Assembly (NCBI GenBank): GCA_965212115.1
Contig: CBDBUR010000001.1
Span: forward strand, 641,395 to 705,394
Reading direction: 5' to 3'
DNA length: 64,000 nt
From: Alphaproteobacteria bacterium
GTDB taxonomy: Bacteria > Pseudomonadota > Alphaproteobacteria > JAPOUT01 > G958296285
In this document: positions 1 to 64,000 of the stretch, in pieces
How positions within the stretch are numbered: position 1 is the first letter of the stretch
How the letters are laid out: every line of letters starts with the position of its first letter
The notes under the pieces: generated by a model
What the model was told of the DNA's origin: nothing
The model's input: the letters and a program-made list of their open reading frames with translations, nothing else
Database searches by the model: none
Translations under genes and position numbers: made by a program

Positions 1-2293
1 CCCACATCCTAACGCCGATCGGCTGCTTCTGTGTCGGGTCGAGACCCACAAAGGCCTTTATCAAGAACAGATCGTCTGTGGCGCGCCTAATCTGCGCGTC
101 GGACAGATCAGCGTGCTCGCGCATATTAACACCGTGATCCCGGCGAGCGGCAAAAAACTGCGCGCGGCAAAAATTCGCGGCGAAAAATCTGCCGGAATGT
201 TGTGCTCGGCGGCTGAGCTCAACATCAGCGATGAGGCGCAAGGCATTCTCGACCTCGACGCACAAACCCCGCTCGATATGGAGGTAGCGCAAGCTCTCGG
301 CTTGGACGAGGCGGTGATCCATGTTGAGATCACGCCGAACCGTCCGGATTGGGCGGGCGTGCGCGGCATTGCGCGCGATCTCGCGGCGGCGGGGCTGGGC
401 GAGCTCATTGAAAAGGAAAGAATCACTCTGCCAGAAAGCTTTACAAACCCAATTCAAATTCGACATGAATCACCTGCGGCGCAATCAGCCTGTCCGATAT
501 TTGCCGGACGCTATATTCGCGGACTCAAAAACCGCCCGTCGCCGGATTGGATGAAAAAAAGATTGATCGCGGTGGGGCTGCGTCCGATCGATGCGCTTGT
601 GGACATCAGCAATTATATTTGCCACGATCACGCGCGCCCTTTGCATATTTATGATGCGCACAGACTCGCGAAATCTCCCAACAGCGACATTCATCTGCGG
701 ATGGCGCGGACGGGTGAGAGATTTCTCGCGCTCGACGGACGGGAATATGAACTCAATCCGGCGGTCTGTGTTGTCGCCGATAGCCAACAGGCGCAAGCGA
801 TTGGCGGCGTCATCGGCGCACAGGAATCGGCGGTCAGCGACGCGACGAGCGATGTTTTCATTGAAAGCGCTTTGTTTGATCCCGCCACAACTTCTCGGAC
901 CGGTCGACGCTTAAATATAGAAAGCGCCGCCCGCTATCGCTTCGAGCGCGGCGTCGATCCGGCGTCAACAATTTCAGGATGCGATCTTGCGGCCAAAATG
1001 GTTTTGGATATTTGCGGCGGTGAAGTTAGCGCTCTTTCTGTTGCCGGTGAAGTTTCAGATGATAAGCGAATCATTCATTTTATGCCGACGCAGATTGAAA
1101 AATTAATCGGCGTTCAAGTTTCGGCGGAAAAGATAAGCGCGATTCTCGACCGTTTGGGTTTCGCGCTCGAGCGCGAAGGCAAAATCTGGCGAGCGTCACC
1201 GCCTTCATGGCGGGGCGACATTGCGCAAAGAACCAATAAAGAAGGCGTCGCCGATCTCGCTGAAGAGATTTTGCGGCTTCATGGCGTGGAGCATTTGGCT
1301 GAAGCGGTTTTATCTGTGCCGGTGATGGGCGGTCATCTTGCTGGCTCATCGCAGCGGCTTCGATTGCGCCGCGCGCGCCGCGCGCTGGCGGCGAACGGCC
1401 TGATCGAAGCGATCACTTGGTCTTTTCTGCCGCAAGAGGTCGCGCGATTGTTTATAGATGAAGATCAATGCGCTGAGTTGCGTCTTGCCAACCCGATCTC
1501 ACCGCAGCTTGCGATCATGCGCGGTCATCTATTGCCCGGTCTATTGATGAGCGTGGCGCAGAATCTAGCGAAGGGGCGTCGCGATATATCTCTTTTTGAA
1601 GCTGGCTTGATTTTTGAGGGCGGTGCGCCTGGAGAACAAAAGCAACATATTGCGGCGGTGCGTGAGGGTCGGGTTGAGACGTCGCGCTCAGGGCGCGATT
1701 GGCGCGGCGATGCGGCGGTGGCTGATATTTACGCGGCCAAAACCGATATGATGACGGCGCTCGCCGTCTGCGGCATAGACATCGCAAAATTGACGATCAC
1801 ATCTGATGTTCCCGGCTATTTTCATTCGAGCTGTGCGGGCTGTGTGATGTTGGGGAGCGACAAGCCTATCGGCTATTTTGGCGAAATTCATCCTTGGGTG
1901 CTGACAAAGCTTGATATTGACAAGAAGGTTGCGGGTTTTGAACTCAACATGGATCGTCTGCCCGTGAGGAAGAGAACAAAGACTCAAAAAACGCGATTTG
2001 ACCGCTCGCCCTTACAGGCGGTGCGACGCGATTTTGCGTTTACCGTCTCTCAAGATATTCGCGCGATGGAATTGATCGATGCGGCGCGCGCGATGCTGGC
2101 CGACTGGCAAGCGGAAGTGAAATTGTTTGATCTGTTTGAAGATGAGAAGGCATTGGGCACGGATCAGAAATCTTTGGCGATCGAAGTCAGCCTTTACCCG
2201 CACGCGACTCTGCGTGATGAGGAGATCGAAGAGATATCGCAAAAGATCATATCTCATATTGAGTCGAAAACGGGAGGACGATTGAGGCGCTAA
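1..2293 (+). CDS. pheT: phenylalanine--tRNA ligase beta subunit, 3' portion (5' end lies upstream of window)
   Basis: Reading frame 2 is open from position 2: ...HPNADRLLLCRVETHKGLYQEQIVCGAPNLRVGQISVLAHINTVIPASGKKLRAAKIRGEKSAGMLCSAAEL. This is the EMAP-type tRNA-binding domain near the PheT N-terminus. It is followed by the B3/4 and B5 regions and a C-terminal FDX-ACB-like tail (...ATLRDEEIEEISQKIISHIESKTGGRLRR). The track ORF 113..2293 is the same frame, truncated to an internal GTG. TAA stop at 2291-2293. Confidence 0.9.
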   Translation, partial: PHPNADRLLLCRVETHKGLYQEQIVCGAPNLRVGQISVLAHINTVIPASGKKLRAAKIRGEKSAGMLCSAAELNISDEAQGILDLDAQTPLDMEVAQALGLDEAVIHVEITPNRPDWAGVRGIARDLAAAGLGELIEKERITLPESFTNPIQIRHESPAAQSACPIFAGRYIRGLKNRPSPDWMKKRLIAVGLRPIDALVDISNYICHDHARPLHIYDAHRLAKSPNSDIHLRMARTGERFLALDGREYELNPAVCVVADSQQAQAIGGVIGAQESAVSDATSDVFIESALFDPATTSRTGRRLNIESAARYRFERGVDPASTISGCDLAAKMVLDICGGEVSALSVAGEVSDDKRIIHFMPTQIEKLIGVQVSAEKISAILDRLGFALEREGKIWRASPPSWRGDIAQRTNKEGVADLAEEILRLHGVEHLAEAVLSVPVMGGHLAGSSQRLRLRRARRALAANGLIEAITWSFLPQEVARLFIDEDQCAELRLANPISPQLAIMRGHLLPGLLMSVAQNLAKGRRDISLFEAGLIFEGGAPGEQKQHIAAVREGRVETSRSGRDWRGDAAVADIYAAKTDMMTALAVCGIDIAKLTITSDVPGYFHSSCAGCVMLGSDKPIGYFGEIHPWVLTKLDIDKKVAGFELNMDRLPVRKRTKTQKTRFDRSPLQAVRRDFAFTVSQDIRAMELIDAARAMLADWQAEVKLFDLFEDEKALGTDQKSLAIEVSLYPHATLRDEEIEEISQKIISHIESKTGGRLRR

Positions 2294-4093
2294 ATGGTGG
2301 ATGTGAGTCATATACGCAATTTTGCGCTGATCGCGCATATAGATCACGGCAAGTCGACTTTGGCGGATCGCCTGATACAAAAGACCGGGGGCCTCAGCGA
2401 GCGAGAGATGCGCGCGCAAGTTCTCGACAATATGGAGCTAGAGCGCGAACGCGGCATTACAATCAAAGCGCAGACGGTGCGGCTGCATTATCGTCGCGGC
2501 GATGAGGATTATATTTTGAATCTGATCGACACGCCCGGTCATGTTGATTTTTCTTATGAAGTGAGTCGCTCGCTGCAAGCGTGTGAGGGCGCACTGCTTT
2601 TGGTCGATGCGGCGCAAGGTGTTGAGGCGCAAACTTTAGCCAATAGCTGGGCGGCGTTGGAAGCTGATCTTGAGATTTTGCCGGTGATCAACAAGATCGA
2701 TCTGCCCGCGGCGGATCCAGTGATGGCGATGGCGCAAATAGAAGATGTGATCGGGCTTGAAACACACCATGCGCTAGAGATTTCGGCCAAGAGCGGACGA
2801 GGCGTTGAGGCTTTGCTCGAGGCGATGATTACGCACCTGCCGCCGCCGCAAGGGAATCGCGCGGCTTCGTTGAAAATGCTGCTGATTGATAGCTGGTATG
2901 ATTCTTATTTGGGAGTTGTGGTTTTGGTTCGGATTTTGGACGGCGTTGTGCGCAAGGGGATGAACATTCATATGATGGGCGCGGGTCAGAGCTATCTCAT
3001 TGATGAAGTTGGTGTTTTCGAGCCAAAAAAAAGACCTGTGGCCAAGCTGGGTGCTGGAGAGATCGGCTATTTCACCGCATCGATTCGCGAGGTGGCGGAC
3101 GCGAGCATTGGCGACACAATCATAGCGCACGAAGATGTGAGCAGCGGTCTTGAGGCTTTGCCTGGGTTTCGCCCGACGCAGTCGGTAGTTTTTTGCGCGC
3201 TCTACCCGGAGGACAGTTCGCGGTTTGACGATTTACGAGAAGCGATGGGTCGATTGCATTTGAACGATGCCGCGTTTCAGTTTGAGCCGGAGACGAGCGC
3301 GGCTCTGGGGCTAGGATTTCGCTGCGGCTTTTTAGGCTTGCTGCATATGGACATCATCACCGAGCGGCTTGAGCGCGAATTTGGGATTGATCTAGTCTCG
3401 ACAGCGCCCGGCGTGATCTACCGCCTGACACTGACAAATAATAATGAGCTTGAATTGCATAATCCGGCGGACATGCCGGACTGGCAGAAGATCACCAGGA
3501 TTGAAGAGCCTTGGGTGCGCGTAAATATATTAACGCCGGAGAAGAACCTGGGTGCGGCGATTTCTTTATGCGAGAACCGCCGCGGACGGCAGCATGATCT
3601 AGTTTATATGTCGACGCGAATCATGGCGATTTATGATTTGCCTTTGAGTGAGATTATTTTTAACTTTCACGATCAACTAAAATCCGTGAGTCGCGGCTTT
3701 GCGAGTTTTGACTACCAGCCTTTGGGCTATCAGGAGGGTGATTTGGTTCGTTTATCTATATTGGTCAACAATGAGCCGGTGGATGCGCTTTTTTCGATCG
3801 TGCACCGCTCGCGCGCCGAGATGCGCGGTCGTGCCATGTGCAAAACTTTAAAAGAAGAAATACCACGACATTTATTTAAGGTTCCGCTTCAAGCAGCGAT
3901 CGGAGGGCGGATTGTCGCACGCGAAACGATTCCGGCACTGCGCAAAGATGTGACAGCAAAATGTTATGGCGGTGACATTACACGCAAGCGTAAATTATTG
4001 GAAAAGCAGAAGGCCGGAAAGAAAAAGATGCGTCAGTTTGGACAGGTCGAGATTCCACATCGTGCATTTTTAGCAGTGCTGAAAGAGGACTAG
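2294..4093 (+). CDS. lepA: elongation factor 4 (translational GTPase LepA)
   Basis: 599 aa. The N-terminal G-domain is [54 protein letters not shown], and the DTPGHVDF and NKIDL GTPase motifs are present. The C-terminus (...[39 protein letters not shown]) is typical of LepA. The ATG immediately follows the pheT TAA (..GAGGcgcTAAATG), with a GAGG Shine-Dalgarno ~7 nt upstream. Confidence 0.95.
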
Positions 4094-4118
4094 AGCTCAC
4101 TCGCCTCATTGTGAGTTC
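4093..4118. terminator. possible bidirectional terminator hairpin between convergent lepA and giant gene 1
   Basis: Imperfect inverted repeat GAGCTCAC (4093-4100), 10-nt loop, GTGAGTTC (4111-4118). This gives an 8-bp stem with one G-U wobble. There is no strong U-tract on the plus side. The minus-strand side is followed by CUAGUCCUCUUUC. The 50-bp gap between the convergent stop codons leaves little room for anything else. Confidence 0.25.
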
Positions 4119-4143
4119 ATCAGCACACAACAACCTAAGAACT

Positions 4144-7100
4144 TTAGTTTGAGGGCACCAGCGGGGTTGCGATACGACACCGGGGGATTACACAGTGGAA
4201 GTCAATATCAAAACTCGCCGCACTCAGCGTCGCGCCGCCGTTGAACACCGGAACAGCACCGCCAGTGTCAATCCCTAAAATGCCGCTCGCTGTCAATGAG
4301 GTCGATAACGACAAACCGCCCGTCACCGCAATAAATAAATTCGTCGCAGACGATGCAGACGATGAACCCGCCTCTAGCGTCAGCATCCGCGCCGAAAGCC
4401 TCACCACATCCGCGCTAAAATCTAAAGCGCCCGACGCATCCAATTCTAAATTATGCACGCCCGCTTCAATGTTCCCATTAACATCAATCATCATGGCATC
4501 CACCATCACACTCCCATTCACCACGCCCCCATCCGTAAAAGTAAAACGCGTCGCACCCGACGCGCCCAGCGTCAACGAACCCGTGCCAAAATTATACGAC
4601 GCCGTCCCACCGCTCGAACTCGACGCAAATATAATGTCCCCAAACACCTCCGTCGATAAACTTAAATCACGATTCAACGCTATCATCCAATCCCGAACCG
4701 TCAGCAATGATGAACGACGCGTCGCAATCGAAACAGCCGCAGTAGACGACAACACAAATGAATCCTCAACCGCAAAATCCTCCGTCTGATCTAAAAATAT
4801 ACTCCCCGCTGTCAATGTCGGTGAACCCGTCGCGCTAATGCCGCCCGAACCCAACTCCGTCACCGATCGACCACGCACAGTCCTCGTGACGTCAATACCC
4901 GCCGTGATCCACAGCACGCTCGACGCGCCGCTTACCGTGATCGCATCGTTGATCGTTACATCTCCACGACCCTCAATCCGCAGATTAACCGTTGACATCA
5001 CAACCTCCGAACCACTGCTATCACTATCGCTCGTCACAATAATATCGTTGCCACGAACAAAACGCTCACCGCTCGCCCCCGTGAACGATAATCCACCCGC
5101 CGCTGACAAAGTCAAATTACCCGTGCCTGTATCAATATTACGCCCGACAACCAAAACACCGCTAGACACAATCTCTACATCAATACCCGAACGAACCATC
5201 CACCCCTCAACCTCCTGCATCCCCGCACCGCTATAATTCACAGCCAGACCTGTCAAACCCCCGCGAAAAATAACAGGCACCGTTCCATCAAAAACTTCCC
5301 CCTGACTAAATGACAGCTCACCCGCCGTTATCGATAACGTCGGCGTCGTCACACCCCGACGCGTCCGCGTCGGAAAATCAAGCGCGCCCGCAGCCGTAAA
5401 AGACACAGAGCCCGAACCCACATTCAGCAGCGCACGAACCATCAAATCGCCCGACGACACAACACGCACCGCTTGATCACTACCACGCCGCGGCGCACGA
5501 CGCGATGTCATAGATACTTCAGCACCACTTAAATCAATCGACCGCGTCGACGAAAACCTCAACTCGCTGCGACTGCCCGACGCCGTTAAAGTTAAATCTC
5601 CCGCCGTTAGCAAACTCGTACCCACCGTCAAATTGCCCGTCGCAATGATCGATACCGCCAAAGTCCCCACACTCGGCTCAAGACGAGTCGTCCCATCAGA
5701 ACCAAACTCGTCCGCTGTCAAAACTACGCTCACACCACGCAACTCCGTCGCCAGCGCCGTCCCTACAGTGATAACTCCAAAATTCTCCTCAACATTCGTC
5801 ACTGCCATCCCGTCCATCATCGTCTCGACCGTCTCCGACGCGCCCGCCTCTAAAGTCAGATTGCCACGACCCGATGTCAGAGGACCATTCAATGTCAAGT
5901 TCCCTCTCGCACGTACGGTCACATTCTCACGACGACGGTGCGTCTCAAGATCCCCAGTACTCCTCAAACTGATGTTCTCTCCGCGCAATGTCCGTGAACC
6001 GCTAAATCTCACCCGATCCGCCGTCAAAACTAAATCACCTGTCGCTTCAATGTTCGTGCCAATCGTGAGATCACCTGACGCTTCAACCGTTAAAGCCTCC
6101 GCCATCACTGCGTTGCCAAGTAAATTAATGCCAGCACCGCCTAATGTCCGCGTCCCCGTCAAAACGACGTCGCCATTATTCGCCAATGTCCGCGTCCGGC
6201 GACCCACACGCGCGCGACGCGTCCCAAAACCCGCCTCCAAACGCAAATTACCCGTCCCAGAATTGAGGTGCGCCCCAATCGTCAGATCAAACGAAGTCCG
6301 TACAACAACATCACCCGCCAAACCCGTCGCTGTCGGCCCATCGCCAAACAACATGATCGTCTCCGCATCCAACTCAACCGTTTCAATGAAATTGATCGTC
6401 CCTGAATTGCTCGTCCCCGAGTCAGGGACATCATAACCCGCTTCAAGAATCAATGAACGACCATTGCTCCGTAAGCCTCGAAGATCCGTCGAAACCAAAA
6501 CAAGATTGCCGCTCACCGATAAATCCCCTGACGCACGAACCACCAAACGCGCGCCTGACACCACCATCCAAGCCCCAACCGGCTGCGACGACGACGACAA
6601 CGCGTTGAATTCAAGCTCCGCAACATTGGGCTCAAAATTAGTAAAATTAGCCGCTTCAAAAGGAAGCATCGAAATTAAGCGCAGCCCCAAGCCAGACATA
6701 ACATTCGAGACGCCATCCCCCGCTACCATGAAACTATTCGCCCTCAAAACAACCGCACGTGATCCCTGACCATCAAAACGCAGCTCCCCTGTCTCTCCCG
6801 CTACCGTGCTCGCGCCTGCCGTCAGCCCCAAAACCCCCGACGTCGATATGTCCGCATTTACTTCTAAATCGCCCTGCGCCGTGATCGTTAAGTTTTGACC
6901 AAACGGCGATGACACCGCTCCATGCGCGTCCAAAATAATATCACCGCCGCTCAATACAAGCGGCGCCGGGCCAGTGAAATTGATCAAACCGGGATTGCGA
7001 ACCTGAACTTCAACCTGCTCACCCATTTCGTTCGTCATCATCATCGCCATCGTGCCCCGTCCAGCCTCAAGCGTTAGGTCCCCTGCGCCAAGCGCAAGCG

Positions 7101-10100
7101 AGCTGCCCACCACCACATTGCCCCGCGCGCGAACCCCTAGACCAGCGTCGCCCGAAGACGTCGCCAACGTCACCATCCAATCATGAACCGTCTGATCCGA
7201 AGTCGATGTCGTCACAAACTCTATCTGACCAACAGACGTCGTCGTCGTCGTCTTAAATGGATTCGTCGCCGAAGCCGCCGCCCAAACACTCGACGACACC
7301 AATCGCAATGTCTGACCGCTCGACGCCGCTGGCGATGATGTCGCCGTCAAGCTCAACGCCCCTCCAGTCAAAACCGTCAGACGCGATGAATTGAAATTGA
7401 TCGCACCCGCCGACGCCGTCAGACTTATATTGTTCGAACCCGCATTAATATCGCTGTTGACATTTACATCGCCCGTCAAAGCCGTGATCGAAACCACCCC
7501 GGCGCTCTGCTCAGGCGCTAAATCACCCGTCAATGTCACACTCGACCCGCTCAATGTCCGCGCCCCCGTCAACGTCAACGCGCCATCATTCGCTACACTG
7601 CGCGTCCGACCGCGAACACGAACACGACGCGTCCCAAAGCCCGCTTCCAAAGTCAGCGCTCCATCTCCTGTTAGATCAGCACCAACCGTTAGATCGCCTC
7701 GCGCTCTGATCCTCAACGCAAAACCGCTCGGCGATGACGCCCGCGTCGAAAGCAACGTCACTTCCGAACCCTCCAGCGCGCGAACCATATCTGCGTCCAC
7801 CGTCCCAAAAGTGATCGCACCCGTGCCCCCATTATAGCCCGCTTCCAAAATTAAACCCCGTCCATAGATCAAATCATTCGCTACAACAACATCGCCCGCG
7901 CCGCGAACCGCTAGCGCTGATCCCGAAGAATTCGCTCGCGATACCATCCACGCCTGAACCCCCTGCGCCGCTGTCGCCGTCGTGATGAACTCCAGCTGGC
8001 CAACATTCGTGGCAACATTAAATGGATCAGACGCCACTGCCTCTTCCCATACCGTCGCGCGACGCAGCCCAACTCCTCGACCCTCTACACTCGGCCGACG
8101 ATCAGCCGTCAGCTCCAGCGCCGAGCCCGTCAACGTCACCAGGCGATCAGGACTGAAACGAATCTGACCCGAACGCGCCGAACGCGTCGCCGTCCCTGCC
8201 GTCAAGCTCAAGGCCCCCGCGCCCGCATCAATATCGGCATGGACAAGCAAGTTGCCCCCTGCCGTGATCGTTAAATCTTGACCAAACGGGGCCGGTGCCT
8301 TCACGCCGCCATCAACAGCTAAACCAGCCGTCAAGGACACATCATTGCCGATCAATGTCAGCGCCGATGATCCCGTGAAATTAATCGCCCCTGACCCATC
8401 CCCCATGCCCGCCTCCAACGTCAGGTTGCGCGCAGACGCCAGCTCAATCGATACACCAACATTTACATCGCCCACGGCGCGAATAATTAAATGCTGCGCG
8501 CTCACCGCTGATACCATCCAAGGCTGAACAACTAATGCCGACGAGGACGTCGAAACCAATTCCAACGTCCCCCCAGAGGGCAACGTCACAACACCAAAGC
8601 GATTGCTCGTCACAAACACCGACGCCTGCGCTAAGCTGATACGACCCGCCGAAAGCGACGAACCCGGCGCCGAAGAACTCAAAACCTCGCCAATGCCCGC
8701 CGTCAAAACCAAATTGCCGCGCAAAACACTCCGCCGAGAAACACGCCGAACTAGATTAAGCGCCGCGCTCACCTGCAATGTCCCCAATGCCGTGATCGTC
8801 AAAGAACGACCACTGCCCGCTTCCGCCGATGCCTCCGCAATCGTCGTCACATTCGAAGTTAACGCGATATTCGTGCCTCTCAAACTCGTCGTCCGGCTCC
8901 TCCCAAAACTAATCGCGCCGCCGGTCGTGCTCACCATCAAATTCCCCGCGCCTACATCTATGCTCGTGGCAATCGAAACAGCCCCTGTCCCTGTCACAGT
9001 CAAATCTTGGCCGCTCGGCTGATCCAACAAATCACGCGACGAGGTCAGCGAAATCGCCGCCCCTGACAAGGACGACGCCTGATCTGACGACCACATAATC
9101 CGACCTGTTCTCCGCCGCGCCGAGGCCGAAAGCGTTAAATCGCCCGCACCCGCATTGACACGCGCCCCAATCGTCAGATCTCCCGACAAAGCCCTGATCG
9201 TAATGTCAAAATTGTTGATGCCTGCCGCTGGCGTCGCCGCTCCTTTATCTGACAGCAAATTCACATTGTTTCCCTCTAAACGGCGCGTCTCGCCAGTCGC
9301 CGCCATGAAGTTTAGCGCTCCCGTCGTGCTGCCATCACCGGCAACCAAAACCAAATCACGCCCTCCAAGCACAACGTCGCGATCCACCACCAGATCTCCG
9401 CCCGTGCGCACCGTCAAATGACGACGCCTGGAAGTCCGACGATCGCTCACCAAAGACACCATCCACTCGTGCAGCGTCTGCGACGCGCTCGACGCCGATA
9501 TAAACTCAACCCCGCCGGTGTTCAGCCTAATATTCATGAAAGGATTGCTCGCGCCAAAACCTGCCGCCTGCCTCAAACGCAACGTCCCAACCGAAAGAAC
9601 CGTGTTCGAACCTTCGATCGTATTGCTGCCGGCGCTTAAATCTAAAGTGCCGCGACCCAAATTTAAATTGGCTGACAAGGTCATCGTCCCCGACGCCACA
9701 ATCGTCAAATTACCATTGCTGCCGCGACCCGGCAAAGCGCCATCCGATGTCAGAATAATATCAGCTCCGCTCAAAACCGCGCCGCTGCCAAAACTGAGAA
9801 CGCCCGTCTCGCGCGTGCCTGTCCCCGCTCCAGCCTCAAGCATCAAATTGCCGCTGCCCGCATTCATATGCGTGTTCACTCGTAAACCGCGCAGCGCCAC
9901 AACTCTCAACAAAGCATCGCTCGCCGAAGGCATCTCAACTGCGCCCGCTTCATCACGAACCGTGTCACCGGTTAAAGTGATGACATCCCCGGTCAAGAGA
10001 CGCGCCCCTGCAAAATTGATCACACCAATATTCCCAACACGGCGACGACCAACACGCGTCGTCCCCGTGCCTGCTGTCAAAACCAAATCTCCTGTCCCCG

Positions 10101-12308
10101 TATCGAGGTCAACCCCCACTTCAATATCGCCGAGCGCGATTACGCGCAAACGCCGACCGCTCGCAGGCGACGCCGCTCCGCCTTGCAGCTGAACATCATC
10201 TCCGCGAACCTCTACATCTCGCGCCGTGCTCAGCAAGATCGTCCCGCCTGCCGTCAAAACTACATCCCCCGTACCCGCGTTTAAGTGCGCCGCTAACGTT
10301 AAATCTCCCGAAGCCTCAACTGTCAAATCCTGATTGCTCGCCGCAGGCAGCGCTCCGCGACGCGGATCCGCACTCAACTCTATCATCGCACCCGTCAAAC
10401 GCGTCGCCGCATCCCGGCGCAGCTGCAAAACACCCATGTCGCGGCTGCCCAAACCCGCGCCCGCTGACAAAACTAGATCCCCGCTCGTCAATATATCCGT
10501 GCTCACACTCAATCCGCGACGCGCCACAACACTCACCGACTCCGTGCTCGCGCGAGATGTGCCGCCCGCATCCCCGATCAACACGATGTTCAAACCATTG
10601 AGAACCGTCTCAACAGAATCCCCCGCGCTCGAAACACCCAAATACAGCGAACCCGCATTCACCTGCGTCGTGCGGCCCACGCGCGTGTTCAAACCTCCGA
10701 TCAAAGTCAAACTCCCCGTCCCCGCATTCAAATGACCCAGAACCGTCAGATCATTGCGCGCCCGAACCGTCAATGAGCGGTTCGACGCCGATGCCGGCGC
10801 ACCGCGACCCGTCAACATGATCTCCCCGCCATTCACAACCCGCGTCGCGCCGCCAAATACCAATGTCGCGCCGCTCAAAGCAACCTGACCTGTCCCTGCA
10901 TTGACGCTCGCATCAATCCGCAAATCGCCCGTCGCCGCAATCGTCAAATCACGACCGCCCGTCGTGATCGTCCCCGATGATACCAACGTAATGTCAGCGC
11001 CGACAAAACGATCCGCTGCCGTCTCTAGAATGATCAACCGACGCCGCGACGCCGCTCTCAACGTCAAAGACCCAGCTCCTAGGTCAATCGCCGCGTCCAA
11101 AATAATGTTGCCTCCTGTAGATTCCAGCCACAATGACCGATCCATAACTGACCCCATCCACGCATAATAACGCTGGTTGCCTGTCGCAATCACACGAAGC
11201 TCTCCAGACACAAAACTCGCCGGCTGTTGATCTGTAAACAGCGATCCATCCTGACGCACAATAATCTGATCTGCCGCCATCACTCGATCGCCGGCTACTT
11301 CTATTGTCCGCGCGCGCAGCGAAAGAACTGAACTCATCTCATCTCCAGACATCGAACCCAAACGCAGATCCGAACTGATCTCCAGATTGGTAAACGCCCG
11401 GATCGTCAAATTATGCGACCCCGCCATGCTCACCGACGCATCCCCGTCGCTTTCAAAAATGATGTTCCTGCCCGTCAGTTCAACCGGCGCGCTCGTCGCA
11501 AACGACAGCCCTCCAACACCCACGCTCGACGCCACACCCGCGCGCAACGTCAAAACGCCCGCGCGGCTGCGCGACGTGCTCGCGCCCGTGTGCAAAGACG
11601 CATTGACAACCAAATCCCTCTGCGCTGAAACCGTCAATGACTGACGACCCGCCCGAGGCAACGACGACGACGTCAGCATGATGTTATCGCCTGACAATTG
11701 CGTCGCCCTATTCGTCCTAAACTGCAGCGCACCCCCTGAGGCCAACGTCAGATCCCCAGCAGCGCCGGTATCTATGTTCGTGTTGATGGTCAAATTACCC
11801 GTGGCCGTGACCGTCAAAGCCTGATTGCTCGCCGTCGGGTTAGCCCCACCGGTCAAAGTGATCACAGAACCGCTCAACACCACCGCACCATTGCGAACTG
11901 TCGTGTCAGAGGCTGTGCCGCCGCCAAAATTTAAAGCACCCCCAGCGATTAAGCTCAGATTGCCTTCCCCAGTGCCAAAACTGCCGGTCAAGGTCAAGCC
12001 GCCGCGCGCACGGATCAACGCCGCGCCCATATTATCGCTCGCTAGATCCACCGCGCCCGCCGTCAGCCTGACGACACCTCCGTTCAACGTGATCGAACGC
12101 TGCGCATCAAAGTCTATCCCGCCGACCGCCGCCAATGTCAAATTGCCCGCCCGAGTGTCAAGACGCCCTCGGCTGTCAAGGCCAATGCTCGTGTTTAGGA
12201 GAATATTACCTGTCGCTGTCAACGTCACAGCGCGGCGGTTCGTCGAAATGCCGCCGCGTGAACCCGTCGTCAACGTGATGTCCGCTGCTAAAATCTCCGT
12301 CGCCGCAG
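4144..12308 (-). repeat. copy A of a ~8.2 kb near-identical direct repeat (3' end of gene 1), paired with 53949-62086
   Basis: Track ORFs on the mirror strand match copy B at a constant offset of 49,778 nt. ORFs 6464, 7391, 7982, 8603, 9155, 9418, 9518, 10334, 11387 and 11413 are letter-for-letter identical to 56242, 57169, 57760, 58381, 58933, 59196, 59296, 60112, 61165 and 61191. Scattered substitutions occur near both ends of the repeat. A 9-bp indel and different C-terminal tails shift the offset to 49,805 nt at the stop codons. Confidence 0.85.
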
Positions 12309-15300
12309 ACCCAAACACAATATTGTTCCCCTCTAAAACTAAAGACCGAGACCCAACAGCCACACTCTCAGCAGAAACCACAACACTGCGATTGACTGAA
12401 ACTACCCGAACAATAAACGAACTCGAGTCGCTTGACACAGGCGCAAGAAGTGTCGCATGCAAAGTCTGATTGCTCGTCCCTGTCGAAATGAACGAAACTC
12501 CAGCGCGCGCCGATAACACCGCCCCTAGTGCTCCACTGCCAAAAGACGCCTGCTGGCGCAACGTGATCATACCACCGCTCAGCGTCAGCGTAGCCCCAGG
12601 CGTCGAGGCTGTAAACATGATCGCGCCACGACGCGACGTTAGAGACAAAGAACCCGTCCCAACATCAATGTTGCCTGTAATCGTCAGGCTGTCTGCCGCA
12701 AACGTCAGATCATAATTGTTCGCGCTCGTATCAAGTGCACCCAAAGTCAGAGCCTCAAGACTCCCCGCCACTAAACCCGCGCTGCCCGTGTAAGTCGGAA
12801 CCACACCCCCCAACGTCAAAGCGCCGCGACCTACATCAATGAGCGCGCCAAGATTGAGCGTCGCAACCGAAAGCGTCAGATCCGCGTCGCTCGGCTCCGG
12901 CGCTGCGTTCGCTACAAGCGTCAACGCCGCCGCCGTCAAAGTCGTCGGGCGCGATGAATTGAAATTGATCGATCCTTCATTGTTTGTCCCTGATCCCGCC
13001 GTCAACGCCAAATCACCCGTCCCAACATTAATATCAGTGTTGATGTTCAAATCCCCCGAAGCCGTCACCGTTAAAGCGTTGTTGCTCACCGTCGGTGCCG
13101 CATCCCCCGTCAACGTGATCGCACCACCGATTAAACTCGAGGCCGTACTCACCGTCGCATCAAAATTGACCACACCTGTATCATTGCCATTACCCGCCTC
13201 CAACGTCACAGCCCCCGAACCAAAATCTCGCGCTCCGCTCAAGGTCACATCACCCGCCGCGCGCAATACAAAATCAGAGCCCGAACTCGTCGCCAAAGTC
13301 GGCATCCAGGCTTGTACCGCCTGCGATCCGCTCGCCGTCGTGATGAACTCAAGATCACTCGCCGACGTCGACGCATGACCAACAAAAGGACTGCTCGAGC
13401 CAAACAAAATGCCTGACATCAATGTCAGACTCTGCGCACGCGACGCTGGGGCTGTGTCCGATGTCAATGTCAGCGCACCGCCTGAAGTCAGCACCACCGC
13501 GCGCGACGCATCAAACTCGATCGCACCCGTCGTCGTCCCCATGCCTGCCGTGAGCGCAAGCGTCGCCGCGCTCAAGTTCGTGTTGAGGTTGATCGCGCCG
13601 CTCGCCGTCAGCGTGAGCCCCCGCGTCCCCAGATTAACCGTCGCAACCGCCGTGTTCGTCAACGTGATCGACGACGCTGTGATCGTCGTCGACGCGCCGG
13701 TCGCAAATGTGATGTTCCGATTGCGCGTACGACGATTGGTGTTTTGTCCTGCAACCAACTCAAGCGCTCCCGTGCCAAAATCAAGCGCGCTCGCAGCCAC
13801 ATTCAGCTGACCCCCAACCTCCAGCGACAAACCCCGACCCAAAACCACCATCCACGCAAGCAAATCTTGTCGGCTGCGACCACCATACAATAAACTCAAA
13901 GAGCCTACCGTTAAAGTCGACGCCGGAGACCGCACAAAAGGCTGATCCGACATGAACTCTAAACTCAGCGCTGTCAACGTGCGGCCGCTGCCAAAATTCG
14001 TGTTCCTATTACTTTCAAAATTCACCGTGCGCAATGACAACACTCCGCCCGCTCGACCAACATTAATGTCTGCGTCGATCAACAAAGCGCGGCGCGCACG
14101 GATCGCCACCATGATCGCTTCGCTCGGCGCTGTCGGCTGACCCACAGCAAGCAAAGAAACATTGTTCGCGTCTATGCTCGTCGCGCCCGTGAAGTTGATC
14201 GAACCGCCTGCAAAAACCACCGGCGTCGTCGTCGCGGCCGCTGGTGCGCTCAAAGTGAGATTATGGCGGCTTGGATTGCCAGCAACAAAATCCCCGCTAA
14301 GCGACAAAGCTCCGACCGTCGCTGTCAGACGCAGGTTGCGATTGAAACTCACACTCTGCGCGCTGATCGAAAGTACTCCCGCCGAAATAACTCCCAGCGC
14401 GCCGCCCAAAGTCAGCTCTCCATCTGCCATGATCGTCAGCGCGCGAGATCCAATAGACACGCTGCCCGCGATGATCGAAATCTCCGACGCTTCTATCACA
14501 ATCTCTCCGTCGCCCGCAAAAGACAAAACACCCGAACCCGCATTTAACTCAATCCTCTCACTCGCGCGAAGCTCCGAAGGCGCCACAAATGATCCCCCAG
14601 GAATCAGCGCAATCTCTTCTGCTATCAAATCAACCAGCTCAAACCAAGCGTGATCAGTCTGGTCAGCTTCGCCCCTATAAAAAACAAGCGGCAGAACATC
14701 GGTAGGAAGCGTGAAAGTCGCCGGCGCGCTCGGGCCAAAGAGAGCTTGCTGCTGTATCAAAAGAACCTGCGCCGCTTCGATCTCCACCCCGGAGCGGAAA
14801 GCAATGGCAGTGTCACCTCCCCCTTCAAGAGTGAGTTCGCCGTCACCGATGGCAATGTCATCCACAGTCAAATCGTTCGCCGCAGTAATCGTGAGGTTGG
14901 CACCATCGCTTCTCGTGATCGCACTGGTGATGGTAATGTCGGTGGCGCGCAACTGACGGACAGCGCCGATGATCTCAATGAAGGTGCCGCTTACCGCCGC
15001 CGATAAGGTGAGATCGCCGTCGCCGAGATCTATATCGCCATTGATCTTTATCGTGCTGTTATTTGCAGGCGTAGTCGCATCCACAGCGCCATCAACCACG
15101 ATGACCAGATTTGCCGCCGTCGTCGTCGTGATGTCACCGGTGAGATCAACCCGATCGGCAGATAATGTCACCGTCGCTGCCACCAGCGAGGAGGAAGTCC
15201 CTGTCATCGGCGCGGTGAGCACGACCCTCCTGCCGCCCAAAGTGATGACGCCTGCGCTTCTCGTGAGGTTGCCCCCAACCATAATCGGGCAACTCGCGCA

Positions 15301-18300
15301 GGTGATGCTCAAATCGCTCGTCAAAGGCGCATTGGCGATATCATTATTCGTTGACAGCCAAGCCTGAACCTCCTGCGCCGCAGTGACGCTCAAAACCAAA
15401 GCTATGTCTAAAGCTATGTCCAAATTGCCAAAATTGAACAGCCGCGCAGAACCAAACGCACCCGACGTTTGCGTGAAGGTTAAACTCGCGGCAGTTAAAG
15501 TCGGAACATTGCCGTCGGCATTATCAGAATCCAAATCCGTAGTGGTGATGGTGCCCGCCGTCGCCTCAATGACGATGCTCTGCCCCGCATAGGTGATCGC
15601 GTTGGCGGCCAGAGACACCGCCGCGCCCGAAAGTGTGATCGCGCTCGTGCCGCTCAACGCGATCGTCGGTGCCGACAAAGCAACGCCCTGCTCGCCCGCC
15701 ATGATATTATCGCTCAGCGTGATCGACGCCGCGCTCGTCAGACTCAAACCGAGACCATCAACTAACATCCACGCATAAACCATCTGTGCCGCTTGGGTAT
15801 CCAAGATCAGCGAGTTCGTCGCCGCGCCAAGTGTAAATACGTCGAAGGCAAAAACCGCATTCTGCTCAAGCGTGATCACACTGCCAGAAAGCTCGCGCGT
15901 CGTGCCCCCATTGCTAATGACGCCGCATGCTGAAGCGCTATCACTGCCGCAGGTCGAGACCGTGGCGCGTGCCCTCATCACCAGCGCGCCAGCGCCAACA
16001 TCCACATTGCCTGCCAAAGTCAAAAGGCCTTCCGTCGCTTCCAAAGTAAGATCACCGCCCTCAACGGTTGTGATTCTTGGAGCATTCAGCGTCAACGTTT
16101 TGGCCTTTATCGAAGGCGCTACACCAATGACCATCAAATTCGCAGCCGAGATCCGCAAAGCGCCGCCCGCGCTACCGGAAATGTCGAGAGCAGAGTCAAG
16201 CCTCATCGTGAGCCTAGCTCCTTGCGCGATGATCTCTAAGCCGGGGTTGTTGCCCAAATTAATCGCGCCCGCGTTAATCGTGATCGCCGCCGAGCTCAGA
16301 ATGATGTTCGTGTTGCCGTCGCCGTCGGCGAAAGTCAACGTGCGAGAACCAACATCAAGAATGATGCTGTCTTTTGTTTCAATCAGCACGTCCACATTAG
16401 GATTATCTTCAGGATGGGTATAGGTGGCGGATAGTATGGTGAGATCGTGAAACCATGCTCGCTCAGCGATGTCACCCAAAGCGCGACCAGTGACAACAGG
16501 CAATCTGCCCGCATTTAGGATAAACGTCGCCGGCCCCGGGTCTTCAACAAAAGCGCTGCGATCCTGCGCTAGATTCGCCGCAAACGCCGTCACCGTGATA
16601 TTGCTGCCCCATATGATGTCGCCGGTTGATACTCCTGTTGCGTCATCAAATCCGGCCTCAAGCACAAGCGCGGCGTTGCCAACATCATTGCTGTCATCAA
16701 TATCGCCATCATCAGCGACAAGAGATATATTGCCACCGATCGTCAGATCACCACGCGCGCGCGCAATCAGTTTTTTGCCCAGCGTGCTTTTGAGCGCAGA
16801 CATAAAATTGATGTTGTCGGCCTGCACAGTAAAAAGATTTACAGTGTTGGAAATATCATCCATCAAAGCGATGGGCGCTGTGCCGTTCACATCTAGAACG
16901 AGATCGCCGCTGCCGATGTCAAAGCTATTGGTGATCAAGATTCTCCGATTGCTCGTAATGCTCAAATCGCGGTTCACTGCGATCATCCAATTATAGATTC
17001 CTTGGAAGCCGCTGTTCGGGATAGTTGTGGCAGTGAAACTCACAAAATCAACAGCAGCCGCGAAGTTAAACAGGATGTCAGAGCCAAACGCATTATCTTG
17101 CGAAAGGCTTATTGTGCTGGCAAGCAGCGTCGGCGCGACAAAGTCGTCCGTCACAGGAAAAGGCGCGCCGTTTGAGATATTGTCATCATCGCAACTATCT
17201 GGACCAGTGCAGCCCGTCAGAATGCCCGCCGTGAGCGTGAGATCGCCCCGCTGCATCGTTGTGCCGCCGCCGCCGCCATCTTCCATCGAAAACTCCGCGA
17301 CCGTGACGCTGCCACTAACGGTCAAATCTCTCGAGGCGTTCACGACGAGACTGCCGCCATTGACAGTCGTTTCGCCGCTGATGGTGATGTTTTGCCCAGT
17401 GATCGTGAGCGTCCGGTCTGCGGCATCCACAGAAACATTGATGTTGATCGTGCTCGTCATCAGCGAAACATCTCCGGTGTTGGCGGCGTTGAGGTCGGTG
17501 TTAATTGTGGCGCTTAACCCAATTATGATGGAGTTCCTGTCCGAAACGACCATCCAAGCAGGATAAATCGTCTGGTCGACGCGCGCGTTCAATTGCAAAG
17601 TGCTCACATCCGTAAATGCCGTCGCCGGAGACGCGGCGGTAAACGCGCTATCTTGCGCGAGAGTTATTTTCCTTGCAGTGAGCACACCAATTTGACTGCC
17701 AATGCCGCCCACATTCAACATGATATTGCCGGTATTAACTATTGGATTGTTGCCATCGTCCATCGTATCAACGCCGGCTTCCAGCGTTAAATCTGTGTCG
17801 GGGGCCGTCATGCCATCATCCCTAAGAGTTATGAAAACGACGCTGCTCTCAAAGATCAAATTGCCTTTGGCGCGGATGGTTAAATTTCTATTTGCGGCAC
17901 CAGAAAAATCAATTGCGCCGCCCTTAAACCTAATTTCACCGCCTTCCAATATGATCGTGTCAGCAATGCCACTGCTTGCGCTTGAAATGAAGCCAGCACC
18001 AAAATCTACCATAGCATTTAGGGTGATATCGCCATTGCCATTATCCAACATCTCGCCACCCTCATGAGCAAGCTCAATAGAGCCGACCATATTGGTGAGG
18101 GTTAAATCTCTGCCTGTGCCACCATTTGCGTTTTTATCCAACATCCACAGCCAGACCCTCTGACTGAGGCTTTCTGTCACATTAATCTTCAAAGTCTTCA
18201 CATTGCTGGAAAAATTAGGCCCGCCGTCTTTCCCAAAGCCGCTGCTATTATTCGTCAAAGTGATGTTATCGGCAGAGAGCATGGCAGAATCAGCAAAAAT

Positions 18301-21300
18301 GAAATCGTTGGCCGACATAAGAAACATAAGACCATCACCGCTCGTCCCAACATTTATGCTGCCGTTCAAGGTAATCTCATCCTTCGTTTCAATGGCGAGG
18401 CTGCTGTCAGAGACCGCAGGCGCGTTGAGCATGAAATCGCCCGCCATGATCTTGATGAGCGCCACATCAGCACGCGTTTCATCTTTGCCTTTAAACACGA
18501 TCGAGCGCATCTCGCTCGCCGTGTTCGTGTTTGACAAGATTAAACCACCGCTGCCGAAATCAATGACGCCATCGGCGAACAAAGTGGCGTCAAGAGTGAT
18601 GACGCTGCTGGAGCTGTCCGCGGTGTTGATGATCAAACCCCTGCCTGCCGCGACCATCCAAGTCTGAAGCGTCTGTGCGGTGATACTCGCGGGGAGATCA
18701 ATTTGCAGACCGCTGGCTTCAAGAGTGAATGGGAAAAAAGAGGTGAACGCCATACTCTGCTCGATGATGATGTCTTCTGCGATCAAGGTGGGCGTTGCAT
18801 CGGAAGCGAAACTGCTCCCGGCCTTCAAAAGAAGAGCGGTGTCTGCAGCGCGAGCAAACGAGACATCGTCGTTGATTTTGATCGCATTGGCGCTTGAAAG
18901 CGAAATCATCGCAATGGCGGAAGTCGCAGAGATGTCGCCCGTGATCGTGATCGCCTTGCCTACAAACGAGACGCTAGAACCCGATAACGCATCAAGTCTA
19001 ATGCCCCCCGGCGCCGACAAGGTTAGGTCGGAAGAGGTGAATCCGATATCGCTCGCCGAAACCGCCATGATCCTGAGCGCGTGGCTGGCAATGGTGCTGT
19101 CAACTTCCAGCGTGAGGTTGCGGTTCGCAACCACCATCCAGTCTTGAAGGGTTTGCGCCGAGTCTGTCTTAAGGCTCAAATCGGAGGTCATCAACACAAA
19201 GAGCTGGTCGCTGCCAAAAACGAGATCCTGCGAAAGGGTGATCTCGCTTGCGGTCAAGGTTCGCTGTGTGCCGCTGTTTTTGATGCTGCATGACTCAGTG
19301 CCGCTGCCGCAGGTTCTGGCTTCCGCCATGATTACGAGCGCATTCGCACCGACATTGGCATTGCTCATCAAATTGACATCTCCGGCTTTGGCCTCCAAAG
19401 TGAGGTTGATGTCAGCGTCTGTGATTTCATCCGTCTCAGTATTCGTGTTGATGGTGGTGATCATGCCTGCGATCAAAGTAAGCTCCGCGCCCGACAAAGC
19501 GCGATTTCCACTGCCGGTAAAATTAATCGTGCCGCTCGCGCCAGTGTTAATGATGAGATCGCTACTAACATTGAGGTCAGCGTTAAGCGTGATCGTGCCC
19601 CCGCTCGCCTGTATCGTCAAGGAGCTGCCGCCCGTGCGCGCAAAGGCGACCATCCCTGCCATGATCGAGATGGTCGGCGCATCCAAAGTAATCGCAGCGA
19701 GGTCAGGGAAAGTGAGCGTCCCTGCGCCGACGTCCAACGTAATGCTATCTATGCGACTTAGCGCACCGTTGAGAAAAAGCCCGCTGGGCAGATCGTAATT
19801 TTGATCGACTCTGTTGAGGCTGCCAGAGATCGTCGGCTCGTTCGCGCCGATCGCGGGGATAACATAAAAGCCCGGTGGCGGCACGATAAGCCAAATTCGT
19901 GTCATGGCGTCGGTCGGACCCACATGGCTCACAGCTTGTGGCAGAGGGGCATCCGCTGACGCAATCACAAAAGTCGCCGGCCCCAAAGGCGCACTAGCTC
20001 TGTCGGGAGCAAAAGGCATATTCTGCGCCAGTTCCACCGAAAACGCTGTGACCGTGACACTCGGCGTTGTCGGGTTGATTTTTGGCATATCATCATCGCT
20101 ATCGGCCCATAAGATGTCGCCGCCTGCAATGTTGTCGGAGTCGGCCACAAGCCGGAGCTTGTTAGTCGCGCCGCTGCCGATGTTTATATTGCCATGAATC
20201 GTCAAATTGCCGCGTGCAGAGATCGTCACGGGAATGTTGAAAGGATTGTTGAAAGCGCCCTTCAAATCGATGTTTCCAGCACTCATGGTAAAGCTGGTTA
20301 GAGGGGTGTTGCCGGGAAACTGTAACAGCCCGATGACCCTATTGATGTTGCTCACCTCCAAAGTGAGGTTGCCACTGCCGATATCAATTTCCGAAAGTGT
20401 CATAACAATCGATGGTCCAATAAAGAAGGCGCCAGTTTCGCTCTTGATTGTCAAACTGCGATCCCTTTCAATCATCCACGGTCGGACGAATATCGCGGCG
20501 TTCGTGACAGTGAAGCTTACGAGATCAACTTCAGCACCGAAGTCAAACACACGGGACTCATTATAATTGTCAGCTTGCGAGAGAAAAATTGAAGCGGCGC
20601 TCAGCGTCGGCGTGACACTCACAATATCGACAAGCTTGCCATTGTTATCCCTGTCCTTGTCCGCCGTGAGCGTGAGATTACCCTTCTTCGTTATCATATT
20701 GTTGCTGTTATCGGGGTCAGACATGATGAAATCTTCAACCGTGATGTTGCCATAGACTGAGATGTCATTAGCGGCCTCCACGACAAAGCTACCGCCGTTC
20801 ACCGTGATCGTGCCATCACGCGACATGCCGCTACCCTCCAGCGAGTGGCCAAAAATGAGTTCTCCCATGCTGCTGATCGTGAGCGTGTTGTCAGCGGCGT
20901 CAGCAGGGACCATGACGTTGATTTCATCAATGTGCAGCTGCGTCAGAACGGGATTGACGAAGGCGAGGTCCGCATTGATGGTGGTGCTTGGCGCGGATAT
21001 GACCAAAGCTGAGATCGGAAAAGTCAGCCAATCAGTATGGATTATCTGGTCAGAACCTGCAAGCAAGCCAAGTGAATATGTGGACGTTCCGATCCTAGAG
21101 GTGATTGTGCTGGCAAACGCGCCGGGCTGAACGAGTAGCACAAATATCCCAGTGAGCGTCACACTGCCCAGCATGAAATTGCCTTCTCCGCTCCCCTCGC
21201 CCGCTTCCAGAATTAAAAAATTGGCCGCTTCAGTGTTGAGCGTTATATTACTGTTGATGGTCAAATTGCCTTTGGCCTTGATGGATAGACTTTTTCTGCC

Positions 21301-24300
21301 GCTATTTTTATCCGTGCTGCCGCTCTCATCAAGCACACCCGTGAGCGTGATCGCGCCGCCGGACATAACACTCATCTCGCCATCGCTGTTATTTCCATCT
21401 AAAGAGAGCGTGGCGGCGTTTAAGGTGATATCGCCCATGCCATTATCAAGAGGAGCGGTGTCAATATGAGAAATGGAAATGGAACCGCCCTCATTGTTGA
21501 GAACGATATCTCTATCGTTTGAACCGTCGCGCATCATCCAGCCATGAAGCCTCTGATTTTCATCGCTGCTCGTGATTGTCAGCGTCAGACTTGTCACCGA
21601 TGCGGCGAACATTACAGGCGCGGGGCTCTCAAATGTGGCACGCTGCGACAAAACGAGTTCACCGGCGGTGAGCAGGGCGCTACTGCCAAATCCAACTCTG
21701 CTGATCTCATCACCATGGCTGTCAGCGATCAGCGTGAGCCGATGCGCGCCGACATTGGCAGTGTTGATATCTATTTCTCCCGAAACCTGGATGGTGAGAT
21801 CTCCTGTGACGGCTGTTATTGATGCCCCGCTGCCGATTTGAAGTGATGCTTCCACGCTTGCCGAACCTAAAAAGATTTCACGAGCGCCGCCGGTGAATTC
21901 GAGCTGGCTGTTATTCCCTGAAGTGGGCAGCAAAACTAAAGAGCTTGCAGACATAATATCGCGCTCAATGACCAGTTTAGAATTATTACGCGCCATATTT
22001 AGAGCAAGGCCGCTAACATCACCATTTGTCATCCATGGATGGAGCGTTTGCGCGGCAACATCAGCGTTTAAGTTAATCGTTAAACTCGGCTTTGATCCTA
22101 CTCCTTCTCTTGCAAAGGCGAACGGGAAAGGATTTACCGCATCATCTTTGGCGGTGAACGCCTGCCCCTGCCGCAGAGTGATTTCATCTGCGGTCAAAGT
22201 GACGGAGCTCATGCTAGAGAGAATACGCCCGCCCCCACTCGTATGCGTTCGCAACACAATGGAAGACGCATCACTGCCATCAGCGCTGCCCATATTGATG
22301 TTGCCATTGATGACAATATCAAAGCCATTATTAAGCTCCGATCCGAGAGCGAGGTCGATTCCGCTTAAGCCTTCAGCCGCGGAGATGTTGCTATTGATTG
22401 TGAGTCCAGCGTTGGCAACTATGGCTTGATCTCCGTTGATAGAAACTCCTCCCATCCTGCCCTCCAAAATGAGCGCTTTTTGGATGTAGAAAGAAGCATG
22501 GAAATTCAATGCCCCTCCCTCGCTGATTAAAGAGAGATTGCTGCTCAAATCATTGACATCCACAACTACCGACGTATTAATCTCGATGGAAGCGTTAACG
22601 GCGGTAAGCGTCGTATTTGCCGCGCTGTCAACCATCATCCACCGATGAAGAGGCTGCCCGCCCGCCGCCTGCGATGTGAGCGTTCTCAGATTCAACTGAG
22701 TGACGGTGCTGTCGTTATCGGTGAAGTCGAAATGCTGTTCGGCAATAAACTGGCGTCGCTGCGAAAGTGTAACCATTCTAGCAATCAAAGTGTGAGACCC
22801 TGATGAGCCAGAAGAATTCTCATAATCTTGATTTCTGATGCGGCACAAGCCGGTGGAGCTGGATAGAGACGGACAATTCGTGCTGTTCTCTTTCTCCGCT
22901 ACAACCGCAAGCGCGTTCGTGCCGACATCGACATCGCTGTTCAAATTGATGTCGCCTGTGAGGGCAATCAAAAAGAGATCTTGGTCAGCGGTGGTCTGGC
23001 TCGCGTCCAGCGTAAGCTCGCCGCCCGCCTGCAAAGTGTAAGCGCCGCCGCCGCCTGTAAAAACGACCGTCCCCGCACCCGCATCGACAATGAGATCACC
23101 AGAAGCCTCAATGCTCGCATTGAGCGTCAGCGTCAGTACGCCGCCGCTCGAAGTGAGCGTCAGTGAATCGTTAGATGATGGAATCGTGATTGTCCCTGCC
23201 CTGATGGTGATGGTCGGTGCGTCCAGCGTTATCGACGTCAGATCAGGGAAGGTCAGTGTCCCTGTGCCGACATCTAACGTGATGCTCGATGAACGCTCCA
23301 GCAGACCATTTTCAAAACTGGCCGCCGGAATCGTGTAGTCTGCGTTTGTGCCGGGTCTTTCGGCTGTGTTATCAGCGGGCGTGCTATAGGTGAGCGGCGC
23401 GGGATCGTCAAACCATGTTTGCGTCGCGGGATCGAGACTCGTTGCGCCGCGACCGTGAGGCCTCGCACTCCCCGACAGGATGAACGTCGCCGGACCCGGA
23501 TCGCTTGCTAAGGCCGAGCCATCCTGCGACAGACTCACCGACAGCGCCTTCACCGTGACCGTCGGCATTGCTGGCATTGTGCTTGCGGTGGCGTCCGTAG
23601 CGCCATCGGCCCAGAGGATGTCGCCGGTGCTGTCATCGCCGTGCCCTGCACTGAGCCTCAGCGCTGCATTCCCGACATCTAATTCATCAACAAGCAATAT
23701 ATCGCCGCCGATCGTCAAATCGCCGCGGGCGACGATCTCAACAGGAATGTCGGCAGTGCTTTTGAAAGCGCCGAGCAAATTGATGTTGCCAGCACTCAAA
23801 GTGAGGCTGGCGGGCAGAGCGGTGTCAGCGTTAGGGGAAAGAATTTTGATGAAAAAATTTTTCACCTCCAAAGTGAAATCACGGCTGCCGAGATCAATGT
23901 CAAAGTAAATGCCAATGGCTGAGCTTGTAATTTTCAAGTTGAAATTTCCTTCAAGCATCCAAGAATTAATGAACATGCTGCTTTCGGTGGTTAAGTGCAA
24001 TAGATCAGCATTTTGAAAGTTAAACTCACGTTCATCAAAATCTCCATCTTGTGAGAGAAAAATTGAAGCGGCGCTTAGCGTCGGCATGGTGGCGGCGATT
24101 GCGCGAATATCATGGTTGGTGTCATCATCCGCACCCGCCGTGAGCGTCAGAGCACCGCCATCATTGACCGTGATGTCGCTAATGACTTCGATGGTTTCGT
24201 TGGCCTCTACGACGAGGCTGCCATTATTTACGATGATCGTGCCATCTCGATCGTTGAAGAATTGCGTGCCACCAGTAAAGAGCTCGCCGCCAAATCGGAT

Positions 24301-27300
24301 ACTGCCATTGCTTGTGATCCTGAGCGTGTGTTCAGAAACAGGCGTCGCGGCATCTTCATCATCAGGAACATTGATGATGATTTCGCCAAAGTGCAAGATA
24401 ACCCCCGCCCCAGTATTAGCAAAAGCGAGGGTCTCAGTAATGACGGCTTTTGGCGCACTGATGATAACGTTGATTGCGCCGCTAAATTCGGTCATCCAAG
24501 AGTGGATCGGCTGCGCTGCGCTGGAATCCGTGCGCAAGACTAAAGTTCCATTTGTTAAATCGTATGATTCCGCAGTGCCTGTGATGGTGATGGTCGCCAG
24601 AGCTGTGTCGCCAAACAGCCCATCTTGCGCAAGAAAGATACTCTCTCCGGAGAGCTGAACATCATTCGCCAGCATGAAACTGCCAGTATTAACTCTTACC
24701 AGAGAGCCGCTATCGCCATTTTCTTCCCCTCTTATATCAACCCCCGCTTCCAGACGAAGTTTTTTGTCCTCTTTGAGCCTGATATGACTGTTGATGATCA
24801 AATTGCCTTTAGCGCGGATGGACAAATGTTTATCACCGCTGGCACGATCAGCGGCTGCCCTTTCATCAAGCGCACCCGTGAGCGTGATCGCACCACCTAA
24901 CAATGCGGAAGTGCTGCTGTCGGCAGCATCTCCATCTAAAGAGAGCGTGGCGGCGTTTAAGGTGATGTCGCCAGTGCCATTATCGAAAGAATTATCGGAA
25001 ACAGCTCCCGAATGGGTAATGCGAATGGAGCCGTCCTCATTGTTGAGAACGAGCGCTCTTGTGCCTGAAATGCCGCCCATCATCCAGGGATGGATTCTCT
25101 GGTCGACGCCACTGCCAATGATCGTCAGTGCCAGCGTCGCCACCGAAGAGGCAAAACTATACCCGCTGCTTTCAAATGCGCTGCTTTGCGTCAAAACGAT
25201 CTCGTCGGCGGTGAGCATCGTCGCAGAAAGTGAAAGCCCACCGCTCCCATTGCCGTCATTGTCGGCGGTCAGCGTGAGCTTGTTGCTCCCAACATCTACC
25301 GAGCTATTTGCAAAAGTTATGCTGCCATCCACGATAATCGTGAGATCGCTGTCAGACGCGGAGTCGAGTGTCGCGGGCTTAAACAAGCTGAAAGAGCCAG
25401 CCTTGATCCGAACAGCCTTCCCCATGACCACGTTGCCGCTTTCATCAACGAACGGGTCTCCACGCCCATCAAAGAGCCGGACATCTTCTTTCCCCCGAAA
25501 CTCAATCTGGGCATTCGCCCCTCCTCCAGATGCAGAAGCGAGAAGCAGCTGCACCACACCGCGACCAAAATTAATTCCTAAATCCGGGAACAAGCTGGCG
25601 TCAACGATCAATTTGGCGTTCGTATGCGCCATGACAATGTCTAAATTCCTATTTTCCTCGACCATCCAAGTTTGAAGCGTCTGCACGGCAACAGCATTGT
25701 TTAATTCAATCAGTAAAACAGGTGATTTTGCCCCCTCCGATGCGAGAGTGAATGGGAAATCATCGGAGAATGCCTCCCCTTGCCGCAGGATGATCGCGTC
25801 CGCGGTCAAAGTGTAGTTCCCACTAGAATTGATTTTTCCGCTTCCACTTATATGCGTTTGCAAGACAAGGGAAGTTGCATCAATATCACTAGGATCTGTG
25901 GTGTCGGCGATGCCCAGATCGATGTCGCCATTGATGATGAGATCAGCGCCCCCGCTCGACGACGTGTTGATTTCGAGGTCGGCGCCGTTGACAGTCACAG
26001 AGACGGGGCTTATGAGCTTGACTGACCTGCCGCCTCGCAAGAATACGTCTTCTGATGTGGAAATAACAATCCCACCGACTTCGCCCTGCAAAACAAGCGA
26101 ACCTCTGATCTCGATAGAGCCGACTTCGAGGCCGCCCTCTGCATTGACTCTTTGGGTGAAATTCACCGATCCGCCTATGCTTCTTAAAAAAAGGCTGCCT
26201 CTTTTATCGCCAGAAGCTGTGCTGCCGATAAGGCCCCCGATCGTTATCTCGCCGCGCGCAGTGAGCAACGTGCTTGAACCGTTGTCATTGATCACCATCC
26301 AAGGCCAAACCGTCTGCGCCGACACCGTGAAAAGGTCCAATGTTCTGACGAATTTGATCCCATTGTCAAAAGCAAAAAGCTGGGTGCCATTAAACTGGCG
26401 ATTCTGCCTAAAAGAGACTATGTTTCCAAGCAAAGTATAGCCTCTTTCGCCTGCGCCGCTATTTCTGATGCGGCAGCTGTTGTCCTCACAGCCGGAGCTG
26501 CTGCTCTCTGCTATGAGCAGAAGCGCGTTCGCGCCAACATCGACATTGCTGGCCAGATTGATATCGTTGCTCGAGGCAGTCAAATTGAGGTTTTGGTCAG
26601 AAATGATCTCGCTTGCGATCAAAGTAAGCTCTCTACCGGCCAGCAACGTGTAAGCGCTGCCGCCGCCCACCAGATTGATTGTCCCCGCCACCCCCGCATT
26701 GATCGTGAGATCGCCAGCCACCTCAATGCTCGCGTTGAGCATGAAGTTCAACGTCCCGCTGCCCGACTGGATCGTCAGCGAGGTTGTGCTTCCCGCAAAT
26801 GCAATTGTCCCTGCTGTGATGTTGATCACCGGTGCGTCGAGCGTCAGTGTCGAGGCGCCGGAAATATCAGGAAAAGTCAGCATCCCCGTGCCGACAGCAA
26901 GTGTAATGCGCTCTTCGCGCACAAGCATGCCCTGTGGGAAAAGAGTCGCCGGAAGCACATAGCTTCCGTCAGCAGCTTTTTCATCGGCGGGGATGTCATA
27001 TTTCGGATCGGGCAGAAGCGTGAACCAAGTGCAGGCCGGGAGCGTGTCGGCTTCGCAAGGAGGCTGCGTCGTTTCATCCCCAGTATATAAAACATCGGCC
27101 ACAACGAGGCTGTCTTCTTGATCCTTGAAGGCCGCGATCCGATGATCATCATCAGGGTTAAAAATCCCGCCGCTCTGCTCTAACCTCACGGAACTCGCAG
27201 TGACAGGCGAGTTTGTAATTGTGATAACGCCCGTCGGATCCGTCGTGCCGGCCTCTATTGTGAGATTTCCGCTCGCAATATTTATTCCGCCCACACTCAT

Positions 27301-29967
27301 ATGACGCTGTGCGCGCAATGTCAAATCAGATCCCCCTGCCTCAGACTCGATCCCTGCGCTCAGTTCGATGTCATGGGCGTCGATTGTTGCAGCATTGCCG
27401 CTGATGCTAATCTCTTCATTCGAAAAAATGGAGAAATCTCCCATGCCAAAATTCAACGTGCCGCTTAAAACAGAGGCCCCGACATTCAACGTCAAGCTGC
27501 GATCTTGTCGGACCATCCAGCCCTGAATTTCCTGCGTTTGGCTGTCAGGCTGGACTAAAGTGATTTTGAGCGCGCCAACATTATCAGTTTGAAGACTTAC
27601 CTCATTTCTAAAATTGTTGGCACCTTGCCTGAGCTCCACAACACCAAAATTTTTAACTTTCAAGCTGCTTGTTTGTAGGCTTCTAATCACTCCTCTGCGG
27701 CGACTGCTGCCAGGTTCTTCTTTTGTGCTGTCATCGACAGCTGCCTCAAAAGTGAGCTTGCATGTCGTGCAACCCTCAAAAAACCCTAAATTCGCATTAT
27801 CGGGCCCAAAGTTCATGCCGAGTTCGTTCGTAGAAGAAAAAGTGAGATCATCATCGGCAATGATTCGGTTAAAATTTACCTGACGAGCATCAAAAAACAC
27901 CTCATCATTGGCAGCAAAGCGGCGCGCGCCTCCCTTAAAGCGAATTTCCCTCACGCCAAGGCCAAAAGTGATGCTTAGCGGCAAATCGGTGACATCCCCC
28001 CAGAATGTGATTCTGCCCTCAGAGCCGGTCAACTTGATGACTATGCTTACATCAGATCGCTTAGCTATTAAATTTATGAGCGGCGCATCAAACACAATCT
28101 CTTTTGCCGTGATCAAAAACAAACATGCATCAATGGAAGAAAGTGCAAAATTAGAAAAATCAATCTCTTCCTCATCTTGGAATGTGAGGACTCCTGCTAC
28201 AGTCAATTCCACATCTTCTAGACCTATGAGGCTTAAACCCGCAAGTCCGCTATTATTGACCGTCATATCGCCGACCGCGCTTGGCGGCGCAGACGGCGTC
28301 TCGCACGAAACGCAGACATAAGTTGGCGAAAAATTCACCGCGGCGCTAGTCTGGAAAAGCACATGAGACAGACTCTCCCGAACATGATTGAGACCAGGTG
28401 TCTTGTAATTGATGGCAACGTTGTTCGGCAGTGCCACAATTTTTGCAAGTTGGCTGGCTATGAAGGTGTTCGCTTCTAGCGTTAGTGTGTTGCTGCTGCT
28501 GCCTAAACTAATCAGGCTGTTAATCTCTATGATTCCCTCATTTTCTTCTATCCCCGCCTCCAATGTCAAATCGCCCGCCTGATATATAATGTCTGCATTC
28601 ACCGTGATGCGCTCGCGCGCCGCAATCATGACATTGCCGCTTAAATCATCGAACGATGAAACATTAATTTCCAGATCGACGCCAGCATCTCCTGTCGTGC
28701 CGAGAAAAGCATCATCAGCAGCAGCGATGGCAACTGCCCCTGTCGGCGAAATACCGCTTCCTGAAACAAAAGTCACAGTGGCCGGATCAAGCAGCAATGT
28801 CCCCGTCGCACCGACTTCAATTCCTGCGAGGTTGATCGCCGCTAGACTCTCCTTGCCTGAAACTTCGGCAAACCCGCCCGGCGCGTTGAGCTGGCCGTGA
28901 AACCATGTCGTTTCATCCGCCCAGACAATGATGCGGCCTTTATCTCCAGCGTCAAGCAGCGCGTCGTTCTCAACGAAGGTGCGCTGTGCTGTTTGCACTT
29001 CGCCCTGACCTTTATGATCGCCGCCCACAAGAACCTCCGGTGCTTTAAGCGCCGCGCCTCTTTTGACCAAAACATAGCGCCCGGTTGCTTGAACCTTCTC
29101 ATCGGCTTGAACATCGCCCGAAACTTCATTGACACCTTCATCACCTCCCGACAGATACACCACGCCGCCGCGCCGCTCGATCTTCGTCGCCTTGATAATT
29201 CCGCCAGCCGAAACGACATTCGCGCGAATCTCTTGTGCCTCTTGTGCCGAGAGCTTCACGATCCCGCCTTGCGCCTCAATTGTCCCTTGATTGACAAGCG
29301 CCGCGCCCGAAACCGCTTTCTTGACCTCAAACCCGACAAGCGCGCCTGCAAAATTTACCGTAAAGGCCTCACCCGCGCCCAGCGCGACATTACCGCCAGT
29401 GGCGGTGATCTTGCCAGTATTCTCAACCCGAATTGCCGCTAACACCACGCCACCTGCGTCTGCCTTGACGTTCCCATGGTTGACTATCGCGCCGCCTGCG
29501 CCATTCAACTGCCAGCTTGAGCCGCCCACGCCAGAAAGGCGCGCGCTTGTCGCCAAAAGGCCGCCAACATTGACAACAGCACCTTGACTAAACTGAATGC
29601 CGTTCTGATTTTCTATAATTGTGATGCCGTTGGAAATGTAGCTTCCGGCGATGTTCGTGGCCCCCGCGCCTTCGACGCGAACAAGAAGTCGTGAGGTGGA
29701 GCGCGGCTGATGCGCTTGCACACTCTCGTGGCTGGCGATGTTAAAGCTCGACCATTGGGTTGCCAGAAAATCGCTGTTTTGATGAATATCAGTCCGTGTG
29801 CCGGAATGCTCGATGCGGCCCTGCCCTTGCGTGATCCGCCCGCCCTGCGGCGCAGCGCCCACCGCTGTGCCCAGCGTCAGCGTCATCACAACCGCGCTTA
29901 AAGACGATAAAAACTTTATACGATTATTATATATATTATATAAGGACAAGAAGCTCAAACTCCCCAC
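4144..29967 (-). CDS. giant two-partner-secretion exoprotein (TpsA / filamentous-haemagglutinin-like adhesin), 8,607 aa
   Basis: Single uninterrupted 25.8 kb ORF. N-terminus: a candidate signal peptide (..RIKFLSSLSAVVMTLTLGTAVGAAP), then a TPS secretion domain (QGGRITQGQGRIEHSG..DIHQNSDFLATQWSSFNIA..NGITIIENQNGIQFSQGAVVNVGGLLATSA..). The remainder is Gly/Thr/Ala/Leu/Asn-rich, Cys-poor beta-helix-type repeats of the kind xLTLxAxGxIxIxxxIxxG. GTG start at 29967, with a possible alternative ATG at 29886. TAA stop at 4144-4146. Confidence 0.85.
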   Translation of the reverse strand: MGSLSFLSLYNIYNNRIKFLSSLSAVVMTLTLGTAVGAAPQGGRITQGQGRIEHSGTRTDIHQNSDFLATQWSSFNIASHESVQAHQPRSTSRLLVRVEGAGATNIAGSYISNGITIIENQNGIQFSQGAVVNVGGLLATSARLSGVGGSSWQLNGAGGAIVNHGNVKADAGGVVLAAIRVENTGKITATGGNVALGAGEAFTVNFAGALVGFEVKKAVSGAALVNQGTIEAQGGIVKLSAQEAQEIRANVVSAGGIIKATKIERRGGVVYLSGGDEGVNEVSGDVQADEKVQATGRYVLVKRGAALKAPEVLVGGDHKGQGEVQTAQRTFVENDALLDAGDKGRIIVWADETTWFHGQLNAPGGFAEVSGKESLAAINLAGIEVGATGTLLLDPATVTFVSGSGISPTGAVAIAAADDAFLGTTGDAGVDLEINVSSFDDLSGNVMIAARERITVNADIIYQAGDLTLEAGIEENEGIIEINSLISLGSSSNTLTLEANTFIASQLAKIVALPNNVAINYKTPGLNHVRESLSHVLFQTSAAVNFSPTYVCVSCETPSAPPSAVGDMTVNNSGLAGLSLIGLEDVELTVAGVLTFQDEEEIDFSNFALSSIDACLFLITAKEIVFDAPLINLIAKRSDVSIVIKLTGSEGRITFWGDVTDLPLSITFGLGVREIRFKGGARRFAANDEVFFDARQVNFNRIIADDDLTFSSTNELGMNFGPDNANLGFFEGCTTCKLTFEAAVDDSTKEEPGSSRRRGVIRSLQTSSLKVKNFGVVELRQGANNFRNEVSLQTDNVGALKITLVQPDSQTQEIQGWMVRQDRSLTLNVGASVLSGTLNFGMGDFSIFSNEEISISGNAATIDAHDIELSAGIESEAGGSDLTLRAQRHMSVGGINIASGNLTIEAGTTDPTGVITITNSPVTASSVRLEQSGGIFNPDDDHRIAAFKDQEDSLVVADVLYTGDETTQPPCEADTLPACTWFTLLPDPKYDIPADEKAADGSYVLPATLFPQGMLVREERITLAVGTGMLTFPDISGASTLTLDAPVINITAGTIAFAGSTTSLTIQSGSGTLNFMLNASIEVAGDLTINAGVAGTINLVGGGSAYTLLAGRELTLIASEIISDQNLNLTASSNDINLASNVDVGANALLLIAESSSSGCEDNSCRIRNSGAGERGYTLLGNIVSFRQNRQFNGTQLFAFDNGIKFVRTLDLFTVSAQTVWPWMVINDNGSSTLLTARGEITIGGLIGSTASGDKRGSLFLRSIGGSVNFTQRVNAEGGLEVGSIEIRGSLVLQGEVGGIVISTSEDVFLRGGRSVKLISPVSVTVNGADLEINTSSSGGADLIINGDIDLGIADTTDPSDIDATSLVLQTHISGSGKINSSGNYTLTADAIILRQGEAFSDDFPFTLASEGAKSPVLLIELNNAVAVQTLQTWMVEENRNLDIVMAHTNAKLIVDASLFPDLGINFGRGVVQLLLASASGGGANAQIEFRGKEDVRLFDGRGDPFVDESGNVVMGKAVRIKAGSFSLFKPATLDSASDSDLTIIVDGSITFANSSVDVGSNKLTLTADNDGNGSGGLSLSATMLTADEIVLTQSSAFESSGYSFASSVATLALTIIGSGVDQRIHPWMMGGISGTRALVLNNEDGSIRITHSGAVSDNSFDNGTGDITLNAATLSLDGDAADSSTSALLGGAITLTGALDERAAADRASGDKHLSIRAKGNLIINSHIRLKEDKKLRLEAGVDIRGEENGDSGSLVRVNTGSFMLANDVQLSGESIFLAQDGLFGDTALATITITGTAESYDLTNGTLVLRTDSSAAQPIHSWMTEFSGAINVIISAPKAVITETLAFANTGAGVILHFGEIIINVPDDEDAATPVSEHTLRITSNGSIRFGGELFTGGTQFFNDRDGTIIVNNGSLVVEANETIEVISDITVNDGGALTLTAGADDDTNHDIRAIAATMPTLSAASIFLSQDGDFDEREFNFQNADLLHLTTESSMFINSWMLEGNFNLKITSSAIGIYFDIDLGSRDFTLEVKNFFIKILSPNADTALPASLTLSAGNINLLGAFKSTADIPVEIVARGDLTIGGDILLVDELDVGNAALRLSAGHGDDSTGDILWADGATDATASTMPAMPTVTVKALSVSLSQDGSALASDPGPATFILSGSARPHGRGATSLDPATQTWFDDPAPLTYSTPADNTAERPGTNADYTIPAASFENGLLERSSSITLDVGTGTLTFPDLTSITLDAPTITIRAGTITIPSSNDSLTLTSSGGVLTLTLNASIEASGDLIVDAGAGTVVFTGGGGAYTLQAGGELTLDASQTTADQDLFLIALTGDINLNSDVDVGTNALAVVAEKENSTNCPSLSSSTGLCRIRNQDYENSSGSSGSHTLIARMVTLSQRRQFIAEQHFDFTDNDSTVTQLNLRTLTSQAAGGQPLHRWMMVDSAANTTLTAVNASIEINTSVVVDVNDLSSNLSLISEGGALNFHASFYIQKALILEGRMGGVSINGDQAIVANAGLTINSNISAAEGLSGIDLALGSELNNGFDIVINGNINMGSADGSDASSIVLRTHTSGGGRILSSMSSVTLTADEITLRQGQAFTAKDDAVNPFPFAFAREGVGSKPSLTINLNADVAAQTLHPWMTNGDVSGLALNMARNNSKLVIERDIMSASSLVLLPTSGNNSQLEFTGGAREIFLGSASVEASLQIGSGASITAVTGDLTIQVSGEIDINTANVGAHRLTLIADSHGDEISRVGFGSSALLTAGELVLSQRATFESPAPVMFAASVTSLTLTITSSDENQRLHGWMMRDGSNDRDIVLNNEGGSISISHIDTAPLDNGMGDITLNAATLSLDGNNSDGEMSVMSGGAITLTGVLDESGSTDKNSGRKSLSIKAKGNLTINSNITLNTEAANFLILEAGEGSGEGNFMLGSVTLTGIFVLLVQPGAFASTITSRIGTSTYSLGLLAGSDQIIHTDWLTFPISALVISAPSTTINADLAFVNPVLTQLHIDEINVMVPADAADNTLTISSMGELIFGHSLEGSGMSRDGTITVNGGSFVVEAANDISVYGNITVEDFIMSDPDNSNNMITKKGNLTLTADKDRDNNGKLVDIVSVTPTLSAASIFLSQADNYNESRVFDFGAEVDLVSFTVTNAAIFVRPWMIERDRSLTIKSETGAFFIGPSIVMTLSEIDIGSGNLTLEVSNINRVIGLLQFPGNTPLTSFTMSAGNIDLKGAFNNPFNIPVTISARGNLTIHGNINIGSGATNKLRLVADSDNIAGGDILWADSDDDMPKINPTTPSVTVTAFSVELAQNMPFAPDRASAPLGPATFVIASADAPLPQAVSHVGPTDAMTRIWLIVPPPGFYVIPAIGANEPTISGSLNRVDQNYDLPSGLFLNGALSRIDSITLDVGAGTLTFPDLAAITLDAPTISIMAGMVAFARTGGSSLTIQASGGTITLNADLNVSSDLIINTGASGTINFTGSGNRALSGAELTLIAGMITTINTNTETDEITDADINLTLEAKAGDVNLMSNANVGANALVIMAEARTCGSGTESCSIKNSGTQRTLTASEITLSQDLVFGSDQLFVLMTSDLSLKTDSAQTLQDWMVVANRNLTLEVDSTIASHALRIMAVSASDIGFTSSDLTLSAPGGIRLDALSGSSVSFVGKAITITGDISATSAIAMISLSSANAIKINDDVSFARAADTALLLKAGSSFASDATPTLIAEDIIIEQSMAFTSFFPFTLEASGLQIDLPASITAQTLQTWMVAAGRGLIINTADSSSSVITLDATLFADGVIDFGSGGLILSNTNTASEMRSIVFKGKDETRADVALIKIMAGDFMLNAPAVSDSSLAIETKDEITLNGSINVGTSGDGLMFLMSANDFIFADSAMLSADNITLTNNSSGFGKDGGPNFSSNVKTLKINVTESLSQRVWLWMLDKNANGGTGRDLTLTNMVGSIELAHEGGEMLDNGNGDITLNAMVDFGAGFISSASSGIADTIILEGGEIRFKGGAIDFSGAANRNLTIRAKGNLIFESSVVFITLRDDGMTAPDTDLTLEAGVDTMDDGNNPIVNTGNIMLNVGGIGSQIGVLTARKITLAQDSAFTAASPATAFTDVSTLQLNARVDQTIYPAWMVVSDRNSIIIGLSATINTDLNAANTGDVSLMTSTININVSVDAADRTLTITGQNITISGETTVNGGSLVVNASRDLTVSGSVTVAEFSMEDGGGGGTTMQRGDLTLTAGILTGCTGPDSCDDDNISNGAPFPVTDDFVAPTLLASTISLSQDNAFGSDILFNFAAAVDFVSFTATTIPNSGFQGIYNWMIAVNRDLSITSNRRILITNSFDIGSGDLVLDVNGTAPIALMDDISNTVNLFTVQADNINFMSALKSTLGKKLIARARGDLTIGGNISLVADDGDIDDSNDVGNAALVLEAGFDDATGVSTGDIIWGSNITVTAFAANLAQDRSAFVEDPGPATFILNAGRLPVVTGRALGDIAERAWFHDLTILSATYTHPEDNPNVDVLIETKDSIILDVGSRTLTFADGDGNTNIILSSAAITINAGAINLGNNPGLEIIAQGARLTMRLDSALDISGSAGGALRISAANLMVIGVAPSIKAKTLTLNAPRITTVEGGDLTLEATEGLLTLAGNVDVGAGALVMRARATVSTCGSDSASACGVISNGGTTRELSGSVITLEQNAVFAFDVFTLGAATNSLILDTQAAQMVYAWMLVDGLGLSLTSAASITLSDNIMAGEQGVALSAPTIALSGTSAITLSGAAVSLAANAITYAGQSIVIEATAGTITTTDLDSDNADGNVPTLTAASLTFTQTSGAFGSARLFNFGNLDIALDIALVLSVTAAQEVQAWLSTNNDIANAPLTSDLSITCASCPIMVGGNLTRSAGVITLGGRRVVLTAPMTGTSSSLVAATVTLSADRVDLTGDITTTTAANLVIVVDGAVDATTPANNSTIKINGDIDLGDGDLTLSAAVSGTFIEIIGAVRQLRATDITITSAITRSDGANLTITAANDLTVDDIAIGDGELTLEGGGDTAIAFRSGVEIEAAQVLLIQQQALFGPSAPATFTLPTDVLPLVFYRGEADQTDHAWFELVDLIAEEIALIPGGSFVAPSELRASERIELNAGSGVLSFAGDGEIVIEASEISIIAGSVSIGSRALTIMADGELTLGGALGVISAGVLSISAQSVSFNRNLRLTATVGALSLSGDFVAGNPSRHNLTLSAPAAATTTPVVFAGGSINFTGATSIDANNVSLLAVGQPTAPSEAIMVAIRARRALLIDADINVGRAGGVLSLRTVNFESNRNTNFGSGRTLTALSLEFMSDQPFVRSPASTLTVGSLSLLYGGRSRQDLLAWMVVLGRGLSLEVGGQLNVAASALDFGTGALELVAGQNTNRRTRNRNITFATGASTTITASSITLTNTAVATVNLGTRGLTLTASGAINLNTNLSAATLALTAGMGTTTGAIEFDASRAVVLTSGGALTLTSDTAPASRAQSLTLMSGILFGSSSPFVGHASTSASDLEFITTASGSQAVQAWMPTLATSSGSDFVLRAAGDVTLSGARDFGSGAVTLEAGNGNDTGVVNFDATVSTASSLIGGAITLTGDAAPTVSNNALTVTASGDLNINTDINVGTGDLALTAGSGTNNEGSINFNSSRPTTLTAAALTLVANAAPEPSDADLTLSVATLNLGALIDVGRGALTLGGVVPTYTGSAGLVAGSLEALTLGALDTSANNYDLTFAADSLTITGNIDVGTGSLSLTSRRGAIMFTASTPGATLTLSGGMITLRQQASFGSGALGAVLSARAGVSFISTGTSNQTLHATLLAPVSSDSSSFIVRVVSVNRSVVVSAESVAVGSRSLVLEGNNIVFGSAATEILAADITLTTGSRGGISTNRRAVTLTATGNILLNTSIGLDSRGRLDTRAGNLTLAAVGGIDFDAQRSITLNGGVVRLTAGAVDLASDNMGAALIRARGGLTLTGSFGTGEGNLSLIAGGALNFGGGTASDTTVRNGAVVLSGSVITLTGGANPTASNQALTVTATGNLTINTNIDTGAAGDLTLASGGALQFRTNRATQLSGDNIMLTSSSLPRAGRQSLTVSAQRDLVVNASLHTGASTSRSRAGVLTLRAGVASSVGVGGLSFATSAPVELTGRNIIFESDGDASVSMAGSHNLTIRAFTNLEISSDLRLGSMSGDEMSSVLSLRARTIEVAGDRVMAADQIIVRQDGSLFTDQQPASFVSGELRVIATGNQRYYAWMGSVMDRSLWLESTGGNIILDAAIDLGAGSLTLRAASRRRLIILETAADRFVGADITLVSSGTITTGGRDLTIAATGDLRIDASVNAGTGQVALSGATLVFGGATRVVNGGEIMLTGRGAPASASNRSLTVRARNDLTVLGHLNAGTGSLTLIGGLNTRVGRTTQVNAGSLYLGVSSAGDSVETVLNGLNIVLIGDAGGTSRASTESVSVVARRGLSVSTDILTSGDLVLSAGAGLGSRDMGVLQLRRDAATRLTGAMIELSADPRRGALPAASNQDLTVEASGDLTLAAHLNAGTGDVVLTAGGTILLSTARDVEVRGDDVQLQGGAASPASGRRLRVIALGDIEVGVDLDTGTGDLVLTAGTGTTRVGRRRVGNIGVINFAGARLLTGDVITLTGDTVRDEAGAVEMPSASDALLRVVALRGLRVNTHMNAGSGNLMLEAGAGTGTRETGVLSFGSGAVLSGADIILTSDGALPGRGSNGNLTIVASGTMTLSANLNLGRGTLDLSAGSNTIEGSNTVLSVGTLRLRQAAGFGASNPFMNIRLNTGGVEFISASSASQTLHEWMVSLVSDRRTSRRRHLTVRTGGDLVVDRDVVLGGRDLVLVAGDGSTTGALNFMAATGETRRLEGNNVNLLSDKGAATPAAGINNFDITIRALSGDLTIGARVNAGAGDLTLSASARRRTGRIMWSSDQASSLSGAAISLTSSRDLLDQPSGQDLTVTGTGAVSIATSIDVGAGNLMVSTTGGAISFGRSRTTSLRGTNIALTSNVTTIAEASAEAGSGRSLTITALGTLQVSAALNLVRRVSRRSVLRGNLVLTAGIGEVLSSSAPGSSLSAGRISLAQASVFVTSNRFGVVTLPSGGTLELVSTSSSALVVQPWMVSAVSAQHLIIRAVGDVNVGVSIELASARNLTLEAGMGDGSGAINFTGSSALTLIGNDVSLTAGLAVDGGVKAPAPFGQDLTITAGGNLLVHADIDAGAGALSLTAGTATRSARSGQIRFSPDRLVTLTGSALELTADRRPSVEGRGVGLRRATVWEEAVASDPFNVATNVGQLEFITTATAAQGVQAWMVSRANSSGSALAVRGAGDVVVANDLIYGRGLILEAGYNGGTGAITFGTVDADMVRALEGSEVTLLSTRASSPSGFALRIRARGDLTVGADLTGDGALTLEAGFGTRRVRVRGRTRSVANDGALTLTGARTLSGSSVTLTGDLAPEQSAGVVSITALTGDVNVNSDINAGSNNISLTASAGAINFNSSRLTVLTGGALSLTATSSPAASSGQTLRLVSSSVWAAASATNPFKTTTTTSVGQIEFVTTSTSDQTVHDWMVTLATSSGDAGLGVRARGNVVVGSSLALGAGDLTLEAGRGTMAMMMTNEMGEQVEVQVRNPGLINFTGPAPLVLSGGDIILDAHGAVSSPFGQNLTITAQGDLEVNADISTSGVLGLTAGASTVAGETGELRFDGQGSRAVVLRANSFMVAGDGVSNVMSGLGLRLISMLPFEAANFTNFEPNVAELEFNALSSSSQPVGAWMVVSGARLVVRASGDLSVSGNLVLVSTDLRGLRSNGRSLILEAGYDVPDSGTSNSGTINFIETVELDAETIMLFGDGPTATGLAGDVVVRTSFDLTIGAHLNSGTGNLRLEAGFGTRRARVGRRTRTLANNGDVVLTGTRTLGGAGINLLGNAVMAEALTVEASGDLTIGTNIEATGDLVLTADRVRFSGSRTLRGENISLRSTGDLETHRRRENVTVRARGNLTLNGPLTSGRGNLTLEAGASETVETMMDGMAVTNVEENFGVITVGTALATELRGVSVVLTADEFGSDGTTRLEPSVGTLAVSIIATGNLTVGTSLLTAGDLTLTASGSRSELRFSSTRSIDLSGAEVSMTSRRAPRRGSDQAVRVVSSGDLMVRALLNVGSGSVSFTAAGALDFPTRTRRGVTTPTLSITAGELSFSQGEVFDGTVPVIFRGGLTGLAVNYSGAGMQEVEGWMVRSGIDVEIVSSGVLVVGRNIDTGTGNLTLSAAGGLSFTGASGERFVRGNDIIVTSDSDSSGSEVVMSTVNLRIEGRGDVTINDAITVSGASSVLWITAGIDVTRTVRGRSVTELGSGGISATGSPTLTAGSIFLDQTEDFAVEDSFVLSSTAAVSIATRRSSLLTVRDWMIALNRDLSLSTEVFGDIIFASSSSGGTASYNFGTGSLTLGASGATRFTFTDGGVVNGSVMVDAMMIDVNGNIEAGVHNLELDASGALDFSADVVRLSARMLTLEAGSSSASSATNLFIAVTGGLSLSTSLTASGILGIDTGGAVPVFNGGATLSAASFDIDFHCVIPRCRIATPLVPSN
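12900..26880 (-). repeat. intragenic tandem repeats in gene 1: three full units of ~3.4-3.6 kb (~1,150-1,200 aa) and a degenerate fourth
   Basis: The landmark GTLTFPD (mirror frame RSGKVSVP) recurs at ~26875, ~23255, ~19715 and, degenerate as TLTFADGDG, at ~16340. Each unit also carries a paired-Cys loop ending C[RS]I[RKS]N, at 26461-26500, ~22830-22900, ~19260-19330 and ~15910-15975. Mirror-strand track ORFs recur at the same spacing: 24791 / 21152 / 17702, 24086 / 20762, and 26675 / 23090 / 19238 / 15872. Confidence 0.75.
28775..29862 (-). other. signal peptide plus TPS (haemagglutination-activity) secretion domain and conserved N-terminal extension of gene 1
   Basis: Residues ~35-400 of gene 1 align with the N-terminus of gene 2 at roughly 75-80% identity by eye, down to the shared LLLDP (about 28790-28805). 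The NQNGIQF and VVNVGGLLATSA motifs are characteristic of TpsA domains. Similarity between the two genes ends abruptly after LLLDP. Confidence 0.8.
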
Positions 29968-29987
29968 CTCTCTCGATCCCTATTTTG

Positions 29988-30016
29988 ACTATAGCCGTTA
30001 TTGATCGCCGAGTCAA
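29988..30016 (-). promoter_or_regulatory. candidate sigma70-type promoter for gene 1 in the 134-bp gap between genes 2 and 1
   Basis: On the minus strand, -35 TTGACT (plus 30011-30016), a 17-nt spacer, then -10 TATAGT (plus 29988-29993). The predicted transcription start is ~13-20 nt upstream of the GTG at 29967. The surrounding intergenic sequence is AT-rich. Confidence 0.35.
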
Positions 30017-30101
30017 AGAAAATGTAAAAACTTGAATTTTCTAAAAGACAAAAAAATGATTTCATAAAGTTCAAACTCCAAACAATTCAGCGCGCTACGA
30101 C

Positions 30102-33100
30102 TTAATCCGTCTGGGTGAGGCATTGCGTGTTCTGACACGGAAAATCAACATCAAAACGCGGCGCGCGCAGCGAATTCCTCTTCAAATTAAAGATCTTTAC
30201 AGTGCCAACTCCTCTTTTGCCGTTGTCGATCGCAAGCACACGGCTCGCCGCCAGCGAAGTGCCTGTCCCCAAAGTCAGAGAAGCGCGCGCTTCGATAAAC
30301 AAATTGTGTGCTCGTGTTGAACCCGCCGTGAGCGTCAGCGCTCTGCCCGACACTTTCACCGTTTCGGCGTCAAAATTCAACGCCTCGGTTGCCTCCACCG
30401 TCAGCGCGCTGGCCCCGGCGTCGATGTCGCTATTGACCGTTATGCGACCTGCTCTTAACGCTGCGGTGCCCTCAAACTTCGTTGCGCGCGCCGGTGAAAG
30501 CACAAGCTCACCTCTAGGTCCTAAATCATGCTCGCCTGTGCCAAAAGTGATATCCCCAGATCGCGTCGTCAAACTCAGTTTTTGCCCCTCTGTCACCATC
30601 CAGTCTTGAACCCGCTGTGATCTCCTTGTTGTGATCGACACATCTTTCGACAAATCGAATGGCCGCGTCGCGCTAAATTCATCTGCTTGCTCAAGAGACA
30701 CATGACTAGCTGTTAAACTCGGCGCGGTCTTGCCGTCATGCGCCGGCGTCTCCACTTTGCCCGACCCGTCCGCACCCGCTCTGATTTCAAGCACACGCCC
30801 TATCCCATCCAGCGCAATATCATTATTGATCCTCACATCACCACGCGCATCAATGGTCAGATCATGCGCCGATGATGAAATCATCGTCGTGCTCGAGCCG
30901 CTTGTCAAAGCAATCGACGCAGCTGCCAAACGCCGCTCATCACCTTCACCCGCAAAAGCCATCCCGCGCGCCGCCGATAAAGCCAGAGCGCCTGCGCCGA
31001 CTTCAATATCGCGCTCAACGTCCAATGATCCATCCGAAGTAATTTTCAGATCAATGCCTGAACGCAAAACCATCCAATCTTGAACAGCTTGGGCATCGTT
31101 GCCATCATAATTAACTGTCAAAGATTCCACTCTTCGCGCGAACCTCACTGGCGGTGCTGAATCAAAAACCTCCTCATCCTGCGACAAAGTCACCGAAGCC
31201 GCTGCCAGCGTCTGAGATGGCCGATCGCGGCGGTCACGGCGGAAATTGAGCACCCCGACATTATTCGCCTGTGTGTTTCGGCCTGCGGTCAGGACCAGCG
31301 CACCTGAACCTAGATTGATGTCTGTGTCAACATTCAAATCATCTGCAGCCTCAACTGTCAGGCTTCGGTCGCTGCCGCGCGAAGGCGCGCGATCAGACGC
31401 CAGTGTAACTTCTTTGCCGCTTAAAATAATCTCCCGTGATCTGCTAAATCTCAACTCACCATTTCTAGCCGCCGTGCCCGCCATCAAAGCGAGATCGTTC
31501 ACCGTCATAATATCCACATCCAGCGTCAAATGGCGCCTCGCCTCAATGGTTACGGCTTGACTGCCTGTCATCGGTCTCATTGCGCGGCCATTATTGTCAG
31601 TGGCATCCGCGCTCAGAGTGACATGATTGCCTTTCAATATCGTCGCAACAGATGCGCCCACATTGATTACGCCTATATTCTGCGCGCCAAATCCGGCGGC
31701 CAACACTAGATTCCCTCGACCTGCTGTTAACTGACCATTCAACGACAGATCTCCCGTTGCGCGAACGATCACATTGCCCGTCCGGCGATGCGCACTATTT
31801 GGTAGCGTGGCATCTGTTGTCAATTTGATATCATGACCACTCAAAGTGATTGCGCGGCCACTAGAAAAGCGCAAAGCGCCTGTCGTGGAATCACCCATCC
31901 CCGCCGTCAAGGATAACGCGCCCGTCACCAAAAGACTCATATTGACATGGATGTCGCGCATCGCAATAGCTTTCAAGCTCGATGCGCTCTGATTTTGCGA
32001 AGGCGTCCTATCAGCTGCAAGCATGATGTTCATGCCACTCAATATTCTCTCACCAGCCAAAATCAACACGCCTGTATTCGCGCGCATCCGCCTGCCCGAA
32101 CGCCTCCTGCCAAAACCCGCTTCCAATCTTAAATCTCCTGCTCCCGCATTCAGATCAGCCCCAACATCAACATTGAACGAAGACCTGATTACAACATCGC
32201 CGCTGCCGCGCGGCGCTGAACCATCTGCCCGCAGGGTGATCGTGTTTGCATCCAATGTTGCTGCTGTGTCAAAATTGATTGTTCCGGTATCCGCAGCCGA
32301 CAACCCTCGCCCTGCTTCAAGTGTCAAGTCTCGTCTGCTGCTTCGTGCGCCTCTTCGAGTCGTCACAAGAATAAGATCACCTCTGATATTTAAGTCGCGC
32401 GCCGCACGAATTACCAGATGAGCATTCGATCTCACCGCCAAAGCCGCCATCCAAGATTGAAGCGTTTGATCCATCTGTGACGTCGTGATCAATTCAATCT
32501 CCCTCACATTGGTTCTAAAGTCTCCAAAAGGATCGTCCTCCGCATACTGATCTGACGAAATCAACGTCAGAGCGCGCCCCCGCACATTCTGAGATGCCCG
32601 ATCAGCCGTCAGTGTGAACTGACGTGCCGTCAAAATAACGCGCCGCGACGGACTCAAACGCATCTCTCCTGTCTCAACAGCCATCCCTGCCCCCGCCATC
32701 AAAGACAGCGCGCCCGTCATCGAAAGATTCGCATTCAACATCAGATGACGCTGCGCTTCAATCTTTACATCTTGATTGAACAACGGCGGCGTTTTGATCG
32801 CGCTACCGCCATCATCGAAGCCGGGATCAGCGCTCAAAGTGATGTCATGGCCGCTCAATGTGATCGCCGCGCCCCCCATAAAACGAATTACGCCCACAGC
32901 ATCAGGCGCCTCGCCATAACCGGCCTCAAGCGTCAAATTCCTCTCTCCAAGATCAATCGCGCCGACCACCATCACATCGCCCGCCGCACGAACCGCTAGA
33001 TGAGCGCTTAAATGCGCGGCTAAGCCAACAATCCAATCGTAAACGGGCTGATCGACAGACGATGTCGCAATAAATTCAATTTCTCTGACATCTGGGTTTG

Positions 33101-36100
33101 CGCCTGCAAAAGGCGTTGTGGCCCAAACCTCCGACGAGCGCAAAACAAGCGGCTGACCACTTGCCGTTGGCTTCATGGCTGCCGTTAAACTCATCGTCCC
33201 GCCGGTCAAAGCTGTCATGCGCTGCGTGTTGAAATTGATTGCGCCGCCATTGGCCGTTAGCCTCAAATCGCCTGCGCCCGCATTGATGTCGCTGTTGACA
33301 TTGATGCTGCCTTCAGCCGTGATCGTTATACTGCCTGCGCTTTGTAAAGGTGCGAGATCACCCATCAGCGTGATCATATTGCCGCTCAAATTCCGATCAC
33401 CTTTCAAAGTCAGCGCTCCAATGTTTTCTTGTCTCCGGCCACGTGCGCGCCTTGTGCTAAAGCCTGCTTCAAAAGTCAAATCGCCTGTGCCTGCATTGGC
33501 GTCGGCGCCAACATTGAGATGGCGCGCTGCCCTGATCGTCACATTCACATCATTGCCGTGCTTGAGAGTCCCATCAGCCTCCAAAGTCACGCTGCGGCCA
33601 CTCACAATCGAAGCTGCTGTGAAGTCGATCACGCCTGTGCTGCCATCACCCAGACCTGCCTCAAAAATCAAATCCCGCTCAAACACCACATCGCCTGCAA
33701 TAACAATGTCTCCCGCAGAGCGAACCGCCAAATTAGCTTGCGACCTCGCTGCCAAACTGATCATCCAATCATGAACTTTTTGAGCCTCATTCGCCATCGT
33801 GATGAACTCAATCTGATTTATACGGCTGAGCCGTGCTCCAATGAAAGGGCTGGCTGCCCAAACAGACGCCGAACGCAAAGCCAGACCATATCCTCGCACA
33901 CGCGGTGTGCGGTCGGCATTCAAAGTTATTGCGTCGCCCGAAAGCGTGACCATCCGCGCGGTGCTGAAGCGAATCTCGCCTGTTGATGTCCCTGTGCCTG
34001 CCGTTAAACTCAAATTGCCTGCGCCCGCATCAATATCCGCATTGATCAACAAATCTGCCCACGCTGAAAGAGCCACAGCTACATTATGGGTTGTTGGTGT
34101 GCCATCCGCCGTCAACGTTATGTTATTCGCGCTCAAAGAAACCTCATTTGTAAAATGGATCGCGCCGGTGCTCTTGCCCTGTCCAGCCTCAAGCGTGAGA
34201 TTGCTGCTCGACGCTAGTTCAATATCTCGATCAACAATAATGTCTCCTGCTGAGCGAATGGTCAAATGCGCATAAACATTTTCATTTTCTGTCAGCATCA
34301 CCATCCATGGATAAACCCGCTGCACAGCAGACGCCGAAGTGGCAGCAAATTCGATCAGGCGGCTCAACACCACATGATCGCCAAACGGGTTTTCGTGAGC
34401 AAATGCCGCCGCCTGCGTCAGACGGATCACCCTCGCCGTCAGCGCGGCACCGCTGCTCACAATCGCGCCGCGACCTGCTGTCAGCCTGAGTTCACCGCGC
34501 AAAATCCGGCGCCCAGCGCGGCGGACAAGATTGATCGCAGCACTTACCTCCAAAGCCCCTGCAGCAATGACAGTCAAAGCTTGACCGCTGCCACGCGGCA
34601 GTTCGCCAGAAACTAAAGCAATATCATGGCCGCTCAATGTCACGGCCGCGTTTGTCTTGAAATTCAACGCGCCGCCCGCTACCACGCTCACATCCCCTGC
34701 GCCTGCGATAATGTTTGTGTTGATATCGACATTCCCCAGAGCCTCAATCGTCAGGTTTTGATCGCTTGCCGCCGACGGATTGCGCGCTGCCGTCAAAGTG
34801 ATGTTGTTGCCGTTCAATCTCGATGTTCGCGTCAAAACGATTCGCCCTGTCGTGCGGCGCCTCGTCGCCACTGCTGACAAAGTCAGATCGCCAGTGCCCA
34901 CATTGATGTCTGCGCCAACAACTAAATTGCCTGATGTCGCGCTGATGGCAATGTCGAAATTATTCACTCTGCTCGCGCTCAAGGCCGCCGCCCCGGTGGA
35001 CAATAAAGCAATGTTGCTGGCTCGCAAAGTTATTGACGGGTCATCGTCTTCAGCCATGAAGTTGATCGCGCCGATGCCATCATCATAGCCCGCCTCTAAA
35101 ACCAAATTCTGACCGCGCAAATCAATATTTGTGCTCAACAAAAGATTGCCGCCGACGCGCACCGTCAGATGACGACGCCGACGCAGTTGACGATGCGATG
35201 CCAAATCCAGCATCCAAGTTTGAAACGTTTGATCCGCGCTCGACGTCACAATGAACTCAACCTGTGTCCCGCGCAAGGTGATTCCGCTAAAGGGACTCGT
35301 CGCGCCAAAAACATCTTCCTGTATCAAGCGAATGACACCGGCAGCGAAAACGCTTCCACTGCCTTCAATCGCTCCGCTAATTGTATTCAGCGTTAAAGCC
35401 CCTCTGCCGACATTAAGATTGGAAGACGCTGTTAAAGTGCCCAAAGAGGTGATCATCAAATTGTGATGGCTAGCGCGCGGCGATGCGTTCGCATTCAACA
35501 CAATATGATTGCCTTTCAAAGCGACTGCGTGCCGTGTGCTAAATTGAATTACTCTCGCCACCAATGTTAAATTACCGCCTAAATTATTCCCTGGGGCAAT
35601 ATCGATGTTTGTATTGATATTAACGCTGCCCCGCGCGACGATCATCAAATCAGCTGCATTTTGATCAGGTGCTGTGTCGGCTGTTAAAGTGATATCATCA
35701 CCGCTCAAGCGCCGCGCGCCCACAAAATTTATCGCGCCCGTGTTCGACACTCTCCTGCCCCTCACGCGCCGCGCGCCATTGCCGACCGTGAGAACCAAAT
35801 CACCCGCGCCGGTGTTGATATCAGCTCCAATAACAGCATCACCACGCGCCGTGATGCGCAGAGTCCGGTTGCTCGCCTGAGGTGCTGCATCCGCCGCCAG
35901 CAAAATATCATTGCCGCTCACAGAAACATTGCGCGTCGCACTAAACTCGATAGCCCCGCCCGCCATCAAGGCCACATCGCCGACACCAGCGTCGATGGCC
36001 GCACCAATGACCAAAGCGCCGATCGCAGAGATCGTCAAAGCACGATGGCTTGCCCGCGGTGATGCATCGGCGCTCAATTTAATCGCCGCGGCGCTCAAAA

Positions 36101-38800
36101 ATGTCGCCACATTTGTCCGAAATTGCAGCGCGCCAACATCACGATTGCCTGTCCCCGCGCCCGCCTCTAATGTCAGAGCGCCCGTGCCAACATTGATATT
36201 TACGTTGATATTCAAACCCCGCCGCGCAATCACACGCACCGCAGAATCACTTGCCATCGGCATAAGCACTTTGCCATCGGTGTCAACCGCGTCGTCGCCG
36301 GTCAAAGTGATGTGATTGCCATTGAGCATCGTCTCGCCATCAAAGATGAGCGACCCAACACCTTTATATCCTGCAATCAGCGCCAAATCGCCCACACCTG
36401 TGTTCAAATGACCTCTCACCCTCAAATCATTTTTTGCCCTGATCGCCACCGCTCGATGAATCACATCAGTCGGTGCATTCATCGCTGTCAGCATAATCGC
36501 GCCGCCATCGACGAATCGCGTTCTCACATTGCCGCCAAACATGATCGTCCGGCCTTCTAGATTTAGCGTTCCGGTGTTTGTGTTGATGTTTGCGTCAATT
36601 CTCAAATCACCTGCTGCCACGATCTCCAGATTTCGATCATTTGTCGTAATTGTTCTTGCGGCGGCCAAAGTAATGTCGCCGCCTGCCAAGCGGATATTGC
36701 GATCGAACATCAAACTAGAAAACCTAATTGTGCGCCGTGATGCTCTTAAAGTCAGTGCACCCGTGCCTAGATCAATATTCTCGCTCAACACAATACCGCC
36801 TTTAGATTCCAAAGATAAGGATCGATCGCTTACACCCATCCACGAATGATAAGCCTGATCGGCTGTGCTCATGCTGGAAAGCACAAGCTCATCGGCTGTC
36901 AAATCCGCTGGTGCCCGCGCGCCAAAGACCTCGCCATCTTGACGCAAGATGATCCGATTCGCCGTCAAAGCGCGGTCACCAAAAATGCGCACCAGGCCGG
37001 TCTCCGAACCCAAACCCGCCTCCAACAAAAGCTCAGAGGTTTCATCTTCATTTGACGAGATGTTTTCATCTGGTTGTCTCGTCCCACGCAGCAAGTTGAC
37101 ATCAGTATAAATATCCAGATTGCCGCGCGCACGGATCGTCAAATCATGGGGCATTGTCCCGACGGCTGTCGAATCCCCATCACCTTCAAGCAGAATATCT
37201 CCTCCGAGCAATTGGATCGACGCGCGCGGCGCCAAAAACAGACTGCCCTCGCCCGCACCTGCCGCTAGGCCAGCCTTCAACGTTAAATCGCCGCGGCCTG
37301 TATTCAAACTGCTGCTCACTGTTAGATTGCCCTGCGCCTCAATCGTCACAGAACGCTGGCCGACGCGCGGCATCGCGTCGGCTATCAACGTGATATTGTT
37401 GCCCTGCAATTTTGTTGCCGCGTTGGTCTGGAACTGGAGCGCGCCGATGCTTGCGCCAGCGCCGGCTTCCAGCGTGAGATTTCCCATACCTATATCTAGA
37501 TCCGTATTGATATTGATATCATCGCGCGCGATCACCGTCAGGTCCTGACTGCTCGGCGACGGCACTTGATTGCCCGTCAGCGTGATCACATTGCCGCTCA
37601 ACATCACAGCTCCGGGACTAAAGTTGAGTCCGCCATGAGTGTCGCTTGTGCCTGCCTCAAGCGACAGATTGCCAGCGCCCGCATCAAAACTTCCCCCCAA
37701 GGTCAGGTTCGCGCGGGCGCGAATCGACACATTTTGATCACTTGCCTCAGGCATCATATTTGCCACCAGCCTGATGTTATTGCCGCTCAGCTTGATCGGA
37801 CGCATCTTTGCAAAATTGATCGCGCCTGCCACTGTCAAGCTCAGATCACCTGCACCGATAGCCATATCCGCATTGATGGTGATGTCGCCCTGCGCTGTCA
37901 GCGTCAGAGCGCGATCACCCGTTGAAATCGAATTGTTCGCGCCTGTAGTCAATGTGATATCACCAGCTTCAATGATCGTCGCATTGGTGAAAACAATCCC
38001 CCGGGCGGCCTCAGCGGTGAAATCGCCAGCGCCAAAATTGTTCATCGCCGCCGTTATGCGGATATCGCGGCCTGAACGAACCGCTAGATCACGGCCTGAA
38101 GCAATCATCCAATTATGAATCGCCTGATCGTGCACCGCGCGGCTAAATAGGCTGAGTGAGTTCGTCATCAATGTCAAAGACCCGGTGGTGCCGCCGCCAA
38201 AAACCTGATTTTGAGTGAGGGCGACACGCGCTGCTGTCACCAACGGTGCGCCGGTCGCAACGATTCTGCTTGCTGTCAACGTCAGAGCGCCCGAACCCAG
38301 ATTGATCGCCGCAGCAACATTGATATTACCTGTCGCAATAAGCGTCAAATCAGAATTGCTCGGTGAAATCGGCGCTGTGTCAGCCGTCAACCTAATTGCG
38401 CTGCCGCTTAAACTGCGCGCGCCGCTAAACATCAGCGCCCCTGTCGCTGCCGCAGCGCCTGCCTCCAGCGATAGTTCATATCGAAGAGCAAAATCAGCTG
38501 CAATCTTCAAAGTGCCAGCCGCGATCATGATCACATCACCCGCACCTGTGATCGCCGACATCGAAGTCAGACTCACCGCCGCGCCAGAAATTGTGCGCGC
38601 GCCGCCTGCAAAAACAATCTTTTCCGCCGACAAAGTGATGTTTGCTGTGCTCGTCAGGTCCGTATTCAAAGTCAGCGTGCCACCTGAAGCGGTGATCGTT
38701 AAAACACGCGTGCCAAGATCAATGTCTCCAGCGATGATCTTGACCGTCCGCGCTTCCAAAATGATTGCCCCTATGCCGCTGAAAGCAATCGCCCCCGCGC
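30102..38800 (-). other. C-terminal ~2,900-aa module of gene 2, a diverged homolog of the cassette shared by genes 1 and 3 (upper boundary approximate)
   Basis: Starts near ..GIVFTNATIIEAGDITLTTGANNSISTGDRALTLTAQGDITIN. This aligns with the gene 1/3 segment ..ATEILAADITLTTGSRGGISTNRRAVTLTATGNILLN, and co-linear similarity runs to the C-terminus. Periodic Arg-rich patches (e.g. RRVRGRRVSNTG, RRARGRRQENIG) occur in both. Ends ..RFDVDFPCQNTQCLTQTD. Confidence 0.6.
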
Positions 38801-41800
38801 CCGCATCCAGCGTGATTGATCTAAACCGCCGGATCGCATTGCCCGCTTCAAGCTGCACCAGCAAATTGCCTTGAGCATCCCTGTTGTCTTCTCCTCTCAA
38901 AAAATTCGTCGGCTGACCAACGGTGAACCACGCCATTGGAGCAGCAATTGTCGTTATCCCATCATCAATTTCAGGCTTGCCATTATTACCCCCAATGGCG
39001 AAGATTACATTCGCAGGCGGCGCGGCTTCATCAAATTGACTGTCTTGCTCCAACCGAACAGATCTAGCCGCAATGGTTGGGGTGCCACGAAATGTGATAT
39101 CCCCAATTGTGCTGCCATCGCCTGCGGTCAAGACCAGCGCGCCGTTATCGAGATTGATCGCCTCGATGGTCAAATTGCGCAAAGCGCGCATGGTCAGATT
39201 TGTGCTGGCCGTCGTGCTGACAGCGCCTGTCAGCGTGATCGCATTGCCGCTCAAAGTTTGCCGCGAACCGCCTAAGGAAATCTCTTGCGCGCCCGTCAGC
39301 GTGAGCGCCCCTGTGCCCGCCGCAACATCATGATTCAGCGTTAAAATGCCCATAGCCTCGAAAGTCAACGCTGTATTGTCTGCTGTCGCCGCGCCAGTGA
39401 GAGAGATATTCATGCCGCTCAATGTTGCCGCAGCGTTGAATGTCAACGCGCTGCCCGACAATGACAAATCGCCCGTGCCTGTCTCAACATCACCTGCGAC
39501 TATAATTTCGTGCGTGCTCGCCAAAGACAAAGATCGGTTATTCGCCGCGGCTATCATCCATGCATGAACTGTTTGCGCCGCTTGAGTCTCCAAAGTCAAT
39601 GAGGACACAATGTCAGCAAGATCAAACACTGTGGCATCAAACGACCCATTTTGAGTCATATTGATGCTTGCTGCCGTCAACGTCGGCGTGTTGATTGAAG
39701 TGATATTGCCCGAAGCAATCAAAGTCAGCGCGCCGCCGCCGACATGAATCGCCGCGCGCACATGAATATCATCGTGTGCTGTCAAAATCAGATCAGCGCT
39801 GCTTGCCTGCTCCTTATCTGGCGCGGCGTCGGCTGTCAAAGTGATTTCTTTAGCGCTGATCATCCGTGTCCCCAAAAAAATCAACGCGCCTTGCGTTTTG
39901 ATTGTTTGTCTTCTCACCCGGCGATCTTGTCCTGCCGTCAAAGTTAAATTGTCCGCAAGCGCAAAATCAGCTCCAATCGTCAAGTCGTGATAGGCAATCA
40001 GCGCAACATTGTGCGCGCTCGTCACATTGGCCGCAGCAACGCGGACATTTCCGCCCGTCACAGAGCGATTGACATTGCCGACAAAGGCAATCTCATCAGC
40101 CGACAAAAAGATGTCGCCGCTGGTGCCGATAATGTTCGCATTTAAGGTCAGCGTCCCGCGATCGGCCATGATCGTCAAAGCGCGCCTGCCAATATCCATC
40201 CTCCGCGCGGTGATCGTGATCTGTGGCGCTGCCAGAACAATTGGACCGAATCCTCTGAACTTTATTGTCCCGCGCGCGCCCGCGTTTAAGGTGATGCTCT
40301 GTGAACGGCGAATGTTCGCAGTCGGGACCACAAAGCTGCGCCGCGGAATTCTTGAATAGGCGGCATTCAAGACAATATCATACCAGCTGCTCATCACAGC
40401 TTGGATTCTTGTTCCGTCAAAAACAATTCTAGGGCGAATGACATCGCCAGCTTCATTTTGGAAAGCTACTGGCCGCTCATCCGAGAAAAGCGCGCCATCT
40501 TGCGTCAGCCTCACGAGAGCGGCTATCATGGTCATCGCGGGCGTTGTCGAGAGATCGCGGGTCAGCCTTTGCCTAACGACAGACTCTTGATTGGTCTGCA
40601 TGTTTTCTCTGACATTAACGGGCCATAAAATCTCGCCGGTTTGGCCATCACCCGACCCTTCTGCCCGCCCCGCGGCAATCACCAGAGCGCCACGGCGAAT
40701 GTTGACCTCATTGTTGATCCTCACATTGTGTTGCGCGATGATCGTGAGATTCGTGCTGATGCCTTGCGGCGTCGCTATAGCGCCCGTGAGCGCGACCTTA
40801 TAGCCGCTTAAGATCAGACGCGGCGCGCGCAGCGAGATGCCCCCCATCGCCGCCGACAAACTCAGCGCATTCAGATCACCGGCAGCTATGCTCACAACGC
40901 CGCTTTCGAGGGTTAAAGCGTTTGCTGGTGTGCCAGTTGCTCTTACGATCAAAGCAACCTCGGATGTGATCGCGCCGTTCAATGTGATTGTCCTGCCGCT
41001 TAATGCGCCGCCGCCCGTGATCGAAAGGCGTGAGCCTCTCAAAGTGAGCGCGCCCGTGCCGGTGTCGATATTATTGCTAATCGTGATCTGGCCTGTGCTC
41101 GTGACTGACAAAGTTTGGTTATGCACGGTGATGCCGTCAATCATCCAGCTATGGATCGTTTGATCCGCGCCTGTTTCAATTTCGAGCGATGGACGCGCGC
41201 CGCTCAATGTCAAATTAAAAGGCGCGATTGAAGTAAACGCCCGGTCTTGCGCGAGCTTGATTGAGCCCGCGGTCAACGCGAATGCGGTGCGATCGACATT
41301 GATCGTCTCTCCGGCTAAAATCAGAGCGCCGCTGCCGACCGAAATATCATTCATTAGCGTCAAAGCGCCTGAAGCGATGATTGTCAAATCAAAATCGCCT
41401 GCAACATTGGAACCATCAATGCGCGGCAGCGCTGAGATTCTGATTTCATCGGCAGCAGTCGCATGAAGGCTGATATTGTTGCCAGACAATATGCGCGGAT
41501 TGTTCGGATCGCCTTCAAATCTGATCTCAGTTCCCTTCAAATTGATGTCTCTCGCGCCGGTGATATGATTGCCGCTGATTAAAATCGCGCCGACGCTGTC
41601 GAGCGTGAAATCATGATGCGCCATCACCATCCAAGGCCAAATCACTTGCGGATCGGCTATATTGATGCGCGGATTTCTTGCCTCAATCTTGAGTTCCAGC
41701 GCCTTCGCCGCAAACGTAAAGCGCTGCTCGGAGGCAAAAAGATCAGCTTGCGCGAGCGTCAAAGCGCCTGCCGCGAGCGCGCGAACAGCGCCGCCATTGC

Positions 41801-44800
41801 CGATGGCGCCCTCCTCAACATCCAAAGTGAGCACCGCGTTCACCCCGCTTAAAGTGATATCGTGGACCGTCAGTGTGCTTGCGGCCTTGAAGGTGAGATC
41901 AACATCGGATTCTACCGCGCTGTTCAGCGTGATGCTGTCGGCAGATATTGTCCGCACCCCAAAAAAAACAATTCTGTAGCCGGCCTCGAAAACCAAGCTG
42001 TTTGCGCCAAGATCAATATCACGGACAATCCTCAGCTGGGCAGAAGCTCCGCTCATCGCAATCGTGAGGCCTCTGCCCTCGGCGAACAGCCAGCCATACC
42101 GATGATCGATCAACTGCCGCTCAACACGCGGTGCTAAAGTGATTGTCAAATTATTGGCGGCTTCGATAATGAATGGAAAATCAGGCCTAAACTCTGTGCC
42201 TTGTGTTAGACTGAGCGTCTCAGCGATGAGTGTCGGCGTCGCGCGCGACGATATGTCGCCCGAAGCCGCGCTCAGACTTAGAGCCGCGGCGCCAGTCGAA
42301 AGATCATTATCAAGCGTCAAAGCGCCTGCCGCATCGATCGTCAGCGCAAAATCGCCCGGAGTGAAACCGCTGCCATCATCAAACCTCCCAATCCTGATGC
42401 CCTCCGCGCCGCGCGCCGTGAGGCCGATATTCCCGCCCGACAATGAACGCGCTCTTTGCGCTTCGCCTTCAATGTTGATCTGTGCCGCAGACAAAATAAG
42501 ATCGCCTGCGCCGATGTCGATGTCGCGCCGAATCACAATCTCCGCCGCGCTCATCAAAGACAAAGACATCCCGCTTTGAACCATCCAGTCATGGACAATC
42601 TGTGTCTCTTGAGTCGTTAACACAAGCGCGCCCACAAAACTCAACGTGAATAAATCATCGGCGAAAGCGGCGTTGTGCGTGAGACTGACCGTCCCTGCCG
42701 TGAGTTTGCGCGCAGTGCTGTCAGCGATGATCAAGCCGCTGTCTGCCGTCAAGGTGAGCTTGCCCGTGCCAATATATATGCCGATATTGAAACTGCCCGT
42801 GAGCGTCACATCACGCGACGCAATAAGCGTAAGGTCAGTATTATTTGCATAAACCGCACCTGAAAACGCAATATGATCAGCACTCAACGCGCGCGCGCCG
42901 CTAAAAGTGATTCTTCTGCTGCCATTCAAAGCGAGCGCGCCGCCGATCGTGATATCTGAACCGATCTGAACTTCGCTGGTTGCGCTCGTCAAAGTGAGGC
43001 CGCCCGCCGCACGATTATTGATCCGTGTCTCGACTTTCACCACACCGCCTCTGCTCGTGAGTGCCAAAGTCCTGCCATCGGCGATCATCCAATCGTGAAC
43101 CGCCTGATCGACACTCGTGCTGAGAGTGAGTGAAGCGACATCCATCAATGTCATCGGTACGCGCGCAGCGAATTCTTCGTTTTGCGCAATATCGAGACGA
43201 GGCACATTGATGATCGGAACCACATCGCCTGCAACATCGAAAATGGTCGAGCCATCCGCAAGAATGATCGGACCGGCAGAAGCGCCGACCGTGTCGGCTG
43301 TGAGCGTGAGCGCGCCCGTGCCGATGATCGTCATGCCGGTCAGGCCACCGCCATTAAGCGTGAGCTGGCCTGCGCTCGCGACGATCGTCAAAGAACGCGC
43401 ACCGAAATCAATCGCGCTCGCAATGAGGGTGACGACCCCCGATTTGATCGTCAGCACCGCATCTTCGGGAATCTCACTGGAAAAAGTGATCGCGCGCGCA
43501 CCGGCATTCAACATGATGCTTTCTATCGCACTCAGTATGCCATTTGGAAAATCAGCGCGCGTGAGCATGATTTCAGCGCTGCCATCGCCTCTTTCAAGAA
43601 TATCCGGAACTATGATCGCCCATTCAACCGACTTTTGCTTTTCACCGCCTTCATAAATAATGACAATATCCGTGACCGCTGCCTGATCGCCTTGCTCATT
43701 GATAAGAAAATTCGCAGGCCGATTTTCGGCTTCAACCGGAAAAAGCGCGCCGTCTTGAAATAGCTGGTAAAAACTCGCTGTGATATTCGTCGCAAGCCCC
43801 TGGGTAAAGCTGATGACGCCGCCGTGACGCCGACCTTGTCCGGCTTTGAGCACAAGCACACTCCCTCTGACATCAAAGCTCGCGCTGTCGATCGTCAAGT
43901 TTTCATCGGCCTCCAAAGTGAACCTTTCGATGCTGCTAGGAAACCTCTCGTAATCGGCGTAGAGAACTAAACCGCTTTGCGCGTTCAATGTGCTGGCAAT
44001 CATGCCCACTTCCACGGTGCCGGTCAGGCTGATCTCCCTCGCCGAGAGCGTGAAAGAATCCCTCTCCGGAAAGACCCGAACGCCATCATTCGACGAATCA
44101 GCGAAAAAAATTTCATCGCTCGACACGCTCAACGCACCCGCGCCGAGATCAACATCACCGCCAAAAATAACTCTGGACACGATATGAGGATCGTCATTAC
44201 CCACGATAACGGTGAGATCATTGTCTCCTGTGATGTTGCCCATCAGGTAGATATAACCCGCTTTCGCTTTGACATCTTTGGTCAAGGCAATCATCGGCGC
44301 GCGCAAAATAAAATATCTGATGCCGCTCGCTGACAGATCGCGTCCGAGCTCGATGCGGGCTGATGCGCGGGCGTTCAGAATTAAAGCCTCAAACCCTGTC
44401 GCCGGATCCATCCAATCATGGACGGGCTGAACTTGATCCGTGCGCGTCGTAAGACTTAATAAATTGACAGATGAAGCCAAAGAAAAAATTCTCTCTGTGC
44501 CAAACGAATCATCCTGCGTCATCACGATGTGCGAGGTTTTCAGCTCTGGGAGCGCGCCGCCGCTGCCGTCAATTGCTGGTGTGATGATATTGCCGACTGT
44601 GCTGTCGCTGATGCCCGCAGCCAAAACAATCTGCCACCGCAAGAAAGACTCGGAAGCCGGAGGCGAAGGAAGAGCATCAATGCTGTCATTGAGCGTCAAA
44701 TCGTGCTGCGCCAATATAAAAAGACTTGTGTTGACTGTATTCGATTTGCTGATCGCGCCCGTGATCGTGATGTGGCCGCCGCTGAATCTCGCCGTGCTGG

Positions 44801-47800
44801 CGAGAGACAAAGAAATGCCGTCCATTCCAGTCAATATCAGATCGCCGCCACCGACGTCGATCGTGCCGCCCAGTGTCAAAACGCCGTCGGCAGTGATGGT
44901 CAAAGAAAAATTGCCTTCGCCGTCCTTAACCGCGGTGAAGGTGGCGTCAGAGCTAATCACGCCGATTGCGATGTCACCACTGAGGTTAACCTCATTGCCC
45001 GTTAACAAGCGCCTATTGTTGGCAGCGCCTTCAACGCGGATCCTGAGCCCCGCCAGAGTGAGATCACCGCTGCCCAGCTCAATGTCTGACCTAATCGTGA
45101 TGACACCCTCACTCGCAAGATCAAGACCTCTGCCATCTTTAACCATCCAAGCCAAGACGGTCTGCGCTTCATCGGTGTCAAGTTCAAGAAGGCTCACGAA
45201 AGCCAAAGAGAATAGATCGCCGCCAAACGCCACATCCTGCGTCAGATGCACCTTCTCTGCAGTGAGTGTCGGAGTCGCCGCGCCGAAGATAAGCGCGCCG
45301 TCCGCCTCATCTTGATCTGAATCCGCCGTCAAAGTCAGCGCGCCGCCGCCGATATTAATGTCGCTGTTGAGCGTCAAATCGCCGCCCGAAAGAATCGTCA
45401 AAGAATGGCCATCATCGGTCGTGATATTTCCAGCGGTGAGAACAATATCAAGATCACCCATGCCGCTAATCACGCGGTCAGCGCCGGTGAAAGCTAATGT
45501 GGCGACGCCGACATCAACCACCGACGCTTCTGTGATGTCCGCCGCGATCGTCAACGCGCCGCCGCTGCCCGTGACAACGATCGTCAAGCGATCACCCCCA
45601 AGATTGAAACTTCCTGCTGTGATCTCAATCACATTTGCGCGCAAAATCACCGCGCCCGAAGTCGCCGCAAAAGAAATGTCTCCTGCGCCCGCGTTGAAAA
45701 TGATCTTCCCTGAACGCTCAATGAAGCCCGTGCCGGGTACCACAAGATCTTTATCGTTTTGCGTTTGCAACATAAAGTTTTCCGCCAGCCTCAGGACGAA
45801 CCAATCTTCATCCGTTTGCTCCCCGTTCAGTCCGGTATAAACGACAATAATGTCATCCTCCTCTAAAGCAGCGGCGGCGCTGTTTTGGAAGGCCGCAAGC
45901 TCCGACGATACCGCAGGAAAAACCGCACCGCCTTTCTCCAGCAAAACAGAAATCGCCGTGATGACACGACCCATCCCAAAGTCAATTTCGCCTCTGAAAT
46001 CCGCGCGCCCAGCCACAAGCGACAGCGCGCCGTCATGGACATTAACATTGCCTCCCAAAGTCAAATTGCCGCGCGCGATGATCTCAAGGTTGAAATTTCC
46101 GCCTGTCGTGTCAAAATCGCCGGTGATCTTGTTGAATGTCCCGGTGTTGATGCCACCGACAGCAATGAGGCTGACGACATTGCCGGATAATATCCGCGCG
46201 CTGCCGTTAGCTGCGCCTATAATCTGAATCGCCGCTGCCGACAAAGTAAAATCGCGCGCGCCGGTCTTGATATCGCTTTTGATCTCTATGACGGCGCTGT
46301 CGGCGGTCAGCACAAAAGCCCTATCAGCAACAGGAGAACCTCTTGCGGCTTGGTCATTTAACATCCACTGATGAACGCCTTGCGTGGTCTCGCCATTGAC
46401 CGTCCCATTAACCGTCAAAGTCAGCGCACCGACGGAAGCAGGCAGATTAAATAATTCATCGGCAAAAGCGACATCGTGCGTCAGTATCACTGAAGCCGCC
46501 CTGAGTACGCGAACAGCACTGCCTCTTGAAATGGCATCACCTGCCGAAAGCCGCAGCGCGCCAGCGCCAATATCAACATCTCCCGCAACGATCAAATCGC
46601 CTTGCGCGCTGATCGTGAGGTCAAAATCATCTCCTACAGCTTTGTCGAAGGCGCTTATTTCGCCCAATAGATTGTCGCGTGTGATCGTTCCAATGAAAAT
46701 CCCCGCGCGCGCCGTAAGACTGACAGCAGCACCCGACAAAATGCGCGCGCGCCCAATCGCGCCACCAATGTTGATGCGCGCCGCCGATAAAATAAGAGCG
46801 CCGCGCCCAAGCTCAATGTCATCGTCAATGACAACCGGGCGCGCCGACGAAAGAGACAAGGCTCTATCATTAACCGCCATCCAATCATAGACTTCCTGCG
46901 AGCCTGCCGCCGCGCTGGTCGTCAACTCCAATGTTGTCGTGCCATTGAAGCCCGCAAAGGGCGCAGCACTGCCAAACAGATTCACTTGAGCGAGGCGGAT
47001 CGTCAAGGCGGTTAAGTCTCTAGCGCCGATCACGGCGATCGCTCCTGCGCCTGTGGTCAAGGTGATCGCGCTTGCATTGATATTCGCCGCGAGCGTCAGC
47101 GCGCCGCTCGCCCTGACAACAAGACTATGATCGTCTAAATCTATCAAAGTCGCGGAATCTATTGAAATATCGCCCGCTTCGATCATCAAGTTGCGGCTGG
47201 CATGATCGACGCCGCGCGCCTTGAGCATGAAGTCGCCCGTGATCGCAATATCATCTCCAATGCGCACCACGCCGTCAGATGTAAGAGAGAGGTTTCTCGC
47301 TTGAGGCGTCAACATCCAATTTTGGACATTTTGAACCGTTGACAACCCCGCATGAGTGATCAATTTCAAAGTGCCCACAGCGGAGAGATCATAAAGGGCA
47401 CCTTCAGCAAATAGGGCATCTTGTTGCGTGATCGAAACGACCGCCGCAGTGATAACACTTCCAGCGCGCGGAGTCAGAGTCTGGCCTTCCAAAGTGAGCG
47501 TGGCTGACCCGCGGCGGCCTAAATCAACATCGGCATTGAGATCCAAAGAAACTCCGTTTGAAACACCGCTTGCCATGAGCGAAAGATCAAAATTGCCCAC
47601 CAAAGCAGCGACAAAAACATTATTGCGGCCAAACTGCCCCGTCGCAACGCCATGCGGCGCGGTGATCTGAACGCTTCGGCCTGATAATATGCGCGCCTCT
47701 GTCTCGCTGCCTGCGATTTGAATTTGATCCGCTGACAAAATGAGGCCGCGGTTTGCACCGGTTATAATGTTGCGCTTGATCGCGATCTTGGCGCTGTCGG

Positions 47801-50800
47801 CGGTGAGACTCAGTCCTCGATCTTCTTCATTCAACATCCAGTCGCTCACGGGCTGGGTGCCGGAGGCGGCCGTTGTCGTCAGCGTCAGCTGGCCGACGCC
47901 CGTAAGATCGAATATCCCGCCTGCAAACAAACTGCCTTGCGTGAGCGAAACCAATGCCTGCGAAGTCAGCGTCGGTATCGTGCCATTGCCAAAGATGCTG
48001 CCTTGTCTTGCTACTACGACAAATTCACCATCCGTTCCATCGTCGCCGTTGATTTTAATCGCTGCCACGCGGCTCTCGAAGCTCACATCGCCGGTCATTG
48101 CCGTCAGAGTGAGATTGACGCCATCAGACGACGCAACATGAGTGCCATTGAGAATTATCGTAGCGCCTTGCAATGCCAATGTCATGCCGCTTGAGCCCAA
48201 GAAATCAATCGCTGTGCGGCTATTCAAAGTGAGCGCGCCACCGATCGTGATGTTTGCGCCGATCTCGATTTTATTGATCGCGCTGGTCAAAGTGAGAGCA
48301 CCAAAACTTTCATCATTGATCACCGCTGCGTCCGCGACAAAAACTTTGCCGCTCGTATTGGTGAGCGTCAAATCCCGGTTGGCGGCGAGCATCCAAGAGG
48401 GATGAACTCGCTGCCCCGCCACCGCCGTTTTAAGAGTGAGCTTGGCGACAGTTCCAATACCGTCAGGATGGCTAAACTTGAACGGCGTGGTTGAAGCAAA
48501 AGCGCCGCTTTGCGTGATCGAAACACTGGGCACATTTAATCTCGGCGCGCCCGCGCCGCTGCCTGCCTCGATGGCCATCGCCTGCAATTCTAGTCCGTGC
48601 GCGCCAATCGGATTGGCCGTGCCAAAGATTCGCAAGCCATCGACACCGCCATCGAGCGTGATCACACCGCCCGCAGCGATGAGCTTCAAAACACGGCCAC
48701 CAAGATCAAAACTCGCCGCAGTAATCAAAATAGCCTGTGCAGTCAATGTGATCACCGCATCGTCGGCGATATCATCGTTAAAAGTGATCCCATGCGCTCC
48801 AGCATTGAGCACAATGCCTATCGAGCTTTCAATCCTGCCCGCGCCATCGCTCAATGCGCCGCCCTCAAGATCGCTAAGCCCAATCTCTAGCGCCCATCCC
48901 GCGCCCAAAGTCCGCGTGAGGCCGGGCAGGGTCAGCCATGACGGCAAGGCTGTGATCTTCGGGATATGGCGATCGTCTCCAGTAAAAAAACCTTCCGGCA
49001 CAATCGCGCCGAAGCTCACCCGCTCCGGCTGCGTCATCGAGAAAAACGTCTCATCCTGCGTCAAAGTGATCGACGAAGCCGTCAGCGCGAGCAGCGCGGC
49101 ACTAAAAGAGTTTGCAAAAGTGATGGCACCGATTTGCGCCGCCTGTTCACCTTCGCCCGCCGTCAGCCTGAGCACACCCGCGCCGATATCAAAGCTTGCC
49201 ATATCTAAGCTTAAATCGCGGCCTGCCTTGATCGTGATGTTCTGACCATCGTGGGTTGTCGCATTGGAGGTCAGGCTGACCATATTGCCAGACAGCACGC
49301 GCGCGCCACCGCTGAATGCGATCGTCATGCCCTTCAAAGTAAGGTTGCGAGTGATATTGATGTCGCGCCCAATCGTGATCGTCGTGTCGGTCGCGGTGAA
49401 AGAAAAAGATCGGTTGAGAACCGCCGCACCGTCCGCCGTGCTGCCATTCAACATCCATGCCTTGACGCTCTGCGCCGCGCTGCCATTTGCCTTCAGAGTC
49501 AATAAAAAAGCCTGATTCGGCAGAATGAACAGATCATCAGCAAACGTGCCGGTCTGCTCCAAGGTCAGGCTTCTGGTGGTCACGGTCGGGGCGCTGTTGC
49601 CCTCTTCGGTGAAGTTCGTTGTGGTAATCGCGCCATGCGCCGCTGTGACACGAATCAATCCGTTGGGATTATAGATCGCGTTGGTTTTGAAGTTCAACGT
49701 CGCGCCCGACAAAGTGCGCGCAGAGTTAGAGCCAAAATCGATCGAGCCAGCCTTTAAGATGATCGCGCCGCTGCCGACATCAATGTTCTGATGAGAGATG
49801 ATCTCACAGCTTGCGCACGTAATGAGCGTCAAATTCATGCCGCTGACACCCATCCAGTCGTGGAAGATTTGATTTTTTTCGGTGGTAAGCTCTAGCGCAG
49901 CGGCGGTAAATGAAAATGCAGGTGTGTCTGGATTTTCAAACGCGGCCTGCTGAAGAAGCTTCACCGTCGCGGCGGTGAGTATGCGAGTCGTCGTGCCATT
50001 TCTAGCGATTGTGCCGTTGGTGATGGCGGCATGATTGTCGCCTCTGGCCGCCATCAGCGTGAGGCGGCCCGCAGCGCCGACATTGATGTCGTTTTTAATC
50101 GTTAAATCGCTATTTGTTGCAGAGATGGTCAGATGGATATTATTGCCATTTGCGGTTATTTGATCAGCCGCCGCGATATCGACGCTGGCACCCTGCAACA
50201 AAGTGACTCCTGTGCCAAGCTCAATAGAGCTCACGCCCGTCTTCAAAGTGAGCACGCCGCGTGTTTTGATGTTCGCATTGACGGCAATCTTGCCGAGTCC
50301 CGAATTAAATATAAGATCGGCATCACCAACCTTGCGCGCTGCGTTTGGCTCGCCATCGGCGACGATTGCGCTGTCGATCGTTATGCTGCCATAGAGGCGC
50401 GTCTGGTTGGTTAAAGTCAGATCTCGATTGAAGCCGAGCATCCAATCTGCCACATTCTGATTATTTGCTGAGACTGTCAGCTCGAGCGCGCCTGCATCTC
50501 GAAAAACAAAAACTTCTGTAGAAGAAAACTTGCTCTGCTGAATCAGCTTGATCGTTGCTGCGGTCAAAATCGGAATGTCGTTCGTTGAGGGCTTGCTGTC
50601 ATTGCTCGCGGTCAAGATAGCGCCTATGGTGAGGAGCGATAAGCTGTCGCGCGCGCCCGCGCTCAGAGTGAGAACACCTCTGCCGATATTGATGTCGGCA
50701 TATAGGCTCAAATTGATTGGCCGCGCATCGCCGAGCGTGGCGATGGTCAGATCATGATTGTCGCTTGTCGTAATTTCCGCTGCAGAAATGGCGACCGAAA

Positions 50801-53567
50801 CACCGCTCTGGCCGATGATCTCGCGCGCGCCGCCGATAAACGCGAGCGTGGCATCGCCCGCGCCATCGCTTCTGCCAACATTGATCCCGCGTGCGCCTTT
50901 GATGTCGGCCGAAAGCGTGAAAGTGCCGCTAGATATGATGGCCTTGAAGTTGCGACCACCGAAATCAATATGCGTCGCAGTGATCGTCAGAGCAGGTGCT
51001 TCAAGCGTTATTTCATCTGAACCGGAAAAGTTCACGCTGTCCGTTGCATTGATGGTCAGAGGCTGCTCCCCTGTTGAAGCAGCAGGCAGCGTGACGCGAT
51101 GACCACTGAATGCGCGCCCGCCGATCACATTCATCGCACCATTGCCTAAAATGAGATCGCCCGCGCCGGTCGTGATACTGCCGCTGATTGTCAAAACACC
51201 GCTAGCCGTGACGCACAGATCAACATCGGCGGGAACAAAAGCGCCGCTGCTGACAATTCCCGTTGTGATATGATTGCCATCGAAGCGGGTCGCCGTGAGG
51301 CTGATCGCTGCGCCTGACAATTCGCGCAACCCGCCCGCTACGCCAACGATATTGATTTCTGTTCCCGACAGAGCAAGATCGCCCGGCCCGGTGTTGATGT
51401 CGCGATTGAGCGTGATCGCGCCGCCGCTAGTGAAACTCAAACCGCGACCGGGTGCGATCATCCACCCATAGACCTCATGCGCTATCTTTGTGTTTGCGGA
51501 CAAATGCAGCTCATCCACCGCCAGCTCCAATGGAAGGCCCGTGGGGCTAAATTTTCCTCTTTGCTCAAAGGTTGCTTTCTTTGCGGTCAGCGTGAGGCGG
51601 TCGCCGTTTTCTGGAACGCCAATGTTACCTGCCTCGCTGATGCCGGTTTTCATAATGATTTCATTGTCCTCCCAGAGGATATTGCCGCCCAGCACGATAG
51701 TGCGATGTGCGGCAAGCAGCAGTATGAGTCCGCGAGGAGCATCATCATCTATAACCTGCGAAACTGCGCCGATGAGCCGGATGTTTTTGCCCCTTAACTC
51801 AATGCTGTTGGAGAAAAAGATATTTTGACCTTCAAGCCTAATGTCTTTATCCTTGCCAACACTCATGTCCTGCTCAACAGTGATTGAAGACCCTGTGGCA
51901 ACCAGATTCAAACTTCTATTTTCAACCACCATCCAAGGGCGAACGGTCTGATTCCTTGTTGTGGTCAAGGATAATTTTTGAACTGAGGAATCAAAATTAA
52001 ATAAAACCTCAGAAAACGTGCGATTTCCTTGTTTGAGATAAATCTCGCTTGCAGTCAGCGTTATGTTTTCGCCGGTGATCAAACGATTTGCCGTCATCCG
52101 CAACAGGCCGATGCCGACATTAATCGGCTGATTGACCTCTATATTGCCTGCAGTGACCCGCAGCGTCAAATCGATATTGTGAGTATTGGTAATCGCAAAA
52201 TCGACAATGAGCCGCTCGGTTGCCTCAAGCCTCAACGTGCCGCCCGTCCACGCTGAGATCAAAGACGCGTTGATGTAAAGTGTCTGAGGTCCTGGCAAGA
52301 GGGAATCTATTGGAAGGTTCGTTAACTGATTCGGGCCAGACCATGTCGCAGTTCCTGGGGGAGGGCTAGATGGCCCTTGTTCGACAATTAAAATCCTCCG
52401 CGGATCCAGCAATAACGCGCCGTCCACGCCGACATCAATGCCAGCAAGATTGACCGCCGCGAGATTCACTTTGCCCGAAACTTCAGCAAAGCCGTTGGGC
52501 GCTTTGATCTTGCCATGAAACCATGTTGTCTCATCCGACCAGACAATCACACGGCCTTTCTCTCCGGCGTCGAGCAGCGCATTGGGTTCAACGAGGGTGC
52601 GCTGCGCGTTTTGAACCGCCGCGTTGCCGCCTTTGTAATCGCCGCCGACGAGAATCTCGCTCGCTTTGATGCGCGCGGCGCTCTTGACTGCGACATAGCG
52701 GCCTGTGGTTTCAACCTTTTCATCGGCCTCAACTTGCGCCGACACTTCGTTGATCCCTTCGCCGCCGCCAGAAAGATACACAACACCGCCGCGGCGCTCC
52801 AGCTTCGTCGCCTTGACAACGCCGCCAACCGATACGACATTCGCTCGAACTGCTTGCGCCTCTTGTGCCGTGAGTTTCACGATCCCACCTTGCGCTTCAA
52901 CTCGTCCTTCATTGACAAGCGCAGCGCCCACCGCGCCTGTTTTGACCTCAAATCCGACAAGACCTCCAGCAAAATCCACCGTAAAGGCCTCACCTGCCCC
53001 CAACGCCACATCGCCGCCGGTAGAAGTGATCGTGCCGGTATTTTCAACCCGAACCGCCGCGAGCACCGCGCCGCCGGCCCCTGCCGTGATCGTCCCGTGA
53101 TTGACAACCGCACCCCCCGTACCATCAAGCATCCATTTTGACCTCGTAATGCCCTTTATACGCGCGCTTGTCGCGAGCAGGCCGCCGACATTAACGACAG
53201 CGCCGCGACTAAACTGGACGCCGTTTTGATTCTCTATGATCGTGATACCGTTGGAGGTATAACTTCCAGAGATATTCGTTGGCCCTGCGCCATCTATACG
53301 AATCAGCAACCGCGAGGCCGCGCGCGGCTGATGAGCCTGTGCGCTTTCATGTTTCGCAATATTAAAGCTCGACCACTGGGTCGCGAGAAAATCGCTGTTT
53401 TGATGGATGTCGGTGTGGCTGCCCGACTGTTCGATGTATCCTGAGCCCTGCGTGATTCGCCCACCCTGCGGCATAGCCATCACCGCCGCGCTCAGCATGA
53501 GCGCGATTGCAAAACTGCCTAATTGCATCAAGAATTCTATACGACCAAATATCAACAAGAGATTCAA
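30102..53567 (-). CDS. giant two-partner-secretion exoprotein (TpsA / filamentous-haemagglutinin-like), 7,821 aa, paralog of gene 1
   Basis: Uninterrupted 23.5 kb ORF. The TTG start at 53567 is preceded by a strong Shine-Dalgarno (gAAGGAGaggagtTTG), and an alternative ATG lies at 53528. Signal peptide (..RIEFLMQLGSFAIALMLSAAVMAMP), then a TPS domain (QGGRITQGSGYIEQSGSHTDIHQNSDFLATQWSSFNIA..NGITIIENQNGVQFSRGAVVNVGGLLATSA). The central region is a distinct set of ~330-400-aa repeats carrying a recurring A(R/N)ILSG..(V/I)(S/N)L motif. The C-terminal ~2,900 aa are homologous to, but not identical with, the gene 1/3 C-terminal module. TAA stop at 30102-30104. Confidence 0.85.
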   Translation of the reverse strand: MNLLLIFGRIEFLMQLGSFAIALMLSAAVMAMPQGGRITQGSGYIEQSGSHTDIHQNSDFLATQWSSFNIAKHESAQAHQPRAASRLLIRIDGAGPTNISGSYTSNGITIIENQNGVQFSRGAVVNVGGLLATSARIKGITRSKWMLDGTGGAVVNHGTITAGAGGAVLAAVRVENTGTITSTGGDVALGAGEAFTVDFAGGLVGFEVKTGAVGAALVNEGRVEAQGGIVKLTAQEAQAVRANVVSVGGVVKATKLERRGGVVYLSGGGEGINEVSAQVEADEKVETTGRYVAVKSAARIKASEILVGGDYKGGNAAVQNAQRTLVEPNALLDAGEKGRVIVWSDETTWFHGKIKAPNGFAEVSGKVNLAAVNLAGIDVGVDGALLLDPRRILIVEQGPSSPPPGTATWSGPNQLTNLPIDSLLPGPQTLYINASLISAWTGGTLRLEATERLIVDFAITNTHNIDLTLRVTAGNIEVNQPINVGIGLLRMTANRLITGENITLTASEIYLKQGNRTFSEVLFNFDSSVQKLSLTTTRNQTVRPWMVVENRSLNLVATGSSITVEQDMSVGKDKDIRLEGQNIFFSNSIELRGKNIRLIGAVSQVIDDDAPRGLILLLAAHRTIVLGGNILWEDNEIIMKTGISEAGNIGVPENGDRLTLTAKKATFEQRGKFSPTGLPLELAVDELHLSANTKIAHEVYGWMIAPGRGLSFTSGGAITLNRDINTGPGDLALSGTEINIVGVAGGLRELSGAAISLTATRFDGNHITTGIVSSGAFVPADVDLCVTASGVLTISGSITTGAGDLILGNGAMNVIGGRAFSGHRVTLPAASTGEQPLTINATDSVNFSGSDEITLEAPALTITATHIDFGGRNFKAIISSGTFTLSADIKGARGINVGRSDGAGDATLAFIGGAREIIGQSGVSVAISAAEITTSDNHDLTIATLGDARPINLSLYADINIGRGVLTLSAGARDSLSLLTIGAILTASNDSKPSTNDIPILTAATIKLIQQSKFSSTEVFVFRDAGALELTVSANNQNVADWMLGFNRDLTLTNQTRLYGSITIDSAIVADGEPNAARKVGDADLIFNSGLGKIAVNANIKTRGVLTLKTGVSSIELGTGVTLLQGASVDIAAADQITANGNNIHLTISATNSDLTIKNDINVGAAGRLTLMAARGDNHAAITNGTIARNGTTTRILTAATVKLLQQAAFENPDTPAFSFTAAALELTTEKNQIFHDWMGVSGMNLTLITCASCEIISHQNIDVGSGAIILKAGSIDFGSNSARTLSGATLNFKTNAIYNPNGLIRVTAAHGAITTTNFTEEGNSAPTVTTRSLTLEQTGTFADDLFILPNQAFLLTLKANGSAAQSVKAWMLNGSTADGAAVLNRSFSFTATDTTITIGRDINITRNLTLKGMTIAFSGGARVLSGNMVSLTSNATTHDGQNITIKAGRDLSLDMASFDIGAGVLRLTAGEGEQAAQIGAITFANSFSAALLALTASSITLTQDETFFSMTQPERVSFGAIVPEGFFTGDDRHIPKITALPSWLTLPGLTRTLGAGWALEIGLSDLEGGALSDGAGRIESSIGIVLNAGAHGITFNDDIADDAVITLTAQAILITAASFDLGGRVLKLIAAGGVITLDGGVDGLRIFGTANPIGAHGLELQAMAIEAGSGAGAPRLNVPSVSITQSGAFASTTPFKFSHPDGIGTVAKLTLKTAVAGQRVHPSWMLAANRDLTLTNTSGKVFVADAAVINDESFGALTLTSAINKIEIGANITIGGALTLNSRTAIDFLGSSGMTLALQGATIILNGTHVASSDGVNLTLTAMTGDVSFESRVAAIKINGDDGTDGEFVVVARQGSIFGNGTIPTLTSQALVSLTQGSLFAGGIFDLTGVGQLTLTTTAASGTQPVSDWMLNEEDRGLSLTADSAKIAIKRNIITGANRGLILSADQIQIAGSETEARILSGRSVQITAPHGVATGQFGRNNVFVAALVGNFDLSLMASGVSNGVSLDLNADVDLGRRGSATLTLEGQTLTPRAGSVITAAVVSITQQDALFAEGALYDLSAVGTLKLITHAGLSTVQNVQNWMLTPQARNLSLTSDGVVRIGDDIAITGDFMLKARGVDHASRNLMIEAGDISIDSATLIDLDDHSLVVRASGALTLAANINASAITLTTGAGAIAVIGARDLTALTIRLAQVNLFGSAAPFAGFNGTTTLELTTSAAAGSQEVYDWMAVNDRALSLSSARPVVIDDDIELGRGALILSAARINIGGAIGRARILSGAAVSLTARAGIFIGTITRDNLLGEISAFDKAVGDDFDLTISAQGDLIVAGDVDIGAGALRLSAGDAISRGSAVRVLRAASVILTHDVAFADELFNLPASVGALTLTVNGTVNGETTQGVHQWMLNDQAARGSPVADRAFVLTADSAVIEIKSDIKTGARDFTLSAAAIQIIGAANGSARILSGNVVSLIAVGGINTGTFNKITGDFDTTGGNFNLEIIARGNLTLGGNVNVHDGALSLVAGRADFRGEIDFGMGRVITAISVLLEKGGAVFPAVSSELAAFQNSAAAALEEDDIIVVYTGLNGEQTDEDWFVLRLAENFMLQTQNDKDLVVPGTGFIERSGKIIFNAGAGDISFAATSGAVILRANVIEITAGSFNLGGDRLTIVVTGSGGALTIAADITEASVVDVGVATLAFTGADRVISGMGDLDIVLTAGNITTDDGHSLTILSGGDLTLNSDINIGGGALTLTADSDQDEADGALIFGAATPTLTAEKVHLTQDVAFGGDLFSLAFVSLLELDTDEAQTVLAWMVKDGRGLDLASEGVITIRSDIELGSGDLTLAGLRIRVEGAANNRRLLTGNEVNLSGDIAIGVISSDATFTAVKDGEGNFSLTITADGVLTLGGTIDVGGGDLILTGMDGISLSLASTARFSGGHITITGAISKSNTVNTSLFILAQHDLTLNDSIDALPSPPASESFLRWQIVLAAGISDSTVGNIITPAIDGSGGALPELKTSHIVMTQDDSFGTERIFSLASSVNLLSLTTRTDQVQPVHDWMDPATGFEALILNARASARIELGRDLSASGIRYFILRAPMIALTKDVKAKAGYIYLMGNITGDNDLTVIVGNDDPHIVSRVIFGGDVDLGAGALSVSSDEIFFADSSNDGVRVFPERDSFTLSAREISLTGTVEVGMIASTLNAQSGLVLYADYERFPSSIERFTLEADENLTIDSASFDVRGSVLVLKAGQGRRHGGVISFTQGLATNITASFYQLFQDGALFPVEAENRPANFLINEQGDQAAVTDIVIIYEGGEKQKSVEWAIIVPDILERGDGSAEIMLTRADFPNGILSAIESIMLNAGARAITFSSEIPEDAVLTIKSGVVTLIASAIDFGARSLTIVASAGQLTLNGGGLTGMTIIGTGALTLTADTVGASAGPIILADGSTIFDVAGDVVPIINVPRLDIAQNEEFAARVPMTLMDVASLTLSTSVDQAVHDWMIADGRTLALTSRGGVVKVETRINNRAAGGLTLTSATSEVQIGSDITIGGALALNGSRRITFSGARALSADHIAFSGAVYANNTDLTLIASRDVTLTGSFNIGIYIGTGKLTLTADSGLIIADSTARKLTAGTVSLTHNAAFADDLFTLSFVGALVLTTQETQIVHDWMVQSGMSLSLMSAAEIVIRRDIDIGAGDLILSAAQINIEGEAQRARSLSGGNIGLTARGAEGIRIGRFDDGSGFTPGDFALTIDAAGALTLDNDLSTGAAALSLSAASGDISSRATPTLIAETLSLTQGTEFRPDFPFIIEAANNLTITLAPRVERQLIDHRYGWLFAEGRGLTIAMSGASAQLRIVRDIDLGANSLVFEAGYRIVFFGVRTISADSITLNSAVESDVDLTFKAASTLTVHDITLSGVNAVLTLDVEEGAIGNGGAVRALAAGALTLAQADLFASEQRFTFAAKALELKIEARNPRINIADPQVIWPWMVMAHHDFTLDSVGAILISGNHITGARDINLKGTEIRFEGDPNNPRILSGNNISLHATAADEIRISALPRIDGSNVAGDFDLTIIASGALTLMNDISVGSGALILAGETINVDRTAFALTAGSIKLAQDRAFTSIAPFNLTLSGARPSLEIETGADQTIHSWMIDGITVHNQTLSVTSTGQITISNNIDTGTGALTLRGSRLSITGGGALSGRTITLNGAITSEVALIVRATGTPANALTLESGVVSIAAGDLNALSLSAAMGGISLRAPRLILSGYKVALTGAIATPQGISTNLTIIAQHNVRINNEVNIRRGALVIAAGRAEGSGDGQTGEILWPVNVRENMQTNQESVVRQRLTRDLSTTPAMTMIAALVRLTQDGALFSDERPVAFQNEAGDVIRPRIVFDGTRIQAVMSSWYDIVLNAAYSRIPRRSFVVPTANIRRSQSITLNAGARGTIKFRGFGPIVLAAPQITITARRMDIGRRALTIMADRGTLTLNANIIGTSGDIFLSADEIAFVGNVNRSVTGGNVRVAAANVTSAHNVALIAYHDLTIGADFALADNLTLTAGQDRRVRRQTIKTQGALIFLGTRMISAKEITLTADAAPDKEQASSADLILTAHDDIHVRAAIHVGGGALTLIASGNITSINTPTLTAASINMTQNGSFDATVFDLADIVSSLTLETQAAQTVHAWMIAAANNRSLSLASTHEIIVAGDVETGTGDLSLSGSALTFNAAATLSGMNISLTGAATADNTALTFEAMGILTLNHDVAAGTGALTLTGAQEISLGGSRQTLSGNAITLTGAVSTTASTNLTMRALRNLTIEAINLDNGALVLTAGDGSTIGDITFRGTPTIAARSVRLEQDSQFDEAAPPANVIFAIGGNNGKPEIDDGITTIAAPMAWFTVGQPTNFLRGEDNRDAQGNLLVQLEAGNAIRRFRSITLDAGAGAIAFSGIGAIILEARTVKIIAGDIDLGTRVLTITASGGTLTLNTDLTSTANITLSAEKIVFAGGARTISGAAVSLTSMSAITGAGDVIMIAAGTLKIAADFALRYELSLEAGAAAATGALMFSGARSLSGSAIRLTADTAPISPSNSDLTLIATGNINVAAAINLGSGALTLTASRIVATGAPLVTAARVALTQNQVFGGGTTGSLTLMTNSLSLFSRAVHDQAIHNWMIASGRDLAVRSGRDIRITAAMNNFGAGDFTAEAARGIVFTNATIIEAGDITLTTGANNSISTGDRALTLTAQGDITINADMAIGAGDLSLTVAGAINFAKMRPIKLSGNNIRLVANMMPEASDQNVSIRARANLTLGGSFDAGAGNLSLEAGTSDTHGGLNFSPGAVMLSGNVITLTGNQVPSPSSQDLTVIARDDININTDLDIGMGNLTLEAGAGASIGALQFQTNAATKLQGNNITLIADAMPRVGQRSVTIEAQGNLTVSSSLNTGRGDLTLKAGLAAGAGEGSLFLAPRASIQLLGGDILLEGDGDSTAVGTMPHDLTIRARGNLDIYTDVNLLRGTRQPDENISSNEDETSELLLEAGLGSETGLVRIFGDRALTANRIILRQDGEVFGARAPADLTADELVLSSMSTADQAYHSWMGVSDRSLSLESKGGIVLSENIDLGTGALTLRASRRTIRFSSLMFDRNIRLAGGDITLAAARTITTNDRNLEIVAAGDLRIDANINTNTGTLNLEGRTIMFGGNVRTRFVDGGAIMLTAMNAPTDVIHRAVAIRAKNDLRVRGHLNTGVGDLALIAGYKGVGSLIFDGETMLNGNHITLTGDDAVDTDGKVLMPMASDSAVRVIARRGLNINVNINVGTGALTLEAGAGTGNRDVGALQFRTNVATFLSAAAIKLSADASPRASHRALTISAIGALVIGAAIDAGVGDVALMAGGAIEFSATRNVSVSGNDILLAADAAPQASNRTLRITARGDAVIGADINTGAGDLVLTVGNGARRVRGRRVSNTGAINFVGARRLSGDDITLTADTAPDQNAADLMIVARGSVNINTNIDIAPGNNLGGNLTLVARVIQFSTRHAVALKGNHIVLNANASPRASHHNLMITSLGTLTASSNLNVGRGALTLNTISGAIEGSGSVFAAGVIRLIQEDVFGATSPFSGITLRGTQVEFIVTSSADQTFQTWMLDLASHRQLRRRRHLTVRVGGNLLLSTNIDLRGQNLVLEAGYDDGIGAINFMAEDDDPSITLRASNIALLSTGAAALSASRVNNFDIAISATSGNLVVGADINVGTGDLTLSAVATRRRTTGRIVLTRTSRLNGNNITLTAARNPSAASDQNLTIEALGNVDINTNIIAGAGDVSVVAGGALNFKTNAAVTLSGHDIALVSGELPRGSGQALTVIAAGALEVSAAINLVRRAGRRILRGELRLTAGRGAIVSSGAALTARVIRLTQAAAFAHENPFGDHVVLSRLIEFAATSASAVQRVYPWMVMLTENENVYAHLTIRSAGDIIVDRDIELASSSNLTLEAGQGKSTGAIHFTNEVSLSANNITLTADGTPTTHNVAVALSAWADLLINADIDAGAGNLSLTAGTGTSTGEIRFSTARMVTLSGDAITLNADRTPRVRGYGLALRSASVWAASPFIGARLSRINQIEFITMANEAQKVHDWMISLAARSQANLAVRSAGDIVIAGDVVFERDLIFEAGLGDGSTGVIDFTAASIVSGRSVTLEADGTLKHGNDVNVTIRAARHLNVGADANAGTGDLTFEAGFSTRRARGRRQENIGALTLKGDRNLSGNMITLMGDLAPLQSAGSITITAEGSINVNSDINAGAGDLRLTANGGAINFNTQRMTALTGGTMSLTAAMKPTASGQPLVLRSSEVWATTPFAGANPDVREIEFIATSSVDQPVYDWIVGLAAHLSAHLAVRAAGDVMVVGAIDLGERNLTLEAGYGEAPDAVGVIRFMGGAAITLSGHDITLSADPGFDDGGSAIKTPPLFNQDVKIEAQRHLMLNANLSMTGALSLMAGAGMAVETGEMRLSPSRRVILTARQFTLTADRASQNVRGRALTLISSDQYAEDDPFGDFRTNVREIELITTSQMDQTLQSWMAALAVRSNAHLVIRAARDLNIRGDLILVTTRRGARSSRRDLTLEAGRGLSAADTGTINFDTAATLDANTITLRADGSAPRGSGDVVIRSSFNVDVGADLNAGAGDLRLEAGFGRRRSGRRMRANTGVLILAGERILSGMNIMLAADRTPSQNQSASSLKAIAMRDIHVNMSLLVTGALSLTAGMGDSTTGALRFSSGRAITLSGHDIKLTTDATLPNSAHRRTGNVIVRATGDLSLNGQLTAGRGNLVLAAGFGAQNIGVINVGASVATILKGNHVTLSADATDNNGRAMRPMTGSQAVTIEARRHLTLDVDIMTVNDLALMAGTAARNGELRFSRSREIILSGKEVTLASDRAPSRGSDRSLTVEAADDLNVDTDINLGSGALVLTAGRNTQANNVGVLNFRRDRRDRPSQTLAAASVTLSQDEEVFDSAPPVRFARRVESLTVNYDGNDAQAVQDWMVLRSGIDLKITSDGSLDVERDIEVGAGALALSAARGMAFAGEGDERRLAAASIALTSGSSTTMISSSAHDLTIDARGDVRINNDIALDGIGRVLEIRAGADGSGKVETPAHDGKTAPSLTASHVSLEQADEFSATRPFDLSKDVSITTRRSQRVQDWMVTEGQKLSLTTRSGDITFGTGEHDLGPRGELVLSPARATKFEGTAALRAGRITVNSDIDAGASALTVEATEALNFDAETVKVSGRALTLTAGSTRAHNLFIEARASLTLGTGTSLAASRVLAIDNGKRGVGTVKIFNLKRNSLRAPRFDVDFPCQNTQCLTQTD
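52400..53477 (-). other. signal peptide plus TPS secretion domain and conserved N-terminal extension of gene 2
   Basis: Residue-by-residue similarity to the gene 1 N-terminus through ...DETTWFHGKIKAPNGFAEVSGKVNLAAVNLAGIDVGVDGALLLDP (about 52400-52425). Beyond that the genes diverge; in gene 2 a Pro-rich linker (EQGPSSPPPGTATWSGP) follows. Confidence 0.8.
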
Positions 53568-53948
53568 ACTCCTCTCCTTCTCTTTGAGATATTATTCATA
53601 CTCATCCCTCATCGGAAGATAAGTCAAGAAAGATAGGGGCACTTCTCAAAGAAGTGATTGTGTCGTTGGATGAATCAAAAAATAAAAATAGTTTGCAAAA
53701 AGGTGATCGCACTAAAGTGATTGCTATACTCTCATAGATATAATTCGATTGACTTGGCGTCGAAATTTCATACCCTTGAGATCAGCGCTATCGGAAGATT
53801 TAGAGCATAAGAAGCGATGTTCAAGCTTTGCAATATGGCTTGTTGGATAAAATGATATATTTGATACCTACAAGGAGTCAAAGGGTGGTGGCGTGAACAC
53901 ACAGCGCACCGACGCCATTCGCCCTCATTGCATTGATTTTTCCCTGGA
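53568..53948 (-). promoter_or_regulatory. AT-rich 381-bp intergenic region upstream of gene 2 with a probable promoter and ribosome-binding site
   Basis: Strong Shine-Dalgarno AAGGAGAGGAG directly upstream of the TTG at 53567. Several TTGACT / TTGCAA and TATA-like elements lie on the minus strand, but none has ideal 17-bp spacing. No ORF of 60 aa or more falls in this region. Confidence 0.3.
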
Positions 53949-56900
53949 TTAGGGCGTTGTGATGCTGCATTGGGTCATGCAGTGGAAGTCAATATCAAAA
54001 CTCGTAGCGCTCAGCGTCGCGCCGCCATTGAACATCGGAACAGCACCACCAGTGTCAATCCCTAAAATGCCGCTCGCTGTCAATGAGGTCGATAACGACA
54101 AACCGCTCGTCGCCACAACAAATAAATTAACCGCAGACGATGAACCCGCCTCGAGCGTCAGCATCCGCGCCGAAAGCCTCACCACATCCGCGCTAAAATC
54201 TAAAGCGCCCGACGCATCCAATTCTAAATTATGCACGCCCGCTTCAATGTTCCCATTAACCTCAATCATCATGGCATCCACCATCACACTCCCATTCACC
54301 ACGCTCGCATCCGTAAAAGTAAAACGCGTCGCACCCGACGCAGCCAACGTCAGCGAACCCGTGCCAAAATTATACGACGCCGTCCCAACGCTCGAACTCG
54401 ACGCAAATATAATGTCCCCAAACACCTCCGTCGATAAACTTAAATCACGATTCAACGCTATCATCCAATCTCGAACCGTCAGCAATGATGAACGACGCGT
54501 CGTAATCGAAACAGCCGCAGTAGACGACAGCACAAATGAATCCTCAACCGCAAAATCCTCCGTCTGATCTAAAAATATACTCCCCGCTGTCAATGCCGGT
54601 GAACCCGTCGCGCTAATGCCGCCCGAACCAAACTCCGTCACCGATCGACCACGCACAGTCCTCGTGACGTCAAAACCCGCCGTGATCCGCAACTCGCTCG
54701 ACGCGCCGCTCACCGTGATCGCATCGTTGATCGTGACATCTCCACGACCCTCAATCCGCAGATTAACCGATGACATCACAACCTCCGAACCACTGCTATC
54801 ACTATCGCTCGTCACAATAATATCGTTGCCACGAACAAAACGCTCACCGCTCGTCCCCGTGAACGATAATCCACCCGCCGCTGATAAAGTCAAATTACCC
54901 GTGCCTGTATCAATATTACGCCCGATAACCAAAACACCGCTAGACACAATCTCTACATCAATACCCGAACGAACCATCCACCCCTCAACCTCCTGCATCC
55001 CCGCACCGCTATAATTCACAGCCAGACCTGTCAAACCCCCGCGAAAAATAACAGGCACCGTTCCATCAAAAACTTCCCCCTGACTAAATGACAGCTCACC
55101 CGCCGTTATCGATAACGTCGGCGTCGTCACACCCCGACGCGTCCGCGTCGGAAAATCAAGCGCGCCCGCAGCCGTAAAAGACACAGAGCCCGAACCCACA
55201 TTCAGCAGCGCGCGAACCATCAAATCGCCCGACGACACAACACGCACCGCTTGATCACTACCACGCCGCGGCGCACGACGCGATGTCATAGATACTTCAG
55301 CACCACTTAAATCAATCGACCGCGTCGACGAAAACCTCAACTCGCTGCGACTGCCCGACGCCGTCAAAGTTAAATCTCCCGCCGTTAGCAAACTCGTACC
55401 CACCGTCAAATTGCCCGTCGCAATGATCAATACCGCCAAAGTCCCCACACTCGGCTCAAGACGAGTCGTCCCATCAGAACCAAACTCGTCCGCTGTCAAA
55501 ACTACGCTCACACCACGCAACTCCGTCGCCAGCGCCGTCCCTACAGTGATAACTCCAAAATTCTCCTCAACATTCGTCACAGCCATCCCGTCCATCATCG
55601 TCTCGACCGTCTCCGACGCGCCCGCCTCTAAAGTCAGATTGCCACGACCCGATGTCAGAGGACCATTCAATGTCAAGTTCCCTCTCGCACGTACGGTCAC
55701 ATTCTCACGACGACGGTGCGTCTCAAGATCCCCAGTACTCCTCAAACTGATGTTCTCTCCGCGCAATGTCCGTGAACCGCTAAATCTCACCCGATCCGCC
55801 GTCAAAACTAAATCACCTGTCGCTTCAATGTTCGTGCCAATCGTGAGATCACCTGACGCTTCAACCGTTAAAGCCTCCGCCATCACTGCGTTGCCAAGTA
55901 AATTAATGCCAGCACCGCCTAATGTCCGCGTCCCCGTCAAAACGACGTCGCCATTATTCGCCAATGTCCGCGTCCGGCGACCCACACGCGCGCGACGCGT
56001 CCCAAAACCCGCCTCCAAACGCAAATTACCCGTCCCAGAATTGAGGTGCGCCCCAATCGTCAGATCAAACGAAGTCCGTACAACAACATCACCCGCCAAA
56101 CCCGTCGCTGTCGGCCCATCGCCAAACAACATGATCGTCTCCGCATCCAACTCAACCGTTTCAATGAAATTGATCGTCCCTGAATTGCTCGTCCCCGAGT
56201 CAGGGACATCATAACCCGCTTCAAGAATCAATGAACGACCATTGCTCCGTAAGCCTCGAAGATCCGTCGAAACCAAAACAAGATTGCCGCTCACCGATAA
56301 ATCCCCTGACGCACGAACCACCAAACGCGCGCCTGACACCACCATCCAAGCCCCAACCGGCTGCGACGACGACGACAACGCGTTGAATTCAAGCTCCGCA
56401 ACATTGGGCTCAAAATTAGTAAAATTAGCCGCTTCAAAAGGAAGCATCGAAATTAAGCGCAGCCCCAAGCCAGACATAACATTCGAGACGCCATCCCCCG
56501 CTACCATGAAACTATTCGCCCTCAAAACAACCGCACGTGATCCCTGACCATCAAAACGCAGCTCCCCTGTCTCTCCCGCTACCGTGCTCGCGCCTGCCGT
56601 CAGCCCCAAAACCCCCGACGTCGATATGTCCGCATTTACTTCTAAATCGCCCTGCGCCGTGATCGTTAAGTTTTGACCAAACGGCGATGACACCGCTCCA
56701 TGCGCGTCCAAAATAATATCACCGCCGCTCAATACAAGCGGCGCCGGGCCAGTGAAATTGATCAAACCGGGATTGCGAACCTGAACTTCAACCTGCTCAC
56801 CCATTTCGTTCGTCATCATCATCGCCATCGTGCCCCGTCCAGCCTCAAGCGTTAGGTCCCCTGCGCCAAGCGCAAGCGAGCTGCCCACCACCACATTGCC

Positions 56901-59900
56901 CCGCGCGCGAACCCCTAGACCAGCGTCGCCCGAAGACGTCGCCAACGTCACCATCCAATCATGAACCGTCTGATCCGAAGTCGATGTCGTCACAAACTCT
57001 ATCTGACCAACAGACGTCGTCGTCGTCGTCTTAAATGGATTCGTCGCCGAAGCCGCCGCCCAAACACTCGACGACACCAATCGCAATGTCTGACCGCTCG
57101 ACGCCGCTGGCGATGATGTCGCCGTCAAGCTCAACGCCCCTCCAGTCAAAACCGTCAGACGCGATGAATTGAAATTGATCGCACCCGCCGACGCCGTCAG
57201 ACTTATATTGTTCGAACCCGCATTAATATCGCTGTTGACATTTACATCGCCCGTCAAAGCCGTGATCGAAACCACCCCGGCGCTCTGCTCAGGCGCTAAA
57301 TCACCCGTCAATGTCACACTCGACCCGCTCAATGTCCGCGCCCCCGTCAACGTCAACGCGCCATCATTCGCTACACTGCGCGTCCGACCGCGAACACGAA
57401 CACGACGCGTCCCAAAGCCCGCTTCCAAAGTCAGCGCTCCATCTCCTGTTAGATCAGCACCAACCGTTAGATCGCCTCGCGCTCTGATCCTCAACGCAAA
57501 ACCGCTCGGCGATGACGCCCGCGTCGAAAGCAACGTCACTTCCGAACCCTCCAGCGCGCGAACCATATCTGCGTCCACCGTCCCAAAAGTGATCGCACCC
57601 GTGCCCCCATTATAGCCCGCTTCCAAAATTAAACCCCGTCCATAGATCAAATCATTCGCTACAACAACATCGCCCGCGCCGCGAACCGCTAGCGCTGATC
57701 CCGAAGAATTCGCTCGCGATACCATCCACGCCTGAACCGCCTGCGCCGCTGTCGCCGTCGTGATGAACTCCAGCTGGCCAACATTCGTGGCAACATTAAA
57801 TGGATCAGACGCCACTGCCTCTTCCCATACCGTCGCGCGACGCAGCCCAACTCCTCGACCCTCTACACTCGGCCGACGATCAGCCGTCAGCTCCAGCGCC
57901 GAGCCCGTCAACGTCACCAGGCGATCAGGACTGAAACGAATCTGACCCGAACGCGCCGAACGTGTCGCCGTCCCTGCCGTCAAGCTCAAGGCCCCCGCGC
58001 CCGCATCAATATCGGCATGGACAAGCAAGTTGCCCCCTGCCGTGATCGTTAAATCTTGGCCAAACGGGGCCGGTGCCTTCACGCCGCCATCAACAGCTAA
58101 ACCAGCCGTCAAGGACACATCATTGCCGATCAATGTCAGCGCCGATGATCCCGTGAAATTAATCGCCCCTGACCCATCCCCCATGCCCGCCTCCAACGTC
58201 AGGTTGCGCGCAGACGCCAGCTCAATCGATACACCAACATTCACATCGCCCACGGCGCGAATAATTAAATGCTGCGCGCTCACCGCTGATACCATCCAAG
58301 GCTGAACAACTAATGCCGACGAGGACGTCGAAACCAATTCCAACGTCCCCCCAGAGGGCAACGTCACAACACCAAAGCGATTGCTCGTCACAAACACCGA
58401 CGCCTGCGCTAAGCTGATACGACCCGCCGAAAGCGACGAACCCGGCGCCGAAGAACTCAAAACCTCGCCAATGCCCGCCGTCAAAACCAAATTGCCGCGC
58501 AAAACACTCCGCCGAGAAACACGCCGAACTAGATTAAGCGCCGCGCTCACCTGCAATGTCCCCAATGCCGTGATCGTCAAAGAACGACCACTGCCCGCTT
58601 CCGCCGATGCCTCCGCAATCGTCGTCACATTCGAAGTTAACGCGATATTCGTGCCTCTCAAACTCGTCGTCCGGCTCCTCCCAAAACTAATCGCGCCGCC
58701 GGTCGTGCTCACCATCAAATTCCCCGCGCCTACATCTATGCTCGTGGCAATCGAAACAGCCCCTGTCCCTGTCACAGTCAAATCTTGGCCGCTCGGCTGA
58801 TCCAACAAATCACGCGACGAGGTCAGCGAAATCGCCGCCCCTGACAAGGACGACGCCTGATCTGACGACCACATAATCCGACCTGTTCTCCGCCGCGCCG
58901 AGGCCGAAAGCGTTAAATCGCCCGCACCCGCATTGACACGCGCCCCAATCGTCAGATCTCCCGACAAAGCCCTGATCGTAATGTCAAAATTGTTGATGCC
59001 TGCCGCTGGCGTCGCCGCTCCTTTATCTGACAGCAAATTCACATTGTTTCCCTCTAAACGGCGCGTCTCGCCAGTCGCCGCCATGAAGTTTAGCGCTCCC
59101 GTCGTGCTGCCATCACCGGCAACCAAAACCAAATCACGCCCTCCAAGCACAACGTCGCGATCCACCACCAGATCTCCGCCCGTGCGCACCGTCAAATGAC
59201 GACGCCTGGAAGTCCGACGATCGCTCACCAAAGACACCATCCACTCGTGCAGCGTCTGCGACGCGCTCGACGCCGATATAAACTCAACCCCGCCGGTGTT
59301 CAGCCTAATATTCATGAAAGGATTGCTCGCGCCAAAACCTGCCGCCTGCCTCAAACGCAACGTCCCAACCGAAAGAACCGTGTTCGAACCTTCGATCGTA
59401 TTGCTGCCGGCGCTTAAATCTAAAGTGCCGCGACCCAAATTTAAATTGGCTGACAAGGTCATCGTCCCCGACGCCACAATCGTCAAATTACCATTGCTGC
59501 CGCGACCCGGCAAAGCGCCATCCGATGTCAGAATAATATCAGCTCCGCTCAAAACCGCGCCGCTGCCAAAACTGAGAACGCCCGTCTCGCGCGTGCCTGT
59601 CCCCGCTCCAGCCTCAAGCATCAAATTGCCGCTGCCCGCATTCATATGCGTGTTCACTCGTAAACCGCGCAGCGCCACAACTCTCAACAAAGCATCGCTC
59701 GCCGAAGGCATCTCAACTGCGCCCGCTTCATCACGAACCGTGTCACCGGTTAAAGTGATGACATCCCCGGTCAAGAGACGCGCCCCTGCAAAATTGATCA
59801 CACCAATATTCCCAACACGGCGACGACCAACACGCGTCGTCCCCGTGCCTGCTGTCAAAACCAAATCTCCTGTCCCCGTATCGAGGTCAACCCCCACTTC

Positions 59901-62086
59901 AATATCGCCGAGCGCGATTACGCGCAAACGCCGACCGCTCGCAGGCGACGCCGCTCCGCCTTGCAGCTGAACATCATCTCCGCGAACCTCTACATCTCGC
60001 GCCGTGCTCAGCAAGATCGTCCCGCCTGCCGTCAAAACTACATCCCCCGTACCCGCGTTTAAGTGCGCCGCTAACGTTAAATCTCCCGAAGCCTCAACTG
60101 TCAAATCCTGATTGCTCGCCGCAGGCAGCGCTCCGCGACGCGGATCCGCGCTCAACTCTATCATCGCACCCGTCAAACGCGTCGCCGCATCCCGGCGCAG
60201 CTGCAAAACACCCATGTCGCGGCTGCCCAAACCCGCGCCCGCTGACAAAACTAGATCCCCGCTCGTCAATATATCCGTGCTCACACTCAATCCGCGACGC
60301 GCCACAACACTCACCGACTCCGTGCTCGCGCGAGATGTGCCGCCCGCATCCCCGATCAACACGATGTTCAAACCATTGAGAACCGTCTCAACAGAATCCC
60401 CCGCGCTCGAAACACCCAAATACAGCGAACCCGCATTCACCTGCGTCGTGCGTCCCACGCGCGTGTTCAAACCTCCGATCAAAGTCAAACTCCCCGTCCC
60501 CGCATTCAAATGACCCAGAACCGTCAGATCATTGCGCGCCCGAACCGTCAATGAGCGGTTCGACGCCGATGCCGGCGCACCGCGACCCGTCAACATGATC
60601 TCCCCGCCATTCACAACCCGCGTCGCGCCGCCAAATACCAATGTCGCGCCGCTCAAAGCAACCTGACCTGTCCCTGCATTGACGCTCGCATCAATCCGCA
60701 AATCGCCCGTCGCCGCAATCGTCAAATCACGACCGCCCGTCGTGATCGTCCCCGATGATACCAACGTAATGTCCGCGCCGACAAAACGATCCGCTGCCGT
60801 CTCTAGAATGATCAACCGACGCCGCGACGCCGCTCTCAACGTCAAAGACCCAGCTCCTAGGTCAATCGCCGCGTCCAAAATAATGTTGCCACTTCTAGAT
60901 TCCAGCCACAATGACCGATCCGCGACTGACCCCATCCACGCATAATAACGCTGGTTGCCTGTCGCAATCACACGAAGCTCTCCAGACACAAAACTCGCCG
61001 GCTGTTGATCTGTAAACAGCGATCCATCCTGACGCACAATAATCTGATCTGCCGCCATCACTCGATCGCCGGCTACTTCTATTGTCCGCGCGCGCAGCGA
61101 AAGAACTGAACTCATCTCATCTCCAGACATCGAACCCAAACGCAGATCCGAACTGATCTCCAGATTGGTAAACGCCCGGATCGTCAAATTATGCGACCCC
61201 GCCATGCTCACCGACGCATCCCCGTCGCTTTCAAAAATGATGTTCCTGCCCGTCAGTTCAACCGGCGCGCTCGTCGCAAACGACAGCCCTCCAACACCCA
61301 CGCTCGACGCCACACCCGCGCGCAACGTCAAAACGCCCGCGCGGCTGCGCGACGTGCTCGCGCCCGTGTGCAAAGACGCATTGACAACCAAATCCCTCTG
61401 CGCTGAAACCGTCAATGACTGACGACCCGCCCGAGGCAACGACGACGACGTCAGCATGATGTTATCGCCTGACAATTGCGTCGCCCTATTCGTCCTAAAC
61501 TGCAGCGCACCCCCTGAGGCCAACGTCAGATCCCCAGCAGCGCCGGTATCTATGTTCGTGTTGATGGTCAAATTACCCGTGGCCGTGACCGTCAAAGCCT
61601 GATTGCTCGCCGTCGGGTTAGCCCCACCGGTCAAAGTGATCACAGAACCGCTCAACACCACCGCACCATTGCGAGATGTCGTGTCAGAGGCTGTGCCGCC
61701 GCCAAAATTTAAAGCACCCCCAGCGATTAAGCTCAGATTGCCTTCCCCAGTGCCAAAACTGCCGGTCAAGGTCAAGCCGCCGCGCGCACGGATCACCGCC
61801 GTGCCCATATTATCGCTCGCTAGATCCACCGCGCCCGCCGTCAGCCTGACGACACCCCCATTCAACGTGATCGAACGCTGCGCATCAAAGTCTATCCCGC
61901 CGACCGCCGCCAATGTCAAATTGCCCGCCCGAGCATCAAGACGCCCTCGGCTGTCAAGGCCAATGCTCGTGTTCAGGAGAATATTACCTGTCGCTGTCAA
62001 CGTCACAGCGCGGCGGTTCGTCGAAATGCCGCCGCGTGAACCCGTCGTCAACGTGATGTCCGCTGCTAAAATCTCCGTCGCCGCAT
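53949..62086 (-). repeat. copy B of the ~8.2 kb near-identical direct repeat (3' end of gene 3)
   Basis: See copy A. The identity boundary on the mirror strand is at about 62086, where track ORF 61603..62223 diverges from ORF 11825..12469 after 161 identical or near-identical residues. Confidence 0.85.
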
Positions 62087-64000
62087 TGGTGAAAACTATC
62101 GTCCCAGAGGCAGACGCAGTGAAACTACCCAAACCAAAATTATTCGTCGCCGTCGTAATACGGATGTTGCGACCCGAATTCACTGCCAGACTGCGGCCAG
62201 CAACAACCATCCAAGTATTATGAACCGTCTGATCCGATGACGCGCGGCTTGTTAAACTTAATGAGCCCGTCTGCGGCAAGCCCAACGGTGCCGTCATGCC
62301 AAAAACCCCATCCTGTGACAGCGCCACGCGCAACGCCGTTATCGTCGGTACGCCGGTCGCAAAACCGTTGACAATATTACCCGCCGCGCCTTCGCCCGCT
62401 GTCAGGGTCAAGACACCCGTGCCAATATTGATCGCCGTGCCAATATTAATATCGCCGCGCGCGATCAAAGTGAGATTTGCATTGTTGACCTCTCCCGCCA
62501 CCTGCAGATCCGGCGCGACGGCGGCCGTCAAAGTAATCTCCCCAGCGCTGAGCCTCCGATCTCCAGAAAAAATTAACGCCATGCCCGCTGCCAACTCCAG
62601 ATCGTTAGCAACATCAAAATCAGCCGCAATAACCAAATTGCCAGTCGCCATAACGCTCGCTCCATCGCTCAGAATCTCCGCCGCCATCAACGTGATGTTC
62701 GCCGCTGTATTCAGCCCAACCAAGTTCGCATTCAAAGTCACCGCGCCTCCCGCAGCTCTGATCTCCAACCCGCGGCCATCAAGCATAACCATGCCTGCAA
62801 TGATCGAAATCTCCGGCGCTTCCAGAACAATCGTCTCTCCTGTGCCGCCGCCCGCGAACTCGATATTTAGAGCGCCCGCATCTAAAACAATGCTTCTAGA
62901 TGCCTGAATCGTCGAATTAGACCTCCCAGACAAATCAATCGTAAGAACAGTATCGCCATCACCAGGAACAAACACTTCATTTGTCTTCCGCCCCACGGTG
63001 AACCAAACCCCATCACTTGTTGTTGTCCCATCATAAACTTGAGGCTGCGCACCGCCATCAATCATGAAAGTCACACCCACAGGCGGCGTGCTGGGGGTAA
63101 AAGGCGTCGCATCCTGTTCCAAACGAATAAAGCGCGCGATGAAAGCCCGGGTGCCGCTAAAGGTGATCGTGCCGGTCATCGCGCCATCGCCCGCCGTCAA
63201 AACCAGACCGCCATCGCTTGCACTCGCCCCTACACTGTTCACATCGCCCAAATCGATGTCTCCTGCAACTGTCAAATCGCCCGAAGCCTCAACCGTCAAA
63301 TCCGTGTTCATCGTCGTTGTTATAGCGCCTGTCAACACGATATCGCCGCCGTCCAAAATGACCCGCTGCCTGCCTAAAACTATGCCCACTGTCCCGGTTA
63401 TCATGAGCGCGCCTGTGCCAACTTCAACATCACTATTCAGCGTCAAAGTGCCCAATGCCGTGAGCGTCAAAGCAAAATCGCCTGCTGTGAAATCGCCGCT
63501 ATTATCAAACGCACCGATCCTCACGCTATTCGTGCCGCTCGGCGTCATAACGATATTCCCGCCCGACAATATACGCGCCGCAGCCGCCGCGCCGACAATG
63601 TTGACCTCTGTCCCCGTCAAAATGAGATTGCCCGTGCCGAGCGCAATGTCGCTATCAATCGCAATCGCTGCCGCGCTCGTCAAAGTCAAAGACAGCCCGT
63701 CTTCAGACATCCAATCGTAGATGGTTTGCGCCGCGCCGGTGACCAGCTCAAGCTCATTGACCGTGCGCGTGCGCGCAGCAGGGGAAGTCGTCACAGCAGC
63801 CAACGTGAACAAATTATCCGCAAAAGCGCCATCTTGCGTGAGGCTCACACTGTCGGCGGTCAGCATCGGCGCCGTCGTGCCCGTGAGCAAAATGATGTTG
63901 CCGGTCGTGCTGCCGCTGCCCGCCAAAAGCGTCAGGGCACCGCCTGCACCAACATTGATCCCCTCAACGCCCACACTAATATTGCCGGTCGCTTCCAAAA
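53949..64000 (-). CDS. giant TpsA-family exoprotein, C-terminal >=3,349 aa (N-terminus and TPS domain lie beyond the window end); chimera of gene-2-like body and gene-1-type C-terminal cassette
   Basis: Open minus-strand frame from the window edge to a TAA at 53949-53951. The first ~640 visible residues resemble the gene 2 central repeats (IYDWMSEDGLSLTLTSAAAIAIDSDIALGTGNLILTGTEVNIVGAAAAARILSGGNIVMT versus gene 2 IVHDWMVQSGMSLSLMSAAEIVIRRDIDIGAGDLILSAAQINIEGEAQRARSLSGGNIGLT). The last ~2,710 residues are near-identical to gene 1. Ends ..FDIDFHCMTQCSITTP. Confidence 0.85.
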   Translation of the reverse strand, partial: LEATGNISVGVEGINVGAGGALTLLAGSGSTTGNIILLTGTTAPMLTADSVSLTQDGAFADNLFTLAAVTTSPAARTRTVNELELVTGAAQTIYDWMSEDGLSLTLTSAAAIAIDSDIALGTGNLILTGTEVNIVGAAAAARILSGGNIVMTPSGTNSVRIGAFDNSGDFTAGDFALTLTALGTLTLNSDVEVGTGALMITGTVGIVLGRQRVILDGGDIVLTGAITTTMNTDLTVEASGDLTVAGDIDLGDVNSVGASASDGGLVLTAGDGAMTGTITFSGTRAFIARFIRLEQDATPFTPSTPPVGVTFMIDGGAQPQVYDGTTTSDGVWFTVGRKTNEVFVPGDGDTVLTIDLSGRSNSTIQASRSIVLDAGALNIEFAGGGTGETIVLEAPEISIIAGMVMLDGRGLEIRAAGGAVTLNANLVGLNTAANITLMAAEILSDGASVMATGNLVIAADFDVANDLELAAGMALIFSGDRRLSAGEITLTAAVAPDLQVAGEVNNANLTLIARGDINIGTAINIGTGVLTLTAGEGAAGNIVNGFATGVPTITALRVALSQDGVFGMTAPLGLPQTGSLSLTSRASSDQTVHNTWMVVAGRSLAVNSGRNIRITTATNNFGLGSFTASASGTIVFTNAATEILAADITLTTGSRGGISTNRRAVTLTATGNILLNTSIGLDSRGRLDARAGNLTLAAVGGIDFDAQRSITLNGGVVRLTAGAVDLASDNMGTAVIRARGGLTLTGSFGTGEGNLSLIAGGALNFGGGTASDTTSRNGAVVLSGSVITLTGGANPTASNQALTVTATGNLTINTNIDTGAAGDLTLASGGALQFRTNRATQLSGDNIMLTSSSLPRAGRQSLTVSAQRDLVVNASLHTGASTSRSRAGVLTLRAGVASSVGVGGLSFATSAPVELTGRNIIFESDGDASVSMAGSHNLTIRAFTNLEISSDLRLGSMSGDEMSSVLSLRARTIEVAGDRVMAADQIIVRQDGSLFTDQQPASFVSGELRVIATGNQRYYAWMGSVADRSLWLESRSGNIILDAAIDLGAGSLTLRAASRRRLIILETAADRFVGADITLVSSGTITTGGRDLTIAATGDLRIDASVNAGTGQVALSGATLVFGGATRVVNGGEIMLTGRGAPASASNRSLTVRARNDLTVLGHLNAGTGSLTLIGGLNTRVGRTTQVNAGSLYLGVSSAGDSVETVLNGLNIVLIGDAGGTSRASTESVSVVARRGLSVSTDILTSGDLVLSAGAGLGSRDMGVLQLRRDAATRLTGAMIELSADPRRGALPAASNQDLTVEASGDLTLAAHLNAGTGDVVLTAGGTILLSTARDVEVRGDDVQLQGGAASPASGRRLRVIALGDIEVGVDLDTGTGDLVLTAGTGTTRVGRRRVGNIGVINFAGARLLTGDVITLTGDTVRDEAGAVEMPSASDALLRVVALRGLRVNTHMNAGSGNLMLEAGAGTGTRETGVLSFGSGAVLSGADIILTSDGALPGRGSNGNLTIVASGTMTLSANLNLGRGTLDLSAGSNTIEGSNTVLSVGTLRLRQAAGFGASNPFMNIRLNTGGVEFISASSASQTLHEWMVSLVSDRRTSRRRHLTVRTGGDLVVDRDVVLGGRDLVLVAGDGSTTGALNFMAATGETRRLEGNNVNLLSDKGAATPAAGINNFDITIRALSGDLTIGARVNAGAGDLTLSASARRRTGRIMWSSDQASSLSGAAISLTSSRDLLDQPSGQDLTVTGTGAVSIATSIDVGAGNLMVSTTGGAISFGRSRTTSLRGTNIALTSNVTTIAEASAEAGSGRSLTITALGTLQVSAALNLVRRVSRRSVLRGNLVLTAGIGEVLSSSAPGSSLSAGRISLAQASVFVTSNRFGVVTLPSGGTLELVSTSSSALVVQPWMVSAVSAQHLIIRAVGDVNVGVSIELASARNLTLEAGMGDGSGAINFTGSSALTLIGNDVSLTAGLAVDGGVKAPAPFGQDLTITAGGNLLVHADIDAGAGALSLTAGTATRSARSGQIRFSPDRLVTLTGSALELTADRRPSVEGRGVGLRRATVWEEAVASDPFNVATNVGQLEFITTATAAQAVQAWMVSRANSSGSALAVRGAGDVVVANDLIYGRGLILEAGYNGGTGAITFGTVDADMVRALEGSEVTLLSTRASSPSGFALRIRARGDLTVGADLTGDGALTLEAGFGTRRVRVRGRTRSVANDGALTLTGARTLSGSSVTLTGDLAPEQSAGVVSITALTGDVNVNSDINAGSNNISLTASAGAINFNSSRLTVLTGGALSLTATSSPAASSGQTLRLVSSSVWAAASATNPFKTTTTTSVGQIEFVTTSTSDQTVHDWMVTLATSSGDAGLGVRARGNVVVGSSLALGAGDLTLEAGRGTMAMMMTNEMGEQVEVQVRNPGLINFTGPAPLVLSGGDIILDAHGAVSSPFGQNLTITAQGDLEVNADISTSGVLGLTAGASTVAGETGELRFDGQGSRAVVLRANSFMVAGDGVSNVMSGLGLRLISMLPFEAANFTNFEPNVAELEFNALSSSSQPVGAWMVVSGARLVVRASGDLSVSGNLVLVSTDLRGLRSNGRSLILEAGYDVPDSGTSNSGTINFIETVELDAETIMLFGDGPTATGLAGDVVVRTSFDLTIGAHLNSGTGNLRLEAGFGTRRARVGRRTRTLANNGDVVLTGTRTLGGAGINLLGNAVMAEALTVEASGDLTIGTNIEATGDLVLTADRVRFSGSRTLRGENISLRSTGDLETHRRRENVTVRARGNLTLNGPLTSGRGNLTLEAGASETVETMMDGMAVTNVEENFGVITVGTALATELRGVSVVLTADEFGSDGTTRLEPSVGTLAVLIIATGNLTVGTSLLTAGDLTLTASGSRSELRFSSTRSIDLSGAEVSMTSRRAPRRGSDQAVRVVSSGDLMVRALLNVGSGSVSFTAAGALDFPTRTRRGVTTPTLSITAGELSFSQGEVFDGTVPVIFRGGLTGLAVNYSGAGMQEVEGWMVRSGIDVEIVSSGVLVIGRNIDTGTGNLTLSAAGGLSFTGTSGERFVRGNDIIVTSDSDSSGSEVVMSSVNLRIEGRGDVTINDAITVSGASSELRITAGFDVTRTVRGRSVTEFGSGGISATGSPALTAGSIFLDQTEDFAVEDSFVLSSTAAVSITTRRSSLLTVRDWMIALNRDLSLSTEVFGDIIFASSSSVGTASYNFGTGSLTLAASGATRFTFTDASVVNGSVMVDAMMIEVNGNIEAGVHNLELDASGALDFSADVVRLSARMLTLEAGSSSAVNLFVVATSGLSLSTSLTASGILGIDTGGAVPMFNGGATLSATSFDIDFHCMTQCSITTP

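What the first reader, a model, noticed from the sequence alone, without database searches (positions are those of the whole stretch)
4144..64000. Tandem array of three giant (>=10 kb to 25.8 kb) TpsA-family exoprotein genes occupying ~92% of the window
Three head-to-tail minus-strand paralogs of 8,607 aa, 7,821 aa and at least 3,349 aa. The two complete genes carry an unmistakable N-terminal TPS secretion domain followed by thousands of residues of beta-helix-like repeats. Genes of this size are rare in bacteria, and three in a row with intact frames indicates strong selection. They are wedged directly against core housekeeping genes (pheT-lepA). No IS element, integrase or tRNA flanks them, so this does not look like a classic mobile island. 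The architecture has a shared secretion domain, lineage-specific repeat bodies and an exchangeable C-terminal module. That suggests a variable surface adhesin or exoprotein system rather than a single FhaB-like adhesin.
Basis: partly seen in the sequence, partly recalled or inferred. Interest (0 to 1): 0.8.

Follow-up and report, generated by a model that had tools for sequence, protein, structure and literature searches.

The report
Tandem giant two-partner-secretion fibre genes
Three huge neighbouring genes (8,607, 7,821 and at least 3,349 codons) in an uncultured small-genome alphaproteobacterium encode secreted rod-shaped beta-helix proteins of the known two-partner secretion class, built from a repeat module that no domain database recognises and probably held on the cell surface by a small C-terminal cysteine loop.

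Summary
Three head-to-tail minus-strand ORFs fill about 93% of the window: A 4144-29967, B 30102-53567, and C 53949 to the window end.

A and B start with a signal peptide and a TPS secretion domain (Pfam PF05860, E about 1e-17). By sequence this domain is closest to EtpA, HxuA and HMW1.

The "exchangeable C-terminal module" is not supported. There is no VENN motif, toxin domain or immunity ORF. All complete family members end in a conserved Cys-x(3-8)-Cys tail like the HxuA/HMW1 disulfide anchor.

A and C share an 8.1-kb tract at 99.1% DNA identity with a sharp boundary, which indicates gene conversion. The position next to lepA is syntenic in a relative, so this is not a mobile island. No TpsB lies in the window; a relative has one 5.7 kb downstream of its giant gene.

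The publicly called product of C (4,937 aa) lacks a TPS domain and is probably interrupted.

Verdict: an ordinary kind of system in an unusual, lineage-specific variant.

The parts
113..4093 (+). Flanking housekeeping genes pheT (113-2293, 5'-truncated by the window) and lepA (2294-4093). They converge on gene A.
   Evidence: TIGR00472 E 6e-164 and TIGR01393 E 7e-272. The same neighbourhood occurs in relatives L007 and L008.
4144..29967 (-). Gene A, a giant TpsA-type exoprotein of 8,607 aa (8,604 aa if the TTG at 29958 is the start).
   Evidence: ORF. TPS domain. Beta-helix tiles.
28783..29958 (-). Gene A signal peptide plus TPS secretion domain and its conserved extension up to the LLLDP motif (about residues 4-395).
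   Evidence: PF05860 at residues 38-280, E 5.9e-17. PDB sequence hits EtpA 1.3e-40, HxuA 2.3e-24, HMW1 1e-19. Family alignment is invariant up to LLLDP. Hydrophobic h-region sits just before PQGGRITQG.
19468..26970 (-). Internal super-repeat in gene A. Residues about 1000-2250 and about 2250-3500 are collinear copies at 38-55% identity, with a third weaker copy downstream.
   Evidence: Tile-against-tile BLAST. Alignment A4 of the recurring 'W...WF' element.
4193..12307 (-). 3' tract of gene A (residues about 5887-8592) that is 99.1% identical in DNA to gene C.
   Evidence: blastn: 8,115 bp, 63 mismatches, 1 gap. Mismatches cluster towards the 3' end. Amino-acid identity steps from 20-48% to 96-100% within 50 residues.
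4177..4194 (-). Gene A C-terminal Cys loop, C-VIPR-C, 11 residues before the stop.
   Evidence: Translation. The tail is conserved across the family. The HxuA analogue is C-x5-C.
29968..30101 (-). A-B intergenic spacer (134 bp) with a promoter-like site (TTGACT-17-TATAGT, 30016-29988) and a GGAG-like ribosome-binding site.
   Evidence: These are consensus matches only.
30102..53567 (-). Gene B, a giant TpsA-type exoprotein of 7,821 aa. TPS domain at 52761-53474. Cys loop C-QNTQ-C at 30120-30137.
   Evidence: ORF. PF05860 E 1.1e-17. Identical to public protein P0139. Coordinates checked.
53568..53948 (-). B-C intergenic spacer (381 bp, AT-rich) with a promoter-like site (53881-53852). It holds no plausible small gene.
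   Evidence: longest ORF 44 aa.
53949..64000 (-). Gene C, 3' part (at least 3,349 aa, open at the window end). Cys loop C-MTQ-C at 53967-53981. The tract 53980-62085 matches gene A.
   Evidence: The public product P0142 is 4,937 aa and has no TPS domain.

Best explanation
The window holds a lineage-specific tandem expansion of type Vb (two-partner secretion) passenger genes in an uncultured alphaproteobacterium. The related complete chromosome is 1.61 Mb; other contigs carrying family members reach 1.69-1.9 Mb.

Shown:
- A and B carry an N-terminal hydrophobic signal sequence and a TPS domain of the EtpA/HxuA/HMW1 type.
- Two sampled stretches of the remaining about 8,000 residues fold as a right-handed parallel beta-helix. 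Coils are about 21-22 residues long.
- The shaft is organised in about 25 irregular 160-250-aa modules. Each module is marked by a short helix at an L-x-L-x7-Q-x-V-x-x-W-M motif.
- Each protein ends in a Cys-x3-4-Cys tail that is conserved across the whole family.

Inferred mechanism: Sec exports the protein to the periplasm. The TPS domain docks on the POTRA domains of a TpsB barrel encoded elsewhere in the genome. The chain is threaded out N-terminus first and folds outside the cell into a rod roughly 180 nm long (about 8,200 aa / 22 per coil x 0.48 nm). The C-terminal disulfide loop, as in HMW1 and HxuA, stays in or below the TpsB pore and tethers the fibre to the cell.

On this topology the conserved C-terminal third, which is homogenised between A and C by gene conversion, is the cell-proximal stalk. 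The divergent N-proximal part is the distal, interaction-exposed end.

The likely function is long-range adhesion to a host, prey or particle surface. That function is inference only.
For: - TPS domain. By sequence it is closest to the solved EtpA, HxuA and HMW1 TPS domains.
- Signal sequence.
- Module motif.
- C-terminal Cys pair: found in 48 of 79 family members of at least 900 aa. Many of the 31 without it end in R/H-rich tails that look like frameshift products. HxuA carries its only mature Cys pair, C-x5-C, near its C-terminus. Reviews state that this disulfide loop anchors HMW1/HxuA in the TpsB pore or periplasm (PMC5422565; PMC8151025).
- TpsB: a gene with POTRA_2 and ShlB domains lies 5.7 kb downstream of a family member in relative L006.
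- Gene conversion.
- Synteny.
- Further paralogues on the same 711-kb contig: P0140 (7,703 aa), P0005 and P0007.
Against: - No TpsB gene is in the window, and none could be located in this genome.
- No expression data exist.
- The Cys loops here are shorter (3-4 residues) and closer to the end than in HxuA. Other close Cys pairs occur inside A, so a Cys loop alone need not block translocation.
- Only two tiles (about 15% of A) were modelled, using alignments made mostly of paralogues.
- Adhesion is inferred from analogy; no ligand-binding domain was found.
- The product of gene C as publicly called lacks a TPS domain, so C may not be secreted at all.
Confidence: 0.72

Rival explanations
1. Contact-dependent inhibition or polymorphic-toxin system. 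On this reading the genes are CdiA-like, delivering exchangeable C-terminal toxins, with immunity genes downstream. This is the sense of the reader's 'exchangeable C-terminal module'.
For: Giant TpsA proteins in tandem are typical of CDI loci. The last 10-15 residues do differ among A, B and C.
Against: No VENN or other pretoxin motif. No Pfam or NCBIfam domain anywhere after the TPS domain. The beta-helix repeats run up to the last roughly 20 residues, and the tail is a family-wide conserved Cys loop. No ORF longer than 44 aa lies in the 381-bp and 134-bp spacers, and lepA directly follows A. The TPS domain matches EtpA, HxuA and HMW1, and no CdiA or FHA chain passes E 1e-3.
Confidence: 0.03
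2. The proteins are released rather than tethered: soluble or matrix-forming fibres, or cytolysin-like proteins. Here the terminal Cys pair would be only a structural cap of the beta-helix.
For: EtpA, the closest TPS domain by sequence, is a secreted adhesin. Small Cys loops generally pass through type V translocators (PMC8151025). A has nine other close Cys pairs.
Against: The terminal pair is the only Cys feature conserved across the family, including distant members with a different tail (...C-x6-8-C-Q). This matches the position of the HxuA/HMW1 anchor.
Confidence: 0.2
3. The array is a recombination-based variation system. TPS-less or broken copies such as C would serve as donor cassettes that rewrite multi-kb segments of the expressed genes by gene conversion.
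For: An 8.1-kb tract at 99.1% identity between otherwise roughly 35%-identical paralogues, with a boundary sharper than 50 residues. The public product of C lacks a TPS domain. Tandem arrays recur in relatives. The body diverges far faster than the TPS domain or LepA.
Against: Only one conversion tract is seen. It homogenises the stalk rather than diversifying the distal part. Breaks in C and in relatives may be assembly errors (3x-7x coverage contigs) or plain pseudogenisation. No population data are available.
Confidence: 0.1
4. The giant frames are an assembly artefact or decaying pseudogenes with no function.
For: A long near-identical repeat can cause mis-joins. The relative's syntenic gene is split into three ORFs. 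C appears interrupted.
Against: A and B have uninterrupted frames of 25.8 and 23.5 kb. The two copies of the shared tract differ at 63 positions, with 34 synonymous and 41 non-synonymous codon changes, and they have different flanks. An independent assembly reproduces C at 99.2% identity. Conserved N- and C-terminal features are intact.
Confidence: 0.04

Closest known systems
HMW1/HMW2 adhesins and HxuA of Haemophilus influenzae (TpsA proteins with a C-terminal disulfide anchor)
   Different: These proteins are 5-9 times longer (HxuA about 900 aa; HMW1 about 1,500 aa, my own knowledge). No sequence similarity exists beyond the TPS domain. No adjacent tpsB and no HMW1C-type glycosyltransferase gene. 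NXS/T sequons are not enriched. The Cys loop is shorter and nearer the end.
EtpA of enterotoxigenic E. coli
   Different: EtpA is about 1,560 aa (PDB chain length), is encoded in an etpBAC operon with its transporter and glycosyltransferase (PMC8151025), and is released. The body repeats are unrelated in sequence.
FHA/FhaB of Bordetella and the Fil_haemagg repeat family
   Different: No match to the Fil_haemagg Pfam repeats. No FHA chain passes E 1e-3 for the TPS domain. No large C-terminal prodomain is evident.
Giant bacterial surface proteins, such as the Chlorochromatium epibiont giant proteins and the Omnitrophota giant genes
   Same: Very large repetitive proteins in bacteria with close cell-cell associations (bioRxiv 10.64898/2026.03.19.712371; bioRxiv 10.1101/2023.11.21.568195).
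   Different: The Omnitrophota genes reach 85,804 aa, are multidomain and are linked to a secretion system with type II/type IV secretion homologues. The genes here are much smaller, nearly domain-free beta-helices secreted by the two-partner route.

Membership tests
TpsA (type Vb / two-partner secretion passenger) | N-terminal TPS secretion domain (PF05860 / TIGR01901) | tested here: met
   A: E 5.9e-17, 62.9 bits against a cut-off of 33.5. B: E 1.1e-17. TIGR01901 matches both. For C this is not testable in the window, and its public product P0142 has no TPS domain.
TpsA (type Vb / two-partner secretion passenger) | Sec signal peptide ahead of the TPS domain | tested here: met
   By inspection and hydropathy only. 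There is a basic n-region, a 15-aa window with mean Kyte-Doolittle hydropathy of 1.76 (A) or 2.15 (B), and VGA/VMA just before PQGGRITQG. No dedicated predictor was run.
TpsA (type Vb / two-partner secretion passenger) | Extended right-handed beta-helical passenger | tested here: met
TpsA (type Vb / two-partner secretion passenger) | Cognate TpsB transporter (POTRA domains plus ShlB/FhaC-type barrel) in the genome | not testable with these tools
   None in the window. The rest of the 711-kb contig could not be fetched. A relative has a POTRA_2 plus ShlB gene 5.7 kb downstream of a family member.
FHA-like (Fil_haemagg / Fil_haemagg_2 repeat proteins) | PF05594 / PF13332 repeats in the body | tested here: not met
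   No Pfam hit after the TPS domain in A, B or full-length C at E <= 0.01. No NCBIfam hit.
CdiA / polymorphic toxin | Pretoxin (VENN or similar) motif and a C-terminal toxin domain | tested here: not met
   No VENN or (L/V)YVN motif. No Pfam domain at the C-termini. Repeats and the conserved Cys tail run to the end.
CdiA / polymorphic toxin | Immunity gene immediately downstream | tested here: not met
   Downstream spacers are 50, 134 and 381 bp. The longest ORF is 44 aa.
HMW1/HxuA-type anchored TpsA subfamily | TPS domain of the HMW1/HxuA/EtpA subtype | tested here: met
   The only PDB sequence hits are EtpA, HxuA and HMW1.
HMW1/HxuA-type anchored TpsA subfamily | Conserved C-terminal Cys pair forming the anchoring disulfide loop | tested here: inconclusive
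   The Cys pair is present and conserved family-wide. It is comparable to HxuA's C-x5-C. Disulfide formation and tethering cannot be tested in silico.
HMW1/HxuA-type anchored TpsA subfamily | Operon with tpsB, and for HMW1/EtpA an HMW1C-type N-glycosyltransferase | tested here: not met
   There is no other gene between or beside A, B and C in the window. NXS/T sequons are at the shuffle expectation.

The most novel reading that the evidence does not exclude
The array would be a recombination-driven variable fibre system of a small-genome, probably host- or prey-attached alphaproteobacterial lineage. At least four giant paralogues would together take up about 5% of a genome of roughly 1.6 Mb, if it is as small as its relatives'. 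They would share a gene-conversion-homogenised, nearly lysine-free, cell-anchored stalk. Their distal shafts would diversify, with TPS-less copies such as C acting as sequence donors. The shaft is built from a beta-helix module (the QxVxxWM unit) that is a new sequence family.
Probability: 0.15. Interest if true: 0.6.

Novelty: new variant of a known kind. Interest (0 to 1): 0.4.

Why it matters
Two-partner secretion is usually studied with passengers of 1,000-4,000 aa from pathogens. These genes show the same N-terminal secretion signal and the same C-terminal anchor motif framing shafts twice that size, in an uncultured lineage whose related chromosome is 1.61 Mb. At least four such genes sit on one 711-kb contig.

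If the proteins are made, they would be fibres of roughly 0.2 micrometre and a major item in the cell's budget. That points to an attached lifestyle.

The repeat module is absent from Pfam and NCBIfam and could be added as a new family. The sharply bounded 8.1-kb conversion tract and the extreme lysine avoidance are concrete, testable oddities.

None of this overturns current understanding. It extends a known system.

Tried and rejected
- Fetching the source contig failed. Exact look-ups of lepA, P0001, P0005 and P0142 were 'not on record'. The 5' end of C, the position of P0140/P0005/P0007 and the TpsB of this genome therefore remain unseen.
- phmmer and profile searches of body pieces against PDB sequences found nothing, even at E <= 1.
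- Whole-protein self-BLAST was uninformative and was replaced by tile-against-tile BLAST. No single repeat period exists at the module level.
- The word-indexed protein search found only 14 body homologues. The exhaustive search found 171.
- A JGI metagenome scan with two TPS-derived peptide patterns found no relative. The GTDB genome scan found only one close locus.
- The weak Pfam G8 hit (E 3.4e-4, below the cut-off) was dismissed as beta-helix background.
- N-glycosylation sequon enrichment of the HMW1/EtpA type was tested and is absent.
- The CDI reading was rejected.
Full report
**The observation**

The window contains three minus-strand ORFs arranged head to tail:
- A: 4144-29967, 8,607 aa.
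- B: 30102-53567, 7,821 aa.
- C: 53949-63998, 3,349 aa, still open at the window edge.

Together they code for about 93% of the 64 kb. The upstream flank is pheT (cut by the window start) followed by lepA. Both are confirmed by NCBIfam equivalog models. lepA converges on A with 50 bp between the stops. The window has no tRNA and no Rfam family.

The annotated GTG start of A is probably three codons too early. A TTG at 29958 sits behind a GGAG-rich site in the same arrangement as the TTG start of B.

B is identical to a public protein (P0139), and the window part of C is the tail of another (P0142, 4,937 aa). A protein from an independent assembly is 99.2% identical to C over 4,935 aa. The long frames are therefore not peculiar to this assembly.

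**Secretion signal**

A and B each have a basic-hydrophobic leader followed by a TPS domain:
- PF05860: E 5.9e-17 for A and 1.1e-17 for B, about twice the gathering score.
- TIGR01901 also matches both.

Against all PDB sequences, the first 400 residues of A match only EtpA (1.3e-40), HxuA (2.3e-24) and HMW1 (1e-19). No FHA, ShlA/HpmA or CdiA chain passes E 1e-3. The conserved N-terminal unit runs to an invariant LLLDP at about residue 395.

**The body**

After the TPS domain, nothing in Pfam or NCBIfam matches A, B or the full public product of C. No PDB sequence matches either, even with a profile at E <= 1.

Composition is rich in G/A/S/T/L/N/D. Aliphatic and glycine positions recur at 7, 14-15 and 21-22 residues, as expected for a three-sided beta-helix coil of about 22 residues.

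At a larger scale the shaft is built from irregular 160-250-aa modules. Each carries the motif L-x-L-x7-Q-x-V-x-x-W-M-x4-R-x-L-x-L. A has about 25 copies, B has 26 and the window part of C has 9. In A, blocks of five or six modules plus a 'W...WF' element form a super-repeat of about 1,250 aa.

Two tiles were modelled with AlphaFold2:
- A 7080-7930, using an alignment of paralogous tiles and the few database homologues: mean pLDDT 78.9, pTM 0.66. It is all short strands, with a short helix exactly at each WM motif.
- A 2061-2480: mean pLDDT 74.1.

At 22 residues and 0.48 nm per coil, A would be a rod of roughly 180 nm. This length is an inference.

**The C-terminus**

The 'exchangeable C-terminal module' idea fails on four counts:
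- There is no VENN-type motif.
- There is no toxin domain.
- No ORF above 44 aa lies in the 134-bp and 381-bp spacers.
- lepA directly follows A.

Instead the very end is the most conserved feature after the TPS domain. A ends ...FDIDFH-C-VIPR-C-..., B ends ...FDVDFP-C-QNTQ-C-... and C ends ...FDIDFH-C-MTQ-C-.... Among 79 family members of at least 900 aa, 48 end with a Cys-x(2-9)-Cys tail. Many of the 31 without it have R/H-rich tails typical of frameshifted calls. Distant members use a different but analogous tail...C-x6-8-C-Q.

All other cysteines of A also come in close pairs. This is the pattern described for type V passengers (PMC8151025).

HxuA carries its only mature Cys pair, C-x5-C, about 25 residues from its end. 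Reviews state that in HMW1 and HxuA this disulfide loop stays in the periplasm or TpsB pore and tethers the protein to the cell (PMC5422565 citing Buscher 2006; PMC8151025).

Together with the TPS subtype, this makes surface tethering the most likely fate of these proteins. It remains an inference. The loops here are shorter, and disulfide formation cannot be tested in silico.

**Relationships among the three genes**

- A and B share 58% identity over the first 545 aa but only about 32% over the collinear body.
- A and C are old paralogues, with 20-48% identity up to A residue about 5880. They then become 96-100% identical within fewer than 50 residues.
- At the DNA level, A 4193-12307 and C 53980-62085 are 99.1% identical over 8,115 bp. 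The 63 mismatches are concentrated near the 3' end. They comprise 34 synonymous and 41 non-synonymous codon changes.

This is the signature of a recent gene conversion (or segmental replacement) of the 3' third, not of a collapsed assembly. If the C-terminus is the anchored end, the homogenised part is the cell-proximal stalk and the divergent part is distal.

**Gene C is doubtful**

The public product of C (P0142) starts 1,588 aa beyond the window and has no TPS domain. Its start aligns with about residue 3000 of B. The 99.2%-identical homologue P0283 reads a further 1,393 aa upstream, also without reaching a TPS domain.

C is therefore probably interrupted in this genome. Alternatively the break is an error. 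The source contig could not be fetched to decide.

**Family and genome context**

An exhaustive HMMER search with a 1,078-position body profile found only 171 proteins at E <= 1e-3 among 1.84 billion representatives. Many are 2,000-7,800 aa. Fifty of the 157 family sequences examined (listing plus the hits) carry the same TPS domain. JGI metagenomes gave no relative with the two family-specific TPS peptide patterns tried. The GTDB species set gave one close locus, in an unnamed alphaproteobacterial MAG with a 1.61-Mb chromosome.

LepA of the window is 83% identical to that MAG's LepA. It is only about 68% identical to LepA of named genera such as Tepidamorphus, Amphiplicatus, Parvularcula and Parvibaculum.

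The window's own contig is 711 kb. It also encodes a fourth giant paralogue (P0140, 7,703 aa, with a TPS domain) and two TPS proteins of about 800 aa that also end in a Cys pair.

In the 1.61-Mb relative the order infC-rpmI-rplT-pheS-pheT-lepA is followed, convergently, by a single giant gene of this family. That gene is split into three ORFs of 911 (TPS), 3,544 and 3,303 aa, about 23.4 kb in all. A second relative shows the same flank. The locus is therefore ancestral, not a mobile island, and the array in the window is a lineage-specific expansion.

The syntenic gene's body is only 26-30% identical to A, B or C. Its TPS domain keeps 59-65% identity and LepA 83%. The shaft evolves very fast.

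Tandem arrays also occur in another relative. No TpsB lies in the window or in the 10 kb upstream of the relative's gene. A POTRA_2 plus ShlB gene does lie 5.7 kb downstream of a family member in relative L006, with a DsbA-domain gene two genes further on.

**Verdict**

The finding is real. Its core interpretation, giant TpsA-type beta-helical exoproteins in tandem, is right. The CDI-like 'exchangeable C-terminus' is wrong.

These proteins work like HMW1/HxuA-type anchored TpsA adhesins scaled up five- to nine-fold. They are built from a repeat module unknown to the domain databases and are expanded to at least four copies on one 711-kb contig. I rate this a new variant of a known kind with moderate interest.

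The unexplained points are:
- the extreme lysine avoidance (3 Lys in the last 3,633 residues of A, against 4.3% Lys in pheT and lepA);
- the state of gene C;
- the whereabouts of the transporter.

Noticed in passing
window 4147-15044 (A residues 4975-8607) and 53952-63998 (C): Extreme lysine avoidance. A has 3 Lys in its last 3,633 residues, including a Lys-free run of 1,933 residues. The window part of C has 4 Lys in 3,349 aa. Several family members have 0.1-0.5% Lys, while Arg is 3.4-8%. pheT and lepA have 4.3% Lys. The same stretches show strong strand skew (GC skew about -0.3, AT skew about +0.2). No explanation was tested.
   Followed up: partly
window 4193-12307 versus 53980-62085: An 8,115-bp tract is 99.1% identical between genes A and C. 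It has a sharp 5' boundary, and the mismatches are graded towards the 3' end. This indicates recent gene conversion between otherwise roughly 35%-identical paralogues.
   Followed up: yes
window 19468-26970 (A residues about 1000-3500): A super-repeat of about 1,250 aa lies inside gene A at 38-55% identity, with a weaker third copy around residues 4385-4750. Each copy contains a 'GDILW...WF' element.
   Followed up: partly
gene A throughout (Cys at residues 552/555, 733/736, 971/979, 1160/1165, 2365/2375, 3553/3560, 4253/4259, 4673/4681, 4890/4893, 8592/8597): All but one of the 21 cysteines in A occur in pairs 2-9 residues apart. B has only five Cys: two close pairs (1251/1254 and the terminal 7811/7816) and one single. 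The window part of C has only the terminal pair.
   Followed up: partly
beyond window position 64000 (public proteins P0142, P0283): The public product of gene C is 4,937 aa and has no TPS domain. A 99.2%-identical protein from another assembly reads 1,393 aa further upstream. C is therefore probably interrupted about 4.8 kb outside the window.
   Followed up: partly
L001 6956-9040; L006 22564-23114: Disulfide-handling genes lie near family members in relatives. A DsbD-type gene lies 1 kb upstream of the giant gene in L001. A DsbA-domain gene lies two genes after the TpsB in L006. This may be coincidence.
   Followed up: no
L001 12736-12769; L007 21720-21792: The syntenic giant gene of the 1.61-Mb relative is broken into three ORFs (911, 3,544 and 3,303 aa). 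The first break involves a frame change. Whether this is pseudogenisation or sequencing error is undecided.
   Followed up: partly
L004 1-20969: Another relative (a contig at 4x coverage) also carries at least two of these genes head to tail, in many fragments. Tandem arrangement is therefore recurrent in the lineage.
   Followed up: no

What the first reader, a model, noticed from the sequence alone, without database searches (positions are those of the whole stretch)
4144..12308. 8.2 kb near-identical direct repeat shared by the 3' ends of gene 1 and gene 3 (49,778 nt apart)
Mirror-strand track ORFs from ~6460 to ~11650 are letter-identical to their partners at +49,778 (for example 9518..10192 equals 59296..59970 over 224 aa). 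Substitutions cluster near the two edges. Examples are 4838 versus 54616 with at least 6 aa changes, and 10901 versus 60679. An identity gradient of ~97% at the ends and ~100% in the centre is the signature of recent gene conversion between paralogs, not of ancient duplication. The shared segment encodes the last ~2,700 aa of each protein, so two different giant proteins present the same C-terminal module.
Basis: seen in the sequence. Interest (0 to 1): 0.75.

Follow-up and report, generated by a model that had tools for sequence, protein, structure and literature searches.

The report
Shared tail of giant adhesin genes
Two neighbouring giant secreted-fibre genes of an uncultured bacterium carry an almost identical 8.1 kb 3' end, best explained by repeated copying between gene copies (gene conversion); this process is well known, and the example is large but ordinary.

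Summary
The repeat is real. Window 4193-12307 matches 53980-62085 at 99.14% over 8,115 columns. Weaker homology runs on to both stop codons (4144 and 53949). All indels are in frame.

It forms the last ~2,720 codons of two of three tandem minus-strand giant genes: g1 (8,607 aa), g2 (7,821 aa) and g3 (more than 3,349 aa in the window). These are two-partner-secretion (TpsA) beta-helix proteins.

Differences are strongly non-uniform. dS is 0.23 in the last 75 codons, 0.0045 in the centre and 0.016 at the 5' edge. Identical runs of 2,157 and 1,907 bp exceed every one of 200,000 simulations.

The 5' boundary is abrupt, with 99% identity falling to about 30% amino-acid identity. g2 resembles g3 equally on both sides of the boundary, but resembles g1 only inside the repeat. 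The module therefore belongs to the g2/g3 lineage, and g1 is a chimera.

Contigs from a public metagenome assembly reproduce both junctions independently. They also place the module in a third context and show mutually incompatible site patterns.

Verdict: ectopic recombination, mainly gene conversion, among giant TpsA paralogs. This is a large instance of a known process. Interest is moderate to low.

The parts
4144..12307 (-). Repeat copy A: the 3' end of giant gene g1, codons 5887-8607 plus the stop codon.
   Evidence: BLASTN 99.14% to copy B; position-by-position differences; codon-level comparison.
53949..62085 (-). Repeat copy B: the 3' end of giant gene g3, window codons 638-3349 plus the stop codon.
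   Evidence: This part of g3 is 100% identical to public protein P0122.
4144..29967 (-). Gene g1, 8,607 aa: a giant TpsA-type exoprotein. It is a chimera of a g1-specific 5' 17.6 kb and the shared 3' module.
   Evidence: ORF list. Pfam TPS domain PF05860 at aa 38-280, E = 7e-18. g1-g2 identity jumps from 27% to 48% at the module boundary.
29128..29856 (-). TPS secretion domain of g1.
   Evidence: Pfam PF05860, 65.8 bits against a cutoff of 33.5.
30102..53567 (-). Gene g2, 7,821 aa: a giant TpsA paralog that serves as the outgroup for the module. It is 48% identical to the module and 44% identical to g3 upstream of the boundary.
   Evidence: TPS domain at aa 32-269. Identical to public protein P0123.
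53949..64000 (-). Gene g3, 3' 3,349 codons; the 5' end lies beyond the window. The public record of this ORF (P0122, 4,937 aa) starts inside the shaft and has no TPS domain.
12296..12320 (-). Upstream (gene-sense 5') recombination junction in g1. Identity with g3 ends after ...GTCGCCGCA at 12307. The junction lies in a motif shared by all three paralogs (IVF-x-x-A-T-x-I).
   Evidence: Sequence reads; protein alignment.
62074..62098 (-). The same junction in g3. Here g3 stays collinear with g2 across the boundary.
5804..10371 (-). Homogenised core, containing two perfectly identical runs (5804-7960 and 8465-10371). dS is 0.0045 over 6001-11000.
4144..5150 (-). Divergent 3' tip. It holds 48 of the 74 substitutions and three in-frame indels: a 9-bp tandem-duplication difference at 4346-4354, 3 bp at 4185-4187, and about 9 bp at 4157-4165. 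dS is 0.084 overall and 0.23 in the last 75 codons.
4177..4212 (-). Conserved C-terminal motif FDIDFHC-x4-C of g1. These are the only two cysteines in the module.
   Evidence: The motif [FY]D.[DNS]F.Cx4C is found at the C-terminus of at least 9 family members.
53967..53999 (-). The same motif in g3. One residue is deleted inside the loop, giving C-x3-C.

Best explanation
The window holds three tandem, same-strand giant genes (g3, g2, g1) of one lineage-specific family of two-partner-secretion (type Vb) TpsA exoproteins. Each has an N-terminal TPS secretion domain followed by thousands of residues of degenerate beta-helix repeats. Each ends in a conserved FD-x-x-F-x-C-x4-C tail.

The 8.1 kb repeat is the 3' third of g1 and the 3' end of g3. 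The most likely history has two steps.

1. An ectopic homologous-recombination event joined a g3-type 3' end (about 2,720 codons) onto an unrelated g1-type 5' part. The join lies at a short motif conserved among the repeats (window 12307 / 62085).

2. Since then the copies have kept exchanging sequence. This is presumably RecA-dependent, non-reciprocal gene conversion, with tracts from tens of bp to several kb. At least one further module-bearing gene takes part. The interior has been homogenised to 99.9% identity. The edges are reached less often by conversion tracts, and other, more diverged paralogs can also donate there, so they keep older and patchier differences.

Functionally, the module is the far end of a right-handed beta-helix fibre plus a small C-terminal disulfide loop. 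By analogy with HMW1 and HxuA, that loop would keep the fibre tethered to its TpsB pore.

Shown: the repeat, its limits, its heterogeneous divergence, the family assignment, the chimeric origin of g1 and the beta-helix prediction. Inferred: RecA-type conversion as the mechanism, a tethering role for the Cys loop, and an adhesin or surface-fibre function.
For: - Repeat and limits.
- Both copies stay open reading frames and every indel is a multiple of 3.
- Family: Pfam TPS domain in g1 and g2. An exhaustive HMMER search finds 63 relatives, many of 2,000-7,800 aa, sharing the C-terminal Cys motif.
- Heterogeneous age: dS is 0.23, 0.046, 0.014, 0.0045 and 0.016 along the repeat. Chi-square p = 1e-38, and identical runs exceed all 200,000 simulations.
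- Direction: amino-acid identity upstream of the boundary versus inside the module is 43.8% vs 48.4% for g2-g3 (continuous), 27.1% vs 48.3% for g1-g2 (a jump), and 33.8% vs 98.7% for g1-g3 (local alignment).
- Independent copies: contig L045 carries the g1-type junction and P0185 carries the g3-type junction.
- Third context: L045 and L046 place the module upstream of a different TPS gene (P0002 type) instead of lepA.
- Incompatible site patterns among the four copies: 8 sites group g1 with L045, and 3 sites group g1 with P0185.
- Between the strain versions of g3, differences pile up at the same two edges of the module. Forty of the 43 amino-acid differences lie in two zones covering 13% of the protein.
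- A second mosaic in the same family: g2 and P0124, on the same 711-kb contig, are 100% identical over aa ~190-620 and about 28% identical elsewhere.
- The tethering role of C-terminal disulfide loops in HMW1 and HxuA is described in review PMC5422565.
Against: - With only four copies, most shared states also fit a simple tree. Only 3 sites are strictly incompatible, and recurrent mutation could explain them.
- The strain-variant contigs have low coverage (5x and 9x) and carry single-base indel errors, so a consensus mixing reads from paralogs cannot be excluded.
- No donor inside the window was found for the multi-nucleotide patches.
- No TpsB gene lies in the window.
- The recorded g3 ORF lacks a TPS domain, so 'two secreted proteins with the same tail' is not proven.
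- Function as an adhesin or tethered fibre rests on fold and motif analogy only. Foldseek gave no significant match, and the module has no Pfam or PDB sequence match.
Confidence: 0.75

Rival explanations
1. One recent event only. A single segmental duplication or 3'-end replacement copied 8.1 kb from g3 into g1. Later divergence was uneven because the tips are under relaxed or diversifying selection. No ongoing conversion is involved.
For: There is a single sharp 5' junction. dN/dS is higher at the tips (0.43-0.63) than in the centre (0.08). Most four-copy site patterns fit a tree.
Against: Synonymous divergence itself differs about 50-fold between tip and centre, and selection on protein sequence does not explain that. 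Identical runs are longer than chance allows. Three sites are incompatible with the tree. Strain-to-strain differences in g3 cluster at the module edges. At minimum, an older and a younger event are needed.
Confidence: 0.13
2. Assembly or polishing artefact. The true genome has one copy, or two more diverged copies whose interior was homogenised because reads could not be assigned to a copy.
For: Divergence is concentrated within about 1 kb of the unique flanks, as ambiguous read placement would predict. No reads were available to check this.
Against: The copies differ at 61 substitutions and 3 in-frame indels, and both remain open. Seven substitutions lie deep in the core between 7961 and 10996. 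Both junctions recur on separate contigs with their own variants. Contig names in the related assembly suggest a long-read assembler (inference from 'ctgN_25x_c' naming), and such reads would span 8 kb.
Confidence: 0.05
3. Silent-cassette system. g3 has lost its TPS domain and is not expressed as a secreted protein. It serves instead as a giant archival donor that rewrites the 3' end of expressed genes such as g1, in the manner of pilS/pilE or the tpsC cassettes of Neisseria.
For: The recorded g3 ORF (P0122) starts inside the shaft and has no TPS domain. The strain variant P0185 reads 1,396 aa further upstream and still shows no TPS domain. Recombination at the 3' end of tpsA with cassettes is documented in Neisseria (PMC3848433).
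Against: g3 keeps a 4,937-codon open frame, and dN/dS in the core is low. g3 lies upstream of g1, not downstream, and is of the same size class. The start of g3 is outside the window, and long genes in this data set are often split by single frame changes. No toxin or immunity pair is present.
Confidence: 0.07

Closest known systems
TpsA exoproteins of two-partner (type Vb) secretion: FHA/FhaB, HMW1/HMW2, HxuA, EtpA
   Different: These genes are 2-4 times longer than FHA. The shaft and module match no Pfam repeat family, including the Fil_haemagg repeats. No tpsB gene is adjacent in the window. Three to four giant paralogs lie on one contig. The Cys loop is only 4 residues, and its homology to the HMW1 anchor is not shown.
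Recombinational exchange of the 3' end of tpsA/cdiA with downstream cassettes (Neisseria meningitidis tpsA-tpsC; orphan cdiA-CT modules)
   Same: Homologous recombination replaces the 3' end of a TpsA gene with that of a related copy nearby. The junction lies in conserved sequence (PMC3848433).
   Different: In those systems the exchanged unit is a toxin domain of roughly a few hundred residues (size from my own knowledge) plus its immunity gene, following a VENN-type motif. Here it is 8.1 kb of beta-helix shaft with no VENN motif, no toxin domain and no immunity ORF. Both partners are giant genes.
Concerted evolution by interlocus gene conversion in bacterial paralogs (e.g. tuf genes, rRNA operons, surface-protein families; hmw1A/hmw2A in Haemophilus is cited from my own knowledge, not checked here)
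   Same: A tract is far more similar than its flanks. dS is heterogeneous, identical runs are long, and variation is patchy. General theory is reviewed in PMC3924837 and PMC3966223, which were listed but not read.
   Different: The tract is unusually long, lies inside internally repetitive giant genes, and occurs in an uncultured lineage. It involves at least three gene contexts.

Membership tests
TpsA (two-partner secretion, type Vb) exoprotein | N-terminal TPS secretion domain (PF05860) after a signal peptide. | tested here: met
   g1 aa 38-280, 65.8 bits; g2 aa 32-269, 68 bits; cutoff 33.5. Hydrophobic leaders precede ...APQGG / MPQGG. For g3 the 5' end is off the window, and the recorded ORF P0122 has no TPS domain.
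TpsA (two-partner secretion, type Vb) exoprotein | A cognate TpsB (Omp85-type) transporter gene, usually adjacent. | tested here: not met
   The only other genes in the 64 kb window are pheT and lepA. A TpsB may lie upstream of g3 beyond the window or elsewhere in the genome. This could not be tested.
TpsA (two-partner secretion, type Vb) exoprotein | Right-handed parallel beta-helix passenger. | tested here: met
CdiA (contact-dependent inhibition toxin) | VENN or other pretoxin motif followed by a variable C-terminal toxin domain. | tested here: not met
   No VENN or (Q/E)LYN motif in g1, g2 or g3. No Pfam domain in the C-terminal 2,751 aa. The C-terminal 450 aa model as a continuous beta-helix.
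CdiA (contact-dependent inhibition toxin) | A small immunity gene immediately downstream. | tested here: not met
   The g1 stop codon lies 50 bp from the convergent lepA stop codon. The 381-bp g3-g2 spacer has no open frame of note.
HMW1/HxuA-type surface-tethered TpsA | An extreme C-terminal disulfide-bonded loop that locks the protein in the TpsB pore. | tested here: inconclusive
   A Cys pair is conserved within the last 10-20 residues in at least 9 family members (Cx4C; Cx3C in g3). Its role is known for HMW1 and HxuA (PMC5422565). No sequence homology to those anchors was shown, and no experiment exists.
Interlocus gene conversion / concerted evolution | A tract of near-identity bounded by much more diverged but homologous flanks. 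| tested here: met
   Amino-acid identity is 98.7% inside the tract and 33.8% upstream of it. The break falls within a few bases of 12307 / 62085.
Interlocus gene conversion / concerted evolution | Heterogeneous silent divergence and identical runs longer than chance allows. | tested here: met
   dS ranges from 0.0045 to 0.23. Chi-square p = 1e-38. No simulation out of 200,000 reached the observed run length.
Interlocus gene conversion / concerted evolution | Variants shared across loci, or phylogenetic incompatibility among copies. | tested here: inconclusive
   Eight sites support g1+L045 | g3+P0185 and 3 sites support g1+P0185 | g3+L045. Both are present, but the numbers are small and the variant contigs have low coverage.
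Neisseria-type tpsA/tpsC cassette exchange | 5'-truncated silent cassettes, each with its own immunity ORF, downstream of the expressed tpsA. | tested here: not met
   There are no short cassettes and no intervening ORFs. The partner copy is a giant gene upstream in the array. The 5' status of g3 is unresolved.

The most novel reading that the evidence does not exclude
g3 may be a TPS-less, non-secreted archival copy. The family would then run a cassette system on an 8-kb scale. Giant silent donors would rewrite the distal two to three thousand residues of expressed surface fibres, giving population-level variation of a cell-surface structure. The host is an uncultured bacterium that may have a small genome (its relatives sit on 1.6-1.9 Mb contigs). 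The module also occurs in a third gene context, which would fit such a shuffling system.
Probability: 0.08. Interest if true: 0.6.

Novelty: new member of a known kind. Interest (0 to 1): 0.33.

Why it matters
The finding shows how giant, internally repetitive surface-protein genes evolve in an uncultured lineage. Blocks of several kilobases are swapped and homogenised between paralogs, so 'different' giant proteins can present the same distal module. For annotation, it warns that such genes are mosaics. Orthology, copy number and assembly correctness cannot be assumed from any one segment. It does not reveal a new mechanism, and the function of the proteins remains inferred.

Tried and rejected
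- A search for the source or close relatives through PheT in GTDB genomes gave only chance pattern hits at 36% identity or less.
- An exact look-up of LepA found no contig on record, probably because the source is withheld.
- The word-indexed protein search with the C-terminal 1,000 aa returned one weak hit. I treat this null as uninformative. In the later TPS search every listed hit was 1,225 aa or shorter, and known fragments (P0138, P0184) were missed.
- An exact look-up of g1 with five alternative starts found nothing. The GTG/TTG starts were not converted to Met, so this is also uninformative.
- A search inside the window for donors of the multi-nucleotide patches, using 14-mers, found none.
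- Pfam on the module and on the antisense ORFs gave nothing. A PDB sequence search gave nothing. Foldseek against PDB gave nothing significant.
- Rfam found no RNA family in the window.
- Tandem Repeats Finder found only three trivial arrays.
- Compositional skew is strong in the module, but it declines gradually past the boundary in g1, so it does not mark the junction.
- CDI toxin reading rejected: no VENN motif, no toxin domain and no immunity ORF.
- I first read the mixture of g1-type and g3-type states in L045 and P0185 as direct proof of conversion. I downgraded this, because a three-taxon tree without recombination also produces such mixtures. Only the four-copy incompatibility test and the clustering of states carry weight.
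Full report
**Layout of the window**

The plus strand carries the 3' part of pheT (113-2293) and lepA (2294-4093), both with full sets of Pfam domains. The rest of the window is filled by three huge minus-strand ORFs:
- g1, 4144-29967, 8,607 aa;
- g2, 30102-53567, 7,821 aa;
- g3, from 53949 to beyond 63998, more than 3,349 aa.

g1 and g2 begin with a signal-peptide-like leader and a TPS secretion domain (PF05860, 66 and 68 bits against a cutoff of 33.5). No other Pfam family matches anywhere in them.

The proteins are rich in G, A, S, T and L and almost free of K and C. They are built from degenerate repeats. g1 aa ~1000-4700 includes three super-repeats of about 1,200 aa at 35-50% identity.

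**The observation**

The repeat is real. Window 4193-12307 matches 53980-62085 at 99.14% over 8,115 columns, with 61 mismatches. Weaker homology extends to both stop codons.

There are three indels, all in frame:
- a 9-bp tandem-duplication difference at 4346-4354;
- 3 bp at 4185-4187, inside the Cys loop;
- about 9 bp at the very end.

At codon level there are 31 synonymous and 36 non-synonymous codon differences.

Differences are strongly clustered. Forty-eight of the 74 substitutions lie in the 3' kilobase, 18 in the 5' two kilobases and 8 in the central 5 kb. Chi-square gives p = 1e-38. The identical runs of 2,157 and 1,907 bp exceed the maximum of 1,567 bp found in 200,000 random placements.

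Nei-Gojobori dS falls and then rises along the repeat:

| Zone | dS |
|---|---|
| last 75 codons | 0.23 |
| 4401-5200 | 0.046 |
| 5201-6000 | 0.014 |
| 6001-11000 | 0.0045 |
| 11001-12305 | 0.016 |

**The boundary and the direction of transfer**

In gene sense, the upstream limit is abrupt. Identity ends after ...GTCGCCGCA at 12307 / 62085. This lies inside a motif, IVF-x-x-A-T-x-I, shared by all three paralogs.

I used the public record of g3 to extend the comparison 2,226 aa upstream. This record is P0122, and its last 3,349 aa are 100% identical to the window. Amino-acid identities on either side of the boundary are:

| Pair | Upstream | Inside module |
|---|---|---|
| g2-g3 | 43.8% | 48.4% |
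| g1-g2 | 27.1% | 48.3% |
| g1-g3 | 33.8% | 98.7% |

g2 and g3 are therefore collinear relatives across the boundary, and g1 is related to them at this level only inside the module. The module belongs to the g2/g3 lineage, and g1 is a chimera that acquired it.

**Related sequences**

The word-indexed protein search was uninformative for this query. The exhaustive HMMER search with the last 1,200 aa of g1 found 63 relatives. They include g3 (P0122), g2 (P0123, an exact match) and further giant proteins of 3,300-7,700 aa. Their tails all end in [FY]D-x-[DNS]-F-x-C-x4-C.

Cluster look-ups place LepA, g2, g3 and another giant paralog, P0124, on one 711,217-bp contig held by NCBI and ENA. P0124 is 100% identical to g2 over aa ~190-620 and about 28% identical elsewhere. 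Block sharing is therefore a general habit of this family.

The nearest named LepA relatives are Alphaproteobacteria at 66-68% identity. Unnamed relatives at 75-88% sit on contigs of 1.6-1.9 Mb. The host is thus an uncultured, poorly sampled lineage. The GTDB scan with PheT found no close relative.

**Strain-variant copies**

Two proteins led to contigs of ENA assembly ERZ25070185.

- L045 (19 kb contig, 5x coverage) matches g1 from 14525 down through the junction and the whole module at 99.3%. It ends differently. After a g3-like tail there is a 130-bp spacer and then the start of a P0002-type TPS gene, not lepA.
- L046 (9x coverage) confirms that arrangement.
- P0185 (6,333 aa) is the strain version of g3. 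It has the g3-type upstream flank, with 216 of 234 differing residues matching g3 and none matching g1.

Both junction types therefore exist on independent contigs, and the module occurs in at least three gene contexts.

At the sites where g1 and g3 differ, L045 and P0185 each carry a mixture of the two states, arranged in runs. On reflection, a simple three-branch tree also produces such mixtures, so I used the four-copy patterns instead. Eight sites group g1 with L045 and 3 sites group g1 with P0185, and these two groupings cannot both fit one tree. This is real but modest evidence.

There is also evidence from the two strain versions of g3. Forty of their 43 amino-acid differences lie in two zones at the edges of the module (aa 1900-2363 and 4768-4937). 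Three lie in the remaining ~4,300 residues. The same edges are thus variable both between paralogs and between strains, while the core is uniform everywhere.

**Mechanism**

The simplest account is ectopic homologous recombination. A founding event joined a g3-type 3' end to a g1-type 5' part at a conserved repeat motif. Repeated non-reciprocal conversion among module-bearing paralogs followed. Conversion keeps the interior near-identical, while the edges retain older and patchy differences.

The tight multi-nucleotide patches look like short templated tracts:
- 6 changes in 34 bp at 11113-11146;
- 7 changes in 25 bp at 4320-4344;
- 10 changes in 23 bp at 4170-4192;
- a patch private to L045 at 10296-10342.

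No donor for these patches lies in the window.

A single event with uneven selection cannot explain a 50-fold range in dS. An assembly artefact is unlikely for three reasons. The copies differ at 61 substitutions and 3 in-frame indels, seven of the substitutions lie deep in the core, and both junctions recur elsewhere. Only reads could settle the point.

**What the module is**

The module contains only two cysteines, which form the terminal C-x4-C pair (C-x3-C in g3). In HMW1 and HxuA, a C-terminal disulfide loop locks the protein in its TpsB pore (PMC5422565). A similar tethering role here is an analogy, not a result.

The proteins are not CdiA toxins. They have no VENN motif, no toxin domain and no immunity ORF.

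**Open points**

No tpsB gene lies in the window.

The recorded g3 ORF starts inside the shaft and has no TPS domain. The strain variant reads 1,396 aa further upstream, also without a TPS domain. g3 may be split, truncated or simply mis-called. Long genes in these assemblies are often broken by single frame changes. This leaves room for a silent-donor reading, which I rate as unlikely.

**Comparison and verdict**

Exchange of tpsA 3' ends by recombination is documented in Neisseria (PMC3848433), and concerted evolution of paralogs is textbook. Three things are unusual here: the size of the tract, the giant genes involved and the obscure host. The finding is a correct observation with an essentially correct interpretation. 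It is a new member of a known kind.

Noticed in passing
window 52401-53503 vs 28783-29882; protein P0124 (off window, same 711-kb contig): The 5' (TPS) ends of g1 and g2 are 76% identical at DNA level. Another giant paralog, P0124 (7,703 aa), is 100% identical to g2 over aa ~190-620 but about 28% identical elsewhere. This is a second block-sharing event, at the opposite end of the gene.
   Followed up: partly
beyond window end (g3 5' part); proteins P0122, P0185: The public record of g3 (4,937 aa) starts at a Met inside the beta-helix shaft and has no TPS domain. A strain variant reads 1,396 aa further upstream, still without a TPS domain. g3 may be split, truncated or mis-called.
   Followed up: partly
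L045 10,352-11,105; L046 1-2,769: On two metagenome contigs the module-bearing gene, which has a g1-type upstream flank, is followed after about 130 bp by a P0002-type TPS gene instead of lepA. This is a third genomic context for the module. P0002 itself sits on a different, 1.1-Mb contig.
   Followed up: partly
window 15,900-27,000 (g1 aa ~1000-4700): Three successive super-repeats of about 1,170-1,210 aa, at 35-50% identity, lie inside g1. These are ancient internal duplications of the shaft.
   Followed up: no
g1 aa 552-4893 (window ~15,290-28,310): Nearly all cysteines of g1 occur in close pairs (Cx2C to Cx9C, ten pairs). This suggests small disulfide-stapled loops spaced along the fibre. 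The module has only the terminal pair.
   Followed up: no
window 4001-16000 and 54001-64000: GC skew (-0.27 to -0.35) and AT skew (+0.15 to +0.22) are much stronger in the module than in the rest of g1 (about 0) or in g2. In g1 the skew fades gradually past the repeat boundary.
   Followed up: no
window 4346-4363: The 9-bp indel between the copies is a tandem duplication of GCAGACGAT in g1 (one copy in g3), typical of replication slippage. A database fragment of g1's tail (P0138) carries a 1-base frameshift just upstream of it.
   Followed up: partly
window 2290-2296; 4093-4146: The pheT stop codon abuts the lepA start codon (2293/2294). lepA and g1 converge with only 50 bp between their stop codons, and the scan found no terminator-like hairpin there.
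   Followed up: no
L044 12,700-12,800: In a related 1.6-Mb circular contig (25x coverage), a 911-aa TPS ORF runs into the next ORF of more than 3,544 aa through a frame change at one spot. The cause could be a sequencing error, pseudogenisation or recoding. A DsbD-like gene lies just upstream.
   Followed up: no
window 2294-4093 (lepA): The closest named LepA relatives are only 66-68% identical (Alphaproteobacteria such as Parvibaculum, Parvularcula and Microbaculum). Unnamed relatives at 75-88% sit on 1.6-1.9 Mb contigs. The host appears to be a poorly sampled lineage, possibly with a small genome, that devotes several percent of its DNA to these giant genes.
   Followed up: partly

Follow-up and report, generated by a model that had tools for sequence, protein, structure and literature searches.

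In titin and nebulin, domains in a fixed order form a larger unit that is itself repeated in tandem. SiiE, LapA, and the ice-binding adhesin MpIBP are giant bacterial adhesins that are built from repeats, and the number of repeats sets the length of the surface fibre. Each of these proteins is a chain of Ig-like or helical globular domains, and they are either type I secreted or intracellular.

The passengers of two-partner secretion (TPS) systems, known as TpsA proteins, have long imperfect repeats in beta-helix folds and range in size from about 100 to 650 kDa (PMC5422565). In EtpA, a TpsA from enterotoxigenic E. coli, four C-terminal repeat modules jointly bind blood-group A glycans (PMC11463764). 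Giant proteins of uncultured and possibly predatory or symbiotic bacteria are described in a preprint, with titin (about 40,000 aa) as the benchmark (bioRxiv 10.1101/2023.11.21.568195). In the TPS literature that we compared, we found no description of a hierarchy in which modules are arranged into a six-module super-unit.

We analyzed a window of 64 kb (the whole stretch of DNA, 64,000 nucleotides). Gene 1 is one ORF without interruption, and its product has a mass of about 870 kDa, as estimated from its length. The gene and its two ends are as follows.

4144..29967, minus strand: gene 1, a TpsA-type giant exoprotein of 8,607 aa (ORF list, translation, and TPS domain match).
29988..30016, minus strand: match to a sigma-70-like promoter, TTGACT-17-TATAGT, 10/12 (consensus match only), immediately upstream of gene 1.
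29128..29856, minus strand: TPS secretion domain, aa 38–280 (Pfam PF05860, NCBIfam TIGR01901).
4147..13854, minus strand: C-terminal region, aa 5372–8607 (module lengths, best matches, and composition).

The TPS domain matches PF05860 at 65.8 bits (the Pfam cut-off is 33.5) and TIGR01901 at 44.1 bits (the NCBIfam cut-off is 29.1), and ahead of it is a hydrophobic N-terminus that resembles a signal peptide. The N-terminus shares 66–71% identity with the N-termini of gene 2 and two relatives from metagenomes. Beyond the TPS domain, no entry in Pfam, NCBIfam, or the PDB matched gene 1, and database searches found no orthologue. Overall, we consider it probable that gene 1 encodes a giant passenger of two-partner secretion (type Vb), or TpsA, with about 33 beta-solenoid modules that carry a six-module higher-order repeat. 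If so, then the protein would follow the route established in TPS systems: Sec would export it, an Omp85-type TpsB would recognize its TPS domain, and the passenger would then fold vectorially at the cell surface. The neighbours of gene 1 are lepA and pheT downstream (lepA is the next gene, on the opposite strand) and two further giant TpsA-like genes. No TpsB gene was found in the 64-kb window, nor beside the related genes that L001 and L003 carry. The gene for the Omp85-type TpsB usually sits in the operon of its TpsA. Other arrangements of TPS genes occur, and one TpsB may serve several TpsAs (PMC5422565).

The modules of gene 1 are usually about 160–260 aa (those of the C-terminal region reach 716 aa), and each is closed by the signature L-x-L-x-T-x(3-4)-Q-x-V-[HQY]-x-W-M-[VLI]-x3-R-x-L-x-L. 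Genes 1 and 2 each contain 26 WM dipeptides (0.8 expected in each case), and 84% of these 52 motifs have glutamine at position -5. In the C-terminal region, the W-M modules are of another type, longer (171–716 aa), rich in R, G, and A, and poor in K. This region is 40–50% identical to the C-terminal half of gene 2 and has a C-x4-C motif at its end; the product ends in ...FHCVIPRCRIATPLVPSN.

Ahead of the C-terminal region, the modules are arranged as F0-[ABCDEF]x3-A'-x-F'-A'', that is, as super-units of about 1,170 aa (3.5 kb) with six distinct module types, A to F, in a set order. The elements are listed below; each full unit is supported by self-alignment, by module BLAST, and by a match to a profile (HMM) of the three units.

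27040..27519, minus strand: F0, a lone F-type module before the first super-unit, aa 817–976 (self-alignments and module BLAST).
23428..27039, minus strand: super-unit U1, aa 977–2180 (1,204 aa, 3,612 nt); modules A–F start at W981, W1223, W1434, W1628, W1824, and W2003; profile positions 2–1172, 1,919 bits.
19906..23427, minus strand: super-unit U2, aa 2181–3354 (1,174 aa, 3,522 nt); modules A–F start at W2185, W2443, W2645, W2810, W2980, and W3164; profile positions 1–1172, 1,875 bits.
16468..19905, minus strand: super-unit U3, aa 3355–4500 (1,146 aa, 3,438 nt); modules A–F start at W3359, W3610, W3770, W3941, W4138, and W4327; profile positions 1–1172, 1,606 bits.
14659..16467, minus strand: truncated fourth unit, aa 4501–5103 (603 aa), with modules A' (W4505), x (W4733), and F' (W4870).
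13855..14658, minus strand: A'', a fifth, lone A-type module, aa 5104–5371, with the lead-in DHAWFELV and IELNAGSGVLSFAGD and without a Cys loop.

Gene 1 therefore contains an intragenic higher-order tandem repeat, in the sense of two or more in-frame, head-to-tail blocks of ordered and distinct sub-units: there are three copies of ABCDEF, which together span about 3,500 aa or about 40% of the protein. The initial annotation had reported that a block of about 3.5 kb was amplified in frame and head to tail within a single giant gene, which the self-alignments, the module matches, and the profile all bear out, and it had rightly called the last copy degenerate. It counted four units, of which just three are full; the fourth has 603 aa and the fifth is a lone lead-in module. 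The period of 3.4–3.6 kb, said to be strict, persists over three units before it drops to half; the fourth unit (A'-x-F') is half-length, and A'' comes after it. The description of the unit as a single repeat that is closed by a WMV motif was mistaken: the unit comprises six distinct module types, W-M occurs once per module and hence six times per unit, and, in the phase that was used, about 180 aa of the unit still follow its last W-M. F0 was found ahead of the first copy that had been recognized. In chunked self-BLASTP, aa 814–1200 align with 3161–3592 and aa 807–1192 align with 4317–4706, and module BLAST links F0 to modules m4327, m3164, and m4870. As for the fourth unit, A' is 31–37% identical to the A modules, F' matches F0 and F3, and x (137 aa) has no match among the modules of gene 1 (module BLAST). 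Offsets of about 620 aa join 4340–4743 to 4970–5382 in the self-BLASTP.

The periodicity is visible at the level of both protein and DNA. A chunked BLASTP comparison of the 8,607-aa product with itself gave off-diagonals at 1,155–1,220 aa (E from 1e-69 to 1e-20), with further collinear off-diagonals at 2,313–2,388 aa and at about 3,510 aa. When nucleotides 12000–27500 were compared to themselves with blastn, off-diagonals appeared at 3,402–3,633 nt and at 6,939–7,185 nt, with local identities of 67–93%. Such a pattern might arise from the compositional likeness of low-complexity beta-strand repeats or from an artefact of the assembly, and there are some grounds for concern: the protein's composition is biased (S, A, L, G, and T are each about 10%), a generic motif is common to all modules, and this is a metagenome-type assembly with near-identical 8-kb repeats at the locus. 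However, the collinearity extends over about 1,100 residues, and the global alignment of U1 and U2 scores 1,712, versus 50 ± 16 for shuffled U2 and 210–281 for other, non-cognate stretches of the gene 1 protein. Rotating the modules of U2 lowers the score to 912. Each module of U1 and U2 finds its best matches among its cognate counterparts in the other units (33–180 bits), and non-cognate matches do not exceed 39 bits; the cognate matches of U3 are weaker, and its B and F modules partly tie with non-cognate modules. The three-unit profile has three full-length matches in gene 1, and no multi-module match (330 or more positions) in any other protein scored above 110 bits. Finally, because the copies differ at 40–48% of nucleotides, collapse or expansion by the assembler is not their source. 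Given the module-match, shuffling and rotation, and profile controls, we rule out composition or artefact as the explanation and assign it almost no probability.

The repeat is also old. Identity between units is 39–46% for protein and 52–60% for nucleotides (on aligned codons), so the rough figure of 50–70% from the initial annotation fits the DNA but not the protein. Identity between the units is highest at second codon positions and lowest at third positions, with dN of 0.50–0.64, dS of 0.94–1.39, and dN/dS of 0.45–0.53, which is uniform (about 0.5) across modules. Because synonymous sites are near saturation, the amplification occurred long ago, as had been surmised. The codon comparisons indicate that the copies have stayed protein-coding, with purifying selection on them relaxed. 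The ordered A-B-C-D-E-F block was duplicated in frame twice to yield the three full tandem copies, perhaps by unequal crossing-over or slippage between neighbouring modules that were already alike.

It had been suggested that such repeats make the protein's length evolvable by unequal crossover. This is plausible as the origin of the repeat, and the blocks in relatives (see below) agree with it, but the present copies are too diverged. The longest exact nucleotide match is 36 bp for U1 and U2 and at most 18 bp for the other pairs, against a background of 14–19 bp, so the units are poor substrates for recombination today. Recombination does seem to act elsewhere at the locus. Genes 1 and 3 share, in their 3' parts, an 8,115-bp tract that is 99.1% identical, and identity drops sharply upstream, which indicates a recent gene conversion between these paralogues, as judged by the alignment. 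The repeats and the paralogous giant genes could conceivably serve as a reservoir for surface variation, with gene conversion swapping segments and altering the exposed fibre. The tract shared by genes 1 and 3 would fit, as would P0003, a probable paralogue whose internal blocks are 100% identical. Within U1–U3, however, identity is evenly low and there are no conversion tracts, which implies that the units have long evolved independently, and we think it very unlikely that the repeat is such a reservoir.

The module family is rare, with 105 cluster representatives in a set of 1.84 billion proteins, and its members are mostly giant. Several giant genes are found per genome here. By profile search, the ABCDEF super-unit is present only in gene 1, and relatives have block repeats of their own. 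In P0003, an 860-aa block is present at 100% identity along with an older copy at 59–84%, and the offsets of the repeated blocks are 795 aa in P0007, 1,110 aa in P0008, and 570 aa in P0009. These comparisons support the view that block amplification is a habit of the family. The module type is absent from the domain libraries that we searched, and this is the chief interest of the repeat.

A TpsA passenger forms an extended right-handed beta-helix; the fold of this one was predicted with AlphaFold from shallow alignments, and both models consist almost wholly of short beta-strands. The model of U2 (from an alignment of 3 sequences) is all-beta and has a pLDDT of 61; each W-M lies in a one-turn helix between runs of strands. 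The model of the F-A junction (from an alignment of 9 sequences) has a pLDDT of 73.7, with 80–93 in the module cores. Foldseek's top lists for these models contain mainly beta-helix or solenoid proteins, including TPS domains of TpsA proteins, EtpA, HxuA, and autotransporter passengers, but none of the matches was significant (all E ≥ 0.07). We have low to moderate confidence in the prediction that the passenger is all-beta and solenoid-like, and a beta-helix is a well-founded prediction. With generic beta-helix geometry (about 20 residues and 0.48 nm per coil), each unit would form several tens of nm of rod.

The A module opens with a proline-rich W-F/L lead-in and the strand motif SITLDVGxGTLTFPD, and has within it a short Cys loop of the disulfide type. 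The lead-ins are CTWFTLLPDPKYDIP (aa 979), TQTWFDDPAPLTYSTP (aa 2182), TRIWLIVPPPGFYVIP (aa 3356), ERAWFHDL (aa 4502), and DHAWFELV (aa 5104). The motif ITL[DA]VG[AT]G[TM]LTFPD[IL] is found at nucleotides 26863–26907, 23239–23283, and 19699–19743, with a degenerate form, IILDVGSRTLTFADG, at 16321–16365. All of the motifs named in the initial annotation are present, with forms of ITL...LTFPD at each of its four positions.

26863..27033, minus strand: lead-in of U1, from CTWFTLLPDPKYDIP to ITLAVGTGMLTFPDI (motif search and junction alignment).
23239–23424, 19699–19902, 16321–16464, and 14509–14655, minus strand: equivalents of the U1 lead-in (motif search).
26461..26490, minus strand: paired-Cys loop of U1, CEDNSCRIRN.
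22831–22875 (U2), 19276–19311 (U3), and 15913–15951 (A'), minus strand: equivalent paired-Cys loops (motif search), which read CPSLSSSTGLCRIRN, CGSGTESCSIKN, and CGSDSASACGVIS.

In the gene 1 protein, 20 of the 21 cysteines sit in close pairs. Nine F-A junctions, from genes 1, 2, and 3 and from the relative P0002, can be aligned, and the invariant positions include the tryptophan of the lead-in as well as I, G, and F within SITLDxGxGxLTF. On this alignment, the A module and the end of the F module before it make up a junction element, which the paralogues (genes 2 and 3) and a metagenomic relative also have. The loop and the lead-in of the A module would be displayed at regular spacing along the fibre.

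These features raise the possibility that the super-unit is a ligand-binding cassette rather than a spacer, amplified for multivalency (avidity) as in EtpA, with the Cys loop and the proline-rich lead-in as exposed binding elements. A and D are the best-conserved module types between units (46–49% and 41–52%), the loop is kept in four copies and the lead-in in five, the model places the junction region beyond the part of the solenoid core that is predicted with confidence, and EtpA (PMC11463764) is a precedent. On the other hand, Pfam and NCBIfam searches detected no known binding domain, the loop varies in both sequence and length (from C-x4-C to C-x9-C), and the uniform dN/dS is not focused on one module. 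We view a binding cassette as rather unlikely, although it is compatible with the structural reading of a giant solenoid passenger.

A bolder proposal, to which we give only a slim chance, is that the Q-x-V-H-x-W-M modules represent a type of segmented fibre that has yet to be described. Hinges or landmarks would be provided by the F-A junctions, with their proline-rich lead-in and disulfide loop, and the B-E runs between them would serve as stiff beta-solenoid spacers of fixed length. Uncultured small-genome alphaproteobacteria, possibly relatives of the predatory genus Micavibrio, would use the fibre to reach or grip other cells. The unit lengths of 1,204, 1,174, and 1,146 aa are alike despite indels of up to about 50 aa at the level of modules. 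If this proposal is true, then the conserved length of the unit would act as a molecular ruler, and several per cent of the genome would be given to at least four such proteins.

How does gene 1, which we read as a probable TpsA, compare to known systems? It resembles the TpsA proteins FhaB/FHA, HMW1, HxuA, and CdiA in its N-terminal TPS domain, its great size, and its long imperfect repeats, and it is predicted to be all-beta and solenoid-like. It differs in lacking an adjacent tpsB and in that its product (8,607 aa and about 870 kDa) lies above the range of about 100–650 kDa (PMC5422565). An FhaB/FHA-type haemagglutinin was rejected, as the 8,607 aa contain no FHA-type repeats (Pfam Fil_haemagg_2, about 19–20 residues) at E ≤ 0.1 and the hydrophobic autocorrelation of gene 1 gave no periodicity near 19–20 residues. 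We also rejected a CdiA-type toxin, which would carry a pretoxin motif and a toxin domain at the C-terminus, with an immunity gene behind it: the C-terminal 940 aa have no Pfam match and no detected toxin or pretoxin region, and the next gene is lepA, on the opposite strand.

EtpA is a TpsA whose beta-helix is lengthened by tandem copies of a large module, as we predict for gene 1, and it appears in the non-significant Foldseek lists; a search of PDB sequences detected no sequence relationship between the two. EtpA has one module type in four copies, while gene 1 repeats a six-module block of about 1,170 aa. The giants of the preprint (bioRxiv 10.1101/2023.11.21.568195) are likewise encoded by very long genes, chiefly from metagenome-derived genomes, but as described there they are far larger than the gene 1 protein and have other domain content. 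Compared to titin, nebulin, SiiE, LapA, and MpIBP, the repeated units of gene 1 are predicted to be solenoid segments in a type Vb passenger.

Comparing the gene 1 product with itself by BLASTP, which we did in chunks (a whole-protein query gave only the identity match), yielded collinear off-diagonals at 1,155-1,220 aa (E values down to 2e-69), 2,313-2,388 aa, and ~3,510 aa. At the DNA level, blastn of nucleotides 12000-27500 against themselves gave offsets of 3,402-3,633 nt and 6,939-7,185 nt. Together with the controls, these self-comparisons confirm the tandem repeat and the ~3.5-kb off-diagonals that were proposed in the initial annotation. The first two super-units (U1 and U2) have a global alignment score of 1,712, as compared to 50 +/- 16 for U1 against shuffled sequence, 210-281 against other equally long stretches of the gene 1 protein, and 912 against U2 with its modules rotated. 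A three-way alignment of U1, U2, and U3 is collinear from end to end. The four positions that were originally given for the units are indeed four copies of one strand motif, ITLDVGxGTLTFPD.

Gene 1 is one of three giant TpsA-like genes (TpsA being the passenger in two-partner secretion, or TPS) that lie in tandem and in the same direction:

Features of the locus
113-2293, + strand: pheT, ORF
2294-4093, + strand: lepA, ORF
4144-29967, - strand: gene 1, very long ORF of 8,607 aa
30102-53567, - strand: gene 2, very long ORF of 7,821 aa
53949 to past the window end (53949-63998 in the window), - strand: gene 3, >3,349 aa
4147-4200 (gene 1), 30105-30160 (gene 2), and 53952-54000 (gene 3), - strand: C-termini of the giant proteins

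Both gene 1 and gene 2 start with a TPS secretion domain. In gene 1, this domain is matched by Pfam PF05860 (65.8 bits, cut-off 33.5) and by NCBIfam TIGR01901 (44.1 bits, cut-off 29.1), which places gene 1 in the TpsA class at the sequence level. Beyond this domain, a search of all 8,607 residues found no match in Pfam or NCBIfam (weak matches to G8 and FapA were under the cut-offs and were discarded), and profiles built for the repeat unit and for the junction between modules F and A had no meaningful match among PDB sequences. Since nothing else was matched, the repeat belongs to the passenger region of a giant type Vb exoprotein. We found no gene for the Omp85-type transporter (TpsB, Omp85/POTRA) adjoining the TpsA-like genes in the window or in two other loci with related genes (L001 and L003). 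Housekeeping genes make up the flanks in all three places (pheT and lepA in the window, ilv and leuA in L001, and a type I restriction-modification gene and DsbD in L003). The transporter would have to be encoded at another site.

Genes 2 and 1 are separated by 134 bp that contain a sigma-70-like match (TTGACT-17-TATAGT, 10/12; 29988-30016, - strand), and given this match to the consensus, gene 1 may be transcribed from a promoter of its own. Ten antisense ORFs of 163-294 aa had no Pfam match, and an Rfam scan of the window gave no match. The pheT ORF encodes 726 aa, and the profile of the N-terminal tRNA-binding domain matched over its last third only (56-92 of 96), so either the start is mis-set or PheT is shortened.

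Nearly all of the tryptophans in gene 1 fall within one motif, with consensus L-x-L-x-T-x(3-4)-Q-x-V-[HQY]-x-W-M-[VLI]-x3-R-x-L-x-L. The dipeptide WM was seen 26 times in gene 1 (0.8 expected), and gene 2 is similar. Cutting the repeat region at these tryptophans gives modules of ~137-264 aa, and all-against-all BLAST of the modules identified six types (A-F) in a constant order. The W-M signature had been described as the end mark of the unit; instead, it marks each module. The repeat layout is F0-[ABCDEF]x3-A'-x-F'-A'', in which F0 is the F module before U1. From aa 5372 onwards, the C-terminal region of gene 1 has a different module type.

Modules (starts from module BLAST) and units of gene 1
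Module A starts: W981, W2185, W3359, W4505, W5108
Module B starts: W1223, W2443, W3610
Module C starts: W1434, W2645, W3770
Module D starts: W1628, W2810, W3941
Module E starts: W1824, W2980, W4138
Module F starts: 817, 2003, 3164, 4327, 4870
U1: aa 977-2180, 1,204 aa, 3,612 nt
U2: aa 2181-3354, 1,174 aa, 3,522 nt
U3: aa 3355-4500, 1,146 aa, 3,438 nt
Fourth, "degenerate" unit (A'-x-F'): aa 4501-5103, 603 aa, 1,809 nt

The 3.5-kb period holds for three steps but not thereafter, as the fourth unit has only 603 aa; it is followed by a fifth, lone A module (A'').

The A module starts with W-F/L and a proline-rich lead-in, and then come the SITLDVGxGTLTFPD...ITLDAPTIxIxAG strands. Four of the five A copies have a close cysteine pair, and 20 of the 21 cysteines in gene 1 are in close pairs. 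In the alignments, the differences in length between copies are concentrated in the F-A junction (the tail of F and the start of A). Because the F tail plus A can be aligned at two sites in gene 2, one site in gene 3, and one site in P0002 (a metagenomic relative), we consider the F-A junction to be an element of the family; judging from these alignments, modules B-E are what stands between the junctions in gene 1. Another cysteine pair, C-x4-C, lies a few residues before the stop in three of four giant proteins (gene 1, gene 2, and the relative P0003), and in gene 3 the terminal pair is C-x3-C (Cys 3340/3344). The terminal sequence of gene 1 with its C-x4-C is FHCVIPRCRIATPLVPSN. By sequence comparison, the terminal cysteine motif of the giant proteins is conserved.

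Identity between super-units (protein; nucleotide on aligned codons)
U1/U2: 46%; 60%
U1/U3: 44%; 55%
U2/U3: 39%; 52%

The measured protein identities (39-46%) are all under 50%, below the 50-70% that had been estimated by eye, and are comparable to the identity between the C-terminal halves of genes 1 and 2 (40-50%). Identity among the units is highest at the second codon position, then the first, then the third, and Nei-Gojobori estimates for pairs of units are dN of 0.50-0.64, dS of 0.94-1.39, and dN/dS of 0.45-0.53, and these values differ little among the six modules. These figures indicate that the amplification is old and that relaxed purifying selection kept all of the copies coding. 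Exact nucleotide matches between units reach 36 bp for U1/U2 and at most 18 bp for the other pairs (background 14-19 bp), which makes unequal crossover among U1-U3 unlikely today.

A word-indexed search with U2 gave two weak matches, P0001 and P0002, both from one low-coverage ENA assembly that has several fragmented TPS genes in tandem. An exhaustive profile search among 1.84 billion proteins found 105 cluster representatives at E <=1e-3 (51 at <=1e-30), and most of the best-scoring members have 2,000-7,800 aa. No other protein in this search had a full super-unit: among the relatives scored with the unit profile, the ABCDEF block was only in gene 1, and the best multi-module match elsewhere was 110 bits. 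Patterns from the unit alignment, scanned against GTDB genomes and JGI metagenomes, gave no match. Gene 1 itself is missing from both protein collections (by profile search and by exact look-ups with six alternative starts). P0004 and gene 2 are the same, and the source genome's call for gene 3 is P0016 (4,937 aa, without a TPS domain). This call looks N-terminally truncated, as P0108, which is near-identical to gene 3 and comes from another sample, has 6,333 aa. P0003 (7,703 aa) is probably a fourth giant paralogue, in which case the genome has at least four.

Several relatives have block repeats of their own. P0003 has an 860-aa block of five modules at 100% identity (aa 2251-3000 versus 3111-3860) and a third copy, which is older (59-84%); in P0007, the offset of the block repeat is 795 aa and identity reaches 83%; and P0008 and P0009 have block repeats at offsets of ~1,110 aa and ~570 aa. 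Block amplification is therefore a recurrent mode of growth in this family, and the block in P0003, as read from its sequence, is a young counterpart of the amplification in gene 1 and a live substrate for changes in copy number. The original suggestion that unequal crossover makes the length of the protein evolvable is thus supported for the family by the relatives' block repeats, but not for U1-U3 at present, given their short exact matches.

In GTDB genomes, the TPS-domain relatives are two MAGs, one of Alphaproteobacteria whose chromosome is 1.6 Mb (65% identity) and one of Micavibrio (35% identity), and the taxonomic placement is taken from these two. Six members (P0005, P0008, P0009, P0010, P0012, and P0014) are on contigs of 1.04-1.90 Mb, and L003 is a 1.61-Mb chromosome; P0009 and P0012 share a contig, as do P0008 and P0014. 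These 1.0-1.9-Mb contigs look like small complete genomes, and the family seems to be linked to uncultured alphaproteobacteria with small genomes.

Genes 1 and 3 share a tract of 8,115 bp in their 3' parts (4193-12307 versus 53980-62085) at 99.1% identity, with 63 mismatches and one gap. This tract encodes ~2,700 C-terminal residues, and its copies are 50 kb apart; just upstream, protein identity falls to ~58% and then lower. The pattern suggests a recent event between the paralogues, either gene conversion or segmental duplication, or else a problem with the assembly. If recombination took place across the tract, gene 2 would be deleted or duplicated. Composition also changes sharply within the gene 1 ORF. 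In the 5' part (nt 16000-30000), GC is 51-54% and the plus-strand GC skew is mostly slight (0 to -0.15); in the 3' third (nt 4000-14000), GC is 54-59% and the skew is -0.2 to -0.3. From 5' to 3' across the break, lysine goes from 1.7% to 0.1% and arginine from 3.2% to 6.6%. The portion of gene 3 in the window has the same compositional pattern.

In an AlphaFold model of F2+A3 (nine sequences, pLDDT 73.7), the cores of the two modules are at 80-93 and ~90 residues across the junction are below 50; from this low confidence, the junction is possibly a less regular, flexible or extra-helical segment. The U2 model (three sequences, pLDDT 61) has ~90 short strands and a one-turn helix at every W-M. 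Foldseek searches of the models against the PDB gave no match with E <0.07, and the non-significant lists are mostly beta-helices and other solenoids (among them HxuA, EtpA, HMW1, HpmA, autotransporter passengers, and ice-binding proteins), along with leucine-rich-repeat ectodomains for U2. Autocorrelation found no clear coil period in gene 1. In TpsA proteins, long and imperfect repeats fold as beta-helices (PMC5422565). Given the models, the Foldseek lists, and this review, the gene 1 shaft is best read as a putative beta-solenoid.

We propose that the gene 1 product would be exported by Sec, translocated by TpsB, and folded vectorially into a long solenoid. The super-units would have arisen when neighbouring modules twice underwent unequal exchange in frame, and the three of them would add ~3,500 residues of shaft, or roughly 25-30 nm per super-unit (taking each coil as ~20 residues and 0.48 nm), with the A-module loop shown at periodic intervals along the fibre. 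The super-units might also be multivalent binding elements, by analogy to EtpA; this is compatible with their acting as spacers.

We found no description of this module or this locus in the literature. What is new is the module family, which is unannotated, along with its higher-order repeat of six modules and the ~870-kDa size; in other respects, a long secreted TpsA fibre built from repeats is what one would expect. The locus shows that a type Vb passenger can approach 9,000 residues by duplicating whole ordered blocks of modules rather than single repeats, and among the relatives such growth is seen at all ages, from 100% to ~40% identity. This rare module family lacks matches in Pfam, NCBIfam, or PDB; a domain model from it would be useful to annotators. 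An 8-kb tract at 99% identity in two giant genes 50 kb apart is a structure that misleads assemblers and gene callers.

Among known systems, TpsA proteins range from 100 to 650 kDa (PMC5422565), and the gene 1 product is larger. It is not of the FhaB or CdiA type, because neither the FHA repeats of FhaB nor the toxin end of CdiA has a match in gene 1. The closest architectural analogue is EtpA, with four large repeat modules, and the closest analogy in logic is the super-repeat of titin and nebulin.

Follow-up and report, generated by a model that had tools for sequence, protein, structure and literature searches.

Three giant proteins, encoded on the minus strand of a 64,000-nucleotide stretch of alphaproteobacterial DNA (the window), share a recurrent motif ending in Trp-Met. 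This raises the question of whether the motif punctuates a β-helix, capping or interrupting it as a first-pass annotation had suggested, or is part of the repeat from which the helix is built. The genes, and a segment shared by two of them, are located as follows:

4144-29967, minus strand: g1, TpsA-type exoprotein of 8607 aa (open reading frame list and TPS domain)
30102-53567, minus strand: g2, TpsA-type exoprotein of 7821 aa (open reading frame list and TPS domain)
53949-63998, minus strand: g3, third giant paralogue, C-terminal 3349 aa only, cut by the window end (open reading frame list)
4193-12307, minus strand: 8.1-kb stretch of g1 with 99.1% DNA identity to 53980-62085 in g3 (blastn)

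The database protein P0003 is identical to g2 except for the start residue. g1 starts 134 bp downstream of g2, and 50 bp separate its end from lepA, a convergent gene that together with pheT makes up the sole non-TpsA content of the window. The proteins encoded by the stretch shared between g1 and g3 are 94.9% identical over 2864 aligned positions, and its DNA identity points to a recent duplication or gene conversion. Shortly ahead of the stop codon, the giant proteins carry the C-terminal pattern F-D-[IV]-D-F-x-C-x(3-4)-C.

The secretion class was assigned from the N-terminal domain, seen in g1 and g2; the N-terminus of g3 lies outside the window.

52761-53474, minus strand: TPS secretion domain of g2, residues 32-269 (Pfam PF05860)

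In g2 this domain scored 65.3 bits (E 1.1e-17; cut-off 33.5), and TIGR01901 was the sole NCBIfam match (43.5 bits; cut-off 29.1). In g1 PF05860 (E 5.9e-17, 62.9 bits) was the sole Pfam family above its cut-off; a G8 match at 20.9 bits was below the threshold of 22.9 and was disregarded. Pfam likewise gave no further family in g2 and none at all in g3. The N-terminal stretches, where a Sec signal peptide would precede the TPS domain, were judged by eye to be hydrophobic (...GSFAIALMLSAAVMAMPQGG in g2 and ...SSLSAVVMTLTLGTAVGAAPQGG in g1). TpsA passengers are long β-helices that may consist of repeat modules (PMC5422565, PMC11463764), and AlphaFold2 models of parts of g2, described below, are all-β solenoids (pLDDT 93.4 and 91.3). 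No TpsB gene was found in the window, within 10 kb upstream of the TPS start of the related genes of L002 and L008, or on either flank of the related gene in L009, a search confined to these regions; secretion by the TPS route is therefore predicted from the TPS domain alone. Other gene arrangements are known, with some TpsBs serving several TpsAs or located elsewhere (PMC5422565, PMC11463764). Pfam searches detected no CdiA-type pretoxin (VENN or PT-TG) or toxin domain in g1, g2 or g3, and the PATR repeat (PF12951) gave a single chance-level match (E 5.5, in the first of 49 161-aa windows). We read g1–g3 as putative giant fibres that an uncultured alphaproteobacterium secretes, with export predicted from the TPS domain.

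The core pattern Q.[VILFTAY]..W[ML] matched 22, 23 and 7 times in g1, g2 and g3, compared with 0.03-0.1 matches in 200 shuffles (52 matches in total, fewer than 0.3 expected), and the dipeptide WM occurred 26, 26 and 10 times with less than one expected. The annotation's claim that the motif recurs in all three proteins was thus borne out against a chance expectation of about 0.1. Outside the TPS domain, 24 of the 44 Trp residues of g1, 25 of 41 in g2 and 8 of 15 in g3 lie within the motif, while most of the remainder belong to a second element, 'W-F', or to a 'VW' just upstream of the C-terminal modules. A hidden Markov model (HMM) built from the W-M contexts identified 65 full-length modules of ~100 aa (28 in g1, 27 in g2 and 10 in g3); those of g2 are matches at E<1e-8 that begin no later than model position 6 and reach at least position 80. 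The consensus reads L-T-A-x-x-V-x-L-x-Q-x-x-A-F-x(4)-P-F-x-F-x(6)-L-x-L-x(3)-T-x-A-A-Q-T-V-H-x-W-M, followed by x(3)-G-R-x-L-S-L-T-S-x-G-x-I-T-V-x(3)-I-x-L-G-x-G-x-L-T-L.

30423-52064, minus strand: 27 W-M modules of g2 (module HMM), with Trp at residues 545, 702, 1042, 1238, 1371, 1725, 1910, 2084, 2229, 2401, 2807, 3052, 3493, 3661, 3826, 3979, 4141, 4670, 5153, 5576, 6118, 6421, 6601, 6845, 7039, 7498 and 7656
4468-27657, minus strand: 28 modules of g1, 27 with W-[ML] (module HMM), with Trp at residues 817, 1223, 1434, 1628, 1824, 2003, 2443, 2645, 2810, 3164, 3610, 3770, 3939/3941, 4138, 4327, 4733, 4870, 5372, 5554, 6270, 6835, 7150, 7340, 7597, 7800, 8256 and 8427
within 53949-63998, minus strand: 10 modules of g3, with Trp at residues 96, 596, 1021, 1586, 1901, 2091, 2348, 2551, 3007 and 3178
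32223-35354, minus strand: C-terminal module subtype of g2, residues 6072-7115 (W6118, 6421, 6601, 6845 and 7039)

A degenerate module of g1 (residues 5794-5903) has lost its Trp. The C-terminal subtype of g2 follows the pattern PF...[IL]E[FL]..TS...Q.V..WM, which is the motif headlined by the first-pass annotation. Its literal consensus, PF-x(10-12)-[IL]EF[IV]TTS-x(4-5)-Q-x-V-x-x-WMV, is matched exactly nowhere in the proteins; a relaxed form does recur, with 3, 4 and 3 copies in g1, g2 and g3 (in g2 at 6394, 6574, 6819 and 7013), but only within the last ~1,500 aa of each. The proposed period of 300-430 aa does not hold in general, the distance between successive module Trp residues in g1 and g2 being 133-716 aa with a median of 200.5, and 32 of 52 distances being 260 aa or less. 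The elements reported to follow W-M (R-x-L-x-[LV], GD[LV]x[VI] and LEAG-G...G-I-F) were found to be the C-terminal half of the module. The 'punctuation' is probably the conserved front end of a ~100-residue β-helix repeat module, and this module builds most of the three giant fibre proteins (four on the source contig).

The motif also leaves a trace on the opposite strand, where open reading frames of 200-290 aa end at its positions. That these are real overlapping genes is almost certainly wrong. At all 13 listed plus-strand ends the stop codon lies, as had been noted, within a few bases of a minus-strand W-M codon pair and arises from the reverse complement of x-x-W-M, and at 42 of the 72 W-[MLI] sites some plus-strand frame has a stop within the 18 nt formed by the W-M codons and the four codons protein-upstream. 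Since the ends sit on W-M codon pairs, the frames are antisense by-products; the minus-strand proteins, for their part, have homologues and a TPS domain.

Self-comparison of the whole proteins by BLASTP gave no off-diagonal matches, and chunked BLASTP was used instead, revealing a higher level of repetition:

16318-26970, minus strand: three-unit higher-order repeat in g1, each unit about 1,130-1,210 aa, residues ~1000-4550 (chunked self-BLASTP)
38928-38930, minus strand: Trp codon of W4880 in g2, an example of the 'W-F' element (Trp-context listing)

The g1 matches were offset by 1126-1208 aa and by doubles of this distance, at 35-43% identity, and from the Trp positions each unit contains five W-M modules and one 'W-F' element. 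A shorter higher-order repeat of ~425-490 aa was detected in the C-terminal third of g2 only. The 'W-F' element has 11 copies (W981, 2185, 3359, 4505 and 5108 in g1; W1544, 2589, 3316, 4395 and 4880 in g2; W332 in g3), three of which match module HMM positions 1-31 on their N-terminal side (g1 5063-5165; g2 4346-4376 and 4830-4851).

The generic G-x-G-x-L-x-L-x-A coils of the modules look FHA-type, and 10 of 49 windows of 161 aa, scanned singly at E≤10, gave a faint Fil_haemagg match (best E 0.051), as would be expected if the motif were simply the known haemagglutinin repeat (Fil_haemagg PF05594, Fil_haemagg_2 PF13332, FhaB R1/R2). Several results make this very improbable. Over about 19,700 aa in all, no Pfam match to such a repeat reached E≤0.01 in g1, g2 or g3, and no significant NCBIfam repeat match was found in g2. 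At E≤10, Fil_haemagg matched none of 49 motif-only pieces of 54 aa and one of 49 pieces comprising the coils after the Trp, in agreement with the earlier view that the motif is distinct from this repeat. The module profile retrieved no PDB chain below E 0.19, and an exhaustive search with it hit only 196 among 1.84 billion representative proteins, many of them holding dozens of copies, which upholds the suggestion of a new super-repeat family; a word-indexed homologue search with the same profile had returned only one 182-aa fragment. Where checkable, the family sources are metagenome-assembled genomes (MAGs) or metagenome contigs, and the two placed genomes belong to an alphaproteobacterial lineage. 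A genome scan with a TPS alignment also gave five other TpsA loci at 28-35% identity, from Gammaproteobacteria, Alphaproteobacteria, Rickettsiales and Rhabdochlamydiaceae; these were rejected as family members because no module occurs within the 785-2,682 aa of TpsA sequence covered at the five loci. The W-M module is a repeat family without a Pfam or NCBIfam description, inside a known kind of protein.

Two segments of g2 were modelled with AlphaFold2, the longer of which was:

41895-42872, minus strand: two-module segment of g2, residues 3566-3891 (W3661 and W3826)

The two-module model, from an alignment of 17 two-module windows, is a continuous β-solenoid (pLDDT 91.3, pTM 0.89), and the single-module model (42390-42872), from 49 paralogous windows, scored pLDDT 93.4 and pTM 0.88, values that may be inflated since the alignments consist of paralogous repeats of the same proteins. 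The sole helical elements are one-turn helices at residues 95-97 and 260-262, corresponding to x-W-M (D-W-M). The strand order is TVSLTH / FTL / ALVLTT / QI, the DWM turn, then SLSLMS / EIVI, with the conserved V, L, Q, F, L, L, Q, V, L and L on alternate, in-phase strand positions. A Foldseek search of the PDB returned nothing significant (E≥0.13, TM about 0.2); the weak matches, mostly β-solenoids (tapirin, HxuA, HpmA, EtpA, HMW1, antifreeze and ice-binding proteins) and with TpsA secretion domains among them, lend support to the predicted fold class only. In the models, the motif spans two consecutive coils of an uninterrupted β-solenoid, with the W-M one-turn helix as the corner at which a very short strand (Q-x-V) gives way to the next full strand (R-x-L-x-L-x-S). 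The conserved set comprises in-phase strand positions, two Gln and a few large hydrophobic residues, and the out-of-phase positions are free to vary.

Large aromatic residues are typical of β-helix end caps, and the short helix and truncated strand at the motif could likewise indicate a cap, hinge or domain boundary that splits the fibre into separately folding β-helical segments. The TPS domain itself has an aromatic cluster in its N-terminal cap (PMC5422565). Such a role is nevertheless quite improbable given the models, which run continuously through one and two motifs at pTM 0.88-0.89. Block pLDDT over the motif, 97-98, is the highest in the models and falls at and just after it, and strands resume at once with coil length unchanged at 22-26 residues. 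The idea that Trp and Met cap or interrupt the helix is not supported by the models, in which the motif is the best-predicted part of a continuous solenoid.

Conservation was assessed across 674 modules in 109 representative proteins of other genomes. W was present in 100%, which answers the call for a check on the Trp, followed by M in 97%, Q(-5) in 96%, L(+31) in 95%, F(-30) in 94% and Q(-34) in 87%. The paralogous modules of the window share a mean identity of only ~25-26%, but none of this divergence affects W, and M and F are each kept in at least 90%; invariance at such low identity (~26%) indicates selection, not recent duplication.

The alternative that the W-M corner is a surface ligand-binding site (adhesive or lectin-like), present 25-30 times per fibre for multivalent attachment to host, prey or partner, draws on several of these features. 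Trp is a common sugar-stacking residue, and W-M lies in a turn outside the strands of the AlphaFold2 models. Two residues ahead of W, polar or aromatic character is moderately conserved (H 49%, Q 15%, Y 13%) despite the position being out of phase with the strand residues that face inward, which may be a sign of a surface site. In EtpA, the repeat modules at the C-terminus jointly bind blood-group A glycans (PMC11463764). Against this, the conserved residues besides W and M are in-phase hydrophobics and the two Gln, a core pattern and not a pocket; the residues flanking W (-1 and +2 to +4) vary; and distant relatives retain W, with M replaced by A and the upstream half wholly changed. We consider a ligand site unlikely. 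The relatives in question, the MAG-derived giant TpsA proteins P0023, P0044 and P0059 found with the same profile, share the architecture of g1–g3, the half after the Trp (W-[AM]-[IV]-x-x-[DG]-[KR]-[DN]-L-[ST]-[VI], then G-x-G-x-L-T-L coils) and the second 'W-F' element. They differ in having another TPS-domain subtype and in the upstream half, which reads F-I-Y-T-G...I-P-S-W-A instead of L-x-L-x-T...Q-x-V-x-x-W-M.

The explanation we favour, with reasonable though far from complete confidence, is that the motif is a structural joint. From spacing, strand phase and conservation we infer burial of W and M, stacking of F(-26..-30) with W in a shared bulged corner, and a ladder of the two Gln, which are 25-29 residues apart, or about one coil. 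This aromatic/Gln joint would open each super-repeat as a specialised two-coil element, seemingly neither cap, hinge nor domain boundary. It may fix the strand register, a role raised by the first-pass annotation and the one we prefer, and may also nucleate folding locally once in every ~7-9 coils (about 4 nm). A β-helix of roughly 340-370 near-equivalent coils, an estimated 160-200 nm long, could thereby fold vectorially without slippage as the chain emerges from the TpsB pore. The irregular spacing of the joints (133-716 aa) counts against this, in that a device setting length or register strictly would have no need of such irregularity. A Ca-binding reading of the D-I-D-L-G-x-G-D segment was rejected because its Asp positions are not conserved across the family.

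Among known systems, FhaB/FHA of Bordetella pertussis resembles g1–g3 in its N-terminal TPS domain, its predicted extracellular fibre and a long right-handed β-helical shaft whose short coils abound in G, L, T, S and A. FhaB has about 3,600 aa, and Kajava et al. (2001) reportedly described its R1 and R2 regions as 19-residue repeats; g1 and g2 are 2-2.5 times as long. Unlike FhaB, the shaft of g1–g3 has no significant Fil_haemagg match and consists of ~100-aa modules headed by the invariant Q...W-M joint, and an adjacent TpsB was not found in the window. The coils are 22-26 residues long, compared with 19 in FHA (PMC5422565). EtpA of enterotoxigenic E. coli likewise has a TPS domain followed by larger modules that continue the β-helix, and these are its functional binding part, glycosylated lectin units (PMC11463764). 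It has 4 C-terminal modules, compared with about 27-28 here, and no sequence similarity to the W-M module (nothing below E 0.19 in the PDB profile search); neither a glycosyltransferase nor a TpsB was found beside the giant genes. CdiA, with FHA-1 and FHA-2 regions, a VENN pretoxin and a C-terminal toxin, shares the TPS domain and β-helical repeat filament, whereas g1–g3 have no pretoxin, VENN, toxin domain or immunity gene. Cag_663 and Cag_665 of Chlorobium chlorochromatii, which grows in attachment to a partner, are comparable as very long repetitive parallel β-helices of >10,000 aa (bioRxiv 10.64898/2026.03.19.712371). Their predicted cation sites recur every 249 ± 57 aa, compared with a W-M median of about 200 aa here. 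Their proposed export route is type-1 secretion, and they carry motifs of the Fil_haemagg type together with predicted Ca sites. By contrast, g1 and g2 combine a TPS domain with a Trp-Met/Gln joint in place of the predicted cation site, and show no Fil_haemagg match.

The module is a new flavour of an ordinary β-helix building block, not a new machine, and the picture of what TpsA proteins are is unchanged. If our reading is right, about 19,700 residues, unannotated by Pfam outside the TPS domains, can be described with a single ~100-residue model, which would be suitable for deposition as a new repeat family. Giant tandem TpsA genes would be flagged as a trait of an alphaproteobacterial lineage, and the field of β-solenoids and type V secretion would gain a test case for register and extracellular folding in extremely long β-helices. 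A bolder proposal, which we regard as a long shot, is that the Q...W-M joint (with W-A and W-F variants in relatives) is a register-and-ratchet device that enables type Vb β-helical fibres of 5,000-8,600 residues. The same proposal would make Trp-punctuated hierarchical fibres (coil, ~100-aa module, ~0.45-1.2-kaa hyper-repeat) the signature organelle for attachment in an uncultured alphaproteobacterial lineage, one whose contigs measure ~1.6-1.9 Mb and which keeps several such genes in tandem. Tandem giant genes occupy at least 87 kb on one 711-kb contig.

The three giant minus-strand ORFs of the window, g1, g2 and g3 (the N-terminus of g3 lies outside it), form an array flanked at 1-4143 by the housekeeping genes pheT and lepA:

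113-2293, plus strand: pheT (ORF/annotation)
2294-4093, plus strand: lepA (ORF/annotation)
4144-29967, minus strand: g1, ORF of 8607 aa
30102-53567, minus strand: g2, ORF of 7821 aa
53949-63998, minus strand: g3, ORF with 3349 aa visible, incomplete at the window end
4177-4212, 30120-30155 and 53967-53999, minus strand: C-terminal motif F-D-[IV]-D-F-x-C-x(3-4)-C, a few residues ahead of the stop codons of g1, g2 and g3, respectively

At the N-terminus of both g1 and g2, a hydrophobic leader precedes a two-partner secretion (TPS) domain, which scores 62.9 bits against PF05860 in g1, and 65.3 bits against PF05860 and 43.5 bits against TIGR01901 in g2. By the criterion of this domain, g1 and g2 are assigned to the TpsA class of exoproteins and would be exported by the TPS route, as proteins of the same kind as the TpsA fibres FhaB, HMW1 and EtpA. 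Besides the TPS domains, no Pfam family was found above cut-off in the ~19,700 residues of g1, g2 and g3, and NCBIfam returned no match to g2 other than TIGR01901. A CdiA-type toxin identity was rejected, since no pretoxin or toxin domain was detected in the window proteins and their C-termini end in the F-D-[IV]-D-F-x-C-x(3-4)-C motif. No gene for TpsB, the cognate outer-membrane transporter, was found in the window or in the sequence examined around three related genes in other assemblies (L002, L008 and L009); TpsA/TpsB gene arrangements other than adjacent are known (PMC5422565). The flank at L002 1-10000 encodes an aldolase, a GST, a type I R-M enzyme, an SDR and DsbD, that at L008 1-10000 contains ilv/leu genes, and the giant genes of L009 are likewise in tandem.

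Every Trp of g1, g2 and g3 was listed with its sequence context. Outside the TPS domains, the majority lie within the core Q-x-[VIL]-x-x-W-M, followed by x(3)-R-x-L-x-L. This core, which underlies a recurrent motif reported in the first-pass annotation, is real, matching 22, 23 and 7 times in g1, g2 and g3 compared with 0.03-0.1 times in 200 shuffles, and the WM dipeptide occurs 26, 26 and 10 times (expected, <1). The long literal consensus proposed for the motif had no exact match, and a relaxed form fitted only 3, 4 and 3 of the copies, each of them within ~1,500 residues of the C-terminus of its protein. Nor was the proposed spacing of ~300-430 aa borne out, as W-to-W distances range from 133 to 716 aa (median 200.5). 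The plus-strand ORF ends described as a mirror image of the motif were accounted for, with 13 of 13 stops falling within a few bases of a minus-strand W-M codon pair, a trivial antisense effect of ...CA[TC]-GAC-TGG-ATG-type codons.

An HMM trained on 60 W-M contexts identified 65 full-length modules of ~100 aa (28 in g1, 27 in g2 and 10 in g3). The C-terminal half of the model (R-x-L-x-L-x-S...I-x-I...G-x-G-x-L-x-L-x-A...I-x-F) was also found many times on its own, indicating that it is the ordinary coil unit, and that the real punctuation is the N-terminal half, referred to here as the joint. Paralogous modules in the window share a mean identity of only ~26%, and the invariance of W despite this divergence reflects selection rather than recent duplication.

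The suggestion that the motif differs from the known haemagglutinin repeat was upheld. When 49 non-overlapping Trp-centred windows of 161 aa were each scanned singly against Pfam (E<=10), nothing beyond faint matches to Fil_haemagg emerged (10/49, best E 0.051). These vanished in the 54-aa motif pieces (0/49 at E<=10), and one of the 49 pieces covering the 62-aa post-Trp coil matched; identity of the motif with Fil_haemagg was thus rejected. The motif is uncatalogued in Pfam and NCBIfam. A profile of the windows found no PDB chain below E 0.19.

AlphaFold2 was applied to a 161-aa window (g2 3566-3726, alignment of 49 paralogues; pLDDT 93.4, pTM 0.88) and a two-module window (g2 3566-3891, alignment of 17 paralogue pairs; pLDDT 91.3, pTM 0.89). 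Both models are all-beta solenoids without a break, in which helical structure is confined to single-turn helices at residues 95-97 and 260-262, exactly x-W-M; block pLDDT over the motif is 97-98. The strand map of g2 3566-3726 reads as follows:

TVSLTH, strand; NAAFADDL, loop with the conserved Phe; FTL, strand; ALVLTT, strand; QET; QI, two-residue strand; VH; DWM, turn; VQSGM; SLSLMS, strand; EIVI, strand; and further coils in the same manner

The earlier proposal that the W-M element is a cap interrupting the beta-helix is contradicted by these models, which are predicted to be rigid and continuous through the motif. Solenoid coils comprise 22-26 residues each, and the motif covers two successive coils. 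In the modelled copy, 25 residues separate the two conserved Gln, and F(-26) lies 26 residues from W (offsets counted from the module Trp); as each separation is about one coil, the Gln/Gln and F(-26)/W pairs should each stack. The conserved V/L/Q/F/L/L/Q/V/L/L positions are in phase and alternate within strands, the pattern expected of inward-facing residues, and out-of-phase positions vary.

These are TPS-domain proteins whose shaft is a beta-solenoid of a family-specific ~100-aa module; each module opens with a two-coil joint under strong selection, in which W-M forms a one-turn helix. We propose a structural role for the joint, in which an aromatic/Gln-ladder corner would fix register and might nucleate folding every 7-9 coils of a fibre with a predicted length of roughly 160-200 nm (at ~23 residues and 0.48 nm per coil). 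Such a role fits the accepted view of TpsA passengers as long beta-helices for which TpsB serves as the export transporter (PMC5422565, PMC3756990). Conceptually, the proteins come closest to the giant haemagglutinin-like beta-helices of Chlorobium chlorochromatii, with predicted cation sites every 249 +/- 57 aa, and to the repeat modules of EtpA. The latter act as binding parts (PMC11463764), and by analogy the W-M joint could be a multivalent binding site; we disfavour this reading, as the conservation pattern is core-like. The family is unsurprising in principle, but it is useful for annotation and as a model of register control in very long beta-helices.

When 1.84 billion representative proteins were searched exhaustively by HMMER with the module profile, 196 were retrieved at E<=1e-3, of which 93 reached E<=1e-30; many of the hits measure 2,000-7,800 aa and match the profile over 20-86 stretches. 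One match (P0003) is g2 itself. Two others lie on the same 711-kb contig as the window: P0002 (7703 aa), whose TPS domain is near-identical to that of g2, and P0010, the C-terminal part of g3, called as 4937 aa without a TPS domain. The source contig thus carries at least four giant genes, and a frameshift or truncation upstream of the window may affect g3. Among 674 modules from the 109 representatives holding at least one full module, conservation was W 100%, M 97%, Q(-5) 96%, F(-30) 94%, Q(-34) 87% and L(+31) 95%, and family-wide W-to-W spacing had a median of 212 aa and clustered in two broad modes, 100-250 aa and 300-450 aa.

Carriers whose sources were checked lie on MAG or metagenome contigs 0.4-1.9 Mb in length. 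Scanning genomes with the family TPS domain identified one species representative, the alphaproteobacterial MAG OZ243043.1 (1.61-Mb chromosome), with 71% identity and modules downstream; five other TpsA loci (28-35% identity) were rejected as members because they carry no module in the 785-2,682 aa of TpsA sequence examined. The window LepA is 88% and 83% identical to its closest MAG-derived relatives, 75% to a further relative, and at most 68% to named taxa (Tepidamorphus, Parvularcula, Parvibaculum and others), which points to a deep alphaproteobacterial lineage, with related contigs of 1.6-1.9 Mb, as host. Orthologues in other assemblies (L001, L002, L008 and L009) are broken into several ORFs or frames, for instance at L002 9914-20990, where a 911-aa ORF is followed by a >2789-aa piece in a different frame; this reflects either long-read indel errors in repetitive genes or pseudogenisation. 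Contigs of ERZ25069326, at 1x-12x coverage, gave numerous short calls.

The repeats make up a Trp-punctuated beta-helix family that is uncatalogued, hierarchical in organisation and carried by a rare lineage. In g1, residues ~1000-4550 (window 16318-26970) form a hyper-repeat of three units of ~1,130-1,210 aa with 35-43% identity. Read from Trp and Cys positions, each unit contains W-M modules of five distinguishable types, together with one W-F element, one G-D-I-L-W motif and one pair of Cys. In g2, a repeat unit of ~425-490 aa makes up the C-terminal third. The W-F element, which is a second kind of punctuation, occurs in 11 copies, with Trp codons on the minus strand:

g1: 27025, 23413, 19891, 16453, 14644
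g2: 48936, 45801, 43620, 40383, 38928
g3: 63003

Its start (L-x-Q-D-x-x-F...P-A-x-F-x-L) resembles the module, [VI]-x-Y-x-G...W-[FLAY] comes next, and it is followed by a Pro-rich stretch of ~35-45 aa ending in S-I-x-L-[DN]-A-G; it may be an extra-helical excursion. Distant relatives also have it, as ...Y-T-G-x(3)-Q-x(2)-H-D-W-F.

Cys is rare (0.1-0.2%) in all three proteins outside the C-terminal motif. In g1 it occurs nearly always as close pairs, from C-x2-C to C-x9-C, which probably form small disulphide loops:

g1 residues 552/555, 733/736, 971/979, 1160/1165, 2365/2375, 3553/3560, 4253/4259, 4673/4681, 4890/4893, 8592/8597

In more distant giant TpsA proteins, the post-Trp half of the module persists and F-I-Y-T-G...I-P-S-W-A takes the place of the upstream half. 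Three of the database matches (P0023, P0044 and P0059) use this W-A variant, continuing as [IV]-x-x-[DG]-K-[DN]-L-S-V, so Trp-punctuated modules reach past the W-M clade. P0044, on a 1,687,333-bp contig, contains ~240-aa units that recur in tandem almost unchanged.

A direct repeat of 8,115 bp (4193-12307 versus 53980-62085) with 99.1% DNA identity links the 3' portions of g1 and g3, the rest of the paralogues sharing only ~32-43% protein identity. The repeat points to a recent event, either gene conversion or duplication, though it could also be an assembly duplication. On the plus strand, composition is strongly biased at 4001-16000 and 54001-64000, with a GC skew of -0.2 to -0.35 and an AT skew of +0.1 to +0.22. 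The skew affects only the 3' (C-terminal) portions of g1 and g3, is about zero across the central repeats, and probably mirrors the amino-acid composition of the C-terminal module subtype, which is rich in G, A, S, T and R.
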